DNA from: Stylophora pistillata
Taxonomy: Eukaryota
Assembly: GCF_002571385.2 (NCBI RefSeq)
Contig: NW_019217804.1
Location: forward strand, 526,387 to 590,386
Direction of reading: 5' to 3'
DNA length: 64,000 bases
Below the pieces are notes generated by a model, which worked only from the letters and a program-made list of their open reading frames with translations, had not been told where the DNA came from and did no database searches. Position 1 is the first letter of the stretch. Each line of letters starts with the position of its first letter. The translations under genes were made by a program, and so were the position numbers. This document shows, piece after piece, positions 1 through 64,000 of this stretch.

Positions 1-1275
1 AAAATAGCCATAGAATAAATGGTCAGTTTCGAGGGTAGCTAAATATGTTCACCCACCACTGATGTAGACTTAATCTGTATATAGGTTTACGCTTTCTATC
101 TAACAGGATCATCATTCCTTTGGCCTTATTCAAATCTTGCTGCAAATCTAGGGAAACCTTGTCGGTTGGTCATGTTTCCTATGTTTTCGAGTCGGAGATA
201 GTTTTACACTTTATCTAAGACATCACACCGCTCAAATCCCTAGACTCTTGTCCTCCAAATATATAGAAAAGAAGGAAATAAATCCCGTATCAACTGTTTT
301 TTATTGCTAACTAACCTATTTGAGAAGAGTGACTTTTATTGCAGGAGGTGGACCATTGTGTTTTGTGTGTGGGCGTTGACTATTTAACGATAATCGACTT
401 TAATATAATTGTTAGTGGAGCGGTTTATTAATTAAGTACCAGTCCTCCTCGTGATCTTGAGGATAGGAGCATGGAAATGACTAGTATTTCCTAATAAAAT
501 ATACATTGTGTGATAGCTAAATGTGAGAAGAGGGTAGAGGTTAGCATGAGATTATAAAGTGCAAGGGATTAAGTTTCACAATTTCTTGTTTGACGTACAC
601 CAGTCATGTATTAAACTTTTGAGAAGAAAAGAGAGATCACTTTGGATTTCAATTTTTTAATGCTTCATTGTTAATTTAACAACACCTCGCATACAGTTAC
701 ATTGTATGTTCTGATAATAAATCTTTAAAAGATCAACATATACACTGATTAGCATCAGTAACATCGTAGATAATAGTGTCAACATGGACTTTATAAAAGT
801 GTTTATTTCTCTAATTACAGAGCATGCTGTCAATCCAGGAACGAGGAACTCCTAAAGTTTGCTAGCGAAAAGATGCCCTCTCTAGCTTGAGTGTTGGCTA
901 AGGTACTTCTTGAATCAAGCCTTAAACTAAGCTTTGCTGTACTTTTTAAGAATTCACAGTCATAAAACTAATTGATAGTTAAATTAAGACTTGTAAAAAT
1001 TGAGTTTAGGTAGCAAGCTCGACCCCCTAAATTATTCTCCTCTAAGAATTTAACATTGTTTTTATGGGCAGTGCTCTTGTTGGATAGTTATCTATGTTTT
1101 GAGTTTTTTTCTAGAATTTTTGTTCATTTTCTCCACAGAATAACTTTAATTTAAATAAGTAAACATCGTGAAAAGTGTAATACTTTTTCAGTATTCTAAT
1201 AATACGGTAAGAGCAGTTAGTCTAAATAAGTCTATTTGCTCTGCCAGAGAGCAACGTGTTCAGTAATAAATAGGT

Positions 1276-1374
1276 TTAGATGCAAGTCAACACTTCAGTG
1301 AGAACATCCTTCAGTGTGTAGAGAATGACATAGTTTCTGTAAGTCTTCACCACATCATCAGTTATGGTTACACT
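1276..1374 (-). CDS. Terminal coding exon (exon 5) of an additional or allelic copy of the secreted helical-cytokine-like gene; upstream exons lost in the N gap at 1405-1416
   Basis: AG acceptor, then SVTITDDVVKTYRNYVILYTLKDVLTEVLTCI-TAA, the same peptide as copy A exon 5. Segment 1-1404 is near-identical to about 2993-4378. Confidence 0.6.
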   Translation of the reverse strand, partial: SVTITDDVVKTYRNYVILYTLKDVLTEVLTCI

Positions 1375-4257
1375 CTACAAAAGTAAAAAAAAAAAAAAAA
1401 AAAANNNNNNNNNNNNTTCGTCGTTCGTTCACTTTGTAAATGACATCATTTTGAATTCATAAAACTGTATCTCTTGATCTTTGTCGACTGTTTCTTCCGT
1501 TGCAGTCTTATTTTGTCAAATAGATCTTAGAGTTTGTATTTTATGTGTGGTATTCAGTAAGTTTGACTCCACGAACGCAGTGTACATGTAACCTCAAGGA
1601 TTTATATTATTTTGCAGTAAAAATGGAAATGACTATAAAATTCTATATAGATTGTTGAAATATCGTATGCCGCAGGTTAAATAAGTGCTGCTTATCGGTT
1701 TACATGAACCCAGAAAGTGTAAAGTCCTTAGGAAACTACGCACCTGGAAAAACTTTGATTTAATGGGTCACAGTTCAGAGTTTTCTTTTGGGATAAAGGG
1801 AGCTCGTTTACCGCTTCCGCCTCTTCAACAGTAATACTCCTGTTATCAAAGTTATTGCTGAAAAGGAAGGAACGCTTCGTTTATCACGACGATCTACGAA
1901 AAAAAAGAAACCTTGACAACAACATCTTATGTATCTCATATCATCATAGAGCGTGGAAGAGGAGAAGCATAATGATTAAATGATTTAATTGCAATGTATC
2001 CATATCGATAGGTGATTTTTTCAGCGTCTAGCTATACAAATATTTGTAATGTTTTTCATTCCCAGCGTGAGCGGGCCGCACGGGTCGATTGATGTGACTT
2101 CGGAGTTGACGTAACTTTATTTTCGATCATGTTGAACAAAACAAGCCATTGTCATCGAAAACAGGTCATTAACTTATGAGGTTAGGCCCTTGATTGGTAA
2201 TCTATCTATACTTTGTCAACATCTGTGCTTTGTCACTATTCTCAGTAATATCAAGCAAGGGTCAAGGAAGAGTGGTCTCAATTGCCGAAGAAATGATCAA
2301 CATATCCCATTTGGTGACTTGACGCTTCATGAGCAGATCATTTCATTGCATTAGAGGATAGATTTTATCCTTTGAAACCTATCGTTGTTATTAATAATCT
2401 TCAAACTCGAGAAATAAAAAATTCAACGGACGGATGAGTTCTTCAGTCCTTCTTGATAAAATGATAAAATACCTTGAGATAGTGAAGGAACCTTATATAC
2501 GGGGTAAAACTATCAGGACGATCTTTCATTAAAACGGAAGAGAAATAAATACAAAGTGCATCTGTACCAAGAACTGTTCATGCATGGTACATGTTCGTGT
2601 AATATGCCAGTTGCTACCATAGAACACATAGAATCTGTGCTGAACAGCTATAACTTTCGCAAGTGTATACTGGCTTTTGCGTGACAAGCTTGGCTTTTCG
2701 CGTGCTAGAAAATATCAAAAGGTCAATTGGTCGTTTGAACTTTATTTTCTAAATGTGGAGATAACAAGAACTGACAAGACACCCCTTCTTGATTTTAGTT
2801 GTTCCGTGTCACTTGTAGTCGACAAATCCAATCCCTTGAAAGCATATCCGGGATTGTTATCCTTTTTTATCTGCACTAGTAATCTTGTTTGTATGCGAGT
2901 GTTAAAGTTCAGTTCTTATTAGACGATGACCGAAAGAAGTTTGTAACAACAAGCACGTTAAACTGTAAACAATGCATCATAACTTTTCAAAGAAAATAGC
3001 CATAGAATAAATGGTCAGTTTCGATAGTAGCTAAATATGTTCACCCACCACTGATGTAGACTTAATCTGTATATAGGTTTACGCTTTCTATCTAACAGGA
3101 TCATCATTTGTTTGGTCTTTTTCAAATCTTGCTGCAAATCTAGGGAAACCTTGTTGGTTGGTCATGTTTCCTATGTTTTCGAGTCGGAGATAGTTTTACA
3201 CTTTATCTAAGACATCACACCACACAAATCCCTAGACTATTGTCTTCGAAATATATAGAAAAAAAGGAAATAAATCCCGTATCAACTGTTTTTTATTGCT
3301 AACTAACCTATTTGAGAGAGTGACTTTTATTACAGGAGGTGGACCATTGTGTTTTGTGTGTGGGCGTTGACTATTTAACGATAATCATTGTTAGTGGAGC
3401 GGTTTATTAATTTATGTACCAGTCCTCCTCGTGATCTTGAGGATAGGAGCATGGAAATGACTAGTATTTCTTAATAAAATATACATTGTGTGATAACTAA
3501 ATGTGAGAAGATGGTAGAGGTTAGCATAAGATTATAAAGTGCAAGGGATTAAGTTTCACAATTTCTTGTTTGACGTACACCAGTAATGTAATAAACTTTT
3601 GAGAAGAAAAGAGACATCACTTTGGATTTCAATTTTTTAATGCTTCATTGTTAATTTAACAACACCTCGCATACAGTTACATTTTATGTTCTGATAATAA
3701 ATCTTTGAAAGATCAACATATACACTGATTAGCATCAGTAACATGGTAGATAATAGTGTCAACATGGACTTTATAAAAGTTTTTATTTCTCTAATTACAG
3801 AGCATGCTGTCAATCCAGGAACGAGGAACTCCTAAAGTTTGCTAGCGAAAAGATGCCCTCTCTAGCTTGAGTGTTGGCTAAGGTACTTCTTGAATCAACC
3901 CTTAGACTAAGCTTTGCTGTACTTTTTAAGAATTCACAGTCATAAAACTAACTGATGGTTGAATTAAGTCTTGTAAATATTGACTTTAGGTAGCAAGCTT
4001 GAATCCCTAAACCGTTGTCCTCTAAGAAATAAATATTGTTTTTATGGGCAGTGCTCTTGTTGGATAATTATTAATGTTTTGAGTTTTTTTTCTAAAAGTT
4101 TTGTTAATTTTTTTCCACGGAATAACTGTAATTTAAATAAGTAAACATCGTGAAAAGTGTGGTACTCTTTCAGTATTCTGATAATACGGTAAGAGCAGTT
4201 AGTCTCAATAAGTCTATTTGCTCTGCCAGAGAGCAACGTGTTCAGTAATAAATAGGT

Positions 4258-5972
4258 TTAGATGCAAGTCAACACTTCAGTGAGAACATCCTTCAGTGTG
4301 TAGAGAATGACATAGTTTCTGTAAGTCTTCACCACATCATCAGTTATGGTTACACTCTACAAAAGTAAAAAAAAAAAGAAACATTATTGATTAAAATTTC
4401 ATGTCTAAATATTGGTTTTATTTTTTTAAGTTTTTTCGCTATGATAGTGTTGAAAATCACTGTAAAGATCCTCTACTTATGCTTAATTTGATGTTTGGCA
4501 ACTTGAATTTAGTAAGATATGTAAGAAAGTTAAATGATGCATGTAAGACTCGTATGAAAAATTAACACTTGACGCCAAACACTACATTTTCTAGAGGTTT
4601 CAACGAAGACTGAGAACGGGATACCTCTTAGATTCTATACCGCTTTGGGGTTCGTATTTCTTTTTTAGTTTGCGTTTTGCTTTATGTATCCTTTACAGTT
4701 GAAGGAATGATTATCATTTGAATCCTTTTTTTCTTACCACACGTTTGTTATTGACCATCGCCTGTAAATATGCTTTAGTATAATGATCCAGGCTCGTCTC
4801 TGAGATGTGCTGAACAGCGGGTATTGAGGCACCAGTTTTCGTTATCTTAGATTTAACAAAGGGTAAATATTAGTGGCGGAAAAAAATAGGCAACACTGAC
4901 AATTTACGTTTCTTTGCACTGGGCTTCAAAGCTGGAACAACAATATTTTGAGTCTGCTCAGCTAGCTAGTCTTTGGGTATTCGCTTCCTTTCTAAAGCCT
5001 GTGCGATTTTTATTTCGTCGACGTATGGCGACTTAGCTACTTTATTCCACCATCAGTGAAAAAAATGTAAGTCTCCCCATAAGCGAATTGTAATATTAGA
5101 AGGAAGGTAACTTACCTCGCGTCTCACTCTCCACACTGTAGTATTTAGGTGAAAACTGGTGTCTTTGAGTGCACTTGCCAACACTTTGTGCTGAGATCCT
5201 TTAGCTTCCTCATATGAGTAAGCCAAGTATAGTGGATGGATGAAGTTGTAAAGGTGCATAAAAGCAATCGAAAAGTTGTCTTTCTTTTGCTGAGCAGAAC
5301 CAAAAAACACAGAAATTATGCAAATTGTTATCATTTTATAGTGCCAGTGACTTACAGAGGAGAAAGTTTTGTCAATCATTTACCATAGTTTGGTGTTATA
5401 CTTTAGTGCCAGTGCCTCAGACCCCTACGCGTCTGGAGAAATCACTCGCTCTTGTTTCTCTGTTTTGCCCTGTATTTGGCTATTGCCTCCGAGTTAGATT
5501 GATAAATAACCATGCTTGAAATGTTTATCCGTTTAAAATGTCCTTCCGCTGACTGAAAAAAGACTTTTCCTCAAAAAAAAAAAGTCGAAAGGTGAATTTC
5601 TTCATACTCACAAGATCTGAGGAACATACAGTCGTGTCAGCCACTCCAAGAATGAGGGACGTCTCCTTTAGATCCCAGTTAGAAGCTATGAATTGATGGA
5701 CCTTTAACATCTGCGGATAAAATAACGATGTTTTGCTTTAAAAAATTCTGAAAGTAGTGTTTTACAAGCAGCTTTACTTCAGAAGTAGAAGCAAGAGAAT
5801 AAATATGCGAATACCGTACCTCTTTTGTGGCGTTGGATCTTGATGGCATAAGTGAAAGTCTGATGACAATTTCAGCATCACTTGGTCGGTAACTCGTCGG
5901 AGCTGTCCAAGCCACTGCGCTCATTGTGGTTACTATAAATACGGCAGCGAACAAGTACTTGCAGAATTCCAT
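4258..5972 (-). CDS. Secreted helical-cytokine-like protein, copy A (210 aa, 5 coding exons)
   Basis: Exons 5972-5820, 5710-5612, 5289-5116, 4845-4738, 4356-4258; all introns GT-AG and phase 0. Protein: MEFCKYLFAAVFIVTTMSAVAWTAPTSYRPSDAEIVIRLSLMPSRSNATKE/MLKVHQFIASNWDLKETSLILGVADTTVCSSDL/QKKDNFSIAFMHLYNFIHPLYLAYSYEEAKGSQHKVLASALKDTSFHLNTTVWRVRRE/ITKTGASIPAVQHISETSLDHYTKAYLQAMVNNKRV/SVTITDDVVKTYRNYVILYTLKDVLTEVLTCI*. Hydrophobic N-terminal signal peptide. The gene model is well supported; the cytokine label is inference. Confidence 0.85.
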
Positions 5973-8900
5973 TTCTAGTGAACCAAAATTTGATTAGCAA
6001 AGTCAGAGTAGAATCCCACAGAGTATAATGATTCACATGACAAGGGCACTCCTATCATTTAACGCAAGCTGCGAGGAATCTTTTGGTAGCTAATTCGTTA
6101 CTTAGTCTTCAATAATTCCTGGTCGCTTTTGGTAAAGATTTATCCGGAGGAAAGTCAGGTCGAATTTAGTTTCCCTTAGGTTGAATAATAAATGGAAGAA
6201 GACATGTCTTCAAGAGGGATGTTTTAAAACCCGTGTGAAGAAAAGGTTTTAAAGTGTAAATTCCGTTAACATAAATTTCCAGTCTCTTAATACAGGGTAT
6301 CGAGAGATGTAACTCCTCACTTTCACAATCAATTCGACTTACCTTTTCTCCTGATTCAAATCTTGCCTTGGCTTCTTTTGCTGTATCTAGAATAAATTGA
6401 AGGTGAAGTGCGTTTTGACTGACTCTTATACCAAACCAAAAGGAAGCTGTTTTATCTTAGGTGTATTCCTGGTTAATCATTTTCCGTTTTTTTGTCGTTC
6501 GTTCGTTCTGTAAATGAATCATTTTGAATTCATAAGTTTTGAACCGTGTTAACTGTTCCTTCCGTAGCAGTCTAACAATCCATTCTTGTTTTTATTAAAT
6601 GGATTTGGTAAGTTATGTTTGGTATGCAGTAATTCTGACTCCGCGAAACTAATGCAACTTCACAGATTTATGCTATTTCGCATGCAGTATAAATTCAAGG
6701 GGCTGTAAATTCCATATGGATGTTGACAAATTATTTGCGTTAGGTAAAACAAATGCTCCTTATCGGTTTACAACAATCCAGAAAGTTGTAAAGCCCCTGG
6801 AAAACTAGGTATCCGGGAAAATTTGATTTAACTGGTCACGATCCTGATTTTTCTTTATGGATAAGTGGACTTCGTTTATCGCTTCCGCCTCTTCAACGGC
6901 AATGCACCAAGGTTCTTGGTAAGAAAGGAAACAATCACTCAAAAGAAAAGCGTGACAACAAATATCTTAAGTATCTCATCTAATCACGAGATTAGACGAG
7001 AGGTAGTACAATGAGAGACGAATTAATGTTATTGTGATGTATCATTATCGAAAGATATTTTGGCTGGTGTTTGCTTAGACACATCTTTGAGAATTTTATC
7101 ATCAAAAGCGCGTGCCGGGCCTTTCAGGTTTAATGATAAACTGAAATATTCTCAATGTGAGGTTCGTGTTGACGTAACTTTATTTTCATGTCGTTTGATG
7201 CACAAAACCAGCCGCTATCACCGGAAATGGGTGATTAGTTTATGGGTTTCGCCCGCTCATTGGTAAGAAGCGTTCTATTTGTATTTTGTCACTGTTCTTC
7301 GTAATATCAAGGATGGTGGAGTCGGAGGAATGAATGATTTGTGGCAATCAGTGCTTTGACAATACACCAACAGATAATTTCGTGGCATAAGAGGATAGAA
7401 TTTGTCATTTGAATTTTCTCGTTCTTTGATCATAATCTTAAATGACTAGAAACAGAAAATAGAGTTTGTATACAGTGAGGGATGAGTTCTTCCTTCTTGT
7501 TACATGTATGATTAAACGTTGTGATGGTGAGAGAACACTAGTACAGATAAAATAATCACGACCAAACAACGATCATTCACACTGTGTGTATCGGTGCCAT
7601 GAACTGTCTATGCACGGCATATGTCCATTAAACATGCCAGTCGCTTTTATAGAAGACGTAGAATCCGTGCTCGAAAGTTAGGGCCCCCGCAAGTATATCC
7701 TAGCCTTTGCGTGAGAAGCTTGGCGTTTTCCGCGTGCTAGAAAACATTAAAAGGTAAAATGTTTTAAATATGGGGCTAACAATAGCTGCAAAAAAATCCT
7801 TTATTTTTGTTTAGATCTATAGCGTTAGTTGTAGGATTTCAATATCGTTCCTTATGAAAATGTATTCAGGAAAATTATGTCTAATATCGTTGATTTCCTC
7901 AGTTGATGCCTTAACAATCCTTTTTCATCTTCACCGGTAAACGTGCAAATTTCCGGTTTTCGTAAAGTGTCTATTAGTAGTTCTTGGACGATCGCCAAAT
8001 AAGATTGTGACAACATGCACTTTATCATGACACGTACCATAAAGTAGATATTAGGTTTGGTTCATGTTGAGTATGTTCATTCAAATTGACGTCATGTGTC
8101 TGATGACGCGGAGGCGGCGTTTAAGACTTAATCTTCAAGTCGTCCAGTCAAGGTTTAGAATTACAATAACACGTTTGCAAACCTCACGCTTAATGGAAGT
8201 TCATCATTCATTTGGACTTTTTGATTGAGTCTTGTCGGAAAAACCTTCTCTCGGTTATGCCAGACGTCAGTAGATCCTATTTCGTGTTTTCCAACTTGGA
8301 GATAAATTCTCATATAATCTAAGGCATCACTGTACATAGTTATCATCTTTGTTTAAAAGAGAATAGGCGAATGGATCGATAAATACAGAAGTATAAGTAA
8401 ATGTAATGAACTATAAAAGAAAAAGGAAAGAAAAACAAAGACTACCCTGATTTTTGTATGGCCGTGTACTACTAGACGATAATCGACTCGAAATACCATT
8501 CTTTGCGGAGTTGTCTGTAAATAATATCTACCAGTCTCTCTCGTGATGGCAAGGATAGAAGCATGGAAATGAACAGTATTTCCCGATGAAATACATTTTA
8601 TGATAACTTTGTTTCAGAGCAGTTAAGCCTCTATTATCTCTGTGAAATGTTCAGCAAGCATCCGTGGACGATAATCCTACTCTTGTAGGTTGGATTTGTT
8701 TGGTCTTTTGTTAACGAGCGAAATTAAGGCTTTCGTGAATTTTTACAGATACCACAATGTATGAGGAAAACAGAACACACTATCTGTTTTTTCAAAGGCT
8801 TTATTGTTAATTTAACAACACCTCGCATGTAATTTGCATTTTATATTCTAACAGTGAATCTTTAAAATACAATGATTATCATCAGTTACACGGTAGATAC

Positions 8901-10610
8901 TGGTCTCAAAATGGACTTTTTCAAATGTTTCTTTCTATATTTACAGAGCTTGCAGTCGATTTAAGAACGAGGAACTCCAAGTCAGGATAAAGATGCCCTC
9001 CATTTTTTGAGTCTTAGCTAAGGTACTTTTTGAATTATTTTTCATACTGAACCGGTTTTTTTTTTTATCCTCCTGAAGAATTTTTCCTTAATGAATACTG
9101 ATTGTTATGCAGTAATTTTGACTCCCAGAAACCAATGCGATTTCACAGATCTATTAAGGAAAAACGCGTTTATCTTACAGTGTAAATGGGAATGGCAATG
9201 TAATCCATTGATAGATTTTAACAACGTACTTGCTTTTGGTCAACTAAATTCTATTTATCGGTTTACAAATATCCCGAAACCATAAAAGCCCCTGAAAAAG
9301 AGGGCATCCGAGAGATCTTTAATTTAATTGATCACAATCCTGATTTTTTTCTTTGCAAGTCGATCTCGTTTATCGTTTCCGTCTCCTTAATGGTAATGCT
9401 CTATCAAGGTTCCTGGGAAGAAAGGAAGAAAAGCTGCGTTCATAGCTGCAATCAGGAAAAGTGAAAGCGTGACAACAAATAGCTGACGAATCTTCTATCA
9501 TTATAGAGCTTAAGAGAAAATAACGAGAATGAGACATACCATGGTTTATTGTTTTGTATCATCATCTGTAGATGATGTGTCTGGTGTTTAGCTGAACGCA
9601 TATTTGAAATGTTTTTTATTCAAGGGCGTGCGGGGCCCTTAGGTTAAATGATCACTTGATATATTTACCATGCGACTTCTGTGTTGTCGCAGGGACCAAG
9701 ACAGCCGTTATCACCGGAAATGGGTCATTAGTTTACGGATTTATGTCCTTAACTTGATTGCTGATATGCGATGTGTTTGTACTTTGTCACTCTTCTCAGT
9801 AATAAGGAATACGTCAAGAGGCAGTTATCTAAATTAAAGTCATGAGCAAAATATCCCATTTGGTGACTTGACGTTACATGAACAGACGACTTCAATTTCA
9901 TTCTTTGAATGTTGTTGTTCGATATTTACAATTTACCATCCCAAGGAAGGGAGAATTGACTTCGAATATCGCGAACAGATGATTTCTTCCTTCTTGATTT
10001 AATCAAAAAATAAATTATAACGGCGACAAACCATATGTGACCTGAAGACGACCTTCATGAAAAAAAACACAGTTATGATAAATATAAACAGAGCGCATCT
10101 GTACCCTGTACTATTCACGAGATGTTCGTTAGTGTGCTAGTCGCTGCTACAAAGCACAGACGAGACAATTATGACTTTCTTAAGTGTATCCCACCCTTTG
10201 CATGAGAATTATGGCGTTTGTGCGTGCTGGAAATATTAAAAGGTCAAATGGTTGTCTTAACTTGATGTTATGAATACTGGGCGATCAACAGCTGACAAGA
10301 CAATCCTTTCTTATGTTTAATAGTTTAGTGTTACCTTTAAGTTAACAATACCATTCCCCTGAAAGCATATCCGGGAAAACTATTTTCTAATCTTTCTTTT
10401 CCTCAATCGATGCATCAACAATCTTTTTTCATTTTCACCGGTAAACGTGTAGATATCCGGTTTTGGTAAAGCGTTCATAACCTCCATGTACGTTAAGGTT
10501 CCGTTCTTACTTAAACGATCAGCGAAAGAAGAGTGTGACAACAAGCACTTCATGACATGTATCATAATTTATCAAAGAGAAGAGTTGCAAAATTGATGAC
10601 TTATCCAAAT

Positions 10611-10841
10611 ATATGAACTTCATATATTCATTGTATCTGATTTATCATCACAGGTTTATTACGAATCAACTTAACGGCCTGTTCCCAGTTGGCTTGTTAG
10701 CTCAATTGGTAGAGCGCTGCACTAGTATAGCAGAGGTCAGTGGTTCGAATCCCGTACAGGCCTGATTTTTTTCAGGTCTGATTTTCGCTATTGCATAAAT
10801 AGCGCTCTCTACTGCGAGGATCGTGCATCATACGTATCCAT
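10611..10841 (+). mobile_element. tRNA-derived SINE-like insertion
   Basis: tRNA-like core at 10691-10763: GGCTTGT/ACAGGCC acceptor stem, A-box TAGCTCAATTGG, B-box GGTTCGAATCC, imperfect anticodon stem, followed by a T-run and extra body sequence. Absent at the homologous position of the other tandem units (about 16085 and 31170). Boundaries approximate. Confidence 0.7.
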
Positions 10842-12124
10842 ATGTGTTTACTCAGTTTGACTTTATCTGCGTGTTAAGGAGTCTGCGCTTTCTATATTTT
10901 CGATTTATCATTCGTTTCTCTATTTTTAGATCTTGTTTCAATTCTAGGAACACCTTTTCTTGGTTATGTATGACATAAGTTCTGCTTCTTATTTCCCAAC
11001 TTAGAGATAGGTTTTCTCTTTATGTAAGGCACCACATAAATAACATTTCTTTTAATGAAAATAGGCATATAGATCGATAAATAGACAAGTTTATATAAGT
11101 AAATGAAATGAAGTATAAATGATCAAGAAGATAAATCCCGTATCGACTTAACTTTATGTCTATTTGACTTGATTGAGAAAAGTGGCATTTATTACAGGAA
11201 GTGGATTGCTCTTTTTTTCTGTTTGTAGCCGTTAACTACCCAAAGGTAATCGACTTGAGTACTTTAAATAGTAGTGTGGTTTATTAAAAGTCTGCCAATC
11301 CTTCGTGTGATCTTGAGGATCGAGGCATGGAAATGAACAGTAATTGCCCATGAAAATACTCGAAATGATGACTAAATTTCAGAGAAGTCAAGCTTCTATT
11401 TTGTCATTATCTTTGTTGGTTGTCTCAAATCTGAATGCATATTGCTTTTCGCTCGTATGTTTGTTTTTTTTTCAGTTGTGAACGAGAGAAAGTAAGGCTT
11501 TCACAGTAATGTACAACATTTTGTTGGAAAAATAGGCCACACTTTGAATTTCAATTTTCTAACACTTTATTGTTAATTTAACAATATATCGTGTACAGCT
11601 ACACTTTCTATCGTAAAAGTAAATCTTTAAATGATCAACATATACACTGATTATCATCAGTAACACGGTGAATAACAGTCTCAATATGGACTACTAAAAA
11701 TATTTCTTTCTATTTTACAGAGCACGCAGTCGATTCAAGAACAAGAGGCTCAGAAAGACTAAGTCAGGACAAAGGTGCCCTCCACTGTAAGGTACTTTTC
11801 GAATCATTTCATAGAATCATTCTTTTCGAGTCATTTCTTTCTTTTGTGCCTCCTAAGAATTGCTATTTTATGGAAAATGATAGTCGAATTAAAATCTTAA
11901 AAAGCTTCAATTCCTGTTCTCCTCAATTTATAACTATCGCTTTGTTGGGCAGTACTCTTGTTAAATCGTTGAACAAGTTTTGAGTTTCTTGTTCGGTTTC
12001 CTAAGATGAATTTCTAAAAAGCAAATCTTTAAATACGTAAATATAAAGAGATATCTTCCAATGCAAGTCATAAGTGAATAATTTGCTCTGCCAGAGAGCA
12101 TTTCGTTCAGTCACATAAATAGCT

Positions 12125-13802
12125 TTAGATGCAAGTCAACACGTCAGTGAGAACATCTTTCAATGTGTACAGAATGACATAGTTCCTGTAAGTCTTCACC
12201 ACATCGTCAGTTATGGTTAAGCTCTGCAGAAAAGAAAAAAAAAAGGATATTATTGATTAACACTTCGTACATTTATATTCAATATTGCTCTTTTAAAGTT
12301 GTTACTGTGATGGTGTTAAAAATTATAACTATCTTTGCAATATGCTAAAATTAAGTACCTTGAAAGTTAAATGATGCATGCAAGGAACATATTGAAAATA
12401 ACACCTGCGGACTGTCTCGATAGTCCAGGCCTTGACAACATTAAGAGTCTCTTAGGTTTCAAAGATCATTGAAAATTTCAAATCTTAGATTCCATCTGAT
12501 CTTACAGTTAAAGAAATGCATATATCCCACAGTGATATTATTTTTCTCTTACCACACGTTTGCTATCGACCATTGCCTGTAAATATGTTCTACTGTAATG
12601 ATCCAGGCTCGCCTCTGAGATGTGTTGAACAGTGGGAATTGAAGAGCCAGTTTTCTTTATCTGCGATTCAAGAAAACATAAACATCAGTTTTTTCATATT
12701 TATACACGGAAAAAAAAAGGCCTGCTTACTTATAATTACATTAGCATTCAGTTTTAGAGGCGGTACAACAATATTGAGTCAGAGTTCTGTGAAGGAAAAA
12801 AGACAATTTCTTCACGCATCTGGGAGGATTAAACCGTTCGACGCAATTATTTTCGGACTTTTCGCAGTCCATTTTGTTTAGTCTTAAGCCATTCTCGGTC
12901 CATCCTGGTCCACTCTTGGTGGTTTTTAAGTCCCTTCATGAGGGAATAGTTCATTTTAAAAGTTACTTACCTCGCGTCTCACTCTCCACACCGTATTATT
13001 GAGATGAAAACTGGTGTCTTTGAGCGCACTCGCCAACACTTTGTGCTGGGATCCTTTAACTTCTTCATATGAGTATGCCAAATATAGTGGATGAATGAAG
13101 TTGTAAACTTGCATAAAAGCAATGGAGAGGTTGTCTTTTTTTTGCTGAAGAGAATTAAAAAACCCGAAATTATGCAAATATTTAATAGATATGTAACAGT
13201 GCTAGTGACTTACAGAAACTCAAGTTCTGCCAAACGTCTTGTCATCCTATGGTGATTTCTGTAATGAGTTTTCGTCAAAAAATTTACTGAGTATTAGACA
13301 CCTGTTTGCAGGCTTAAAAAAATTATTTTGAAAACTGAGCCAGGAAGTGCGCGTAAAAGAGATCAGTAAAATGTGATGTTAAACAGTTTAAAAATTTTTA
13401 ATCTAACTTAAAGTAGATAAAAAACTTGAAGTTCCCAATACTTACCAGACTTGCCGAACATACTGGTGTGTCAGCCACTCCAAGAGCCAGGGGCGTCTCC
13501 TTTAGATCCCAGTTAGAAGCTATGAATTGGTAGACCTTCAACATCTGTTGATAAAATAGCAATAGTTTACCGAATAAGCAACTTTGTAAGGATCGTTTCA
13601 CGAGCAGCTTAATGGTGAAGTACTATAAAAATATACTTTGATGTCCTACCTCTTTCGTGGCGTTAGCTCTTGTTCGCATAAGTGACAGTCTGATGACAAT
13701 TTCAGCATCACTTGGTTGGTAACTTAACGGAGCTGTCCAAGTCACTGAACTCATTGCAGTTACAATAAAAAGGGCAGCGAACAAGGACTTGTAGAATTCC
13801 AT
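12125..13802 (-). CDS. Secreted helical-cytokine-like protein, copy B (210 aa)
   Basis: Exons 13802-13650, 13544-13446, 13144-12971, 12660-12553, 12223-12125; GT-AG, phase 0, open frame; ends SLTITDDVVKTYRNYVILYTLKDVLTDVLTCI*. Confidence 0.85.
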
Positions 13803-14180
13803 TTCTGGTAAGCCAAGCAAATTGTTAGAAACGTCAGCGTAGTGTCTTGCAGTATGATTCACTTTACACGACACTCGTATTCTCTTACACAAACTTTGAT
13901 TTCAAAAGCTTGAGTAGCCTATCCGTCTATAACTTCCCAATGGTTCATGGTTGCTGTTTGTGTAGACTTATTTGAGGCAAAGATGGGTAAAATCATATCC
14001 TGTGCTGAATTGTAAATGGACAAAACATGCCTATGGAAGTGTTCTTTGGAGACCTCTTTAAAACAAAGTTTGCGACTATACATTCTGTTAACATTAACCA
14101 CATCTTACTTTTACTTTAGTCTTTTCATCGAAGGTAGAGGGAGCTGAGGAATGTCAGTTCTCTTTTAAGATAATCATACG

Positions 14181-14431
14181 ACTTACCTTTCTCTTTTAAG
14201 TATCTCTGGCAGATAGACGTCTCTGATTCGAAATCTTGCGTTGTTTTTTCTAGTTGTGTCCAGAATTAGTTCAAGGGAAAGCGCGTTATAACTGCCTTTT
14301 ATACAGAACAAAGAGGAAGCTGTATTATTGATTTGGATCATCTTTTCCTTGATCTTTTTTTATCAGGTACATTCCGGATGACTCAGTTTCTCTACTAAAC
14401 TCGTCGTTCATTCGTTCCGTGGGTGACATCA
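14181..14431 (-). promoter_or_regulatory. Putative core promoter and non-coding first exon of copy B (homologous block precedes each of copies A-F)
   Basis: Minus-strand TATAAAA at 14297-14303. GTAAGT donor at 14181-14186, about 110 nt downstream of it. TTCCGGATGACTCA (ETS + AP-1) at 14372-14385. TGACATCA (CRE/AP-1-like) at 14424-14431. Confidence 0.55.
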
Positions 14432-17400
14432 TTTTGAATTCATAAACTTGTATCTTTTGAACTTGTCAACTGTTCCTTCCTTCACAGGCGAACACTTCAT
14501 CCTTGTTGTATCAATTCCTTTTGTAGTTTATGTCTGGTATGCAGTAATCACTTTGCGGACTTCGAGAGACCAATGCCATATCACAGATTTAGTAAAAAAG
14601 AAAAGAAACGGTGTAAATGCAATGCAAATAAGAATGGCAATACATTCCATCAATAAATTGTTAAGAATGTGCTTGCTGTGTGTCAAATAAGTTCTACTCA
14701 TTGCTTTACAAAAATCCCAAAAACTGTAAAGCCCCTGGAAAACAGGGCATCCGGAAGATGTTTAATTTAATTAGTCACAATCCTGACTTTTCTCTTTGTA
14801 AGCCGATCTCGTTTATCGCTTCCGCCTCTACAATGGTAATGCTCCTTTTATTAAGGTTCCTGAGAAAAAAGGAAGAAACGTCGCGTTGATGGTAGTGATT
14901 AAGAAAAATAAAAGCGTGACAATGAATATTTGACGTATGTTATTTCGTCATAGAGCTAAGAAGAAAACAAGGAGAATGAGAGATGCAATTTTATTGCTGT
15001 GTATCATCACCGATAGATAATCTGTGCGGTGTCTGGCTAAAGGCATCTTTGAATTGTTTTTGTCAAAGCGCGCACGGGGCCCTTACGGGTTCAGTGATCA
15101 CTTGATATATTTCTGATGCGACTTCTGTGTTGACGTAACTGTTCATTTTCACGTCAGTTGAGAGACGAAAACAGCCGTTATCACCGGAAATGGGTCATTA
15201 GTTTATGGGTTTAGGCCCTTGATTGCTAATATGCGATGTATTTGTACTTTGTCACTCTTCTCAGTAAAAATAAGGATACGTCAAGGGGAGTAACCTAATT
15301 AAAAACATGAGCAATGTATCCCATTTGGGGACTTGACGCTACATGAACAAATTACTTCAATTTTATCCATTGAATTTTGTCGTTCGTTATAAATAATTTA
15401 CCTTCCGAAGAGAGAGAAAATTGGCTTTGAATATCGTGAACGGATGATCTCTTTCTTCCTGATATAATACGAAATAGGTTATGACGGTGTAAAAACCATA
15501 TGTGACCTGACGACGACCTCTCACAAAAAAAAAAAACACAGAAATGATAAATAAAAACAGAGCGCATCTGTACCCTGAACTGTTCACGCACGGTTTGCCT
15601 GTTCGTGTAGAATGCTAGTCGCTGCTACAGAACACAAACGAGACATTCATGACTTTCTTAAGTGTATCCCAGCGTTTGCTTGAAAATCGTGGCGTTTGCG
15701 CGGGCTAGAAAATATTAAACGGTCAAATGGTCGATTTAACTTGAATTTCTGAATACTGGGCGAGAAACAGCTGACAAAACACCCCCATCCTGTATCTAAT
15801 TGTTTAGTGTTATCTTTAAGTTAATAATACCATTCCCTTGAAAGCATGTCCGGGAAAACTATGTTCTAATCTTTGTTTTCCTCAATCGATGCATTAACAA
15901 TTATTTTTCATTTTCACCGGTAAACGTGTAGATATCCGGTTTTGGTAAAGCGTCCATTAGTATTCCATGTACGTTAAAGTTCCGTTCTAACTTAGACGAT
16001 CAGCGGAAGAAGAGTGTGACAACAAGCACTTCATAATATGTATCATAGTTTATCAAACACAAGAGTTGCAAAATTGATATCACTTTCGGGTTTATCTGAT
16101 TGTGTTCACTCAGTTTGACTTTATGTGCGTGAAAAGGAGTCAGCGTCTTAAAAATTAATCTTTAAGTCGTCCAGTAAAGGCTAAGGATCATGAGACAAGT
16201 TCCAGTCTTTATTTCGATTCATCATTTGTTTCTTTTTTTTATTATTTTTGAATCTGGTTGCAATTCTAGGAACACCTTTTCTTGGATATGTAGGACGTTA
16301 GTCAGCTCTGCTTCTTATTTCCCAACTTGGAGAGCGGTTTTCATTTTTTGTAAGGTACCACATAAATGACTTATTTGTTTTAATGAAATTAGGCACATAG
16401 AACGATAAATAGACAAGTGTAAACAAGTAAATGAATGAGGTATGAAAGATCAAGAAGATAAATCCCGTATCGACGTAACGTTATGTCTATTTGACTTGAT
16501 TGAGAAAAATGACTTTTATTACAGGAAGTAGACTGCTGTTGTTCTTTTTTTTTGAGTGGCCGTTGACTTCTTAAAGATAATCGACTTGAGTATGAATAGT
16601 AGTGTGGTTTATTAAAAGTCGACCAGTCCTTCTTGTCATCTTGAGGATCGAGGCATGGAAATGAACAGTAATTGCCGCTGAAAATACATTGGATGATGAC
16701 TAAATTTCAGAGAATTCTAGCCTCTATTTTCTCCTTACCTTTAATGGTTTTCTCAAATTTGAATGCATATTGTTCTTCGCTCCTATGTTTGTTTTTGTTC
16801 AGTTGTGAACGAGAGGAAGTAAGGCTTTCGTGAATGTTTTGACGTACGTCGGTCAGGTATAAAATTTTTTTGGAAAAATAGGCCACACTTTAAATTTCAA
16901 TTTTCCAACGCTTTATTGTTAATTTAACAACGTATGGTATACAGTTACAGTTTATATTGTAAAAGTAAATCTTTAAAAGATCAACATATATACTGATTAT
17001 AATCAGTAACACTGTGAATAATAGTCTCAATATGGACTACTAAAAACATTTCTGTCTATTTTACAGAGCTTACAAAAACAAGAGGCTCAGAAAGACTAAG
17101 CCAGGACAAATATGCCCTCCACTGTCTGAGTCATAGCTAAGGTACTTTTCGAATCATTCCTCAGATAATTTATTTTGTACTTTTTAAAAATTTCTCTTCA
17201 TAAATAGTGATAGTTGAATTATAATCTTAAAAGTTTCAATCCCTAAACTGTTATCCTCAATGTATATCTATCTTTTTTTAGGCAGTGCTCTTGTTAAATC
17301 GTTCATCATATTTTGAGTTTCTTCAACAGTTCTTCAGATGAATTTGTAAAAAAACAAATCTTTAAATATGTAAACATTAAGAGATCTCGAGAAATCTAGT

Positions 17401-17469
17401 GTACCAATGCAAGTCATAAGTGAATAATTTGCTCTGCCAGAGAGAAATTCGTTCAGTAACATAATAGCT

Positions 17470-18604
17470 TTAGATGCAAGGCAGCACGTCAGTGAGAACA
17501 TCTTTCAATGTGTACAGAATGACATAGTTTCTGTAAGTCTTCACCACATCGTCAGTTATGGTTAAGCTCTGCAAAAAGGAAGAAAAAAGAACATTGTTGA
17601 TTTAATATTTCGTACATGTAGATTCACTTAAGGTTGTTACGGTGATGGTGTCAAAAATTATAACTATTTTTTGCAAATGCTAAAATTAAGTAACTTCAAA
17701 GTTAAATGATGCATTGAAGGAACATATGAAGAATAATAGTTGCGAACTGTCTCGATTTTGCAGGCCCTGACAATAGTGTCTCTATTCAAGTTTCAAAGAT
17801 CACCGAAAATGTCAAATCTTAGATTCTATCCAGTTTTACAGTCGAAGGAATACATGTAAATCACATCGATGTTTTTTCCCTTACCACGCGTTTGTTATTG
17901 ACCATCGCTTGTAGGTATGTTTTAGTATGATGATCCAAGCTCGCCTCTGAGATGTGTTGAACAGTGGGAATTGAAGAGCCAGTTTTCTTTATCTGTGATT
18001 CAACAAAAGATAAACATAAGTATTTCAGATTTATTAAGGAAAACAAACAAGGCTTGCTTACTTATAACTAGGTANNNNNNNNNNNNNNNNNNNNNNATCA
18101 AAATCCTCTTTATAAGGTCTGTATCCAACAACCGGTGAAAGAGTTTAGCAGAACTGTGAACAAACTTTGGTGTTTACCATTTGTTTTATAACATAACATT
18201 GATACATTGTAACAAGAGTTCCCTTTTATTTAAAAAATCTTACCTGATCAGAAAAAACAAGCGCGCGCGGTAAAATAGTCTTAGCATTTGCACACGTCAG
18301 CAGCATACACCCATGGGCAAATAGTAGATGCTGAATTAACCAATCATAGCGCGCGCTTTTCTTTAGTTATGTTATAAAAGCAACTTTGCAAGCATCCTTT
18401 CGCAAACAGCTTAATAGGGAAGTACTATATAAATTTATTTGGATCTCCTACCTCTTTCGTGGCGTTAGCTCTGGTTGGCATAAGTGACAGTCGGATGACA
18501 ATTTCAGTATCACTTGGTCGATAGCTCAACGGAGCTGTCAAAGTCACGGAGCTCATTGCAGTTACTAAGAATAGGACAGTGAACGAGGACTTGCAGAATT
18601 CCAT
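17470..18604 (-). CDS. Secreted helical-cytokine-like protein, copy C (incomplete: exons 2-3 missing at assembly gap 18075-18096)
   Basis: Exon 1 18604-18452 (MEFCKSSFTVLFLVTAMSSVTLTAPLSYRPSDTEIVIRLSLMPTRANATKE), exon 4 17992-17885 and exon 5 17568-17470 (ends DVLPCI*) are all intact with GT-AG sites. Confidence 0.65.
18097..18377. mobile_element. Repeat/MITE-like insertion in intron 1 of copy C
   Basis: Not homologous to intron 1 of the other copies. Inverted repeat TTATAACATAAC (18186-18197) / GTTATGTTATAA (18366-18377). Abuts the N gap. Confidence 0.55.
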
Positions 18605-21600
18605 TTCTAGTAAACAAAGCGAATTGTTAGAAAAGTCAGCGTAGAGTCCTGCAGTATGTGAAATGATTCAACTACATGTAACACGGTACTCGTATTCTTC
18701 TACTTAAACTTTGAAGAATTGATTTCAGAAACTTCAGTAGCCAATCCATGTATTAGTTATCAATGGTTCGTGTTTGCTGTTAGTCTAGCCTTATTTGAAG
18801 CAAAGCTGGGAAAAATCTTCTCTTATACTGAATGGTAAATAATCAAAACATGCATATGGAAGTGTTCTTTTAAACGGAGTTTGCGATCGTACATTCTGTT
18901 AACACTAAGCACACAATACAACGTACCTTTCTCCTTTTAAATATATCTGGCAGATAGACGTCTCTGATGCGAAATCTTACGTTGTTTTCTCTAGCTGTGT
19001 CTTGTATTAGTTGTAGGGACAGCGCCTTATAACTGCCATTTATATAAAACGAAGAGGAAGCTGTATCATTGTTTGGCATCATCATGTACAAAAATTCGTG
19101 GTTCATTCGTTCCGTGGATGACATCATTTTGAATTCATAAACCTTTTGAACGTTGTTAACTGTTCCTTCCGTAGCAGGCAAGCGGTCCATCCTTGTTGTA
19201 TCAAATTTATTTTGTATGTTATTTCTGGTATGCAGTAATTTGGACTCCGCGATTCCACAGATTTATTAGAAAAAAAAACGAGTTTATCTTGCGGTGTAAA
19301 TGGGATGGAAATACATTCCATCGATAGATTTTTAACAAAGTACTTGGGTCAACTAAGTTCTACTTATTGGTTTACAAAAAGTCCCGAAAACTATAAAGGC
19401 CTTGGAAAACAGGGCATCCGGGAGATCTTTCATTGAATTGGTCACAATCCTGATATTTCTCTAGAAGTCGACCTTGTTAATCGCTTCCGTCTCCCCAACG
19501 GTATTGCTCCTATTATCAAGGTTCCTGGGAAAAAAGGAAGAAACGCTGCGGCGATAGTGGCGATCAAGCAAAATAAAAGCATGACAACAAACATCTGACG
19601 TATCTTATTTTATCATAATGCTTGGAAGAAAACAAGAGGAATGTGAAATGCAGTAATTTCGCAGTATTGTATCGTTATCGATAGATGATCTGTCTGGTGT
19701 CTGGCTAAACACATCTCTGAATTTTTTTGATTAAAGCGCGCACGGGGGACTTATGGGTTAAGTGATCACTTGATTTATTTACTAACGACTTCTAAGTTGA
19801 CGTAACTTTATTTTCATGTCATTTGAAGAAAAAACCAGCCGTTATTACCGGAAATGGGTCATTTGGTTATAAGTGTAGGTCCTTGATTGCTAATATGCGA
19901 TCTAATTGTACTTTTTCACTCTTCTTAGTAATTTCAGGGAATAAGTCAAAGGGGCAATAGCCTGAATCAAAGAAATGAGTGATATATCCTATTTGGAGAC
20001 TTGACTCTACATGAGCACATGAATTTTGTCGTTCTTTATTTACAATCTACTATCCTTAAAAAAGAGAAAATTGACTTTGCATATCGCGAACGGATGACTT
20101 CTTCCTTCTTGATGTAATTAAGAAATAGATTATGACAGTGAGAGAACCATATGCAGGTAAAATAATATGGACCAAACGACAACCTTTCACGAAAGAAAAG
20201 CGCAATTGTGATATATAAAAACTACGCATCCTTACCATGAACTATTCGCGCATGGTATACATTTTCGTGTGGTGTGCTAGTCGCTGCTACAGAACACATA
20301 GAGTCCGTTGGAGACAGTTATGAATTTCACAAGTGTATCCCAGCCTTTGCTCAAAAAGCGCAGAGTTTTTTGTACGCTAGAAAATTTAAAAAAGGTCAAA
20401 TCTGATGTTGTTTTAACTTGATTTTCTGAATAATATCGGAAAAACAGCTAACAGGAAATCCCTTTCTTGTGTTTAGTTGTTTAGTGATATGTTTATTGAC
20501 AATACCAATCCCTTGAAAGCATATCCGTGAAAGTTATGCTTTAATCTTTGTTTTCTTCAATCGATGCATTATCTTTTTTCATCTTCACCGGTAAACGTGC
20601 AGGTATCCGGTTAACGTTAAAGTTCCGTTCTTACTTAAACGATCGCCGGAAGAAGAATGTGACAATAAGTACTTTATAACATGACTGCAAATTGTTACTC
20701 AGTTTTGAGTTTATTCGAATGTGTTCAGTCAAATTGCCGTTGTGTTTCTCATGACGATTCACAGTTTTAGAGTTGATCTTTACGTCGTTCAGTCAAGGTG
20801 TAAGATAATCACAACACATTTGCAGTCCTTACCGCTTTTCTTATTGCGGGTTCTTCATTTGTTGGTTCGTTTTAAATCTTCTTTCAAATCTAGGAAAACC
20901 TTTTCTCGGATATGTAAGTGGTTAGTTAGTCCTGCTTCTTATTTCCCAACTTGGAGATAGGTTTTCACTTTACCTAAGGCACCACACAGATAACTCATTT
21001 GTTGCGATGAAAATAGGCACATAAATCAATAAATAGGCAATAAAACATGGCAAAATAAGTGAAATATAAAAGAACAAGAAGAAAAATCTCCTATCGACCC
21101 GAGGTTTATGTGTATTTGACTTGATTGAGAAAAGTGACATTTATTACAGGAAGTGGACATTGTGTTTTGTGGTGGTTGTTGACTACTTAATATATTCGCC
21201 TTGACTGAATACCATAAATAGTGGAGTGGTTCATGAATAAAATCTACCAGTACTAGTACTAGTCGTGATCTTTAGGATAGAGGCATGGAAATGAACAGTA
21301 ATTCCCCAATGAAAATATGTGTGATGACCAAATGTTTAGACTCGGCCCGAGTCTAGACCTTATTTTCTCGCTGTCGTTGTTGGTTGTCTCAAATCTGAAT
21401 GAATATTGCTCTTCGCTCTCATCTTTGTTTTTGCTTAGTTGCGAACGGTAGAAAGTAAGGCTTTCGTGAATATTTTTGACGTACACCAGTAATGATTCAC
21501 ACTTTGAATCTCTACCTTTCAACGCTTTATTGTTAATTTTTTCAACATCGCGTATGCAGTAAAACATTGTATTATAAAAGTAAATCTTTAAAAGATCAAC

Positions 21601-22082
21601 ATATACACTGATTATAATCAGTAACACGGTGAATTATAGTCTCAATATGGACTTTTAAAAAATGTTTCTTTCTATTTTTACAGAGCATGCAGTCGATTCA
21701 ATAAAAAGGGGCTCAAAAAGACTATACCAGGACAATGATGCCCATCACTGCCTAAGTCATAGCTAAGGTACTTTTCGAACTATTCCTCAAACTGAACCTT
21801 CTTATACTTTTTAAGAATTTCTATTTATGAATAATGATAATTGAATTAAGACCTTTAAAAAAAAGGTGAATCCCTAAACTGTTATCCTCAAATTATCAGT
21901 GCTCTTGTTGAATGATAAATAATGTTTTGAGCTCAGTTCTTCTACAGTTTCGTTAGATTAATTTTTAATAAACAAATCTTAAATACGTGAACATTAAGAG
22001 ATTTCGAGAAATCTTTAAGTGTAAGTCATAAGTCAATAGTTTGCTCTGCCAGAGAGCAATTCGTTCATCAACATAAATAGCT

Positions 22083-23855
22083 TTATATGCAAGCCAACAC
22101 GTCAATAAGAACATCTTTCAGTGTGTACAGAATGACATAGTTCCTGTAAGTCTTCACCACATCGTCAGTAATGGTTAAGCTCTGCAAAAGTACAACAGAT
22201 TATATTGTTGATTAAAATTTCGTGCACATATATTTACTTTACTCTTTTAAGGTTGTTACTGTGATAGTGTTAAAAAGTGTAAATATCTTTTCTAAATGCT
22301 AAAATTAAGTTCCTTGAAAGTTAAATGACGCCTGCAAGGAACATATGAAAAATAACACTTGCCGATTGTCTCGATAGTTCAGACCCTCACAACATTAAGA
22401 GTCTCTTTTTAGATTTAGCGCTGACTGAAAATGATATATCGTAGATTCTATCCAGTTTTATAGTTAAAGAAATGCATGTATTTCTCATCGTATCTATTTT
22501 CTCTTACCACACGTTTGTCATTGACCACTGCTTGTAGGTATGCTCTAGTATAATGATCCAGGCTCGTCTCTGAGATGTGTTGAACAGTGGGTATTGAAGA
22601 GCCACTTTTCTTTATCTGTGATTCAAGAAAAGATCAACACCAGAATTTTCAAATTACACAAGAAAACAAAGAAGCCCTGCTTTCTTATAATTACATTAGC
22701 GTTCAGTTTTAAAGGCGGAACAGCAGAATTGTGAGTCAGAGTTTCGCGAAAGAATAAAGATAACTTCTTCATGCATCTAGGAGAATCGAACTGTTCGACA
22801 CAATTACTTTTAGGCTTGTTATTTGCAGTCCATTTCTGTGTAAACAGTCTATCCTGGTCCACTCTTGGTTTTTGTGTGCCCAAGAAAGTTAGTATTTGAA
22901 TGTTCGTGTTCTTTCTAAACCGTATTCCGCTAAAATCTCTGGGCCATAAGTGAAGTAGAGTCTTCACCAGATCAAAACATAAGTCCCTTCATGAGGGACT
23001 AGTTAATTATAGAAGTGACCCACCTCGCGTCTCACTCTCCACACCGTATTATTGAGATGAAAACTGGTGTCTTTGAGCGCACTCGCCAACACTTTGTGCT
23101 GAGATCCTTTAACTTCCTCATATGAGTATGCCAGATATAGTGGATGGATAAAGTTGTAAAGTTGCATAAAAGCAATGGAGAGGTTGTCTTTCTTTTGCTG
23201 AAGAGAATTTTACAAAAGCCGAAATTATGCAAATGTTTAATAATTATGTTACAGTGCCAGTGACTTACAGAAACTCAAGTTCTACCATGCTTTTTATCAC
23301 CCTATGGTGATCTTCGTAATGAGATATCGTCAAAGTTTTACTTGGTATTAGTCATTTGTTTTACAGGCTTAAGGTAGTTATTTTGAAAACGGAGCCAGTA
23401 AGTGTGCGTGGAAGAGATCAGCAAAATGTGCTGTTAAACCGTTTTAAAGGTTTAATCTAACTTAAAGTAGATAAAATACTTGTAGTTCCCAATACTTACC
23501 AAACTTGAGGAACATACTGGTGTGTCAGCCACTCCAAGAGCCAGGGACGTCTCCTTTAGATCCCAGTTAGTAGTTATGAATTGGTAGACCTTCAATATCT
23601 GTAGATAAAATAGCAATAGTTTACGATAAGTAAGTTGCAAAGCATCGTTTCACAAGTAGCTTAATAGTCAAGTACTTTAAGAATGGTATTTTAATAGCCA
23701 ACCTCTTTCGTGGCGTTAGCTCTGGTTGGCATAAGTGACAGTCTGATGACAATTTCAGCATCACTTGGTCGGTAACTCAACGGAGCTGTCCAAGTCACTG
23801 AGCTCATTACAGTTACAATGAAAAGGGCAGCGAAGAAGGACTTGCAGAATTCCAT
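22083..23855 (-). CDS. Secreted helical-cytokine-like protein, copy D (210 aa)
   Basis: Exons 23855-23703, 23598-23500, 23197-23024, 22615-22508, 22181-22083; GT-AG, phase 0, open; ends RNYVILYTLKDVLIDVLACI*. Confidence 0.85.
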
Positions 23856-26800
23856 TTCTAGTAAGCCAAACAAATTGTTACAAACATCAGCGTAGTGTCT
23901 TGTAGTATTTGATAATGATTTAATTTACACGGCACTCGTATTCTCGTACCCAAACTTTGATTTTAAAAACTTGAGTAGCCTACCCGTCTATTCCCAATGG
24001 TTCATGGTTGCTGTTAGTCTAGACGTATCTGACAAAGTTTGCTATCGTACATTCTGTCGACATTAACCACCTCATACTTTTACTTCTAGTCTTTTCATTT
24101 ATCCAGCACTCGTACATTTTAACCAAACTTTTGAGGAATTGATTTAGAGACTTTAGTCGCCAATTTGTTAATTGGTTCCCAAAGATTCATGGTTGCTTTT
24201 AGAATGGCAAATGAAAGGAGAGTCTTTATTTTTAACCTGTTCGAAGCAAAGCTTTGGATCGTAAATTCTACTCAAATTTGTGACACAATACAGCTCACCT
24301 TTCTCCTTTGAAGTATCTGTGGCAGATAAACTTCTCTGGGTAAAAATCTTGCGTTGTTTTCTCTCGCTGTGTCTAGAATTATTTGAGCAAAGAGCGCGTT
24401 ATAACTGCCTTTTATACCAAACAAAGAGGAAGCTGTTTTGCTGATTTGCATCATCTTTTCGTCAAGCTTCTTTTTTAATCGAGTGTATTCCGGAAGACTC
24501 ATTTTCTCTACAAAAACTCTTCGTTCATTCGTATTCGTTCCGTGGGTGACATCATTTTGAATTCATAAACCTGCATCTTTTGAACTTACACTACTGTTCC
24601 TTTCTTCCTTCCTTTGAATCAAACTGAATTTGTATGTTATATCTGGTTTGCAGTAATTTTGACTCCACGAAACCAATGTGATTTCCTGATTTATTAAGAA
24701 AAACACGTTTGCTTTACAGTGTAAATGGGAATGGCGCGATTGTTAACAACGCACTTGCTTTGGGTCAACTAAATTCTATTTATCGGTGTACAAAAATCCC
24801 GAAACTATAAAAGCCCCTGGGAAAGAGGGCATCCGGAAGATCTTTCATTTAATTGATCACAGATATTTCTCTTTGCAAGTCGATCTCGTTTATCGCTTCC
24901 GTCTCCTTAATGGTAATGCTCTATCAAGGTTCCTGGGAAGAAAGGAAGAAAAGCTGCGTTCATAGCTGCAATCAGAAAAAGTAAAAGCGTGAAAACAAAT
25001 AGCTGACGAATCTTATATCATTATAGAGCTTGGAAGAAAAGAATGAGAATGAGAGCTGCGATAATTTTATTGTTTTGTATCATCATCTGTAGATGATATG
25101 TCAGGTGTCTAGCTTAACGCATATTTGAAATGTTTTTCATTCATGGGCGTGCGGGTCCCCTCAGGCAGTTATCTTAATTAAGGACATGAGCAATATATCC
25201 CATTTGGTGACTTGACGTTGCATGGACAGATGACTTCAACTGTATCCTTTGAATGTTGTCATTCATTATTTACAATTTTCCATCCTAAGAGAGAAAAAAT
25301 TGAGTTTGAATATCTCGAACGGATGATTTCTTCCTTCTTGATTTAATCAAAAAGTAGGTTATGACAGTGAGAAACCATATGTGACCTGACGACGAGCTCT
25401 CGCGAAAAAAAAGAAAAGACAATAATGATAAATAAAAACAGCACATCTGTACCCTGTACTGTTTACGCATGGCATGCATGTTCATGTAGTGTGCTAGACG
25501 CTGCTACAAAACACAGATGAGACTTTTTTAAGTGTACGTATCCCTGCCTTTGCTTGAAAAATCGTGGCGTTTATGGTTGCTAGTTTTTTTTTATCTTCAC
25601 CGGTAAACGTGTAGATATCAGGCTTTGGTAAAGCTTCCATAATGTCCATGTACGTTAAAGTTCATTTCTTAATTAAACGATCACCGAAAGGAGAGTGTGG
25701 CAACAAGCAATTCATAACATGTATCATAATTTATTAAAGACAAGAACTGCAAATTGATGGTCCCTTTTGGGTTTATGCGAATATGTTCACTCAGTTTGAC
25801 TTAATGTGTGTGACAAGGAGTCAGCGCTTTAGAATTCGTCTTTAAGTCTTGCAGTTAAGGATAAAGGTCATAATAACACTTGAAGATAGGTTTTCATTTT
25901 ATTTAAAGTACCACACAAAGAACTTATTTGTTTAAATGAAAATAGACACACAAATCGATAAATAGACAAATATATATATGTAAATGAAATGAAGTATAAA
26001 AGATCAAGAAGATAAATCCTGTATTGACTTAACCGGTTGTCTTTATGTCTATTTGACTTGATTAAGAAAAGTGACATTTCTGCGGCCGTTGACTACTTAA
26101 AAATAATCGACTTGAATACTATGAGTAGTGGAGTTGTTTATAAATAAAATCTACCAGTTCCACTTGTGGTTTTGAGGACAGAGGCATGGAAATAAGCGTT
26201 AATTTGCTTATGAAAATATATTGTATGATGACCAAATTTTTTAGACACTGAGTAGACTTTAGCCTCTATTTTCTCACTGTCTTTGTTGGTTGTCTCAAAT
26301 CTAAATGGATATTGCCTTTCGCTCCCATATTTGTTTTTGGTAAGTTGTGAAGGAGAGAAGGTTAGGCTTTCGTGAGTTTTTTGACGTATACTAGTAATGT
26401 ATCACACTTTGAATCTCTATTTTTCAACGCTTTATTGTTAATTAAACAACTTCTCGTCTGCTGTTACACTTATATTGTAAAAGTAAATCTTTAAAAGATC
26501 AACATATACACTGATTATAATCAGTAACACGGTGAATAATAGTCTCAATATATACTTTTAAAAATGTTTCTTTCTATTTTTACAGAGCATGCGGTCGATT
26601 CAAGAAAAAGGGGCTCAAAAAGACTAAGCCAGGAAAATGATGCCCACCACTGTCTAAGTCATAGCTAAGGTACTTTTCGAATTATTCCACAGATATACCT
26701 TTTTATGCTTTTTAAAAATTTCTATTCATGAATAATGATAATTTAATTAAAACCTTTAAAAAAGTGAATCCCTAAACTGTTATCCTCTAATTATCAGTGC

Positions 26801-26982
26801 TCTTGTTGAATGATAAATAATGTTTTGAGCTTCTTCTACAGTTCGTTAGATTAATTTTTAATAAACAGATCTTAAATACGTAAAAATTAAGAGATTTCGA
26901 GAAACCTCTAAGAATCCAAAGCAAGTCATAAGTCAGTAATTTGCTCTGCCAGAGAGCATTTCGTTCAATCACATAAATAGCT

Positions 26983-28741
26983 CTAGATGCAAGTCAGCAC
27001 GTCAATGAGAACATCTTTCAATGTGTACAGAATGACATAGTTCCTGTAGGTCTTCACTACATCGTCAGTTATGATTAAGCTCTGCAAAAGTAAAAAAATA
27101 CATATCGTTGATTTCGTGCATATATATTCACTTTACTCTTTTAAGGTCGTTGCTGTAATGGAGTTAAAAATTGCAAATATCTTTTCCAAATTCTAGCATT
27201 ATACTCCTTGAAGGTAAAATGACGCATGCAAGGAACATATGAAAAATAAGACTTGCCGATTGTCTCGATAGTCCTGGCCCTGACAACATTTAGAGTCTCT
27301 TTTTAGATCTAACGCTCACTGAAAATGTCAAATTGTAGATACTATCCAATTTTTACAGTTGAAGGAGTGCATGTATTTCTCATGGATTTTTTTTCTCTTA
27401 CCACACGTTTGTTAGTGACCATTGCTTGTAAGTGTGCTCTAGTATTATGATCTAGGCTTGTCTCTGAGATGTGTTGAACAGTGGGTATTGCAGAGCCAGT
27501 TTTCTTTATCTGTGATTCAAGAAGGATAAACACCAGTTTTTCAGATTTATACAAGAAAACAAACCAGGCCTGCTTACTTATAATTACATTAGCATTCAGT
27601 TTTAAAGGCGGAACAGCAGTATTGTGAGCCAGAGTTTCGTGAAGGAAAAAAGACAATTTCTTCATGCATATGGGAGGGTTAAACTGTTCGACGCAATTAT
27701 TTTTAGGCTGGTTATTTGCAGTCCATTACTGTGTAATCCTATGTTATTGTCGTTCCATCTTGGTCCACTCTTGGTTTTTGTGTGCCCAAGAAAGTTAGTA
27801 TTTGAATGTTCGTTTTCTCTATAAAACCGTATTCAGCCATAATCTCTCTGCCATGAGTGAAGAAGAGTCTTCACCAGATCAAAACATAAGTCCCTTGGGG
27901 AAGTGACCTACCTCGCGTCTCACTCTCCACACGGTAATATTGAGTTGAAAACTGGTGTCTTTTAGCGCACTCGCCAACACTTTGTGCTGAGATCCTTTAA
28001 CTTCCTCATATGAGTATGCCAGATATAGTGGATGGATAAAGTTGTAAAGTTGCATAAAAGCAATGGAGAGGTTGTCTTTCTTCTGCTGAAGAGAATTTTA
28101 CAAAAGCCGAAATTATGCAAATGTTGAATAATGATGTTAAAGTGCCAGTGACTTACAGAAACTCAAGTTCTACCATGCATTTTATTACCCTCTGGTGATC
28201 TTCATAATGAGATATCGTCAAAGTTTTACTTGGTATTACTCACTTGTTTTACAGGCTTAAGGTAGTTATTTTGAAAACGGAACCAGTAAGTGTGCGTAAA
28301 AGAAATCGCAAAATGTGATGTTAAACTGTTTAAAAGGTTTAATCTAACTTAAAGTAGATAAAAAACTTGTAGTTCCCAATACTTACCAAACTTGAGGAAC
28401 ATACTGGTGTGTCAGCCACTCCAAGAACCAAGGACGTCTCCTTTAGATCCCAGTTAGAAGCTATGAATTGATAGACTTTCAACATCTGTAGATAAAATAG
28501 CAATAGTTTACGATAAGCAAGTTGGCAAGCGTCGCTTCACAAGCAGCCTAACAGTGAAGTACTTTAAGAATAGTATTTAATATCCAACCTCTTTCGTGGC
28601 GTTAGCTCTGGTTGGCATAAGTGACAGCCTGATGACAATTTCAGCATCACTTGGTCGGTAACTCAACGGAGCTGTCCAAGTCACTGAGCTCATTACCATT
28701 ACAATGAAAAGGGCAGCGAAGAAGGACTTGCAGAATTCCAT
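26983..28741 (-). CDS. Secreted helical-cytokine-like protein, copy E (210 aa)
   Basis: Exons 28741-28589, 28485-28387, 28085-27912, 27509-27402, 27081-26983; GT-AG, phase 0, open; ends RNYVILYTLKDVLIDVLTCI-TAG. Confidence 0.85.
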
Positions 28742-30360
28742 TTCTAGTAAGCCAATTAAATTGTTAGAAACATCAGCGTATTCTAGTAGTATGAGAAATG
28801 ATTCACTTTACACGGCACTCGTATTCTTTTACCCAAACTTTGATTTAAAAAACCTGAGTAGCCTATCCGTGTATTAGTTCCCAATGGTTAATGTTGCTGT
28901 TTGTGTAGACTTATTTGAAGCAAAGATGGGTAAAATCATATCTTGTGCTGAATTGTAAATGAACAAAACATGCCTGTGAAAGTGTTCTTTGAAGACCTCT
29001 CTAAAACAGTTTGCGACCATACATTCTTTTAACATTAACCACCTCATAATTTTACTTCTAGTCTTTTCATTAACACAGCACTCGTATATTTTAACGAAAC
29101 TTTTGAGGAATTGATTTCAGAAACCTTAGTAGCCAATTTGTTAATTGGTTCCCAACGGTTCATGGTTGCTTTTAGAATGGCAAATGAAAGGAGTGTTTCA
29201 TTTTTTAACCTCTTCGAAGCAAAGCTTTGGATTGTAAATTCTGCTAAAAAAACTGACACTCAAAACAACCTACCTTTCTCCTTTAAAGTATCTGTTACAG
29301 AGAAACTTCTCTGGTTAAAAATCTTGCGTTGTTTTCTCTTGCTGTGTCTAGAATTATTTGAGCAGACAGCGCGTTATAACTGCCTTTTATATCAAACAAA
29401 GAGGAAGCTGTTTTACTGGTTTGCATCATCTTTTCGTCGAGCCGTTTTTTAATCGGGTGTATTCCGGTAAACTCATTTTCTCTACAAAAACTCGTTGTTC
29501 ATTCGTTCCGTGGGTGACATCATTTTGAATTTATGAACCTGTATCTTTTTTGAACTTGCACAACTGTTCCTTCCTTCGCAAGCGACCAATCCATCCTTGT
29601 TGAATCAAATCGAATTTGTATGTTATGTCTGGTATGTAGTAATTTTGACTCCTCGAAACCCTTTATTTTACAGTGTAAATGGAAATGGCAATACAATCCA
29701 TTGATAGATTGTTAACAATTGTACTTGTTTTGGGTCAACTAAATTCTCTGTATCGGTTTACAAAAATCCCGAAACTCTAAAAGCCCCTGGAAAAGAGGGC
29801 ATCCGGGAGATCTTTATTTTAATTGATCACAGATATTTCTCTTTGCAAGTCGATCTCGTTTATCGCTTCCGTCTCCTTAACGGTAATGCTCTATGAAGGT
29901 TCCTGGGAAGAAAGGAAGAAATGCTGCGTTCATAGCGGCAATCAGGAAAAGTAAAAGCGTGACAACAAATAGCTGACGAATCTTACATCATTATAGAGCT
30001 TAGAAGAAAAGAACAAGAACGAGAGCTGCGATGATTTTATTGTTATGTATCATCATCTATAGATGATGTGTCTGGTGTCTAGCTGAACGTATATTTGAAT
30101 GTTTTTTTATTCATGGGCGTGCGGGGCCCTTAAGTTAAATGTTCACTTGATATATTTACGATGCGACTTCTGTGTTGACGTAACTGTTCATTTTTACGTC
30201 AGTTGAGAGACGAAAACAGCCGTTATCACCGGAAATGGGTCATTAGTTTATGGGTTTAGGCCTTTGATTGCTAATATGCGATGTATTTGTACTTTGTCAC
30301 TCTTCTCAGTAAGAACAAGGAATACGTCAAGAAGCAGTTATCTTGATTTAAGACATGAGC

Positions 30361-30460
30361 AATATATCCCATTTGGTGACTTGACGTTGCATGGACAGAT
30401 GGCTTCAATTATATATCCCATTTGGTGACTTGACGTTGCATGGACAGATGGCTTCAATTT
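30361..30460. repeat. Local tandem duplication (about 52 bp x2)
   Basis: ATATATCCCATTTGGTGACTTGACGTTGCATGGACAGATGGCTTCAATT occurs twice in tandem here and once in the other units. Confidence 0.85.
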
Positions 30461-32504
30461 TATCCTTTGACTGAGTGTTGTCGTTCATTATTTACAATTT
30501 GCCATCCTAAGAGAGAGAAAATAGACTTTGATTATCGGGAATGCATTATTTCTTCCTTCTGGATTTAATCAAAAAATAGGCTATGACGGTGAAAAACCAT
30601 ATGTGAACCGACGACGACCTTTCACGAAAACAAAAAACAAAACAAAAACACAATAAGAAATAAAAACAGAGCGGATCTGTAGCCTGTACCGTTCATGCAT
30701 GGTATGCATGTTCGTGTAGTGTGCTAGACGCTGCTACAAAACACAGACGAGACATTTATGACTCTCTTAAGAGTGTCCCTTGAAAAACCGTGACGTTTGT
30801 GCGTCCTAGAAATATCAAAATGTCAAATGGTCGTTTTAACTTGAATTTCTGAATACTAGGCGAGCAACAGCTGACGAGACACCCATCCTTGCCTTTGAGT
30901 TAATAATAGCATTCCCTTGAAAGCATATCCGGGAAAATTATATTCTAATCTTTGATTTCCTCAATCGATGCATTAACAATCTGTTTTCATCTTCACCGGT
31001 AAAGGTGTAGATGTCCGGCTTTAGTAAAGCTTCCGTAATGTCCATGTACGTTAAAGTTCCGTTATTACTTAGACGATCACCGAAAGAGGAGTGTGACAAC
31101 AAGCACTTCATAACATGTATCATAATTTATCAAAGAGAAGAGTGGCAAATTTGATGGTCGCTTTCGGGTTTATGCAAATGTGTTCACTCAGTTTGACTTT
31201 ATGTGCGTGATAAGGAGTCAGCGCTTTAGAATTTATCTTTAAGTCTTCCAGTCAAGGTTAGAGATCATAATAACACAGTTCCAGTCCTTACGCTTTCTTT
31301 ATTCCAGTTTATCATTCGTTTCTCTATTTTTAAATCTTTTTCCAAATCTAGTAGCACCTTTTCTTGGTTAAGTAGGATTTTAGTAAGTCCTGCTTCCTAT
31401 TTTCCAACTTGGAGATAGGTTTTCACTTTATTTAAGGTACCGCACAAATAACTTATTTGTTTAAATGAAAATAGGCACACAAATCAATAAATAAGCAAAT
31501 ATAAATATGTAAATGAAATGAAGTATAAAAGATCAAGAAGATAAATCCCGTATTTACTTAATGTTATATCTGTTTGACCTGATAGAGAATAGAGACATTT
31601 AATACAGGAAGTGGACCATTGTGTTTTTTGTGTAGCCGTTGACTACTTAAAGATAATCTACTTGAATGCTATGTATAGAAGAGTGGTTTGTAAATAAAAT
31701 CTACCAGTCCTATTCGTGGTCTTGAGGATAGAGGCATGGAAATGAACAGTAATTCCCGATAAAAATACGTTGGATGATGACTAAATTTCAGAGGAGTTTA
31801 GCGTCTATTTCCTCACTGTATTTTTTGGTTGTCTCAAATCTGAATGCATTTTGCTCCTCGCTGCTACTTTTTTTCTTGGTCAGTTGTGAACGAGAGAAAG
31901 TAAGGCTTCTGTGAATTTTTTTGACGTATACCAATAAAGTATCAAAACGTTTGTTAGGAAAATGTATCACCCGTTGAATCTCTAATTTTCAGCGCTTTAT
32001 TGTTAATTTAACAACATCTCGTATACAGTTACACTTAATATTTTAAAGGTAAATCTTTAAAAGATCAACATAGTACACTGATTATCATCAGTAACACGGT
32101 GAATAACAGTCTCAATATGGACTTCGAAAAATGCTTCTTTCTATTTTTACAGAGCGCTCCACTGCCTGAGTCATAACTAAGGTACCGTTTCGAATGAATA
32201 AACTTTTTTGTACCATTGAAGATTTTTGTTTATGAATACTGATACATGAATTAAAAGCTTTAAAAAGGTCAATCCCCTTATCTGTTAACCATAAGTTATA
32301 ACCATCGTTAGGCACTGCTCCTGTAGAAAAATGAATAATGTTCTTAGTTTCCTCTACGATTTCTTTATATAATTTTCTAAAAAAAAACCAATCTTTAATT
32401 ACGCAAACATTGAGAGATCTGGAGAAATCTGTCAGTCTTCCAATGCAAGTCATAAGTGAAAAATTTGCTTCTCCAGAGAGCAATTTGTTCAGTAATAAAT
32501 AGCT

Positions 32505-34270
32505 TTAGACACAAGTCAACGCATCAATGAGAACATCTTTCAGTGTGTACAGAATGACATAGTTCCTGTAAGTCTTCACCACATCGTCAGTTATGGTTAA
32601 AGTCTGCAACAGAAAAAGAGAAAACAATACTTTTTATTAAAATCTCGTGAATATATATTTACTTTATTCTTGTTGTTCTTTACTCTGGTTGTTACTGTGA
32701 TAGTGTTTATAACCTTTCCAAGTCCTAAAATTTTTGTTTGGCAGCTTTTGAAATAAGCAAGATAAGTACCTTGAAAGTTCAGTGGTGCATATTAAGCACG
32801 TATGAAAAATATCACCTGCGGACTGTCTTTCTTAACATTCCGGGCCCTGATAAGATAAAGTGTCTCTCTTCAAGTTTCAATGATCACTGAAAATGTCAAA
32901 TCTTACTTTTCATTTCGCTTTAAAGTTGAAGGAGTACCTAAGATGGATGTTTTTTTTTTCTTACCACTCGTTTGCTATTGACCATCGCTTGTAGGTAAGT
33001 TCTGGTATGATGATCCAGGCTCGCCTCTGAGATGTGTTGAACAGTGGGAATTGAAGAACCGGCTTTCTTTATCTGTGAATTAAAAAAAAAGAGAATTATC
33101 AGTTTTCCAGATTAAGAAAGGAAAAAAAGACAAGGCCTGCTTCCTTAAAACTTCTTTTAGTTATCAGTTTTAAGGGCGGAATAGTAGTATTGTGAGTAAC
33201 AGTTTTGTGAGGGAAAAAAGCAATTTCTTTCTTTACGTTGGAGGATTAAACTGTTCTACACAATTATTTTTAGGCTCGCCATTCTTGGTCCATCTTGGTC
33301 AACTCTCAGTTCATGTGTGCCCAAACTAGTTTAGTATTTGAATGTTCGTTTTCTCTCTCAAACGCCATAATATCGCGGCCATAAGTGGAGTAAAGTCTTA
33401 ACGAGATCAAGCTATAAGTTCCTTTCATTATGAAGGTAACTTACCGCACGTCTCACTCTCCACACCGTGTTATTCAGGTGAAAACTGGTGTCTCTGAGCG
33501 CACTCGCCAACACTTTGTGCTGAGATCCTTTTACTTCTTCAATTGAGTATGCCAGATATAGCGGATGGATGAAGTTGTGAAGTTGCATAAAAGCAATGGA
33601 GAGGTTGTCTTTCTTTTGCTAAAAATAAATGAAAAAAACCGAAATTATGCAAATGTTTAATATGTTTTAGTGCCAGTGACTTACAGAAACGCAAGTTCTG
33701 CCACGCATTTTATCTTACTATGGTGTTCTCTGTAATGAGCTATCGTCAAAATGTTACTCAGTTTTACACACATGTTTACGGGCTCAAGTATTTTTTTTTT
33801 AAAACAAAGCCAGGAAGTGCGCGTAAAAGAGATCAGTAAAATGTATGTTAAACCGTTTAAAAATTTTTATCTAACTTTCAGGAGATAAAAAACTTTAAAG
33901 TTCCCAATACTTACCAGACTTGAGGAACATACTGGTGTATCAGCCACTCCAAGAGCTAGGGGCGTCTCCTTTAGATCCCAGTTAGAAGCTATGAATTGGT
34001 AGACCTTCAACATCTGAAGATAAATTAGCAATAGATTACACTAAACGACTTTGCAAGCACTGTTTCTTAAGCAGCTTAACAGTGAAGTACTTTAAGAATG
34101 ATATTTTGATGTCCTACCTCTTTCGTGGTGTTAGCTCTTGTTGGCATAAGTGACAGTCGGACGACAATTTCAGTATCACTAGGTCGATAGCTCAACGGAG
34201 CCGTCCAAGTCACGGAGCTCATTGCAGTTACCATGAATATGGCAGAGAAGAAGGACTTGCAGAATTCCAT
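32505..34270 (-). CDS. Secreted helical-cytokine-like protein, copy F (210 aa)
   Basis: Exons 34270-34118, 34013-33915, 33618-33445, 33072-32965, 32603-32505; GT-AG, phase 0, open; ends TLTITDDVVKTYRNYVILYTLKDVLIDALTCV*. Confidence 0.85.
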
Positions 34271-35535
34271 CTCTAGTAAACCAAAAAAGTTGTTAAAAAA
34301 GTCAGCGTAGTTTCCTGTAGTAAGTGAAATGATTCAGTTAACGCGGCACTTGCAATGTTTTACCAAACATTTGAGGAACTAATTTGCGCAGAAACTTATG
34401 CTGCCAATTAGTTCCCAGTCTTCCCAGTGGTTTGTGGTCGCATTTTGTCTAGATGTGTTTGAAGCAGAGGTGGATAAAATCATCTCTTCTGCTTAATGGA
34501 AAATGAGTTAAATAAACCTTCAGAGGTGTTTTTTAAACCTCTTGGAATGCAAAGTTTTGGAATGTACGTTCTGTTAACATCGTCGTGAACTACTAAAATT
34601 AGAGGTGTCTGGGAACCACTAAAGTTACGAATGTTCTGGCGAAATGTGCATCAAACTAGATCTACGTCTTTTCTCGTCACAGAGGGTTGAAGGAGCCCAG
34701 CAATGCCACCTCTTATTCACAATGATCAGTGCAACTTACTTTTCTTCTTTTAAGTATCTCAACCAGATAAACGTCTCTGATTCAGTATCTTGTGTTGTTT
34801 TCTTTAGCTGTGTCTAGAATAGGTTGAAGGTGAAGCGCGTTTCGACTACCTTTTATACAAAACGAACAGGAAGCTGTTTTATTAGTTTACATCATCTTTT
34901 AGTTAAGCTTTTTTCATCAGGTATATTTCGGATGACCCATTTTCTTTAAAAATTTCTTCGTTCGCCTGCTGTTTTTTTTTTTTTTTTTAACTTTGTCAAC
35001 TGTTCCTTCAGACTGTTCCGAGCAGTCGAACGATCCATCCCTATTGTATTAAATTGATTAGTTTTGTACTTTATGTCTGAAATGCAGTAATTTCGACTTC
35101 GCGAAACCAAAAGACAATTTTACAGATTCATCATTTTAAATTGACTGTAAAGGCAAGGCAAAAAGGTCCTTTGAAGGATATTGAAAATTTTCTTGCTGTG
35201 GATCAAATAAATTTTGTCTATCGGTTTAGAAATTGAAGATCCCGAACACTGTAGAGCTCCTTCAATTTGATCGGTCACAATCCCGAATTTTCAATATGCA
35301 AGTCGACCTCGTTTACTGCTTCCGCCTTCTGAACGGTAGTGCTCCGATTATCAAAGTTCCTGAGAAGAAAGGAAGAAACGCTCCGTTTATAACGGCTATT
35401 AGGCAAAAGAAAAGAATGACAAATATTTTACGTATCTTATATCATCATAGAGGTTAAGAGAGAGGAAGCACAAAAAGAGAAGCAATAATGTCATTTTTAA
35501 GTTATCATGATTTATAGTATCGATAGATTATTTGG

Positions 35536-35650
35536 CTGGCCTCGGTAGTTCGACGGGTGGGTAACGCTATCCGCTGGATAAATCTCTATCCGTTGGATTG
35601 CATAGTACAATTTGTTAACACTTATCCACAGGATAGCGTTTTATCCGTTG
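35536..35650. mobile_element. Short interspersed repeat (MITE-like fragment with TATCC/GGATA sub-repeats)
   Basis: Repeated CTATCC..GGATA palindromic modules; absent from the homologous position of the other units. Confidence 0.5.
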
Positions 35651-36747
35651 TTTAGTTAGACGTATCTTTGAAATTTCTTACAGTTAAAGTGCCCGCCGGA
35701 ACCTACTGGTTGAATGATAGTATGCTTACCATGTGACTTCCGTGTTGACGTAACTTTATTTTCATCTCCTTTGAGGGGTAAACCCAGCCGGAAATGGGTC
35801 ATTAGTCTATAAGTTTAGGCCTTGATTGTTGGTATGCCAACTATTTGTACCTTGTCACTATTCTCAGTAATGTATCAAGGATAGGTAAAGGACTGGGCAA
35901 AAGTCTGAACTGAAGGAATGACCAGTATGTCCAATTTGCTGACTTGAAGCTACATCAAGAGATAATTTCACTGTTTAAGAGGGTAGATTTTATCCTTTGA
36001 ATGAATTTCTAGTGCTCTATTGATAATCTTAAATCCTAAGAGGCAGAGAATTGACTTTGTATGAGTTCTACTTTCTTGATAAAAATAAAAAAGTAGGCTA
36101 CGATAGTAAGAGTACCCTCTACGAGTAAAATAATCATGAAGAAAGACGATCATCACTGTACCATGAACGTTCTAAGCGTAAGACGCGTTTGTGAGAGATA
36201 CCAGTCCCTTTATAGAATTCTCGTCATAACTTCCGCAATTGTTTCTCAACCCATGCGTGAAAAGCGTGGCATTTTAGCGTGTTTTATTACATGAAGAGGT
36301 CAAACGTTCCTTTGAACTTCACTTCTAAATGCCTTGCTGAGAACAGCTAAGAAGGCTTTCTTGCCTCGCCTCTCGCTACTTATTCGTACATGTAGGTTTA
36401 TATTACTTATCCGTCGAAAGCATATCCATGTATAAGTTGGAGGTTATGCTCTAAGCGGTTTTCCTCAATTTAGGAGTGGAATGCCGTTTTTCATCCTCAC
36501 CAAACTTAAAGGTTTCCGTTTTGTATTTTTATTTTCAAGTTTTCATTTGTGATTCATTAGCGGTAAAGTTCCTTTCGAAATTAGAGGATCGTCACCAGAA
36601 GATTGTGATGTAAGAAGCGTTTTATATCATGTATCGTAACATATAAAGAACGAGTTATTGGATTAACTGTCAGTCCCGAGGGTTACGACTAGCCGAATAT
36701 ATCTCCTTTAATTCAGTGACTTTAAGGTGCTTACAAAACAGCGTTTT

Positions 36748-36852
36748 TTGTTTGTTATTGGCCATTGTTTGTTGGTATGCTCTAGTACGATTATCTAGGC
36801 CCGCCTCTGAGAGGTGATAAGCAGTGAGTATTTGATAATGAGTCTTCGTCAT
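36748..36852 (-). pseudogene. Relic of a further family member: degenerate exon 4 only
   Basis: MTKTHYQILTAYHLSEAGLDNRTRAYQQTMANNK aligns with exon 4 (IKKTGSSIPTVQHISEASLDHHTRTYLQAMVNNK). Acceptor mutated CAG to CGG. Flanked by an intron-3 remnant and a promoter remnant (TTCCGGATGACTCA near 37145). Other exons are absent. Confidence 0.7.
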
Positions 36853-37331
36853 CCGTGATTTAACAAAGGTAAACATCTGCTTTCAGAAAAGTGGAGGAAA
36901 AGGTACAAGAGAACACTTAAAATGTACTTTAATAAAGAGTTAAAAGGCGGGAAAACGATATTTTGAATCGAATTTGTTATAAGAAAAGATAAACAGTGAC
37001 ATGCTGATTCTTCCTGCATCTTGAAAAATGTAGTCGGTCCATGTGAGTTTTTTTTTTTTTATAATCGTCATTTGCTGTCCGTATTCTCCTTTTCCATGCT
37101 AGGTCCTCGTTGCTTCCTTTCGGTATTGTCTTACCTCAGGCATATTCCGGATGACTCATTTCGTTTGTTCGCTCTGTAAATGATATCATTTTGAATTCAT
37201 AAACTTGTATTATTTGTACTTTGTTAACCATTCCTTCCGTAGAAGTCGAACGATCCATTCGTTTTGAATTGAACTGACTTTTTATTCGTACGTCTGGTAT
37301 GTATCAATTTTGACTCTTCGAAACCAATGCA

Positions 37332-37641
37332 ACTTCATAGATTTACAATAAATTAAGGCATTTATTTCTTTCTGAGAATAAGAATGGCTTTAAATTCCAT
37401 GGAGATTGTTGAACAATTTGCTGTAAAAAAAAAGCAAATACGACTTCATGGATTTACAATAAATAAAAGTATTTTATTTCTTTCTGAGAATAAGAATGGC
37501 TTTAAATTCATGGAGATTGTTGAACAATTTGCTTTAAAAAAAAAAGAAAATACGACTTCATGGATTTACAATAAATAAAAGCATTTATTTCTTTCTGAGA
37601 ATAAGAATGGCTTTAAATTCCATGTAGATTGTTGAACAATT
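37332..37641. repeat. Tandem repeat, unit about 111 bp, about 2.8 copies
   Basis: ACTTCAT(A/G)GATTTACAATAAA...GAATAAGAATGGCTTTAAATT...GATTGTTGAACAAT starts at 37332, 37443 and 37555. Confidence 0.85.
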
Positions 37642-38897
37642 ATTTGCCATGGGTCAAATGTTATTTGTCAGTTTACAAGAATCAGAAAAAAACTGAAAAG
37701 TCCATTGAAAGTGGCGGGCTACGCAGGAAACATTCTATTTTAGTCGATCACACTCGGGATTTTACGGGATGGATTAGTCGACCTCGTTTAGCGCAGTATT
37801 GCTTTCATTACCAAAGTTCCTGGTAAAAGGGAGACAACTTTCCTTTCGTAACTGCGATCAGGCAAAAGAAGAGCATGACAACAAATATCTTACGAATCTT
37901 GTTTAGGAGAACAAAAAACGAAGCAATGATGTTCGTTGTAATTTATCCTTATTGATAGATAACTATACATATCTAAATAAAAGCGCCTGCGGGGCCCCTA
38001 CGGGTTGTACTACCATGCGTTGACTTATTTTTATTTTCATGACATTTGATGAACAAAACGAGCCGTTATCGCGGAAATGAGTCGTTTTTTTATGGGTTTA
38101 GGCCCCTGATTACTTAAAGGTGATCTATGAGTACTTTGTCACTGACGTGGATGAAGTAAAAACATCCCCTGTTCTTCGTAATAACAAGGATTAGGATAGG
38201 AGCAGTGATGTAAAGAAATTAACTATGTCCTGTTTGGTGACTTTTCGTTACATGAACGACAAGTTTGTATTGTATACGAGAGTAGAATTCAGCGCATTCA
38301 TAAATCTTATCAATTATAATAAATAAATAATGGAATTTACATTTCGCGGAAGGAGAAGTACTTCCTCCTAGACATATTTATATAAAAGAAGTTAGGTCTT
38401 AACGGCGAGATAACCTTGTGATGAAAAAAGATCACGACCAGAAAAAGCAGATGAGACGATAAAAAAGAAAAGAAAAATGATAAAAAAATGATTAACATAG
38501 AGCACACTGGTAGCATTTAGTGTACATGTATGGTACATGTGCACGTAATGGAACATTCCCCACTACATAGTCTTTTTTTAGACTATTTCAACTTCCGCGA
38601 GTGTGTCTAAGCCCTTGCGTAAAAGGTTTGGTGTTTTTATGAATTAAATAAAATTTAGAGGTTAGACTTTCATTTTAACTTGATTTTCTAAATGCTGGGT
38701 TGAAATGAGCTTAGTACACAAGTACATTCCTTTTCTTGCGTCTAAATCAGCTTCCCTTGTAGGTTTATAGTTTTAATTCATTGAACTTGCCTTTGAAAGC
38801 AAAACCGGGAAATTATGTTCTAACAATTGTTTTCTTAAATTAATGAATGTAATATTGTTTTTCATCGTCACCGATAAACGTGTTGATTTCCAATTTT

Positions 38898-39051
38898 CGC
38901 TCCGACGAAGGGCTAACGCTCGAAACGTCAGCTTTTATAATCGTAACGGTGGCCAATTTACCATTTCAACTTTGTTGATATATTTAAATTATTTCGTTAC
39001 CCCCACCGACGCAGCCCCAAACAGTTTCTTTAGAAACTATCAGCCTTTATC
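38898..39051 (+). mobile_element. Penelope-like retroelement terminal fragment carrying a minimal hammerhead ribozyme motif
   Basis: CGCT-CCGACGA-AGGGCTAACGCTC-GAAAC-GTC-AGC at 38898-38932. Flanked by the 13-bp direct repeat GATTTCCAATTTT (38885-38897, 39052-39064). Confidence 0.7.
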
Positions 39052-39339
39052 GATTTCCAATTTTATTTAAGCAGCCATCATTAATCCATGGGCAGTGAAG
39101 TTCCGTTCTAACTAAGACGATTACCAAAGGCAGAGTTTCATCTTTCATAATATATAAAAAAAGGGACTGTAATGATGGTAAGGTAGGGGTCCAGCCGATT
39201 ATAATTACTCAAATTGACTTAAGTTGCTTACACGCTTTTGGCTTATATCAATCTCCAAGTCCTCCAGTTAGGGTCCAGGATCTCTATGAAAGGTCTGCCG
39301 TGGCAATCCCTTTGCATTCAATATCGCAGGTTTTTCAAA

Positions 39340-40165
39340 ATCATTTGTAGCGCATACATGTCTATTACCGAACAGACGTACGGCAACAACAATCTATTTG
39401 TCAAGTAAAGTTCTCGGTCGTTCATTTGTAGAGCACAAATGTCTATTGCTAAACAGACGTACGGCAACATCAATTTATTTTCCAAGAAAAGTTCTCTGCA
39501 GTTCATTGGTGGAACATGACTGTCTATTACTGAACAGACGTACGTCAACATCAAATTATTTGTCAAGAAAAGTTCTGTGCAGTTCATTTGTAGAGTACTG
39601 TCCATTGCTGAACAGACGTGCGTCAACATCAATCTATTTGTCAAGTAAAGTTCTGTGCAGTTCATTTATAGAGCACAAACGTCTATAGCCGAACAGAGGT
39701 ACGGCGACACAAATCTATTTGTCAAGTAAAGTTCTCTGCAGTTTATTTATAGAGCACAAATGTCTATGGCCGAACAGAGGTACGGCGACACAAATCTATT
39801 TGTCAAGTAAAGTTCTCTGCAGTTCATTTATAGAGCACAAATGTCTATAGCCGAACAGAGGTACGGCGACACAAATCTATTTGTCAACTAAAGTTCTCTG
39901 CAGTTTATTTATAGAGCACAAATGTCTATAGCCGAACAGACGTACGGCAATATCAATTAATTTGTGAAGAAAAGTTCTCGGCCGTTCATTTGTAGAGCAA
40001 AAGTGTCTATTGCTGAACAGACGTACCGCAATATCAATCTATTTGTCAAGTAAAGTTCTTTGCAGTTCATTTGTAGAGCATAACTGTCTATTACTGAACA
40101 GACGTACTGCAACATCAATCTATTTGTCAAGTAAAGTTCTCTGCAATTCATTTGTAGAGCATAAA
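39340..40165. repeat. Minisatellite, 81-bp unit, about 10 copies
   Basis: Unit of the form CTATTGCTGAACAGACGTACGGCAACATCAATCTATTTGTCAAGTAAAGTTCTCTGCAGTTCATTTGTAGAGCACAAATGT; starts at 39362, 39443, 39524, 39602 and 39683, continuing to about 40165. Confidence 0.9.
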
Positions 40166-40632
40166 TGGACGGAATCAGAAAGTCTGGAGCTCGATACATT
40201 CTAGGAATCAGGTTTTTCTCTTTTCTCCCATGTTCGTTACGAGAGGAATAATGACGTCTATCTATTACAACCACAAGTGATCATTGTGTTTTGGGTGACA
40301 ACTTTGTCGTTCCTTAATAGATATTTCGAGATGTTTACGTCTGAACCCCGACTTCCTACACATGAAGAAGACCCAGTGATATTTGTATTAACCAATCTCA
40401 AGATCATCCCTTCTATCACATATCCCTGGTATACTACTAATTAGTGAAGAAAAACTAACTTTATTTTTTCTTTTCCTGATAGTTTATTGTTAATTTAACA
40501 ACAACGCGTTCACGATTGTATCCAGCATTACCTTGTTACAGTATTATCTGTTACAGATATACATATCCACTGATCCTCCTCAGTAACAAAATGATAATCT
40601 CAATATGGACTTACTAATCCTATAAGTACTAT

Positions 40633-40828
40633 TGAATAAAGGCTGATAGTTTTTAAAGAAACTGTTTGGGGCTGCGTCGGTGGAGGTAACGAAATAATTT
40701 GAGTATATCAACAAAGTTGAAATGGTAAATTGGCCACCGTTACGATTATAAAAGCTGACGTTTCGAGCGTTAGCCCTTCGTCGTAACGGTGGCCAATTTA
40801 CCATTTCAACTTTGTTGATATATTCAAA
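40633..40828 (-). mobile_element. Second copy of the Penelope-like/hammerhead element, with inverted partial duplication
   Basis: Reverse complement of the 38898 element, plus an inverted arm (40698-40745 vs 40781-40828). 13-bp TSD CTATAAGTACTAT at 40620-40632 and 40829-40841. Confidence 0.75.
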
Positions 40829-41093
40829 CTATAAGTACTATAATGAGTGCACTTTAACACTCACGCAACACGCAGGTGTCTCTTAACGTAAGTCTGATTT
40901 AAGATTAAGAAAAATGCTAAATCCTAAGAAGAGAGTTTTCTAATGAAGATTTTAAACTAAGTATATGCATGAACTATAATGAAGACACTACTTCTACCGA
41001 AAGTTTCTATTACTATATTACTTAGATTCTTAAACGATTCTTAAAATTTTCTGTTATTAAAGTTTGCAATATCTGTAATAATTTAGTACTCTA

Positions 41094-43163
41094 CTATGGA
41101 AGGACAAGTTGGTTTCTGGTTGCATTAGCTCGCCACAAGCACTGATTCAAAACCTCTTGGATAACATCTTTCAAGGTGTAGAGGATGACATAGTTACGAT
41201 ACCTCTTCACCATGTCGTCAGTAATTGTTCCGGTCTGAAAAATAAAAGTTAAATACTTAATTATCTATCACAGAGATATATCTTGAACCTGGAACCACAT
41301 TAGTGGACATATACATATTGATAGTCGTTAGACTTTATCATACTTAAGTACAACGGGTTGATTATCCATTAATTATCTGTTACAGAGATATTTCTTGAAC
41401 CTGGAACCACATTAGTGGACATATACATATTGATAGTCGTTAGAATTTATCATACTTAAGTACAACGGGTTGAGGTATGAAAGCGTATCATTATTATTAG
41501 CTGTAGTCTTTACAAATTGAACAAAAAGAATGTGGATGACGATACGGTACTGCTCTTTTCTTTTGCTTGGTGCTCATACTAGGGCTCGTATTAACTATGA
41601 TCTCGAAGCAGTGGAGTTTTCTATTCACCTTTTCAATGAGCCCATTCCACCTTCCCCCATTGGGATGGTAAAATTCTTAATTTCTCTTCTCATTAGGCTC
41701 ATATTTGCGTTCTATAGTATGTCTTTACATGGTAAGAACTTTGAAAAATCGTTCCACTGAATGAAAACACGCAACATACCACAAAGTTTGTCAAATAATT
41801 TCGAGATTTCTGGTCCAGGTTTGCCTCAGGAACTGATGTGGGTGTCGATGGTACTGGATATGAATTCTTCCTTAGCTGAAATTTTGGCAACAAAGTGTAT
41901 CATTAGGACATTTGAATCATATGAATTTTTCTCGGAAACGTAAGCAAAACAATGACATTAGCTACTAAGAATTTAATAAGTCTGTCCTGACGTAAAAATA
42001 AATAAGTAAATAAGTAACTAAATAGGTAAGGAATGAACTTTCAGAGGCAGAACAGACACACAATTAGGAATAGAGGGTTCGACAAATTTTACTTCAAGTT
42101 CTTTAGTTCGCCACGAATTCGCCACGAAAAGAAACAAACCTTTATTTCGTCTATTTTTGTTTTTATGTTTGTTTGCTTGTTTTTTTTTTTTTTCAAGTTT
42201 CATAACCCCTATGCTTGTTGATAAAAATATCATTTCGCATTCTCACCACATGGCGCAATCTCATCACCGTGTTGTTCAGGTGCTGGCTGACGTTCAAGAG
42301 CAGATCTTTCAGCATCTTGTTCTGGGGTGTCTGTGCTACTTCATAGGAGTACGCCATGAACACTGGATTCATGAAGCTTTTCATCTTGGCATAAGCAATG
42401 GTAAGGTTGTCTTTTCTTTGCTTTAAAGAGAGAAATGTCCAAAGCAATAAGCTTTTTTTGTAGTTCCATAACCCTTACCTAAGTAAAAGGCTTGTCACCC
42501 ATAGAGCGGACAGGTATCAAAAAGTTACGGATACTCCCTTTGTGTTCTTCAGTATTTTTGTTGTTTCTGTAAAGTTATGCTTAGGCGGTGTTGTTGGGAA
42601 TACTTACCAAAAGAGTTCTGCCTTATTCGGTATGTTGTTGGGAATACTTACCAAAGGAGGTCTGCCTTATCCGCCTTAGGTTTGAGGGTATTTTGCGATT
42701 GGGTTTCGAAGGTAAACAGAATAACATTGTTTTTACAACTTATAACATTTACCACCTCGTTATATACTGTAAATCATACACTGTACAAGGAAGTACCTTG
42801 TTTGAGTCGCAAACTTGCGTGTTGGCATCTCCAAGTCTTTGAGCGGTCTCGCTTAAATCATTGTTTGAGGCTATGAAACTGTAGACGTTAAGCATCTGTA
42901 AAATATAGATTTGAGTATAGATGAACGTTTTCTTGAGTTAGGTAACTAGAATACGAAATAAATTACAGAAATCTCAAAAATTGCGTAACATTAATGCGGG
43001 AAAAACTCATACATTTTACCTCTTTGGTAGCGCTAGCGCGAGAGGGTTCCAAGAAAATTCGCATGATGATTTCCACACTTGAATACCTTGCCGCGAAACC
43101 AGTCGAGCTTAGGACCGTTAATGTAAACATGGCAGCGAACAGGAACCCACACTTGAATGCCAT
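41094..43163 (-). CDS. Divergent paralog G of the secreted helical-cytokine-like family (217 aa)
   Basis: Exons 43163-43020, 42895-42797, 42420-42247, 41875-41780, 41234-41094; GT-AG, phase 0. Protein: MAFKCGFLFAAMFTLTVLSSTGFAARYSSVEIIMRIFLEPSRASATKE/MLNVYSFIASNNDLSETAQRLGDANTQVCDSNK/QRKDNLTIAYAKMKSFMNPVFMAYSYEVAQTPQNKMLKDLLLNVSQHLNNTVMRLRHV/LRKNSYPVPSTPTSVPEANLDQKSRNYLTNFV/TGTITDDMVKRYRNYVILYTLKDVIQEVLNQCLWRANATRNQLVLP*. Confidence 0.85.
41261..41473. repeat. Tandem duplication (about 110 bp x2) in intron 4 of paralog G
   Basis: ACAGAGATAT...CTTGAACCTGGAACCACATTAGTGGAC...GTACAACGGGTTGA present twice. Confidence 0.85.
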
Positions 43164-44086
43164 TTCAATATTGTCTGGACAATAAATAGAAAAAGATAAC
43201 TAAAAAATGATATAGAAATTCGAACCTGTCTGATAATTTATAATAATAATTTATTGACTTATATTGCACAATTATCAATATAAAAGTTTTCAATCACCCA
43301 TTACAATTAAATGTTAAAAAATTCAACTCTACATAGATAGCAAAAACTAAATATAAAAATGTTCACTAAGAAGATGCAGAAATACAAAAATTACATACAA
43401 AGAGTTAAAAAGCTTTTGCAGGTAAAAGGTCTTAATGGCTTTCTTTAACTTGCTCTAAAATTGGATATTTAAGTCACTGGATATTTAAGTCTAAGTCAAG
43501 CCATGAAATAAAGGGATATGTTATTTATCTCATAAGGGGAAGTTTAAAGGCCCACATTTTGAATAGCAACCTTTCGAAATCGAGACGCCATATTAAACCC
43601 TGAAAAAGTTGTTTTGCTATAATTCTTTTTTTAAAGAATAATATGTTCCTCTTTGATTGATTAAGGCGATGTTTTTGTAACTGTCATTTTGGTTTTTCAC
43701 TCCAGAGTAAGTTTCAAGTTAAAGAGAAGGGTTTGTTCAAACGTCCGTACCAATGATCTTGCAATTTATCCCCAAAAATCAGCCTATTTTTTATTGCACT
43801 CTTCCTTTTTATTCTTCTTCAAGGTAAATTATGTAAAATTTGGCCACAAATGGTCTAGCAATGCCCAAGTTTTATTTTCCTTTTCTTTTTAAATTTCTTC
43901 AAGGTAAATTATGTAAAATTGGCCACAAATGATCTTGCCTTAGATCCCTGAATATCAGCCTATGTTTTACTGTCCTCTTCCTTTTAAATTTTTCTTTAAG
44001 GTGAATCATGTTAAAGTTGGCTCAACGCTTCCAATCAGTTTCATCAACAGTTAAAATATACCTACACAAACTGTAGAGGTCTCTTT

Positions 44087-44240
44087 ACTCACCTTACACG
44101 GTCTTACTTCGTAGATGATTTTTTTTCTGTTGAAGTCCAGTTTGTGTTAGATTCTTGAGAGTTTGTGTTTTCGATCGCTGGCGCCCGCCTTTATACAAAT
44201 TGGGCAGGAAGCAGTTTGGTAGGTTCTGCATCATCTTTTC
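44087..44240 (-). promoter_or_regulatory. Putative core promoter and non-coding exon of paralog G
   Basis: Minus-strand TATAAA at 44190-44195 and GTGAGT donor at 44087-44092. Plus-strand AGGAAGC and TGCATCATCTTTT motifs occur in the same order as upstream of copies B-F. An acceptor (TTGTCCAG) lies just before the G start codon. Confidence 0.55.
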
Positions 44241-47200
44241 TATAAAGAACTAGTGGGTGTTTACCTTGAAGCCTCTTCCTCACTCACTCACTACCCTTCT
44301 GGAGAAATTTTCAACTCTTCCTGAACAGGCATTCAACGTTCTCGATATTGACGCCATACCAAAAACGTGAGTCGATAAGGAATAATTTCAAACTTTACGA
44401 AAATGAAGCTTTTATATGAGTCATAAGGCGAAATGTTACCACTCTGTATTGGAAGTAGCGATGGCCGACGCTGAGTGGAACATTGTATACATGATGGTAT
44501 TCAGAACAGATAATTTCATCTGTTCTATTTATGTTACCTGTTACCCTCATCTTTGTATTAATCAAGCCGCTGCAAGACGGCCTTAGACTTGAGGATTTGG
44601 AAGAGATTTGGGATAATGCATGTAATCGTTCTCTTCCGCAGTATAGATACAATTAATTTTAAGCTTCGTGATCATGCATAATCGCAGATTTCCTTTTCTC
44701 GCAGAGGGTCCAATATTATCCTCATAAAAGGAAATAACTTTCAGTTTTCATACGTGGGTAATGTTCCCCTTATATGATCGCTCACGAGAGGACTTCAACT
44801 GACTGAGAAGCTTGCAGTAGTTTAAATGATCATGTCGAAGACTTATCAGTTGATCATGGAAACTTAACTCTATCAAATCTGTTCAGCCCTACGCTTTCTA
44901 CATTTCATTGAACTAGGAGAAAAAAAAATCTAGAAAGATCCTAGAGGCTTATTTCAAGAAATTTGTTTTATGCTGATTTGGAGTTACCAAACTCCAATTT
45001 TCATTTGGCAGTCATTGTTTACAGGACTAGTACATTTATGGGCATGCAGTTGATAATATCTAATCTAAACTGGCAACTCGTCATCGTTTGACCTTAGAGG
45101 TAATTCGTAGAGAGACGAGAGTACTGTTAACTTAACACCTGACTTACTAATAAACGGGACTGAGTGACAGCTTTTGTCTGGTAAACCTTTGAAATCGTAT
45201 AGAAAAGCACTAAAAGGAAAAGAAATACATGGTAAAGCCGCTGATTATCATATAATTTTTATTAATATAAGGAATAAATGGTTCCTTCCTATTTGACGGG
45301 ATCCATTTATTTTTAAACCAAGGGAAGTAAATTGATCGAGATCCTTCACATATAGGCTTTTCTCTTCCCAGTTAACCAGTTTGTATTGTACTGTATTTCG
45401 CTGTCGTATATTGCTCTGAATTTTGGATGTGTGACGCAGAGTATGGTTTAGAGTCACAGCTATCATGACCTATTTGTGAACAGAAAGCTCAAATATGATA
45501 TTGAACAACTCGTTTGAACGAAATGTATGATACTATGTTACGAAATTGTGGAATACTATGGCATTGACATAGACAACTGAGTCAATTTTGCTTTTTAGAC
45601 AGCATTAAACAAAGGAATTTTTATGGAATTGTGGGTGAAAATGTACCGAATTTTAAGGAACAACTGCTGTTACATTTTTTCTCGCCCACGAAGAAGCGTG
45701 TTGGTTAGTTCATTCGGTTTTACTTGTACATTGGATATGTTGTCGATATAGAAATATACGAGATGGAATGATCAAAAATCTACTGAGGTTTTTGTGTCAA
45801 GAAAAACATAAAAGCTAGCTTAAAGAATGATAGTTTAAAGTTGTGATTACGGAAGGCTCCCGGTTTTTTCGCATTATTGCGGTTGTTTATAAAATAATAT
45901 TATGTGTTTAACATAATGAAAATGGTGTACACTAGTGAGATTTAAACCTTTTTGACTTTGTTCGAACTTGAAAATGATTCTGTTCCGTAATTTTCTTAAA
46001 TCCAATTTTAATTAGTGTTGTTTGTTAAACGAATGAAGAATGAAGAAATTGTTTATATACAGTGATGAATATATTACCAATAACAAGTAGAATCACCGTA
46101 CAAAGTCGTTCCATATCATTTGACGAAATGTACGTATATCTGCCATCAAACAGTAGCTGTAAATCATTGATAAATGGAAAGACTTAGCCCAACTTTATTT
46201 GCGAGCAATTCTCTTTTTTGAAGCTAGTTTTGGATCAAAATTCTCAAGGAATTACATGCTTTAATTCCGTTCCGTAAGCATAACTGACAGTGCAGAGCAT
46301 ACATGTAAGTGTTGATAGAAACGGTCGTCGCCGTTGCTGTATGTAAAGTATACATCCGCTATCAAACGGTAGCTGCATACCATAATTAAGGGCGAGGAAT
46401 TGGCCCAACTTTCTTCGCAAGCAATTATCATTCTTTAGACTAGTTTCGGATCAAAATCCTGAGGAAATTTCACGCTTTCATTTCGTCCCGTAAGCGTAAG
46501 CGGTGGAAGAAGCGACTGTCGCCGTTACCATGATATTGATTTAAGTTTGAGTTATCTTCAGTTCTCTCAACTATATCCATACTAAATACCCAGAGCGAGG
46601 CACACTATTGATTGGCTCCAAAATTTATTATAATGCGATTTCTGTTAGGATCCAGTCACACTGTGCCTGTTGGAAGTGGCTGACGCGCTGAACAGTATTT
46701 TAATAAGTGACTGTTATGGATATTTTTAATCAAGATAAGTCTGATCTTGGCAACTAAGCATGTTACTCGGGAAGAAAACGTGAAGACCACAGGCATTTCA
46801 GGAATAGAAATGCTACTCAACGGTACGTTTTATTCAATAGAGCAGAGACAAATATATAATGAGCTCCACGGGAAGGTAACACTTTAGTGTATTTCATCCT
46901 CTCTGTGTTTTGATCATTTTAGCACCTAGACAAGGGAAGCACAGTGAATAATTCTAGTAGCTTAATAGGGTTCCACAAAATATTGCATGACTCATAACCG
47001 TCATCGCCCTTTTTGGCGGCGTGCTTTCGTCAACCAACGAATTTCCCTTTTGCAAGAACTGAGAATGAATTGGTTTTCCCCGTAACTTCAGGCCGTGTAC
47101 AAGCGGGTATAGAATTGTAAGAATTAACCATACAACATTGCGTTTTCTAAGTTTGCAACGAAGAGCACGACTTGAGACACAAACAGCTTCGTCAACAAGA

Positions 47201-48646
47201 AGGTGAGGGTTTTTTTTTTTTTAGCTGGCGGGAGCCCAATTCAGTTGATACAAATGCTAGAGCCCTGAACATAGTGTACACGTATTTCGTTTTCAAATAG
47301 TACATAGGTCGACTTTCGAATCGAGGATGCCCTGTGTAAATCTAAATAATACTACTGTACTGTTAATCTTTGGACACTGTTTCTAGTGGTTATTTGAAAA
47401 TTATTTATGTATTATGAAAAATATATCTGTTCATGTTGTGAAACTGAAGCATGAAACCATAAGGAAGTAGAAGAAGAAACTGGAAATGTGACAATAATAG
47501 TTTTCTGAGATCAGAATGAATGATTAATGCGAAACGAGCTGTTCTTTTTTATTTAAATATTTCATTTTCAGAAAAAAATCGTCTCTTCTTTAATTTTTTT
47601 TTCATAAAATACAGTCTACTCAGAATTTCTTAATAATGACTTTTACTAGATCCATCGATCTGACGACCTTCTTCATTGAGCAATACTACTTAATTTACAA
47701 TGCAATTTCAGCACATGTATGCTCTCGCATCGACGGGTGTACCCTAAAAAATTTGTTAAACTTGTGAGAGATTACTTTTGATCGTTCAGCACATTCCCTC
47801 CAGTTAAACGCCTCGTTCTTACTTTGGCTCCCTATGGAAAAGCCTAAGGTCAAAATTCGATCGCGGTTCTCGTACTGGCTGGAAGCAAATATTAACCACA
47901 AAACGAATACTACCAATTTATCACTTTAGAAGGCAAACGTCACTAGAAATAGTTGATTAATTATAAAAAGTGACTTAGAGAGGACTAGGTAAAACCTCAA
48001 ATTGTTTCGGTATACCGTCTGTCTTCGCGTTTTGGAGGACCTCTTTACTTTCTTACGGACTTCAAGTTCAAAGATGATAATATCAGTGGTACGTTACTGG
48101 CTATAAATCAGAAATCACAAAACACAAATTGATGCCATCGTAGAGGGAAGCCCGAGGGAAGCCCAAGTGAAGGCCACTGCAGCCTCTTACTTAAAAAGGA
48201 AAAGTAAAGGGTAACAGTAAGAGCCAGCCGTTTCATAGAAGATGTTTTTTAATAGGAATCGATCTCATAATATTGATCAAAGCTCACGAGAAGAGCGTCG
48301 CATTATCCGTGTTTCCTTGAGTTCATGTCACGGTGTTAGGCATTATCGGTCACATTAACAGTCCACATGTTTGAAGAGAATAAGCCATCAAACGATAGTT
48401 GCTCGTCACATTTAAAATAAATTAAAACTTAAGACATCATTTACTAGAAATTATTTTCGAGTCTCTTCGTGAGTAGCATGCACATGAAACAATAGTTTAT
48501 CAGCAGATTATCAAAATCCCAAAATCAATGGAGTTTCCATGCCGCATCTCAAGAGGCAAACTAAAAGCGGTAAGCTGTTAGGTCAGGTATACTTGTCATT
48601 GGCATATTCAGGAGCCGATATTCGAAGATAAAGTGCCCGTAAAATT

Positions 48647-51600
48647 CTAGGGGCCATCTCTTGATTTTTTACTTTTTCTTTTAGTCGTGCCATAAGTACA
48701 GGGCGAAACCTGTATCAAGACGTCGTGAAGTGTGTATAAGATTACGAAGTTTCGCAATCGTTTCACAACATCATCTGTTATCGTCAATGTCTGAAAATAA
48801 AACAAACTAAAGTGTAAGCCTATCACTTACAAATTATTCCAAGGACTTAATAGCTCAACCTCGTCTGACTGCATTAAGTGAAAATTTAGCTCTGAGAGCT
48901 TGCGGTTAAAATAAGTAATGTTCCCTATTTGCTACATTTATTCCTTCCCATCAAGTATCTACCTAAAATGAATCGATTTTGTGATGCGATTTCTCTGTTA
49001 AGTCACTCATGGAGGTGATAGGTTAATTATGTGTATGACGCAGAATCTAATGAAAAACATTAAAACCAACACGGCTGAATGTGATAGGTTGGTAGACAAC
49101 TGTTTTTAAGCTCACACGATGAAATGATTTTGAATATCAGCTCTGTGTTATTGGGATCTCTTTTCATTCTATGATATGTAAAGATGGCTTTTGAATATTC
49201 AATTATAAAGGTTTGATTGATTCGATTGGAAGAAACATTTTCTGGGCAACTGCAGTGGAGAGGTTTTCATCTCTACTGTCACTTTGGCCCTTTGATGTAC
49301 TATCCTTGTCCAGAGGACAGGAAACCCTGAAATGTTGTGCGAAATATTCCTCAGTAATACTTCACTTACCACAAGGTTCCTTCTGACCAAGGTTTTCAGG
49401 TAAGTTCCTGTAATGTTATTGAACTGAGCTTCAGATATTACAGGATATTCTGGTGGCCAGATTCCTTCTTGTCTCATCTACAGAACAAAGAGAGTAAAGC
49501 ACGAATATACTAAAAATAAAATGAATAAATGAAGGAAGAGTCAATCAACCTAAAACATCTTGTGATATAAACAATAAAACGGACAATATGACACGAAGAG
49601 AACTGTAGGGGCCATTCTCAATGATCTTCAACAAGCAACAGCGATGGAACACTTTGTATTTCTATGAATCACATTTTCTCATAAGGCATGGTACTGCACC
49701 AAACAGTATAAACTGGCATTAAAGATAGTACTTTGTCCATTGTTTTGCAATTCCAGAATAAGTTAATTGGTTTGTTGTGGTAAAACATTCGTTTTAATTT
49801 GCTGGTAAAAGTAGAAGAATTTTCTAATAATTTTCCTTCTCGTTTAAGGGGATCTAATAATTAAGGGATACACATAAGACGGAAACAACTGTTATGATGC
49901 TAATTCAAAATATTCACTTTATCCTTTTAGTTGCTTCTGAATGGATCCCACATGAATGGTTTTTAGCACACCTTATGTCAGCAATAACTAAATGATATTT
50001 TACTGTTATACAGCGGATTTTTCTCGTAAGCATTACCTGATATCTGATAAAAGATACTGTGGCATTAACCATAACACTCATCGTCCTCAGAACTGATGCC
50101 AAGCTAGTATGATTACGTCCCTGAGAAGTTACGTACAGGACAACGAAGTTCAAAGGGCGCTTGAAAACAGCTAACTGTGAGTGCAGTACACTAAGCTTCT
50201 TTCCAACTTCCTATAAAGTATAATGACTACAATTTTCTCGTCAACCATTCAAACTATTTTCATAAACGTATTCTTAAAAAAAGCCCTGCTTTTGCTATTA
50301 AATGTAAGAAGTAAAAAACACAAAGATTTTAAACCTAAATACTGATCAGTATATTTCACTTAACAAATTGTAATCGCAAACGTTCTCTCAACTTATCTCT
50401 TTTTCTGAAGGCTTTAAAACGTAATTTTGCCTTGCAACTGTGACAAAATGGAATGAGCGTGACAGAAGAAACATGTGACTAGATCACTATTTTGATACTT
50501 GGGAAGAAATAACAAAATGATGTTCATGTTTTGATCTGTCCATTTTGATGTAGCAGTATTGTCTATGTCCATCAAAGCAACAGCATAATGCTGTGGCTCC
50601 AGCCGAAGATATCAGAATATCATCATCTGTAGAGAATGATTATAAATGATACATTTTAAATACTATGTATACCTCAATCAAACTTCACATTAACCAGCAA
50701 TTTTAATTTTCTTATCTTTCTAATATGACACATACTAAAGTCTGACCTCTTCTTTGGGTATCATGTGACATCTTAAAAAGATGCCTGAAATACTTATATA
50801 TTAGTTTGGCCATAGTTATACCAGTATTTTTCATAAGTCATTAGATGGCTATTAAAAGTTTTTCTCTGCATTATACGCATGACAGATAAGTGAGAGACCT
50901 GTTTATGTTTTGAGGTAGAAACCTCACTTAACCTCAAGTTCATAAATGTGCTCGCAAATGAGTTATTTTCAGTACTAGTAAATCAAGAACATTTTCTTTG
51001 ATCCTTTTTTGAAGTGGTCTTATCTTTTGTAGGTCAACCTCGCGGTCCTGCATTTTTTTTTATGAGCTGGAGAATTTCGTTCAAAAGGCTCGTATCGTGA
51101 ATTTTCTCAATAGATTTCCCTTTTCTGAGGAGGTAATATTCACAAAGGAAACTTATCACTGTTTTTCCTCATTTAGAAAATGTAACATCTCTTGCCACAC
51201 AGTAACACAGCATTTCCACCACATGTATTTAAAACTGTAAAAATCATTTTGGTAGGATTTTTATTTTGGCCTAGAGCAACTTTGTACCTTCTCTTTAGTG
51301 CAGTCTTTCCCAAGATTGAGACCGAGAGTAATAGGAGGCTCGTAAAAATAGTCCGAAGAAGTAATGAAAGGGTACAGCAACTTCATCTGTAAGAAAACAC
51401 ATGAACATTTTCAGTTAGCAGATTGCCTAATGTAGTTTTTTACGACTGTTTTTTTTTTTTTACTGTAACGAATTGAGAATGTTTTATGACTCACAAAGCC
51501 TTCAGATTATTACCAAAAGAAATGATTGTTCTGAACGATTTGAAAAAACCAAACTTAGCACAGACCTTGAATGATTGAAGCTTTAACCCATTAAAGTTTA

Positions 51601-51908
51601 AGCCAGCATAGAATCACATCAAAAGGCTAAATTCGCGATAAATTGAAATTGTGGTTTAATCTTTCTCTTTCATATGAATTAAGTCCAGCACGTTTAGCAA
51701 TAAGCAAAGTAATCATGAATTTTGAAGGTTTTCTGACCGTAACCTGAACAGTGGCGTTGTGTATTGCAGGAATAATGATAAGTTTGATCAAGATTGTCGC
51801 GTGGCTTATCCTAAACCTTGGTGTAGATGAATTTGTTGCAGTGGTGGCTGTAGACATTTTCTGTGTAATAAATACCAGGACAAGGAAAACGATCTTCGTC
51901 GACTCCAT
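48647..51908 (-). CDS. Most divergent paralog H of the secreted helical-cytokine-like family (229 aa, basic C-terminal tail)
   Basis: Exons 51908-51744, 51386-51288, 50210-50037, 49477-49370, 48790-48647; GT-AG, phase 0; internal exons exactly 99/174/108 nt as in copies A, B, D, E, F. Protein: MESTKIVFLVLVFITQKMSTATTATNSSTPRFRISHATILIKLIIIPAIHNATVQ/MKLLYPFITSSDYFYEPPITLGLNLGKDCTKEK/EVGKKLSVLHSQLAVFKRPLNFVVLYVTSQGRNHTSLASVLRTMSVMVNATVSFIRYQ/MRQEGIWPPEYPVISEAQFNNITGTYLKTLVRRNLV/TLTITDDVVKRLRNFVILYTLHDVLIQVSPCTYGTTKRKSKKSRDGP*. Confidence 0.85.
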
Positions 51909-54526
51909 CTCTGTTAAAACAGTGGGAAAAAGATGAATTACCCTTTCCTGATCAAAATAATTGAATGATGGATTTCTAGCATTAAAAGTAAATACAGAAT
52001 TGTAGTTCTGTAGTTCTAATTTAGACCAGTTTTTTTCACCCCTGTCGATTTGCCTGTAACGATGTTATGTTACTCCTATCCAATCCCCTGCTGCCTTGAG
52101 TTATGCCCAAATTTCCAACGACTATATGCTAATGGGAACTATAAAGGAATAATTTCTCTAGAATGTGACAGTTAAATACGTAGTTGTTCACTTAGAACAC
52201 TAGGGAACTTGTTTTGTTTATAGCAAAAGTAGTTGTAAATAAACAACTGTGTCCGCCATCACCGTGACACTGCAAGGCGTTTGAATCAAATCACCGTCAA
52301 CAGAAATGCTCACGAATCAGGTACAATGACTTCCCATTATATATTGCTACAACTTCAAAACAACTTTTAATGCCACCTTATATCTTGTGAACAGATTTTA
52401 GCTCCCACTCCATCTTCACTTGCATAACACATCAGGGCACTTCGAGTTTGTTTACTTCGTTAATCGTTATTCATATGCCTATTAAATATACTTTTTGGGA
52501 ATTGGTTTCCGAACATTTTTCAGATTATTGTTGTTCTAGAGTAGGCTACGCTGAAAGGAAAGTCTACTACATTTTGTATTCCGTATGCACTTGTTACTTA
52601 CCTTTGGACTATCTTGTGATCAAAGTCAACGTTCGAACAGTGCTTTTGGAGTTTCTATTTATTGCGTGAGCTTCGAATCCTGGGAAGATGTTAGTTCTGA
52701 GAATGCGCGGTAAATGTTTATCTCCGGATCCTCATATTAGTTTGTTCATTTGGAATGTTGTAGAAGCCAACCTTGAGATCAGCCATTTGGTATAGACACG
52801 AATAAGGAGGAACGTTTGATAACGGTCACTATGTATTAGAAAAATGAACGTGGCTTTAGTTTTTGATCTCAGCAAGTTATAGAAATTAATGAAGTTGAAT
52901 TTCACATAAATCAAACTGCCTTTGAAGTCTGTTGGGTCTAAAAAATCTTACGGAAAGGATGGGAAAGATCGCTGAGAATCAGAGAAAAAGTTGAAAAAGA
53001 AGGTATAGAAGAAATGCTCCTATTTTTTACAACGACCGGTAAATTACCCATTTTCATGAAAGGGTATAATGGGTGATGGACGCTTTAATTCAAAAAAATA
53101 GTTAAAATTTGGAACTACTATTTTTACTTATAGGCTTGATTTAATATGTAAATATATATATATCTATATATATATATATAGATATATATATTTTACTTCT
53201 GTTATCTAAATTATTAGAAAGAGGGTCACGGAATTTAAACAGTTCTTTCAAGTTTTAGTTATAGCTGTTGTTGCAGCTGAAGATGGAATACAGCTCCCTT
53301 TTCATAATTTTGTTTTTCTTTTATCAGAAGCCGTGACTTAAAGTTCCTTTCTGTGATTAACACCGCGACAGCAATTAATTGAAGATCGATAAGTAAACTA
53401 TTCAACATTAACTGCTTTGTCTTCAGTTATGGAAATAATCTATATATATCTGAGATATATTTAACATTTTTTCTCACAAAATATGATCCTTTTTCCCTTT
53501 GATTTTTAACATAATGGCTCAATCTTTCCTCTAAAATGAAGTACTCCTTTGTGCAATGTTTTGAATGTTTTCTGCAAGCCTACTTCTTATCAGAAATGTT
53601 TTAAATCTAAGTAGCCTAAAAGTTTGAACATGAGGTAAAAGACTGGAGTAATTTAGAATCTAAAATATGATGTATATATGTAAAGAACATCAATGTGATC
53701 ATAAATATTAGAGATAAGTTATGGTAGTACCCACATGAATAAAATTTTACTGTCAAAATACGCTCCTCGACAACACTGATGGAGTTTTTGTTCCTCCTGT
53801 CTAGATAAGAATATTTTACACCTGAACTTAGCTGTACTTTAAATGCTTTTGACAGTGATTGATCACTTACTGATGCTAAATTTGTCAGCTCGGTGATGGT
53901 GTTGTCGAATATCTTTTAGTTTCCGAGTATGTCGGTTGAATTAAAGAAGTTTCTTTCATTCAGTTCATGTTTTGTATTATGTAAACCACAATATGGATTA
54001 AAAATGTTTGTTGGCTTGCAGACCTTTATACTTTAATTGTTGTTTTTTATGTTCAAATTATACTCATACGTGTTTGAGGGGAGCTATTTTCTTTACTTGT
54101 CTGTAGTACATAGATAAAAGTTTCTTTCCATCCACATATCACAGTTACACCAACAAGTAGATGCTGTTACAGATTCTTAACACCATTCAGTAACCTGTCA
54201 ACAGCTAGATATATCTTGGACCACAGATTTCTGTCTTTAGTGAGTCTTATCTCTGGTTACATGAATGAAGACTGGGATTTCATAGTCATTACTAAACTAA
54301 GATGTACTTCTTTTCCTTTCAATTTCGTTATAAACACTGAAATATATCAAATGTTGTTTATCAAGTCTTCATTACTTTTTTCCATTTCTTGAAGACAGCA
54401 GCTTCTAACTCGATGTGTGATAAGACTAAAAGTGTAGAAACTTTTATTCAAGTAAGTTTCAGCTTAAGGACCACTTATTACTTATTCTTATTTCTTAATG
54501 GGTCACTGGCAACTAACGTTCTTACA

Positions 54527-55230
54527 TGGTGGTTTGACGAGAAAATCGAATATCTTGGTAAATAACACGATTACACGAAGCTAACCATTTAAACCCTTTA
54601 GTACCTTATCTAATAAGAAAATTTTTTGATAAAGTTCCAAATTGATTATTATGAACAGTTCAATCAGTTAAATCTTAAGATATCCCTTCCCCCATAATTA
54701 TTTTCTTCAAGCATCATTTCCAAGAAACGTAAAAATTGATTCATGTTCAGTCTTTGTAATATTCAGGCGAGCATTCCTTGATTCCCAAAAGTAAGTGATC
54801 CTATTCCCTTGCAAAAATCTGAGAAAAAATCTATTCAGGAGTCAAGAAAATTCAACTAAAAACAAAATAATATACAGCTAATGAATCATTCGCAAATTTT
54901 CAACATTCGCACAGCGATAAATCGTAACTGTCTTATAGGTAAAGCGATTTTCTATGCAGATTTTTATATGATCGCGATATTCATTGCTTTCTTCATTATG
55001 TAAAATGTCTACCAGTTGGTGTCTTTTCAAATTTTACCAACTCAATCAGCTTCTACTGTATACAAACGCAGCAAACAACAGTAGTTTTGTTTTAATTTTC
55101 TCAATGATTTTTTTTCGGTTTTGTAGAAAAACAATTCACGAGTCTAATCGGTGAGATTAGATGGTGGTTTGACTAGGAAATCGAATATCTTGGTAAATAA
55201 CACGATTACACGAAGCTAACCATTTAAACT
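54527..55230. repeat. Dispersed direct duplication of about 70 bp (about 54527-54595 and about 55162-55230)
   Basis: ATGGTGGTTTGAC..GAAATCGAATATCTTGGTAAATAACACGATTACACGAAGCTAACCATTTAAAC occurs twice. Confidence 0.75.
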
Positions 55231-56500
55231 CTTTGATCTCAGATTTTCTGACCTTCACTCCTCACTAAATTTGATTTAAGTTATTTAGTACCTCGGAAAA
55301 ATAACATTGCATAAAAATTTTCTTTCGTAGCAGTTGAGAGCCTGAGCATTGACTCTTGCTCCTTGTCCGTAGAATTTGTATGAGCTGGCATGTTTTTGAC
55401 AGATGCATCGCCATTTCCACAAAATTTCAATGCTCCGATCCTCTGAATTCTTTTGGTTTTGATATCTATTTTCGGAAAGGTTTTGTAGATTTATCTGATG
55501 TTTAAAAGATATTGTTGCCTCAACTTTTTAGTAGTTGCTATTGTTTTCAATAGCATCTCAATCAGGTCCGAGGATGATAAATCAAGTGATGAATTTAGCA
55601 TCGCCGAAGAATTTGATAGATATCTAAGCGACATTTTCCCAACTTCGCTTTAATACTGACAAATATAATGTAAAACACTGTTTTAAACGTTTGTTACATG
55701 TGATTTAGACTAGAAGCATACATGATACTTAGAGTGCGACTTCTCGATTAGTGTAAAGTATTTTCAGTTGACTACAGTGACGTGGTCACACAACAAAAGA
55801 TGCTAGCATTAACTAAGAAGTAGCGGCGTGGTAGCTTTTGCTATATGCTCATACCAAAGGAATTTTTACTCAGTAATTAAAACACAGAGTTACTGCTCAC
55901 CTTTACAAACTGGAAACAGTTCGCTCTCTGCTACGAACACAGCCGTTAGCTCTGTTTATGTCGCGTTCTGGCTTCTTTCGGTTGGTATGCCGCAGTCGCT
56001 TACACATCCTTTTGTACACCATGGTTTACATTTTATGATGCGGTGTAAACCTGTAGTATTTGGTCCTTTGAATCGCTTTTACTGCACCTGGAAGGTAACA
56101 ATCCTCTGCGATCTTCAGGCTTCTACGTTAAGCTGCATGAAATGAGACAAGGAATTCCCTGGGTAACTATTTCACACATTTTCTTCGAAAGATAGGAAGT
56201 TTATGTTAGAAAACAATTGGGCCTATTCATAGGACAGATTTTTGTAACCCCAGAGTCTGTTGCTAAAGTGAATCATCGGAAACGGTCTAACTGAAATAAG
56301 AAGCTCTGAAACATTCAATTTAAGGTAGATGGTTTGCAAGTGAAATCGTGCCTGGATTAAAAAATTCTTTACGTAAGGAGCTTTATCGCAGTAAAACTTG
56401 AATTAAGCTTGTGATTTGACTAATATTTCAATTTGAATCAAGACCTCTTGCAGGCACATTTGCTTCGGTACTCATCCCAAACCAAACCTTTTCTTATAGA

Positions 56501-56730
56501 TAAAGGCTGATAGTTTCTAAAGAAACTGTTTGGGGCTGCGTCGGTTGGGGTAACGAAATAATTTGAATATATCAACAAAGTTGAAATGGTAAATTGGCCA
56601 GCGTTACGATTATAAAAGCTGACGTTTCGAGCGTTCGCCCTTCGTCGGAGCGAATAGTGCTCGAAACGTCAGCTTTTATAATCGTAACGGTGGCCAATTT
56701 ACCATTTCAACTTTGTTAATATATTCAAGT
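56501..56730 (-). mobile_element. Third copy of the Penelope-like/hammerhead element, with inverted partial duplication
   Basis: Hammerhead motif on the minus strand at about 56618-56654; inverted arm at about 56659-56728. 13-bp TSD CTTTTCTTATAGA / CTTTTCTTTTAGA (56488-56500, 56731-56743; 1 mismatch). Confidence 0.75.
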
Positions 56731-58849
56731 CTTTTCTTTTAGAAAACGGATCTCGGCACATAAACAAAACCCCTAACGACTTCAAGTATCAACGGAGTCA
56801 ACTCTGCACGTGGCTGAGCGTAGGGTTCTACCTGCTATTTGGTCTTGTGATTATTTGAATCATCGATTAAGCTGTACCTTAGGTAATGCGCATTTATTTG
56901 TACTTTTAATAGCATAACATCGAGAAACATCCTTTTTAATCCTAGTGATGATGCACTCGTGTTTATTCTTGTATGTGCCTCCTACAAGGGAATTGTTATT
57001 CACTTTAACCATGGCAAATACAAGAAATCGTAAGTACAAACATATAATTGTAGTTTTGAGATTTGTGACTTGTTCTTAACCACTTTCCTGAGGTCCAGCG
57101 GTATCATGTTGTACCATACAGAGCTGATATGAATTTGTGTGCTCAAAGTCTTTTTCATGTACCTCATTTCTTCTTCTCTCTATTCTTTTTTCTTTGAAAT
57201 TATGAATTCACTTTCCTCCCTTCTCTTATATTTGAGTTCAAGATGCTATAATAGGACTGTAGGATTGAAAGGAACATTTTCTGCCAGGATTGTATTTTAT
57301 GGAACCCTGAATGACTCCAATTTTAGAGGATCACAGCTTAATTCATAGACTTTTCCTTGCAACGACTTAGCCGTTGTTTTGAGTCTTTCATTTCTAGGAA
57401 GACCAAACAAGTTTTCTCAGAAATCATGTGATAAGTTGAGATATTTATCTGATATTATCACGTCATTAAGACGTTTTGGCATATTATCGCTGTTTTACTT
57501 TGACCAGTCTTGTTAAATTATAGTTAGATGAAAATAAATTAGCAGATTCAACACTCTTCAATTGCATAATGAAAAGCTGATTCGTAAAATTCGTAAAACT
57601 TTGATTTTATTTAGTGAAATAGCAATCAAGGTTTGGGAAAAATGTACCAGTACTTGTGAAAGATCGGGTTGAATAAAATGTAATTTTAAGTATGATTTGA
57701 TCATTTTCGGTCACGGTACTGCCAATTTTTTTGGAAGAGAAAGTTATTACATATTATAAACGGCTTAGCGTTTTGGATGGTTTCTGCAACAGGCATGTCA
57801 GTGGAACTTAATGCAAATAATCAATCACTGTTCGACGAAAAATCAATTCCCGGTATTTTTAGATAAAAAAATTGCACCTCTCTGACAATAGGCGTAGAAC
57901 GATGCTACATCTATTGCTGATGGTCTTTCAGTGTATTCTTCTATATGTATTTATGTATTCTTACAATGAAGATAAGATTTGCACGAAGAAATACGTACCT
58001 GAGCTTTCCAATGTTATACGCCTGTTTTTAGCATTCAAGATTTTTTCCTGAAAATTGGCTTGGAACTTTAACATTGTTGAGGAACAAAGACATGGTAGCT
58101 CTTGCCATGCCGCCATGTCATTCGGAAGGCACTCAACCTGACTGATCCTTTCCTGGTACATACATTACTTCAAAACAGAACTTTACATGTACAATTAACA
58201 AGCAGGAACTCTTGCTCGACCCAACTCAAGTTTATAACAGCACATTTCCACGAATTTGGTCCTTGAGTTTTGACCTTCCTTTTTCTAGGAAATTCATCAA
58301 TATCACGTCATCCGAGCTATGTGATATCTGTTTAAATATGTTAGGTATTATGAAAGGAGGTAAAATATAAGCTTATCAGCAAAATTAATCTTTTCACAAA
58401 AGTTTTATCATCCTTATTAGAGTTTTCCTACAGTTTAACTTTAAAGCCCGACTGTCCTAGTTGAGCAGCACCACACGTTACCTAACAAAAGGTCGGTTTA
58501 TTTATACCGCAATTGTTGAATGTGCGTCATTCCGGGATTTCTTAGAAAAGTGAAATAAGATAATATTGAGAGCATCGACCTTTTCGTGATATTGCAGAAC
58601 TTATATTTAAGATTACAGACGAAGACATAGAGACATTATCCATGGAAACAAAAAAGAGCTGGTGGAGTTTTTCTTGCATCGCAATAGCACGAAAGCAAAA
58701 CAGGAAACAGTTTAAGGAGTAAATGAAGCTTTATTAGATTATTAATTAATCATCTGCATTCTGCATTTACATCTAAAATCGCCTTATTTAGATTTTCCTC
58801 CTTAAAAAGTTATTACGAGAAATTTATAGTTTCCTTTTAGTTGTAAATC

Positions 58850-61800
58850 CTACTGTTTAGGCTTTACATTTGATTCAAACAGATTGACAACGTTTCCAGC
58901 AGGTTTATATCGCGCCACCACATACACGTTTGTGTTGTCTTTGGTTTTCGCCTTTGCCATTCCAAGCTCATTTGAGGCACCCCAAACCAACTGCAAAGGA
59001 AAAAAACATTTCATCGAGGGGATTGACAATTATTACGCAATAGAAAAGGTTCAGCCGATTCACGTTAACGGTATTATAAAATGACAGAAGAGTGAGCAGC
59101 AAGGTAACTTTTCATAAGGTATACTTTAACATTGTAAAGTAAGAAAACCGAATAGCAGTGCATTAAAAAACAGCAAAGTAACTTCTAAGCCAGGTTTCTT
59201 CAGCCAAATTTGATGTACTTTATTCATCTTGCTTCACAGTAAATTCGATGAGAGACAAGTTTTTGATTCTCCGATAGATCTACATGCAATCATGAAGGAA
59301 AACTATTTTACGATGGCATTTATTCGGTACCTGTTCCTTCAGAAAAAGCTAATTAAATGCATAACTGTATGTATTAAAATCATAGGGAATATGACAATTC
59401 CCAAACTAGAACAATTTACGGGATGAAGGAGAATATTTAAGATAATGAATAAGGCAACAAAAACTGTTGGTTGGAGTCTGATTGAGTATATCGGCGACAG
59501 CGGTTAATTACAACCTATGTGGGGGGTATAAGTACAAAACATTATGACGCTCCTTATTATAGGCTCATAGTCCCCTCATCTCTGACCTGTGAAAAATGGC
59601 CAGTGTCCGTAGAGAATTTAGCCTCTTTAAAGTTGTATTGTCCCACTTCATTGTACCAGGCATCAATTGCTCGCAGTAATGCCTTGTCATCACTTCCAAC
59701 CTCGGCTAGATTTTCCCCATAATCAGTCGAACCCTCGTTCTCATGCACAAGTCTCTGTTCTCTGGCTAATTTTTCGGCCCAGTCCTGCGCTTTTGCCGCC
59801 ATCTCTTTGTTCCAGGTTAACAATGGGGCCTGGTGCATTGCTCTATACATGTTGTGAAGCATCAACGCATCTTTACTTTCATCAGCAGTAGGGCCTACGG
59901 TGTAAGTTTAAAGGCGCTCAACATTAGCTTTCTGAAACAAATGAAGCTTTTCTATCCTCATGACAATATCAGTTATCATGCCTACCAGGCCTCATTAATG
60001 ATAATGGTAGACAACGTATTTGAATCACCAACAGCGCTTTATCCGTAATAGAACTCAAGTTCAGTTCCAAATGATATATTTAAATACCGTAAATCCTCTG
60101 TTAAGCCCCCCCTCTAATAAGCCACCCCCTCTAATAAGCCCCCCTCTTTAGAGAAGGAAATTTATTAAGCCCCCCATCTATTAAAGCCCCCCACCCCTCT
60201 CCCTCAAAAAACAAACAAAAATTTAAAGTAACACTCCACGTCAGTAAGTACGATAGACTTAATCAAGTATTGTAATTTTAGTTTATAGTGAACATCGGGC
60301 TAAATTGATAAGCCCCCCCCCCCCTCTAATAAGCCACCCTCCAAAGTACCTGAAATAAATAAGCTCCCGGGGGACTTATTAGAGGATTTACGGTTTGCAA
60401 ATAAGCAATCATGATAAGTAAACCCAAATACAATAATATGTAACGTATGCAAAAAAGGTTGATTTGTCAACTTAAGTCGCCCATTCTGTTTACCTGAAGT
60501 GGCTACATAATAGGTCTACCCCGATATCGAAAGCCTTCATACCTCTTTCTTGGCATAGTGGGCCCCAGTATCCCTCGGGACACGTACAGGTGGCATTACC
60601 CTCCTTTACTTCACATGTGCCACCGTTCATGCAGGGGTTTGGCTCGCATGGGTTTGGTGGTGATGGGACTGATGTAGGCTTTGGACCTATCGTTTGAGAA
60701 ATAAGATAAGTTATTTCGCAAAGAGCGGTTTCTTTAATGTTAATGGAATCATTCAGCTAATTCATTTTCATAACTAATTCGTTTGTATGTTATGTACAAA
60801 TTTCAATCATAATTCAGGTATTACACTAAATCGAACCAAACGACTAACTCTACCATGCGAAATATTTTGTGGTACACAGACCACCGTGTTAGTTTCTAAG
60901 TGAAATAGACCGCATAGATGGGCTTGTTCAAGGCTGGTCATTAATTATGCCACTGGATTCGCTGTCTGCTATAATAGCTAAGAATTCAATGAAAGAGAAG
61001 GCCATTCCTACCGATCAGAAAAGTTAATGGGTGAACCGGCCGAGGAGCTGTGTTTGTTATACAATTGGTGATGCCGAGATCTTAACGCGCAAATTTATTC
61101 CATGGACATCTGATGAAAAATCAATTGGCAAGCTAATTTTTCTGAAACCTAATCGCAATGTTGGGAATTAGCTAGGAAAACTAACTGTAGATTAACTAGG
61201 CAAGCATGCTTCATTCATGATCATGAAAATTAAATCATGTAAGGTAAGACAGAGAGTGATTCACAAATTGTTTTTCCTTTTTTAACCGATTGCTTCCTTC
61301 AGAGCTGCTTATGTTCATTTCGTTTTCCGAAAATTGCAATAAAAAATATTGGTCACATATTCTATTTAATCTATTTCGCGTTTTCTGCCCTCCCTAAGAT
61401 TTTAGAACTGTCGTTGGGTAACAAGTGCCGTTCTTGAGAAATCCCTTTTAATGTAATAATACTCTCGGAAGTATAGCAAAGGCATAAGAAAAGCGCACAA
61501 CGCTTGAAATATTTTTCTGTCATTGATGCCAGCTTGTTTTGAATGGTTTGAAAAACTACCTGGTCAAAAATTGGCGTATAGTCGATTCTCGAAGAAGCAG
61601 CGGATTCCAACCAAAAACGGTACTTGTTCCCGCGACTGAATACGTGAATCGTGGTTGCTCGTGGTTTTGAATACACCATGTTCGTATCCAGTCTCGCAGT
61701 GGCATTCTGTACCTGTTGTAGCAGTAGGTGTTGTGGTTTGTGTTGTTGTAATATTAGTTGTTCCTGGATTTGTTGTGGGTGTCGTTGTTTCCTGTCCAGC

Positions 61801-63071
61801 TGTTGTTGTTGATTCCAATGTTGACATCGTTGTACCAGTTGTCTGAACAGTAGATAAAGTGGAAGGTTCTGCTGTTGGTTTGGTTGTTCCTGCACCTGTT
61901 AATGTTGTTGTCATCGTACTAGGTGAAGTTGGAGTCGTCAAGTCTGGGTTTGTGGAAGTGGTAGACTGAGCGCTTGGAGATGTTAATTCTGTATTTGCTG
62001 TCGTCGGCGAGGTAAGCTGTGGCTTAAGCGTTGTGGTAGACTCTTCTGGATTTATAGTTGAAGAAAGTGTCGGTGTCGTTAGGTCTGGAGGAGCTGTTGT
62101 TTCCGTTGTTTCTGAAGTGAAAGTTGTCACAGTCGGTGTTGTTACCCCTTGACTTGTGGTTGTTTCTGTCGATGTGGTGGTTGATAATCCTTGTGGTTTA
62201 CTGACAGATGAAGTCGTTTGCTTAGTTGTTTTTTCTGGTGTCGTTGCGACAGTAGGTGTCGTCAATTCTGGCTTTGTGGTCGTCAGAGACGTTGGTGTTG
62301 TCTGTGCAGGTGTAGTTGGGGACTGTTGAGGGGGAGGCGTAGCTGTAGGTGTCGTTTCTCCAGGGCTTACCGTGGATGATGTTGTCTGTGCCGGTGTGGT
62401 TGGAAATTGGTGCGGAGGAGGCGCCGTTGTAGATGTTAAAGTTGTAATCCCTGGGCTAGCCGTAGTAGTTGTTGTCAAAGTTGTTTGTTCTGGTTTCGCT
62501 GTCGATGAAGCAGCTGTCAACTGAGGTTTTAACGTGGTTCCTGTAGTTGGTGTGGTCTGTCCAGGAAACTGTTGCGGGGGAGTTTTAGTTGTTGGTGTCC
62601 CAGTTGTAGAGGAGGACTCAGAAGTTAGTGTAGGTAATGTAATGGACGTGGTAGTTTCCTCGGGATTAACTGTTGATGAAGTGGTAGTCAGAACAGGTTC
62701 CATCGTGGTTCCTGTTGGTAGTGTTGTCTGTGTAGGTGTAGTTGGAAATTGTTGTGGAGGAGGCATAGTTGTTGGTTTTGATGTTGTGATCTCTGAACTA
62801 CTTGTGGTAGTAGTGCTTGTCGTTGTTTCTGGTGGTGTTGGTGACGATGACGTAGTTGGGGAAGTCTGTTCTGGATTCAGCGTGCTTAAAGTTGTTTGCG
62901 TTGTTGTTGGCTCAGGTGTAGTGGTGGTCATGGTCGTTTCGTCCGTCGTTTCCTCAGGATTTACAGTTGTAACTGTTGTTGATTCTGGTTTTAATGTTGT
63001 AGCAGTCGGGGAGGTAGTTTTTGTTGATTGTGAACCACCCGTGTTTGTTGTTGCTGTTGAGACTGTTTGAG

Positions 63072-63106
<35 letters not shown>

Positions 63107-63143
63107 CCCGTCGACTGTTCTGGTTTGGAAGCTGTCATATTCC
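58850..63143 (-). CDS. Thr-rich mucin-like + EGF + CAP/SCP (GAPR-1/PR-1-like) domain protein, 3' portion (5' end unresolved)
   Basis: Exon 63143-61713 is Thr/Pro/Ser-rich (phase 1-1). Exon 60686-60543 encodes EGF CEPNPCMNGGTCEVKEGNATCTCPEGYWGPLC (phase 1-1). Exon 59894-59587 has HNMYRAMH...GENL...WYNE...TGHFSQ. Exon 58990-58850 has LVW...LGMA...VVARYKPAGNV...KQ*. AATAAA at 58730-58735. Confidence 0.85.
60085..60395. mobile_element. MITE (non-autonomous DNA transposon, Tc1/mariner/pogo-like ends) in an intron of the CAP gene
   Basis: TIRs ACCGTAAATCCTCT (60086-60099) / AGAGGATTTACGGT (60381-60394); internal TAATAAGCCCCC sub-repeats; TA at the left end. Confidence 0.8.
63071..63106 (-). repeat. 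(ACA)n microsatellite encoding poly-Thr
   Basis: About 12 GTT repeats on the plus strand, inside the mucin-like exon. Confidence 0.9.
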
Positions 63144-64000
63144 CTATTGATTTTTATAAGGAAAGTGATTCATTGAACAGCTGATTAGAATAATTGAAGG
63201 TACCATTACTATAACTATTGGAGATTGAAAAAAATTTTGCTGAGACCATAGATTGCATTTTAGACCCGAAGGTATTTTTTACGTCAAAGCTTGGTCAGAT
63301 ATTTTACCACCAGTTCAATTCGTGATGAGCTTTCAAATAGAAATAGACACGCATAGCTAATTGGAAGTAGGAAGCATGCTCGAGATTTTTTGGCACTCTC
63401 AGCGAGGAAATCACGCGAAATCTCACCATAATGACATGGAGGCATGACACGGGAGTCTTACCCGATAGAAAAGTGTGATTCACTTTAGTGGGGACACATG
63501 AAAGTTTCAAACTTGGAAAGATCGTCTTGTATCAATGTGTCAGTAATCGTTTTTCTCTATATTTTTTTCGTAGAAGATTGTTTCTGTTTCAATTTCTTCT
63601 CATTTCGATAGGGGATGTATAAACTCTGATCGAAAGGTTACTTTTCATCGTTTTAGTACTATTTTATAGTATTTACTCCTGGGAATTATGTTATTTACTT
63701 GTCATGCATCATACAATTCGAACCTTCTCGAGCCTGCACTCTCTTTTATCAAAGTATAGAATGCAGCATCTTGAATTTTTTACAGCAAATGAGTTATGAA
63801 TTTTTAGCGAAAGGTGCAACAATTTGTTTCAAATCTGAAAGTATTCTCACCTTTTGTTATATCACGGTCTTATCCAGTGCGATGAACAGTTTCTGAATAA
63901 TATTTGCTGACTGGTTATTTTACTGGGATGTACTAAATGAACTCAATGAGACTATTTTCATCATTAGTTGGTTAGATGTATGATTTCCATTCAAACTAGG

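Follow-up and report, generated by a model that had tools for sequence, protein, structure and literature searches.

A likely cnidarian family of helical cytokines that joins a class I-type predicted fold to a class II-like plan of exons

Exon plan of a tandem gene cluster

Whether gene architecture can support a cytokine origin independently of sequence similarity is the question raised by a tandem gene cluster in Stylophora pistillata, for which a preliminary description had made exactly this claim. The 64,000 nt analyzed (the whole stretch, hereafter the window) hold seven complete genes, A, B, D, E, F, G, and H, all on the minus strand and each with five coding exons, and the cluster runs on upstream of the window to a total of 12 complete genes. 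The first coding exon of gene A (153 nt, 5820..5972) specifies an N-terminus that resembles a signal peptide, followed by most of predicted helix A. Exon 2 (99 nt, 5612..5710) encodes the end of helix A and a long AB loop with the conserved Cys80, exon 3 (174 nt, 5116..5289) predicted helices B and C, exon 4 (108 nt, 4738..4845) the CD crossover, a loop that contains an additional helix, and exon 5 (99 nt including the stop, 4258..4356) predicted helix D, which ends in Cys209 and is the best-conserved stretch of the protein. Genes B (12125..13802), D (22083..23855), E (26983..28741), and F (32505..34270) share exon sizes of 153/99/174/108/99 nt. Gene G (41094..43163; exons at 43163-43020, 42895-42797, 42420-42247, 41875-41780, and 41234-41094) has exons of 144/99/174/96/141 nt, sizes equal to those of its spliced relatives P0017 and P0019. 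Gene H (48647..51908; exons at 51908-51744, 51386-51288, 50210-50037, 49477-49370, and 48790-48647), the most divergent copy, has exons of 165/99/174/108/144 nt and the spliced relatives P0033 and L032.

Further copies are partial. Gene C (17470..18604, minus strand) shows exons 1, 4, and 5 inside the window, whereas exons 2 and 3 are lost there to an assembly gap (18075-18096), which rules out a deletion pseudogene; the two exons (99 and 174 nt) lie on the unplaced contig C2998, which is 99.8% identical to 17111-18073. One relic copy is a solitary exon 4, degraded and lacking an AG acceptor (36748..36852, minus strand). Exon 5 of gene A occurs once more (1276..1374, minus strand) within positions 1-1399, a segment that adjoins a run of N, duplicates 2993-4381 at 94.6% identity, and probably stems from overlapping haplotypes in the assembly. 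A weak match of the Exaiptasia protein on contig C395 proved not to be a paralog.

The preliminary description had reported phase-0 introns throughout the complete copies, and all 28 introns of the seven genes are indeed phase 0 with GT-AG borders; it was likewise right that exons 2 and 3 measure 99 and 174 nt in all seven and that exon 4 measures 108 nt in six, with 96 nt in gene G. Over the 12 genes of the cluster, phase 0 extends to 48 of 48 introns and 99 nt to 12 of 12 second exons. Exon 3 is 174 nt in 11 genes (177 nt in gene K), exon 4 is 108 nt in nine and 96, 102, or 111 nt in the others, and H-type relatives have lost or gained one codon at the exon 2/3 junction. With exon 4 spanning 96–111 nt, the lengths are conserved rather than frozen, as they had been called. 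The paralogs had also been called highly diverged, which holds for G (about 50% identity) and H (30–38%) but not for the A–F proteins, which are 80–92% identical; the window therefore contains three independent lineages (A–F, G, and H). Residues shared between H and A in ungapped exons 2, 3, and 4 (8/33, 17/58, and 10/36) are few, as noted earlier, but not negligible.

Since the junctions were called from homology and GT/AG borders, phase 0 is partly built into the calls. Spliced relatives nevertheless confirm the predicted sites, including a spliced H-type contig whose exons join at the predicted places, and in 49 of 52 read-through ORFs (exons 1–4, other genomic contigs) a Val codon, the in-frame GT, directly follows the exon. 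Splice joints on gene A (3600-7000) were found in none of eight RNA runs, which is no test of expression: contigs of runs X1, X2, and X3 span the introns and are thus DNA-like, runs X4 and X7 gave two to three short pieces, and raw-read runs X13, X16, and X19 gave 0 reads on gene A in 2–19% of each run, without a control stretch.

The five-exon plan stands for the coding sequence but had missed an additional intron in the 5′ UTR, and with it a sixth exon. For gene H, this intron (51911..52601, minus strand) is placed by the spliced relative L032, whose 5′ UTR aligns to DNA upstream of the gene H donor and is joined to the exon at a point 2 nt ahead of the ATG. The putative counterpart in gene A (5975..6342, minus strand) has a donor conserved among paralogs and an acceptor AG 2 nt before the ATG, and the 5′ UTR intron ends at this distance in 10 of the 12 genes. 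For gene A, a TATA-like box lies at 6424-6430. Scattered ISRE/GAS motifs in the promoters, and AU-rich pentamers 3′ of genes A–E (4–6 per 700 nt versus a background of 2.5), are too weak for use.

Predicted fold of the encoded proteins

Sequence searches gave no match to any named family. Pfam returned no match to P0005, which is exactly the product of gene B, at E 10 and nothing relevant for 38 members at E 1; a PDB sequence search returned no cytokine among 15 sequences at E 10; and helix D alone retrieved nothing; a supposed likeness of this helix to growth hormone was not borne out by these searches. Profiles for IL6, IL11, LIF_OSM, CNTF, GCSF, and Hormone_1 did not match the family in sequence, which means that no single vertebrate subfamily fits and leaves superfamily membership unaffected. 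No insect protein was found among the 10 profile matches whose source was looked up.

The AF2 model of P0005 (pLDDT 88.2, pTM 0.81) has helices at residues 32-55(60), 86-112, 116-145, 158-174, and 184-209, predicting an up-up-down-down topology of four long helices A–D in which the AB and CD crossovers are long and the CD one carries an additional helix. With this model as the query, all 48 rows listed by Foldseek are helical cytokines (46 long-chain class I, 2 IFN-lambda), at identities of 6–16% and with a best E of 0.024, none reaching 0.001 or below. In a VIA-align comparison over 48,161 chains, long-chain class I cytokines fill the top 13 rows, led by LIF (Z 14.9, rmsd 2.9, 158 residues aligned), IL-6 (Z 14.6, rmsd 3.5, 149 aligned), and CNTF (Z 14.2, rmsd 2.3, 133 aligned), with IL-11 at Z 13.4; these top rows fall at Z 13–15, and a Z under about 13 can reflect a common helical arrangement. 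The best class II chain scored Z 10.0 and the best non-cytokine Z 7.5. An Exaiptasia member, 28% identical, gave a model of pLDDT 77 with the same preference (IL-6 Z 15.3, LIF 15.3, IL-11 15.2; best interferon 11.2, best non-cytokine 7.6); both models derive from one 38-row alignment and are therefore not independent. Prolactin/placental lactogen and growth hormone scored Z 11.8–14.5, with placental lactogen at 13.7 and 14.5 in the two models. A viral fold library returned weak rows at best (viral IL-10 homologues and HHV-8 ORF K2, E 0.12–1.7).

We favor, at a probability of roughly 0.7, the reading that this coral and sea anemone family adopts a long-chain four-helix bundle akin to IL-6/LIF/growth-hormone-type cytokines and serves as a secreted, receptor-binding signal. 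Alternatively, the proteins could be convergent secreted helical bundles of mucus, skeletal matrix, defence, or venom, without cytokine kinship, their phase-0 introns reflecting chance and paralog descent. Four phase-0 introns arise by chance with a probability of 4–9% if 45–55% of introns are phase 0 (an assumed range), so the pattern alone is weak evidence, and because paralogs inherit one gene plan, all copies amount to a single event. Such convergence would also agree with the lack of detectable sequence similarity to cytokines and with the ease with which helical bundles reach middling Z scores. Against it, the cytokine matches extend over 149–166 residues and take in all four predicted helices and both crossovers in order, whereas ferritin-like bundles align over about 100 residues at Z under 7.6. 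Language-model features independently indicate the same cytokine families: the ESM Atlas features match, at 0.93 with 207/256 shared, a cluster in which 11% of members bear LIF/OSM, and the named rows are long-chain class I throughout. Because the introns, moreover, sit at helix ends, we regard convergence as unlikely, and kinship by descent from a common ancestor with the helical cytokines as highly probable.

Intron positions on the predicted fold

The coding introns follow P0005 residues 51, 84, 142, and 178. On the coral model, the first three would fall at the end of helix A, the start of B, and the end of C, and the fourth ahead of helix D, the last helix; predicted helices B and C thus share exon 3, as had been proposed. 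The first three sites would correspond to those of IL-6-type genes, whose introns lie at the end of helix A, the start of B, and the end of C. In both models the alignment to IL-6 opens at IL-6 residue 19 (model residues 28 and 43), and the first coding intron would map after IL-6 residue 42, which we take to be the site of the human IL6 intron, if helix A is ungapped (a placement from the ends of the aligned range, not from a full alignment). Three of the four introns lie within 4 residues of three helix ends, with a probability of 0.0024 under a uniform null whose helix ends come from the coral model itself. Class I intron positions were not found in the searched literature, which mostly excludes subscription journals. 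The earlier cytokine reading holds, with its weight in the predicted fold and the intron sites rather than in the 0-0-0-0 pattern alone, which according to the accessible text of bioRxiv 10.64898/2026.05.30.728932 is present in 132 sea lamprey genes.

The fourth intron bears on the cytokine class. Long-chain class I genes typically follow a 1-0-0-0 plan with a phase-1 intron inside the signal peptide and none before helix D, and we know of no intron before helix D in the IL-6, IL-11, G-CSF, GH, prolactin, or EPO genes; IL-10 and interferon genes have an intron ahead of the last helix. The preliminary description had named a class II exon plan, which is correct for the five coding exons in 0-0-0-0 phase, but the fold ranks IL-6-type class I higher. 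Could the family be class II after all, as cnidarian interferon- or IL-10-like genes? Screens for interferons ask for five coding exons in 0-0-0-0 phase, about 200 aa with a signal peptide, and five helices (bioRxiv 10.64898/2026.05.30.728932 and PMC4929537, in the parts available). Many type III interferon genes have one more intron ahead of the start codon (PMC5332411), as is the case here, the genes are clustered in tandem, and fish IFNa reaches Z 10.0–11.2. Yet class I rows lead by 4–5 Z in both models, and IFN-lambda enters the Foldseek results at ranks 40 and 50, with a TMq of 0.35 against 0.57–0.60 for IL-11 and prolactin. Exons 2 and 3 measure 87–120 and 147–180 nt in class I genes and 60–78 and about 150 nt in class II genes, so that the 99 and 174 nt found here lie nearer to class I. 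The only Tissue_fac match in the genome, on contig C256, is a generic Ig-FN3-membrane gene and was rejected as a class II receptor. In the accessible portion of the bioRxiv study, furthermore, a Foldseek screen found no interferon fold outside chordates, and interferon-type 0-0-0-0 genes are placed in chordates only. We therefore consider class II membership very unlikely, and the family likely represents cnidarian helical cytokines that combine a class I fold with a class II-like exon plan.

Possibly, though at somewhat less than even odds, this combination preserves the gene plan of a common class I/class II ancestor on a class I-like fold. The ancestral plan would have comprised an intron beside the start codon, three shared phase-0 introns, and a fourth that was later lost in long-chain class I genes. 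On this view, helical cytokines would be older than the canonical JAK-STAT pathway as well as the cnidarian-bilaterian split, and corals and Nematostella would possess an inducible signal of IL-6/interferon type, the ligand missing so far from cnidarian immunity.

A candidate ligand and comparable cytokines

A hydrophobic N-terminus is present in all eight proteins checked, with no membrane segment further on; the predicted mature products measure about 185 aa, carry N-glycosylation sequons, and keep two Cys residues in all 12 complete genes. The family is spread across Hexacorallia, with relatives in four coral genera (Stylophora, Pocillopora, Montipora, and Acropora) and three sea anemones (Exaiptasia, KXJ28714; Actinia, XP_031567093; and Nematostella, XP_048584894), and its named database entries are all "uncharacterized" or "hypothetical". 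Given an IL-6-like predicted fold and intron sites that likely match, the proteins are probably secreted ligands. A disulfide would link the end of helix D with the AB loop, and receptor contacts may be formed by two conserved segments, one where helix D starts and one where helix B ends. The ligand could then cluster a fibronectin-type cytokine receptor and activate STAT in immune or stress responses, and the many young paralogs would stem from birth-and-death duplication, as at interferon loci.

We put signaling through a cytokine receptor to STAT at even odds. The available text of PMC6797617 reports CRLF3, a class I receptor, from cnidarians; that of PMC3670263 treats canonical JAK with a pseudokinase, as well as the assembled pathway, as bilaterian and describes the STAT of sea anemones as devoid of a transactivation domain. 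A profile search of the genome with IL6Ra-bind, STAT_bind, FERM_F2, EpoR_lig-bind, and STAT_int gave no matches; the search is insensitive on split exons and missed even STAT, so its blank shows little. True helical cytokine relatives might instead use another receptor type, such as a receptor tyrosine kinase, the route of CSF-1, SCF, and IL-34, or have a hormone-like growth role. The bilaterian range of canonical JAK would suit this alternative, as would the rivalry of prolactin/placental lactogen and growth hormone with the interleukins in fold score, but IL-34 (Z 8.5–8.7) and SCF (Z 6.4–6.5) score lower, and the rapid duplication in tandem, which has left relics, recalls what is seen at immune loci, if only suggestively. 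This alternative appears improbable to us.

To our knowledge, the question of which secreted signal serves antiviral and symbiosis-related responses in Nematostella and Exaiptasia is still open. If our reading is correct, helical cytokines are older than the cnidarian-bilaterian split, and the family would both bridge the gene plans of class I and class II and offer a concrete ligand for work in Nematostella and Exaiptasia. IL-6-family ligands are placed in vertebrates only, plus insect Upd, in the accessible sections of PMC13203501 and PMC8226699. The searched literature, which leaves out most subscription journals, described no family of helical cytokines in cnidarians; a statement in the available part of PMC6797617, citing two reviews, places the four-helix bundle already in cnidarian ancestors, so the idea may have been anticipated in part.

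Among known systems, Drosophila Upd1-3 is comparable as an invertebrate ligand; the available parts of PMC8226699 and PMC13203501 describe it as IL-6-like and acting via Domeless/JAK/STAT. Class II genes (IL-10 family, IFN-lambda, intron-containing type I, and lamprey and lancelet interferons) share the five coding exons in 0-0-0-0 phase and gene clustering, and many IFN-lambda genes share the 5′ UTR intron, but their fold scores are lower (Z 7–11) and the helices and exons 2–4 are longer in the coral family. The class II last exon, of about 99 nt, codes for the last helix, as in the coral family. Growth hormone, prolactin, and placental lactogen score in the top fold group and have a B+C exon of 165–180 nt, comparable to the 174 nt of coral exon 3; they differ in that the coral family has no Hormone_1 Pfam match, only one candidate disulfide, and a fourth intron. 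In long-chain class I genes the upstream intron typically, though not universally, lies inside the signal peptide, whereas here it lies in the 5′ UTR. The IL-6/gp130 group (IL-6, IL-11, LIF, CNTF, CLCF1, OSM, and IL-27p28) together with G-CSF differs by its low identity to the family (6–16%), by the fourth phase-0 intron ahead of helix D, and by the family's own Cys pair. It is matched in predicted fold (Z 11–15), in a mature length of about 185 aa, in helices B and C sharing one exon, in an intron adjoining the start codon, and probably in the places of three phase-0 introns, and IL-6 carries an extra helix in the CD crossover, as does the coral model.

Array structure and neighbouring features

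Self-comparison shows that the first 52 kb of the window is a tandem array of related units. We modelled eight minus-strand genes in it: A, B, D, E, F, G, and H are complete with five exons each, and C is interrupted. The preliminary description had reported phase-0 introns and frozen exon lengths, and its numbers proved exact. Each complete gene has four coding introns, 28 altogether, every one of them GT-AG and in phase 0; exons 2 and 3 measure 99 and 174 nt in 7/7 genes, and exon 4 measures 108 nt in 6/7 (96 nt in G). Gene C is intact; its exons 2 and 3 lie within a run of Ns (18075–18096) and are present on contig C2998. Proteins A–F share 80–92% identity with one another, G about 50%, and H 30–38%, so the window samples three independent lineages rather than seven. 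A stored Stylophora pistillata protein, P0004, matches gene A exon 3 at 100% identity.

A genome search with exon 5 returned 15 matches; contig C21 carries 14 of them and C2998 the other. The cluster continues upstream of the window with five further complete genes (I–M) and with partial copies adjoining assembly gaps. Across the 12 complete genes all 48 introns are phase 0, 47 being GT-AG and one GC-AG (gene M intron 3, G000:C21 507200, the sole non-GT donor); exon 2 is 99 nt in 12/12, exon 3 is 174 nt in 11/12, and exon 4 is 108 nt in 9/12.

Between genes A and B, positions 8400–10600 hold a repeat-unit remnant with promoter and downstream DNA, in which we found no coding exons; it is likely a lost paralog. 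A single plus-strand tRNA-Thr(AGT) called by ARAGORN at 10691–10763, between the same genes, may be a tRNA-derived repeat. Between F and G, an 81-bp unit is repeated ten times in tandem (39341–40167); the array is open in several frames and has no Pfam match. Copies of a short dispersed element that are 93–97% identical, occur in both orientations, and carry an internal inverted repeat (38896–39054, 40636–40832, and 56496–56739) likely represent a miniature transposon. A minus-strand gene at 59557–63153 has an exon that encodes a CAP domain (cysteine-rich secretory protein; Pfam E 8.8e-16), together with a 529-codon Thr/Pro-rich mucin-like frame. In other corals, damaged second exon-5 copies lie 3' of intact genes (metagenome loci L034:6318–6407 and L042:3095–3184), indicating that partial duplications recur in the family.

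Splice junctions and the upstream intron

Eight RNA runs yielded no splice joints on gene A; their contigs were either not spliced or very short, and there were no raw reads, so the runs do not demonstrate transcription of the locus. We compared junctions in 16 stored proteins of relatives. In P0011, P0013, P0016, and P0019 (Logan contigs of 1.0–2.1 kb; A–F, K, J, and G types) the five exons are directly joined with nothing between. The H-type proteins P0033, P0117, and P0118 show the same direct joining but are one residue shorter where exons 2 and 3 meet. We infer that all these contigs are spliced mRNA. P0119, P0036, P0131, and the distant members could not be placed cleanly on the five-exon plan. 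The 19 metagenome loci include L032, a spliced contig of H type; its exon 4/5 junction exactly matches genomic loci L047–L050. Four genomic loci contain complete genes with phase-0 GT-AG introns and exons of 99, 174, and 108 or 111 nt, at 42–75% identity per exon. We also examined 70 profile-search fragments, after removing four that are spliced and a single unrelated repeat protein: in 49 of the 52 covering exons 1–4, the exon is followed directly by Val, the signature expected of a GT donor read in frame. The relatives' spliced contigs and these fragments support the predicted junctions.

One 1238-nt Logan contig encodes a 265-aa protein (P0003) with G-type exons 1–3 followed by A-type exons 3–5. 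Read-through splicing from one paralog into another could explain it, as could recombination or a chimeric assembly. Public models P0001, P0002, P0004, P0015, and P0038 fuse adjacent cluster paralogs or skip exons, errors that would make structure screens miss the family.

An AG acceptor lies 2 nt 5' of the ATG in 10/12 genes (0 nt in K, 11 nt in G), and A–F share an upstream donor and a TATA-like box. The L032 5' UTR aligns to DNA upstream of the gene H donor (75% over 69 nt, E 7e-7), with its junction 2 nt before the ATG. This sequence evidence indicates a sixth exon, separated by a 5' UTR intron next to the start codon. The start of Pocillopora model P0018 lies two residues farther upstream, as would be consistent with a very short first exon that is coding.

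Predicted fold, family spread, and candidate role

The model of the paralog B product (pLDDT 88.2, from a 38-row alignment) has helices at residues 32–55(60), 86–112, 116–145, 158–174, and 184–209. Foldseek returned no match to it at E ≤ 0.001, and the 48 matches shown are all helical cytokines, 46 of them long-chain class I (IL-6/LIF/growth-hormone type). VIA-align ranked LIF (Z 14.9), IL-6 (14.6), CNTF (14.2), placental lactogen (13.7), IL-11 (13.4), and CLCF1 (13.1) above the best class II (IL-10/interferon-type) chain (10.0) and the best non-cytokine (7.5). A Z under about 13 may reflect a common helical arrangement; only the top rows escape this caution. An Exaiptasia model, built from the same alignment rows as the coral model, gave the same order (top three 15.3, 15.3, and 15.2; interferon 11.2; non-cytokine 7.6). 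ESM Atlas features point to LIF/OSM, cardiotrophin/CNTF, IL-6/G-CSF, IL-12p35, and IL-11 clusters at 0.88–0.93, where shuffled proteins reach 0.9 in 4–10 of 100 cases. The third Atlas row has no name; its cluster of 53 proteins, mostly from arthropods (191 aa, feature score 0.92), is possibly a further invertebrate helical cytokine family.

A profile search of 1.84 billion representatives gave 91 matches at E ≤ 0.001, one an unrelated repeat protein. The ten whose sources were looked up include Stylophora, Pocillopora, Montipora, Acropora, Exaiptasia, Actinia, and Nematostella, all annotated as uncharacterized; Pfam and PDB sequence searches with the family gave no named match. In a midpoint-rooted, long-branched tree of 29 rows, the three anemone proteins stand apart, and the coral branch that splits off first is H-type, weakly supported (81/87). 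Nearly invariant columns concentrate where predicted helix B ends and helix D starts, and two Cys are kept in 12/12 Stylophora genes.

The feature is real, and its genes likely constitute a cnidarian helical cytokine family with a class I fold and a class II-like exon plan; assignment to any one vertebrate subfamily is not possible. By structural prediction, the family would work like an IL-6-type cytokine. The product, which has a hydrophobic N-terminus, is most likely secreted as a glycosylated monomeric bundle that a single disulfide stabilises; it would bind a putative cell-surface receptor via the conserved B and D surfaces and may, during immune or stress responses, signal to STAT. Gene anatomy, conservation, and the hydrophobic N-terminus are directly shown, the fold is a prediction, and the receptor and role are inferred. 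Against this mechanism, our genome search found no receptor, JAK, or STAT, although it lacked the sensitivity to recover even STAT, and PMC3670263 describes canonical JAK-STAT as bilaterian. In its favour, CRLF3 is reported in cnidarians (PMC6797617), and survey PMC13203501 cites JAK and STAT in Cnidaria, although it contradicts itself there.

In their accessible portions, two surveys (PMC13203501; PMC8226699, which searched Cnidaria by BLASTP) list no invertebrate IL-6-family ligands but Upd, and a 2026 screen places interferon-type genes in chordates only (bioRxiv 10.64898/2026.05.30.728932). Full-text literature searches found no description of the coral/anemone family, and the available text of PMC1963337 and PMC4172062 holds nothing specific on it. 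Part of PMC6797617, citing Babonis and Martindale and Liongue et al. 2016, places a four-helix bundle in cnidarian ancestors, so prior mention of the idea is possible.

Intron positions compared with vertebrate cytokine genes

The coding introns follow residues 51, 84, 142, and 178 of the paralog B model. Relative to the predicted helices, intron 1 lies four residues before the end of A, intron 2 two before the start of B, intron 3 three before the end of C, and intron 4 in the stretch that separates the CD helix from D. Under a uniform null, the probability that three introns fall no more than four residues from these three helix boundaries (end of A, start of B, end of C) is 0.0024. The human IL6 coding exons are 19, 191, 114, 147, and 168 nt, with exon sums that agree with protein lengths, and its phase-0 introns follow mature residues 42, 80, and 129, which we take to be the places of coral introns 1–3. 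The IL-6 alignment of both models begins at residue 19, and the first coding intron would map to IL-6 residue 42 if that alignment is ungapped. In IL11, CSF3, GH1, PRL, EPO, and IL23A the AB exon is 87–120 nt and the B+C exon 147–180 nt, ranges that bracket the coral 99 and 174 nt. If read in the coding frame, the coral upstream intron is phase 1, presumably the phase of the first intron in IL-6-type genes.

We know of no counterpart of the fourth intron in IL6 or these six genes. It matches the IL-10/interferon plan, in which a last exon of about 93–102 nt codes the last helix. The five-exon, phase-0 plan that the preliminary description ascribed to class II genes is confirmed in print, in the accessible parts of PMC4929537, PMC5332411, and bioRxiv 10.64898/2026.05.30.728932. 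The phase-0 pattern by itself is common, 132 sea lamprey genes having the 0-0-0-0 pattern according to part of the last source. The available text of PMC5332411 adds a further likeness, in that many IFN-lambda genes, like the coral genes, have an intron upstream of the start codon.
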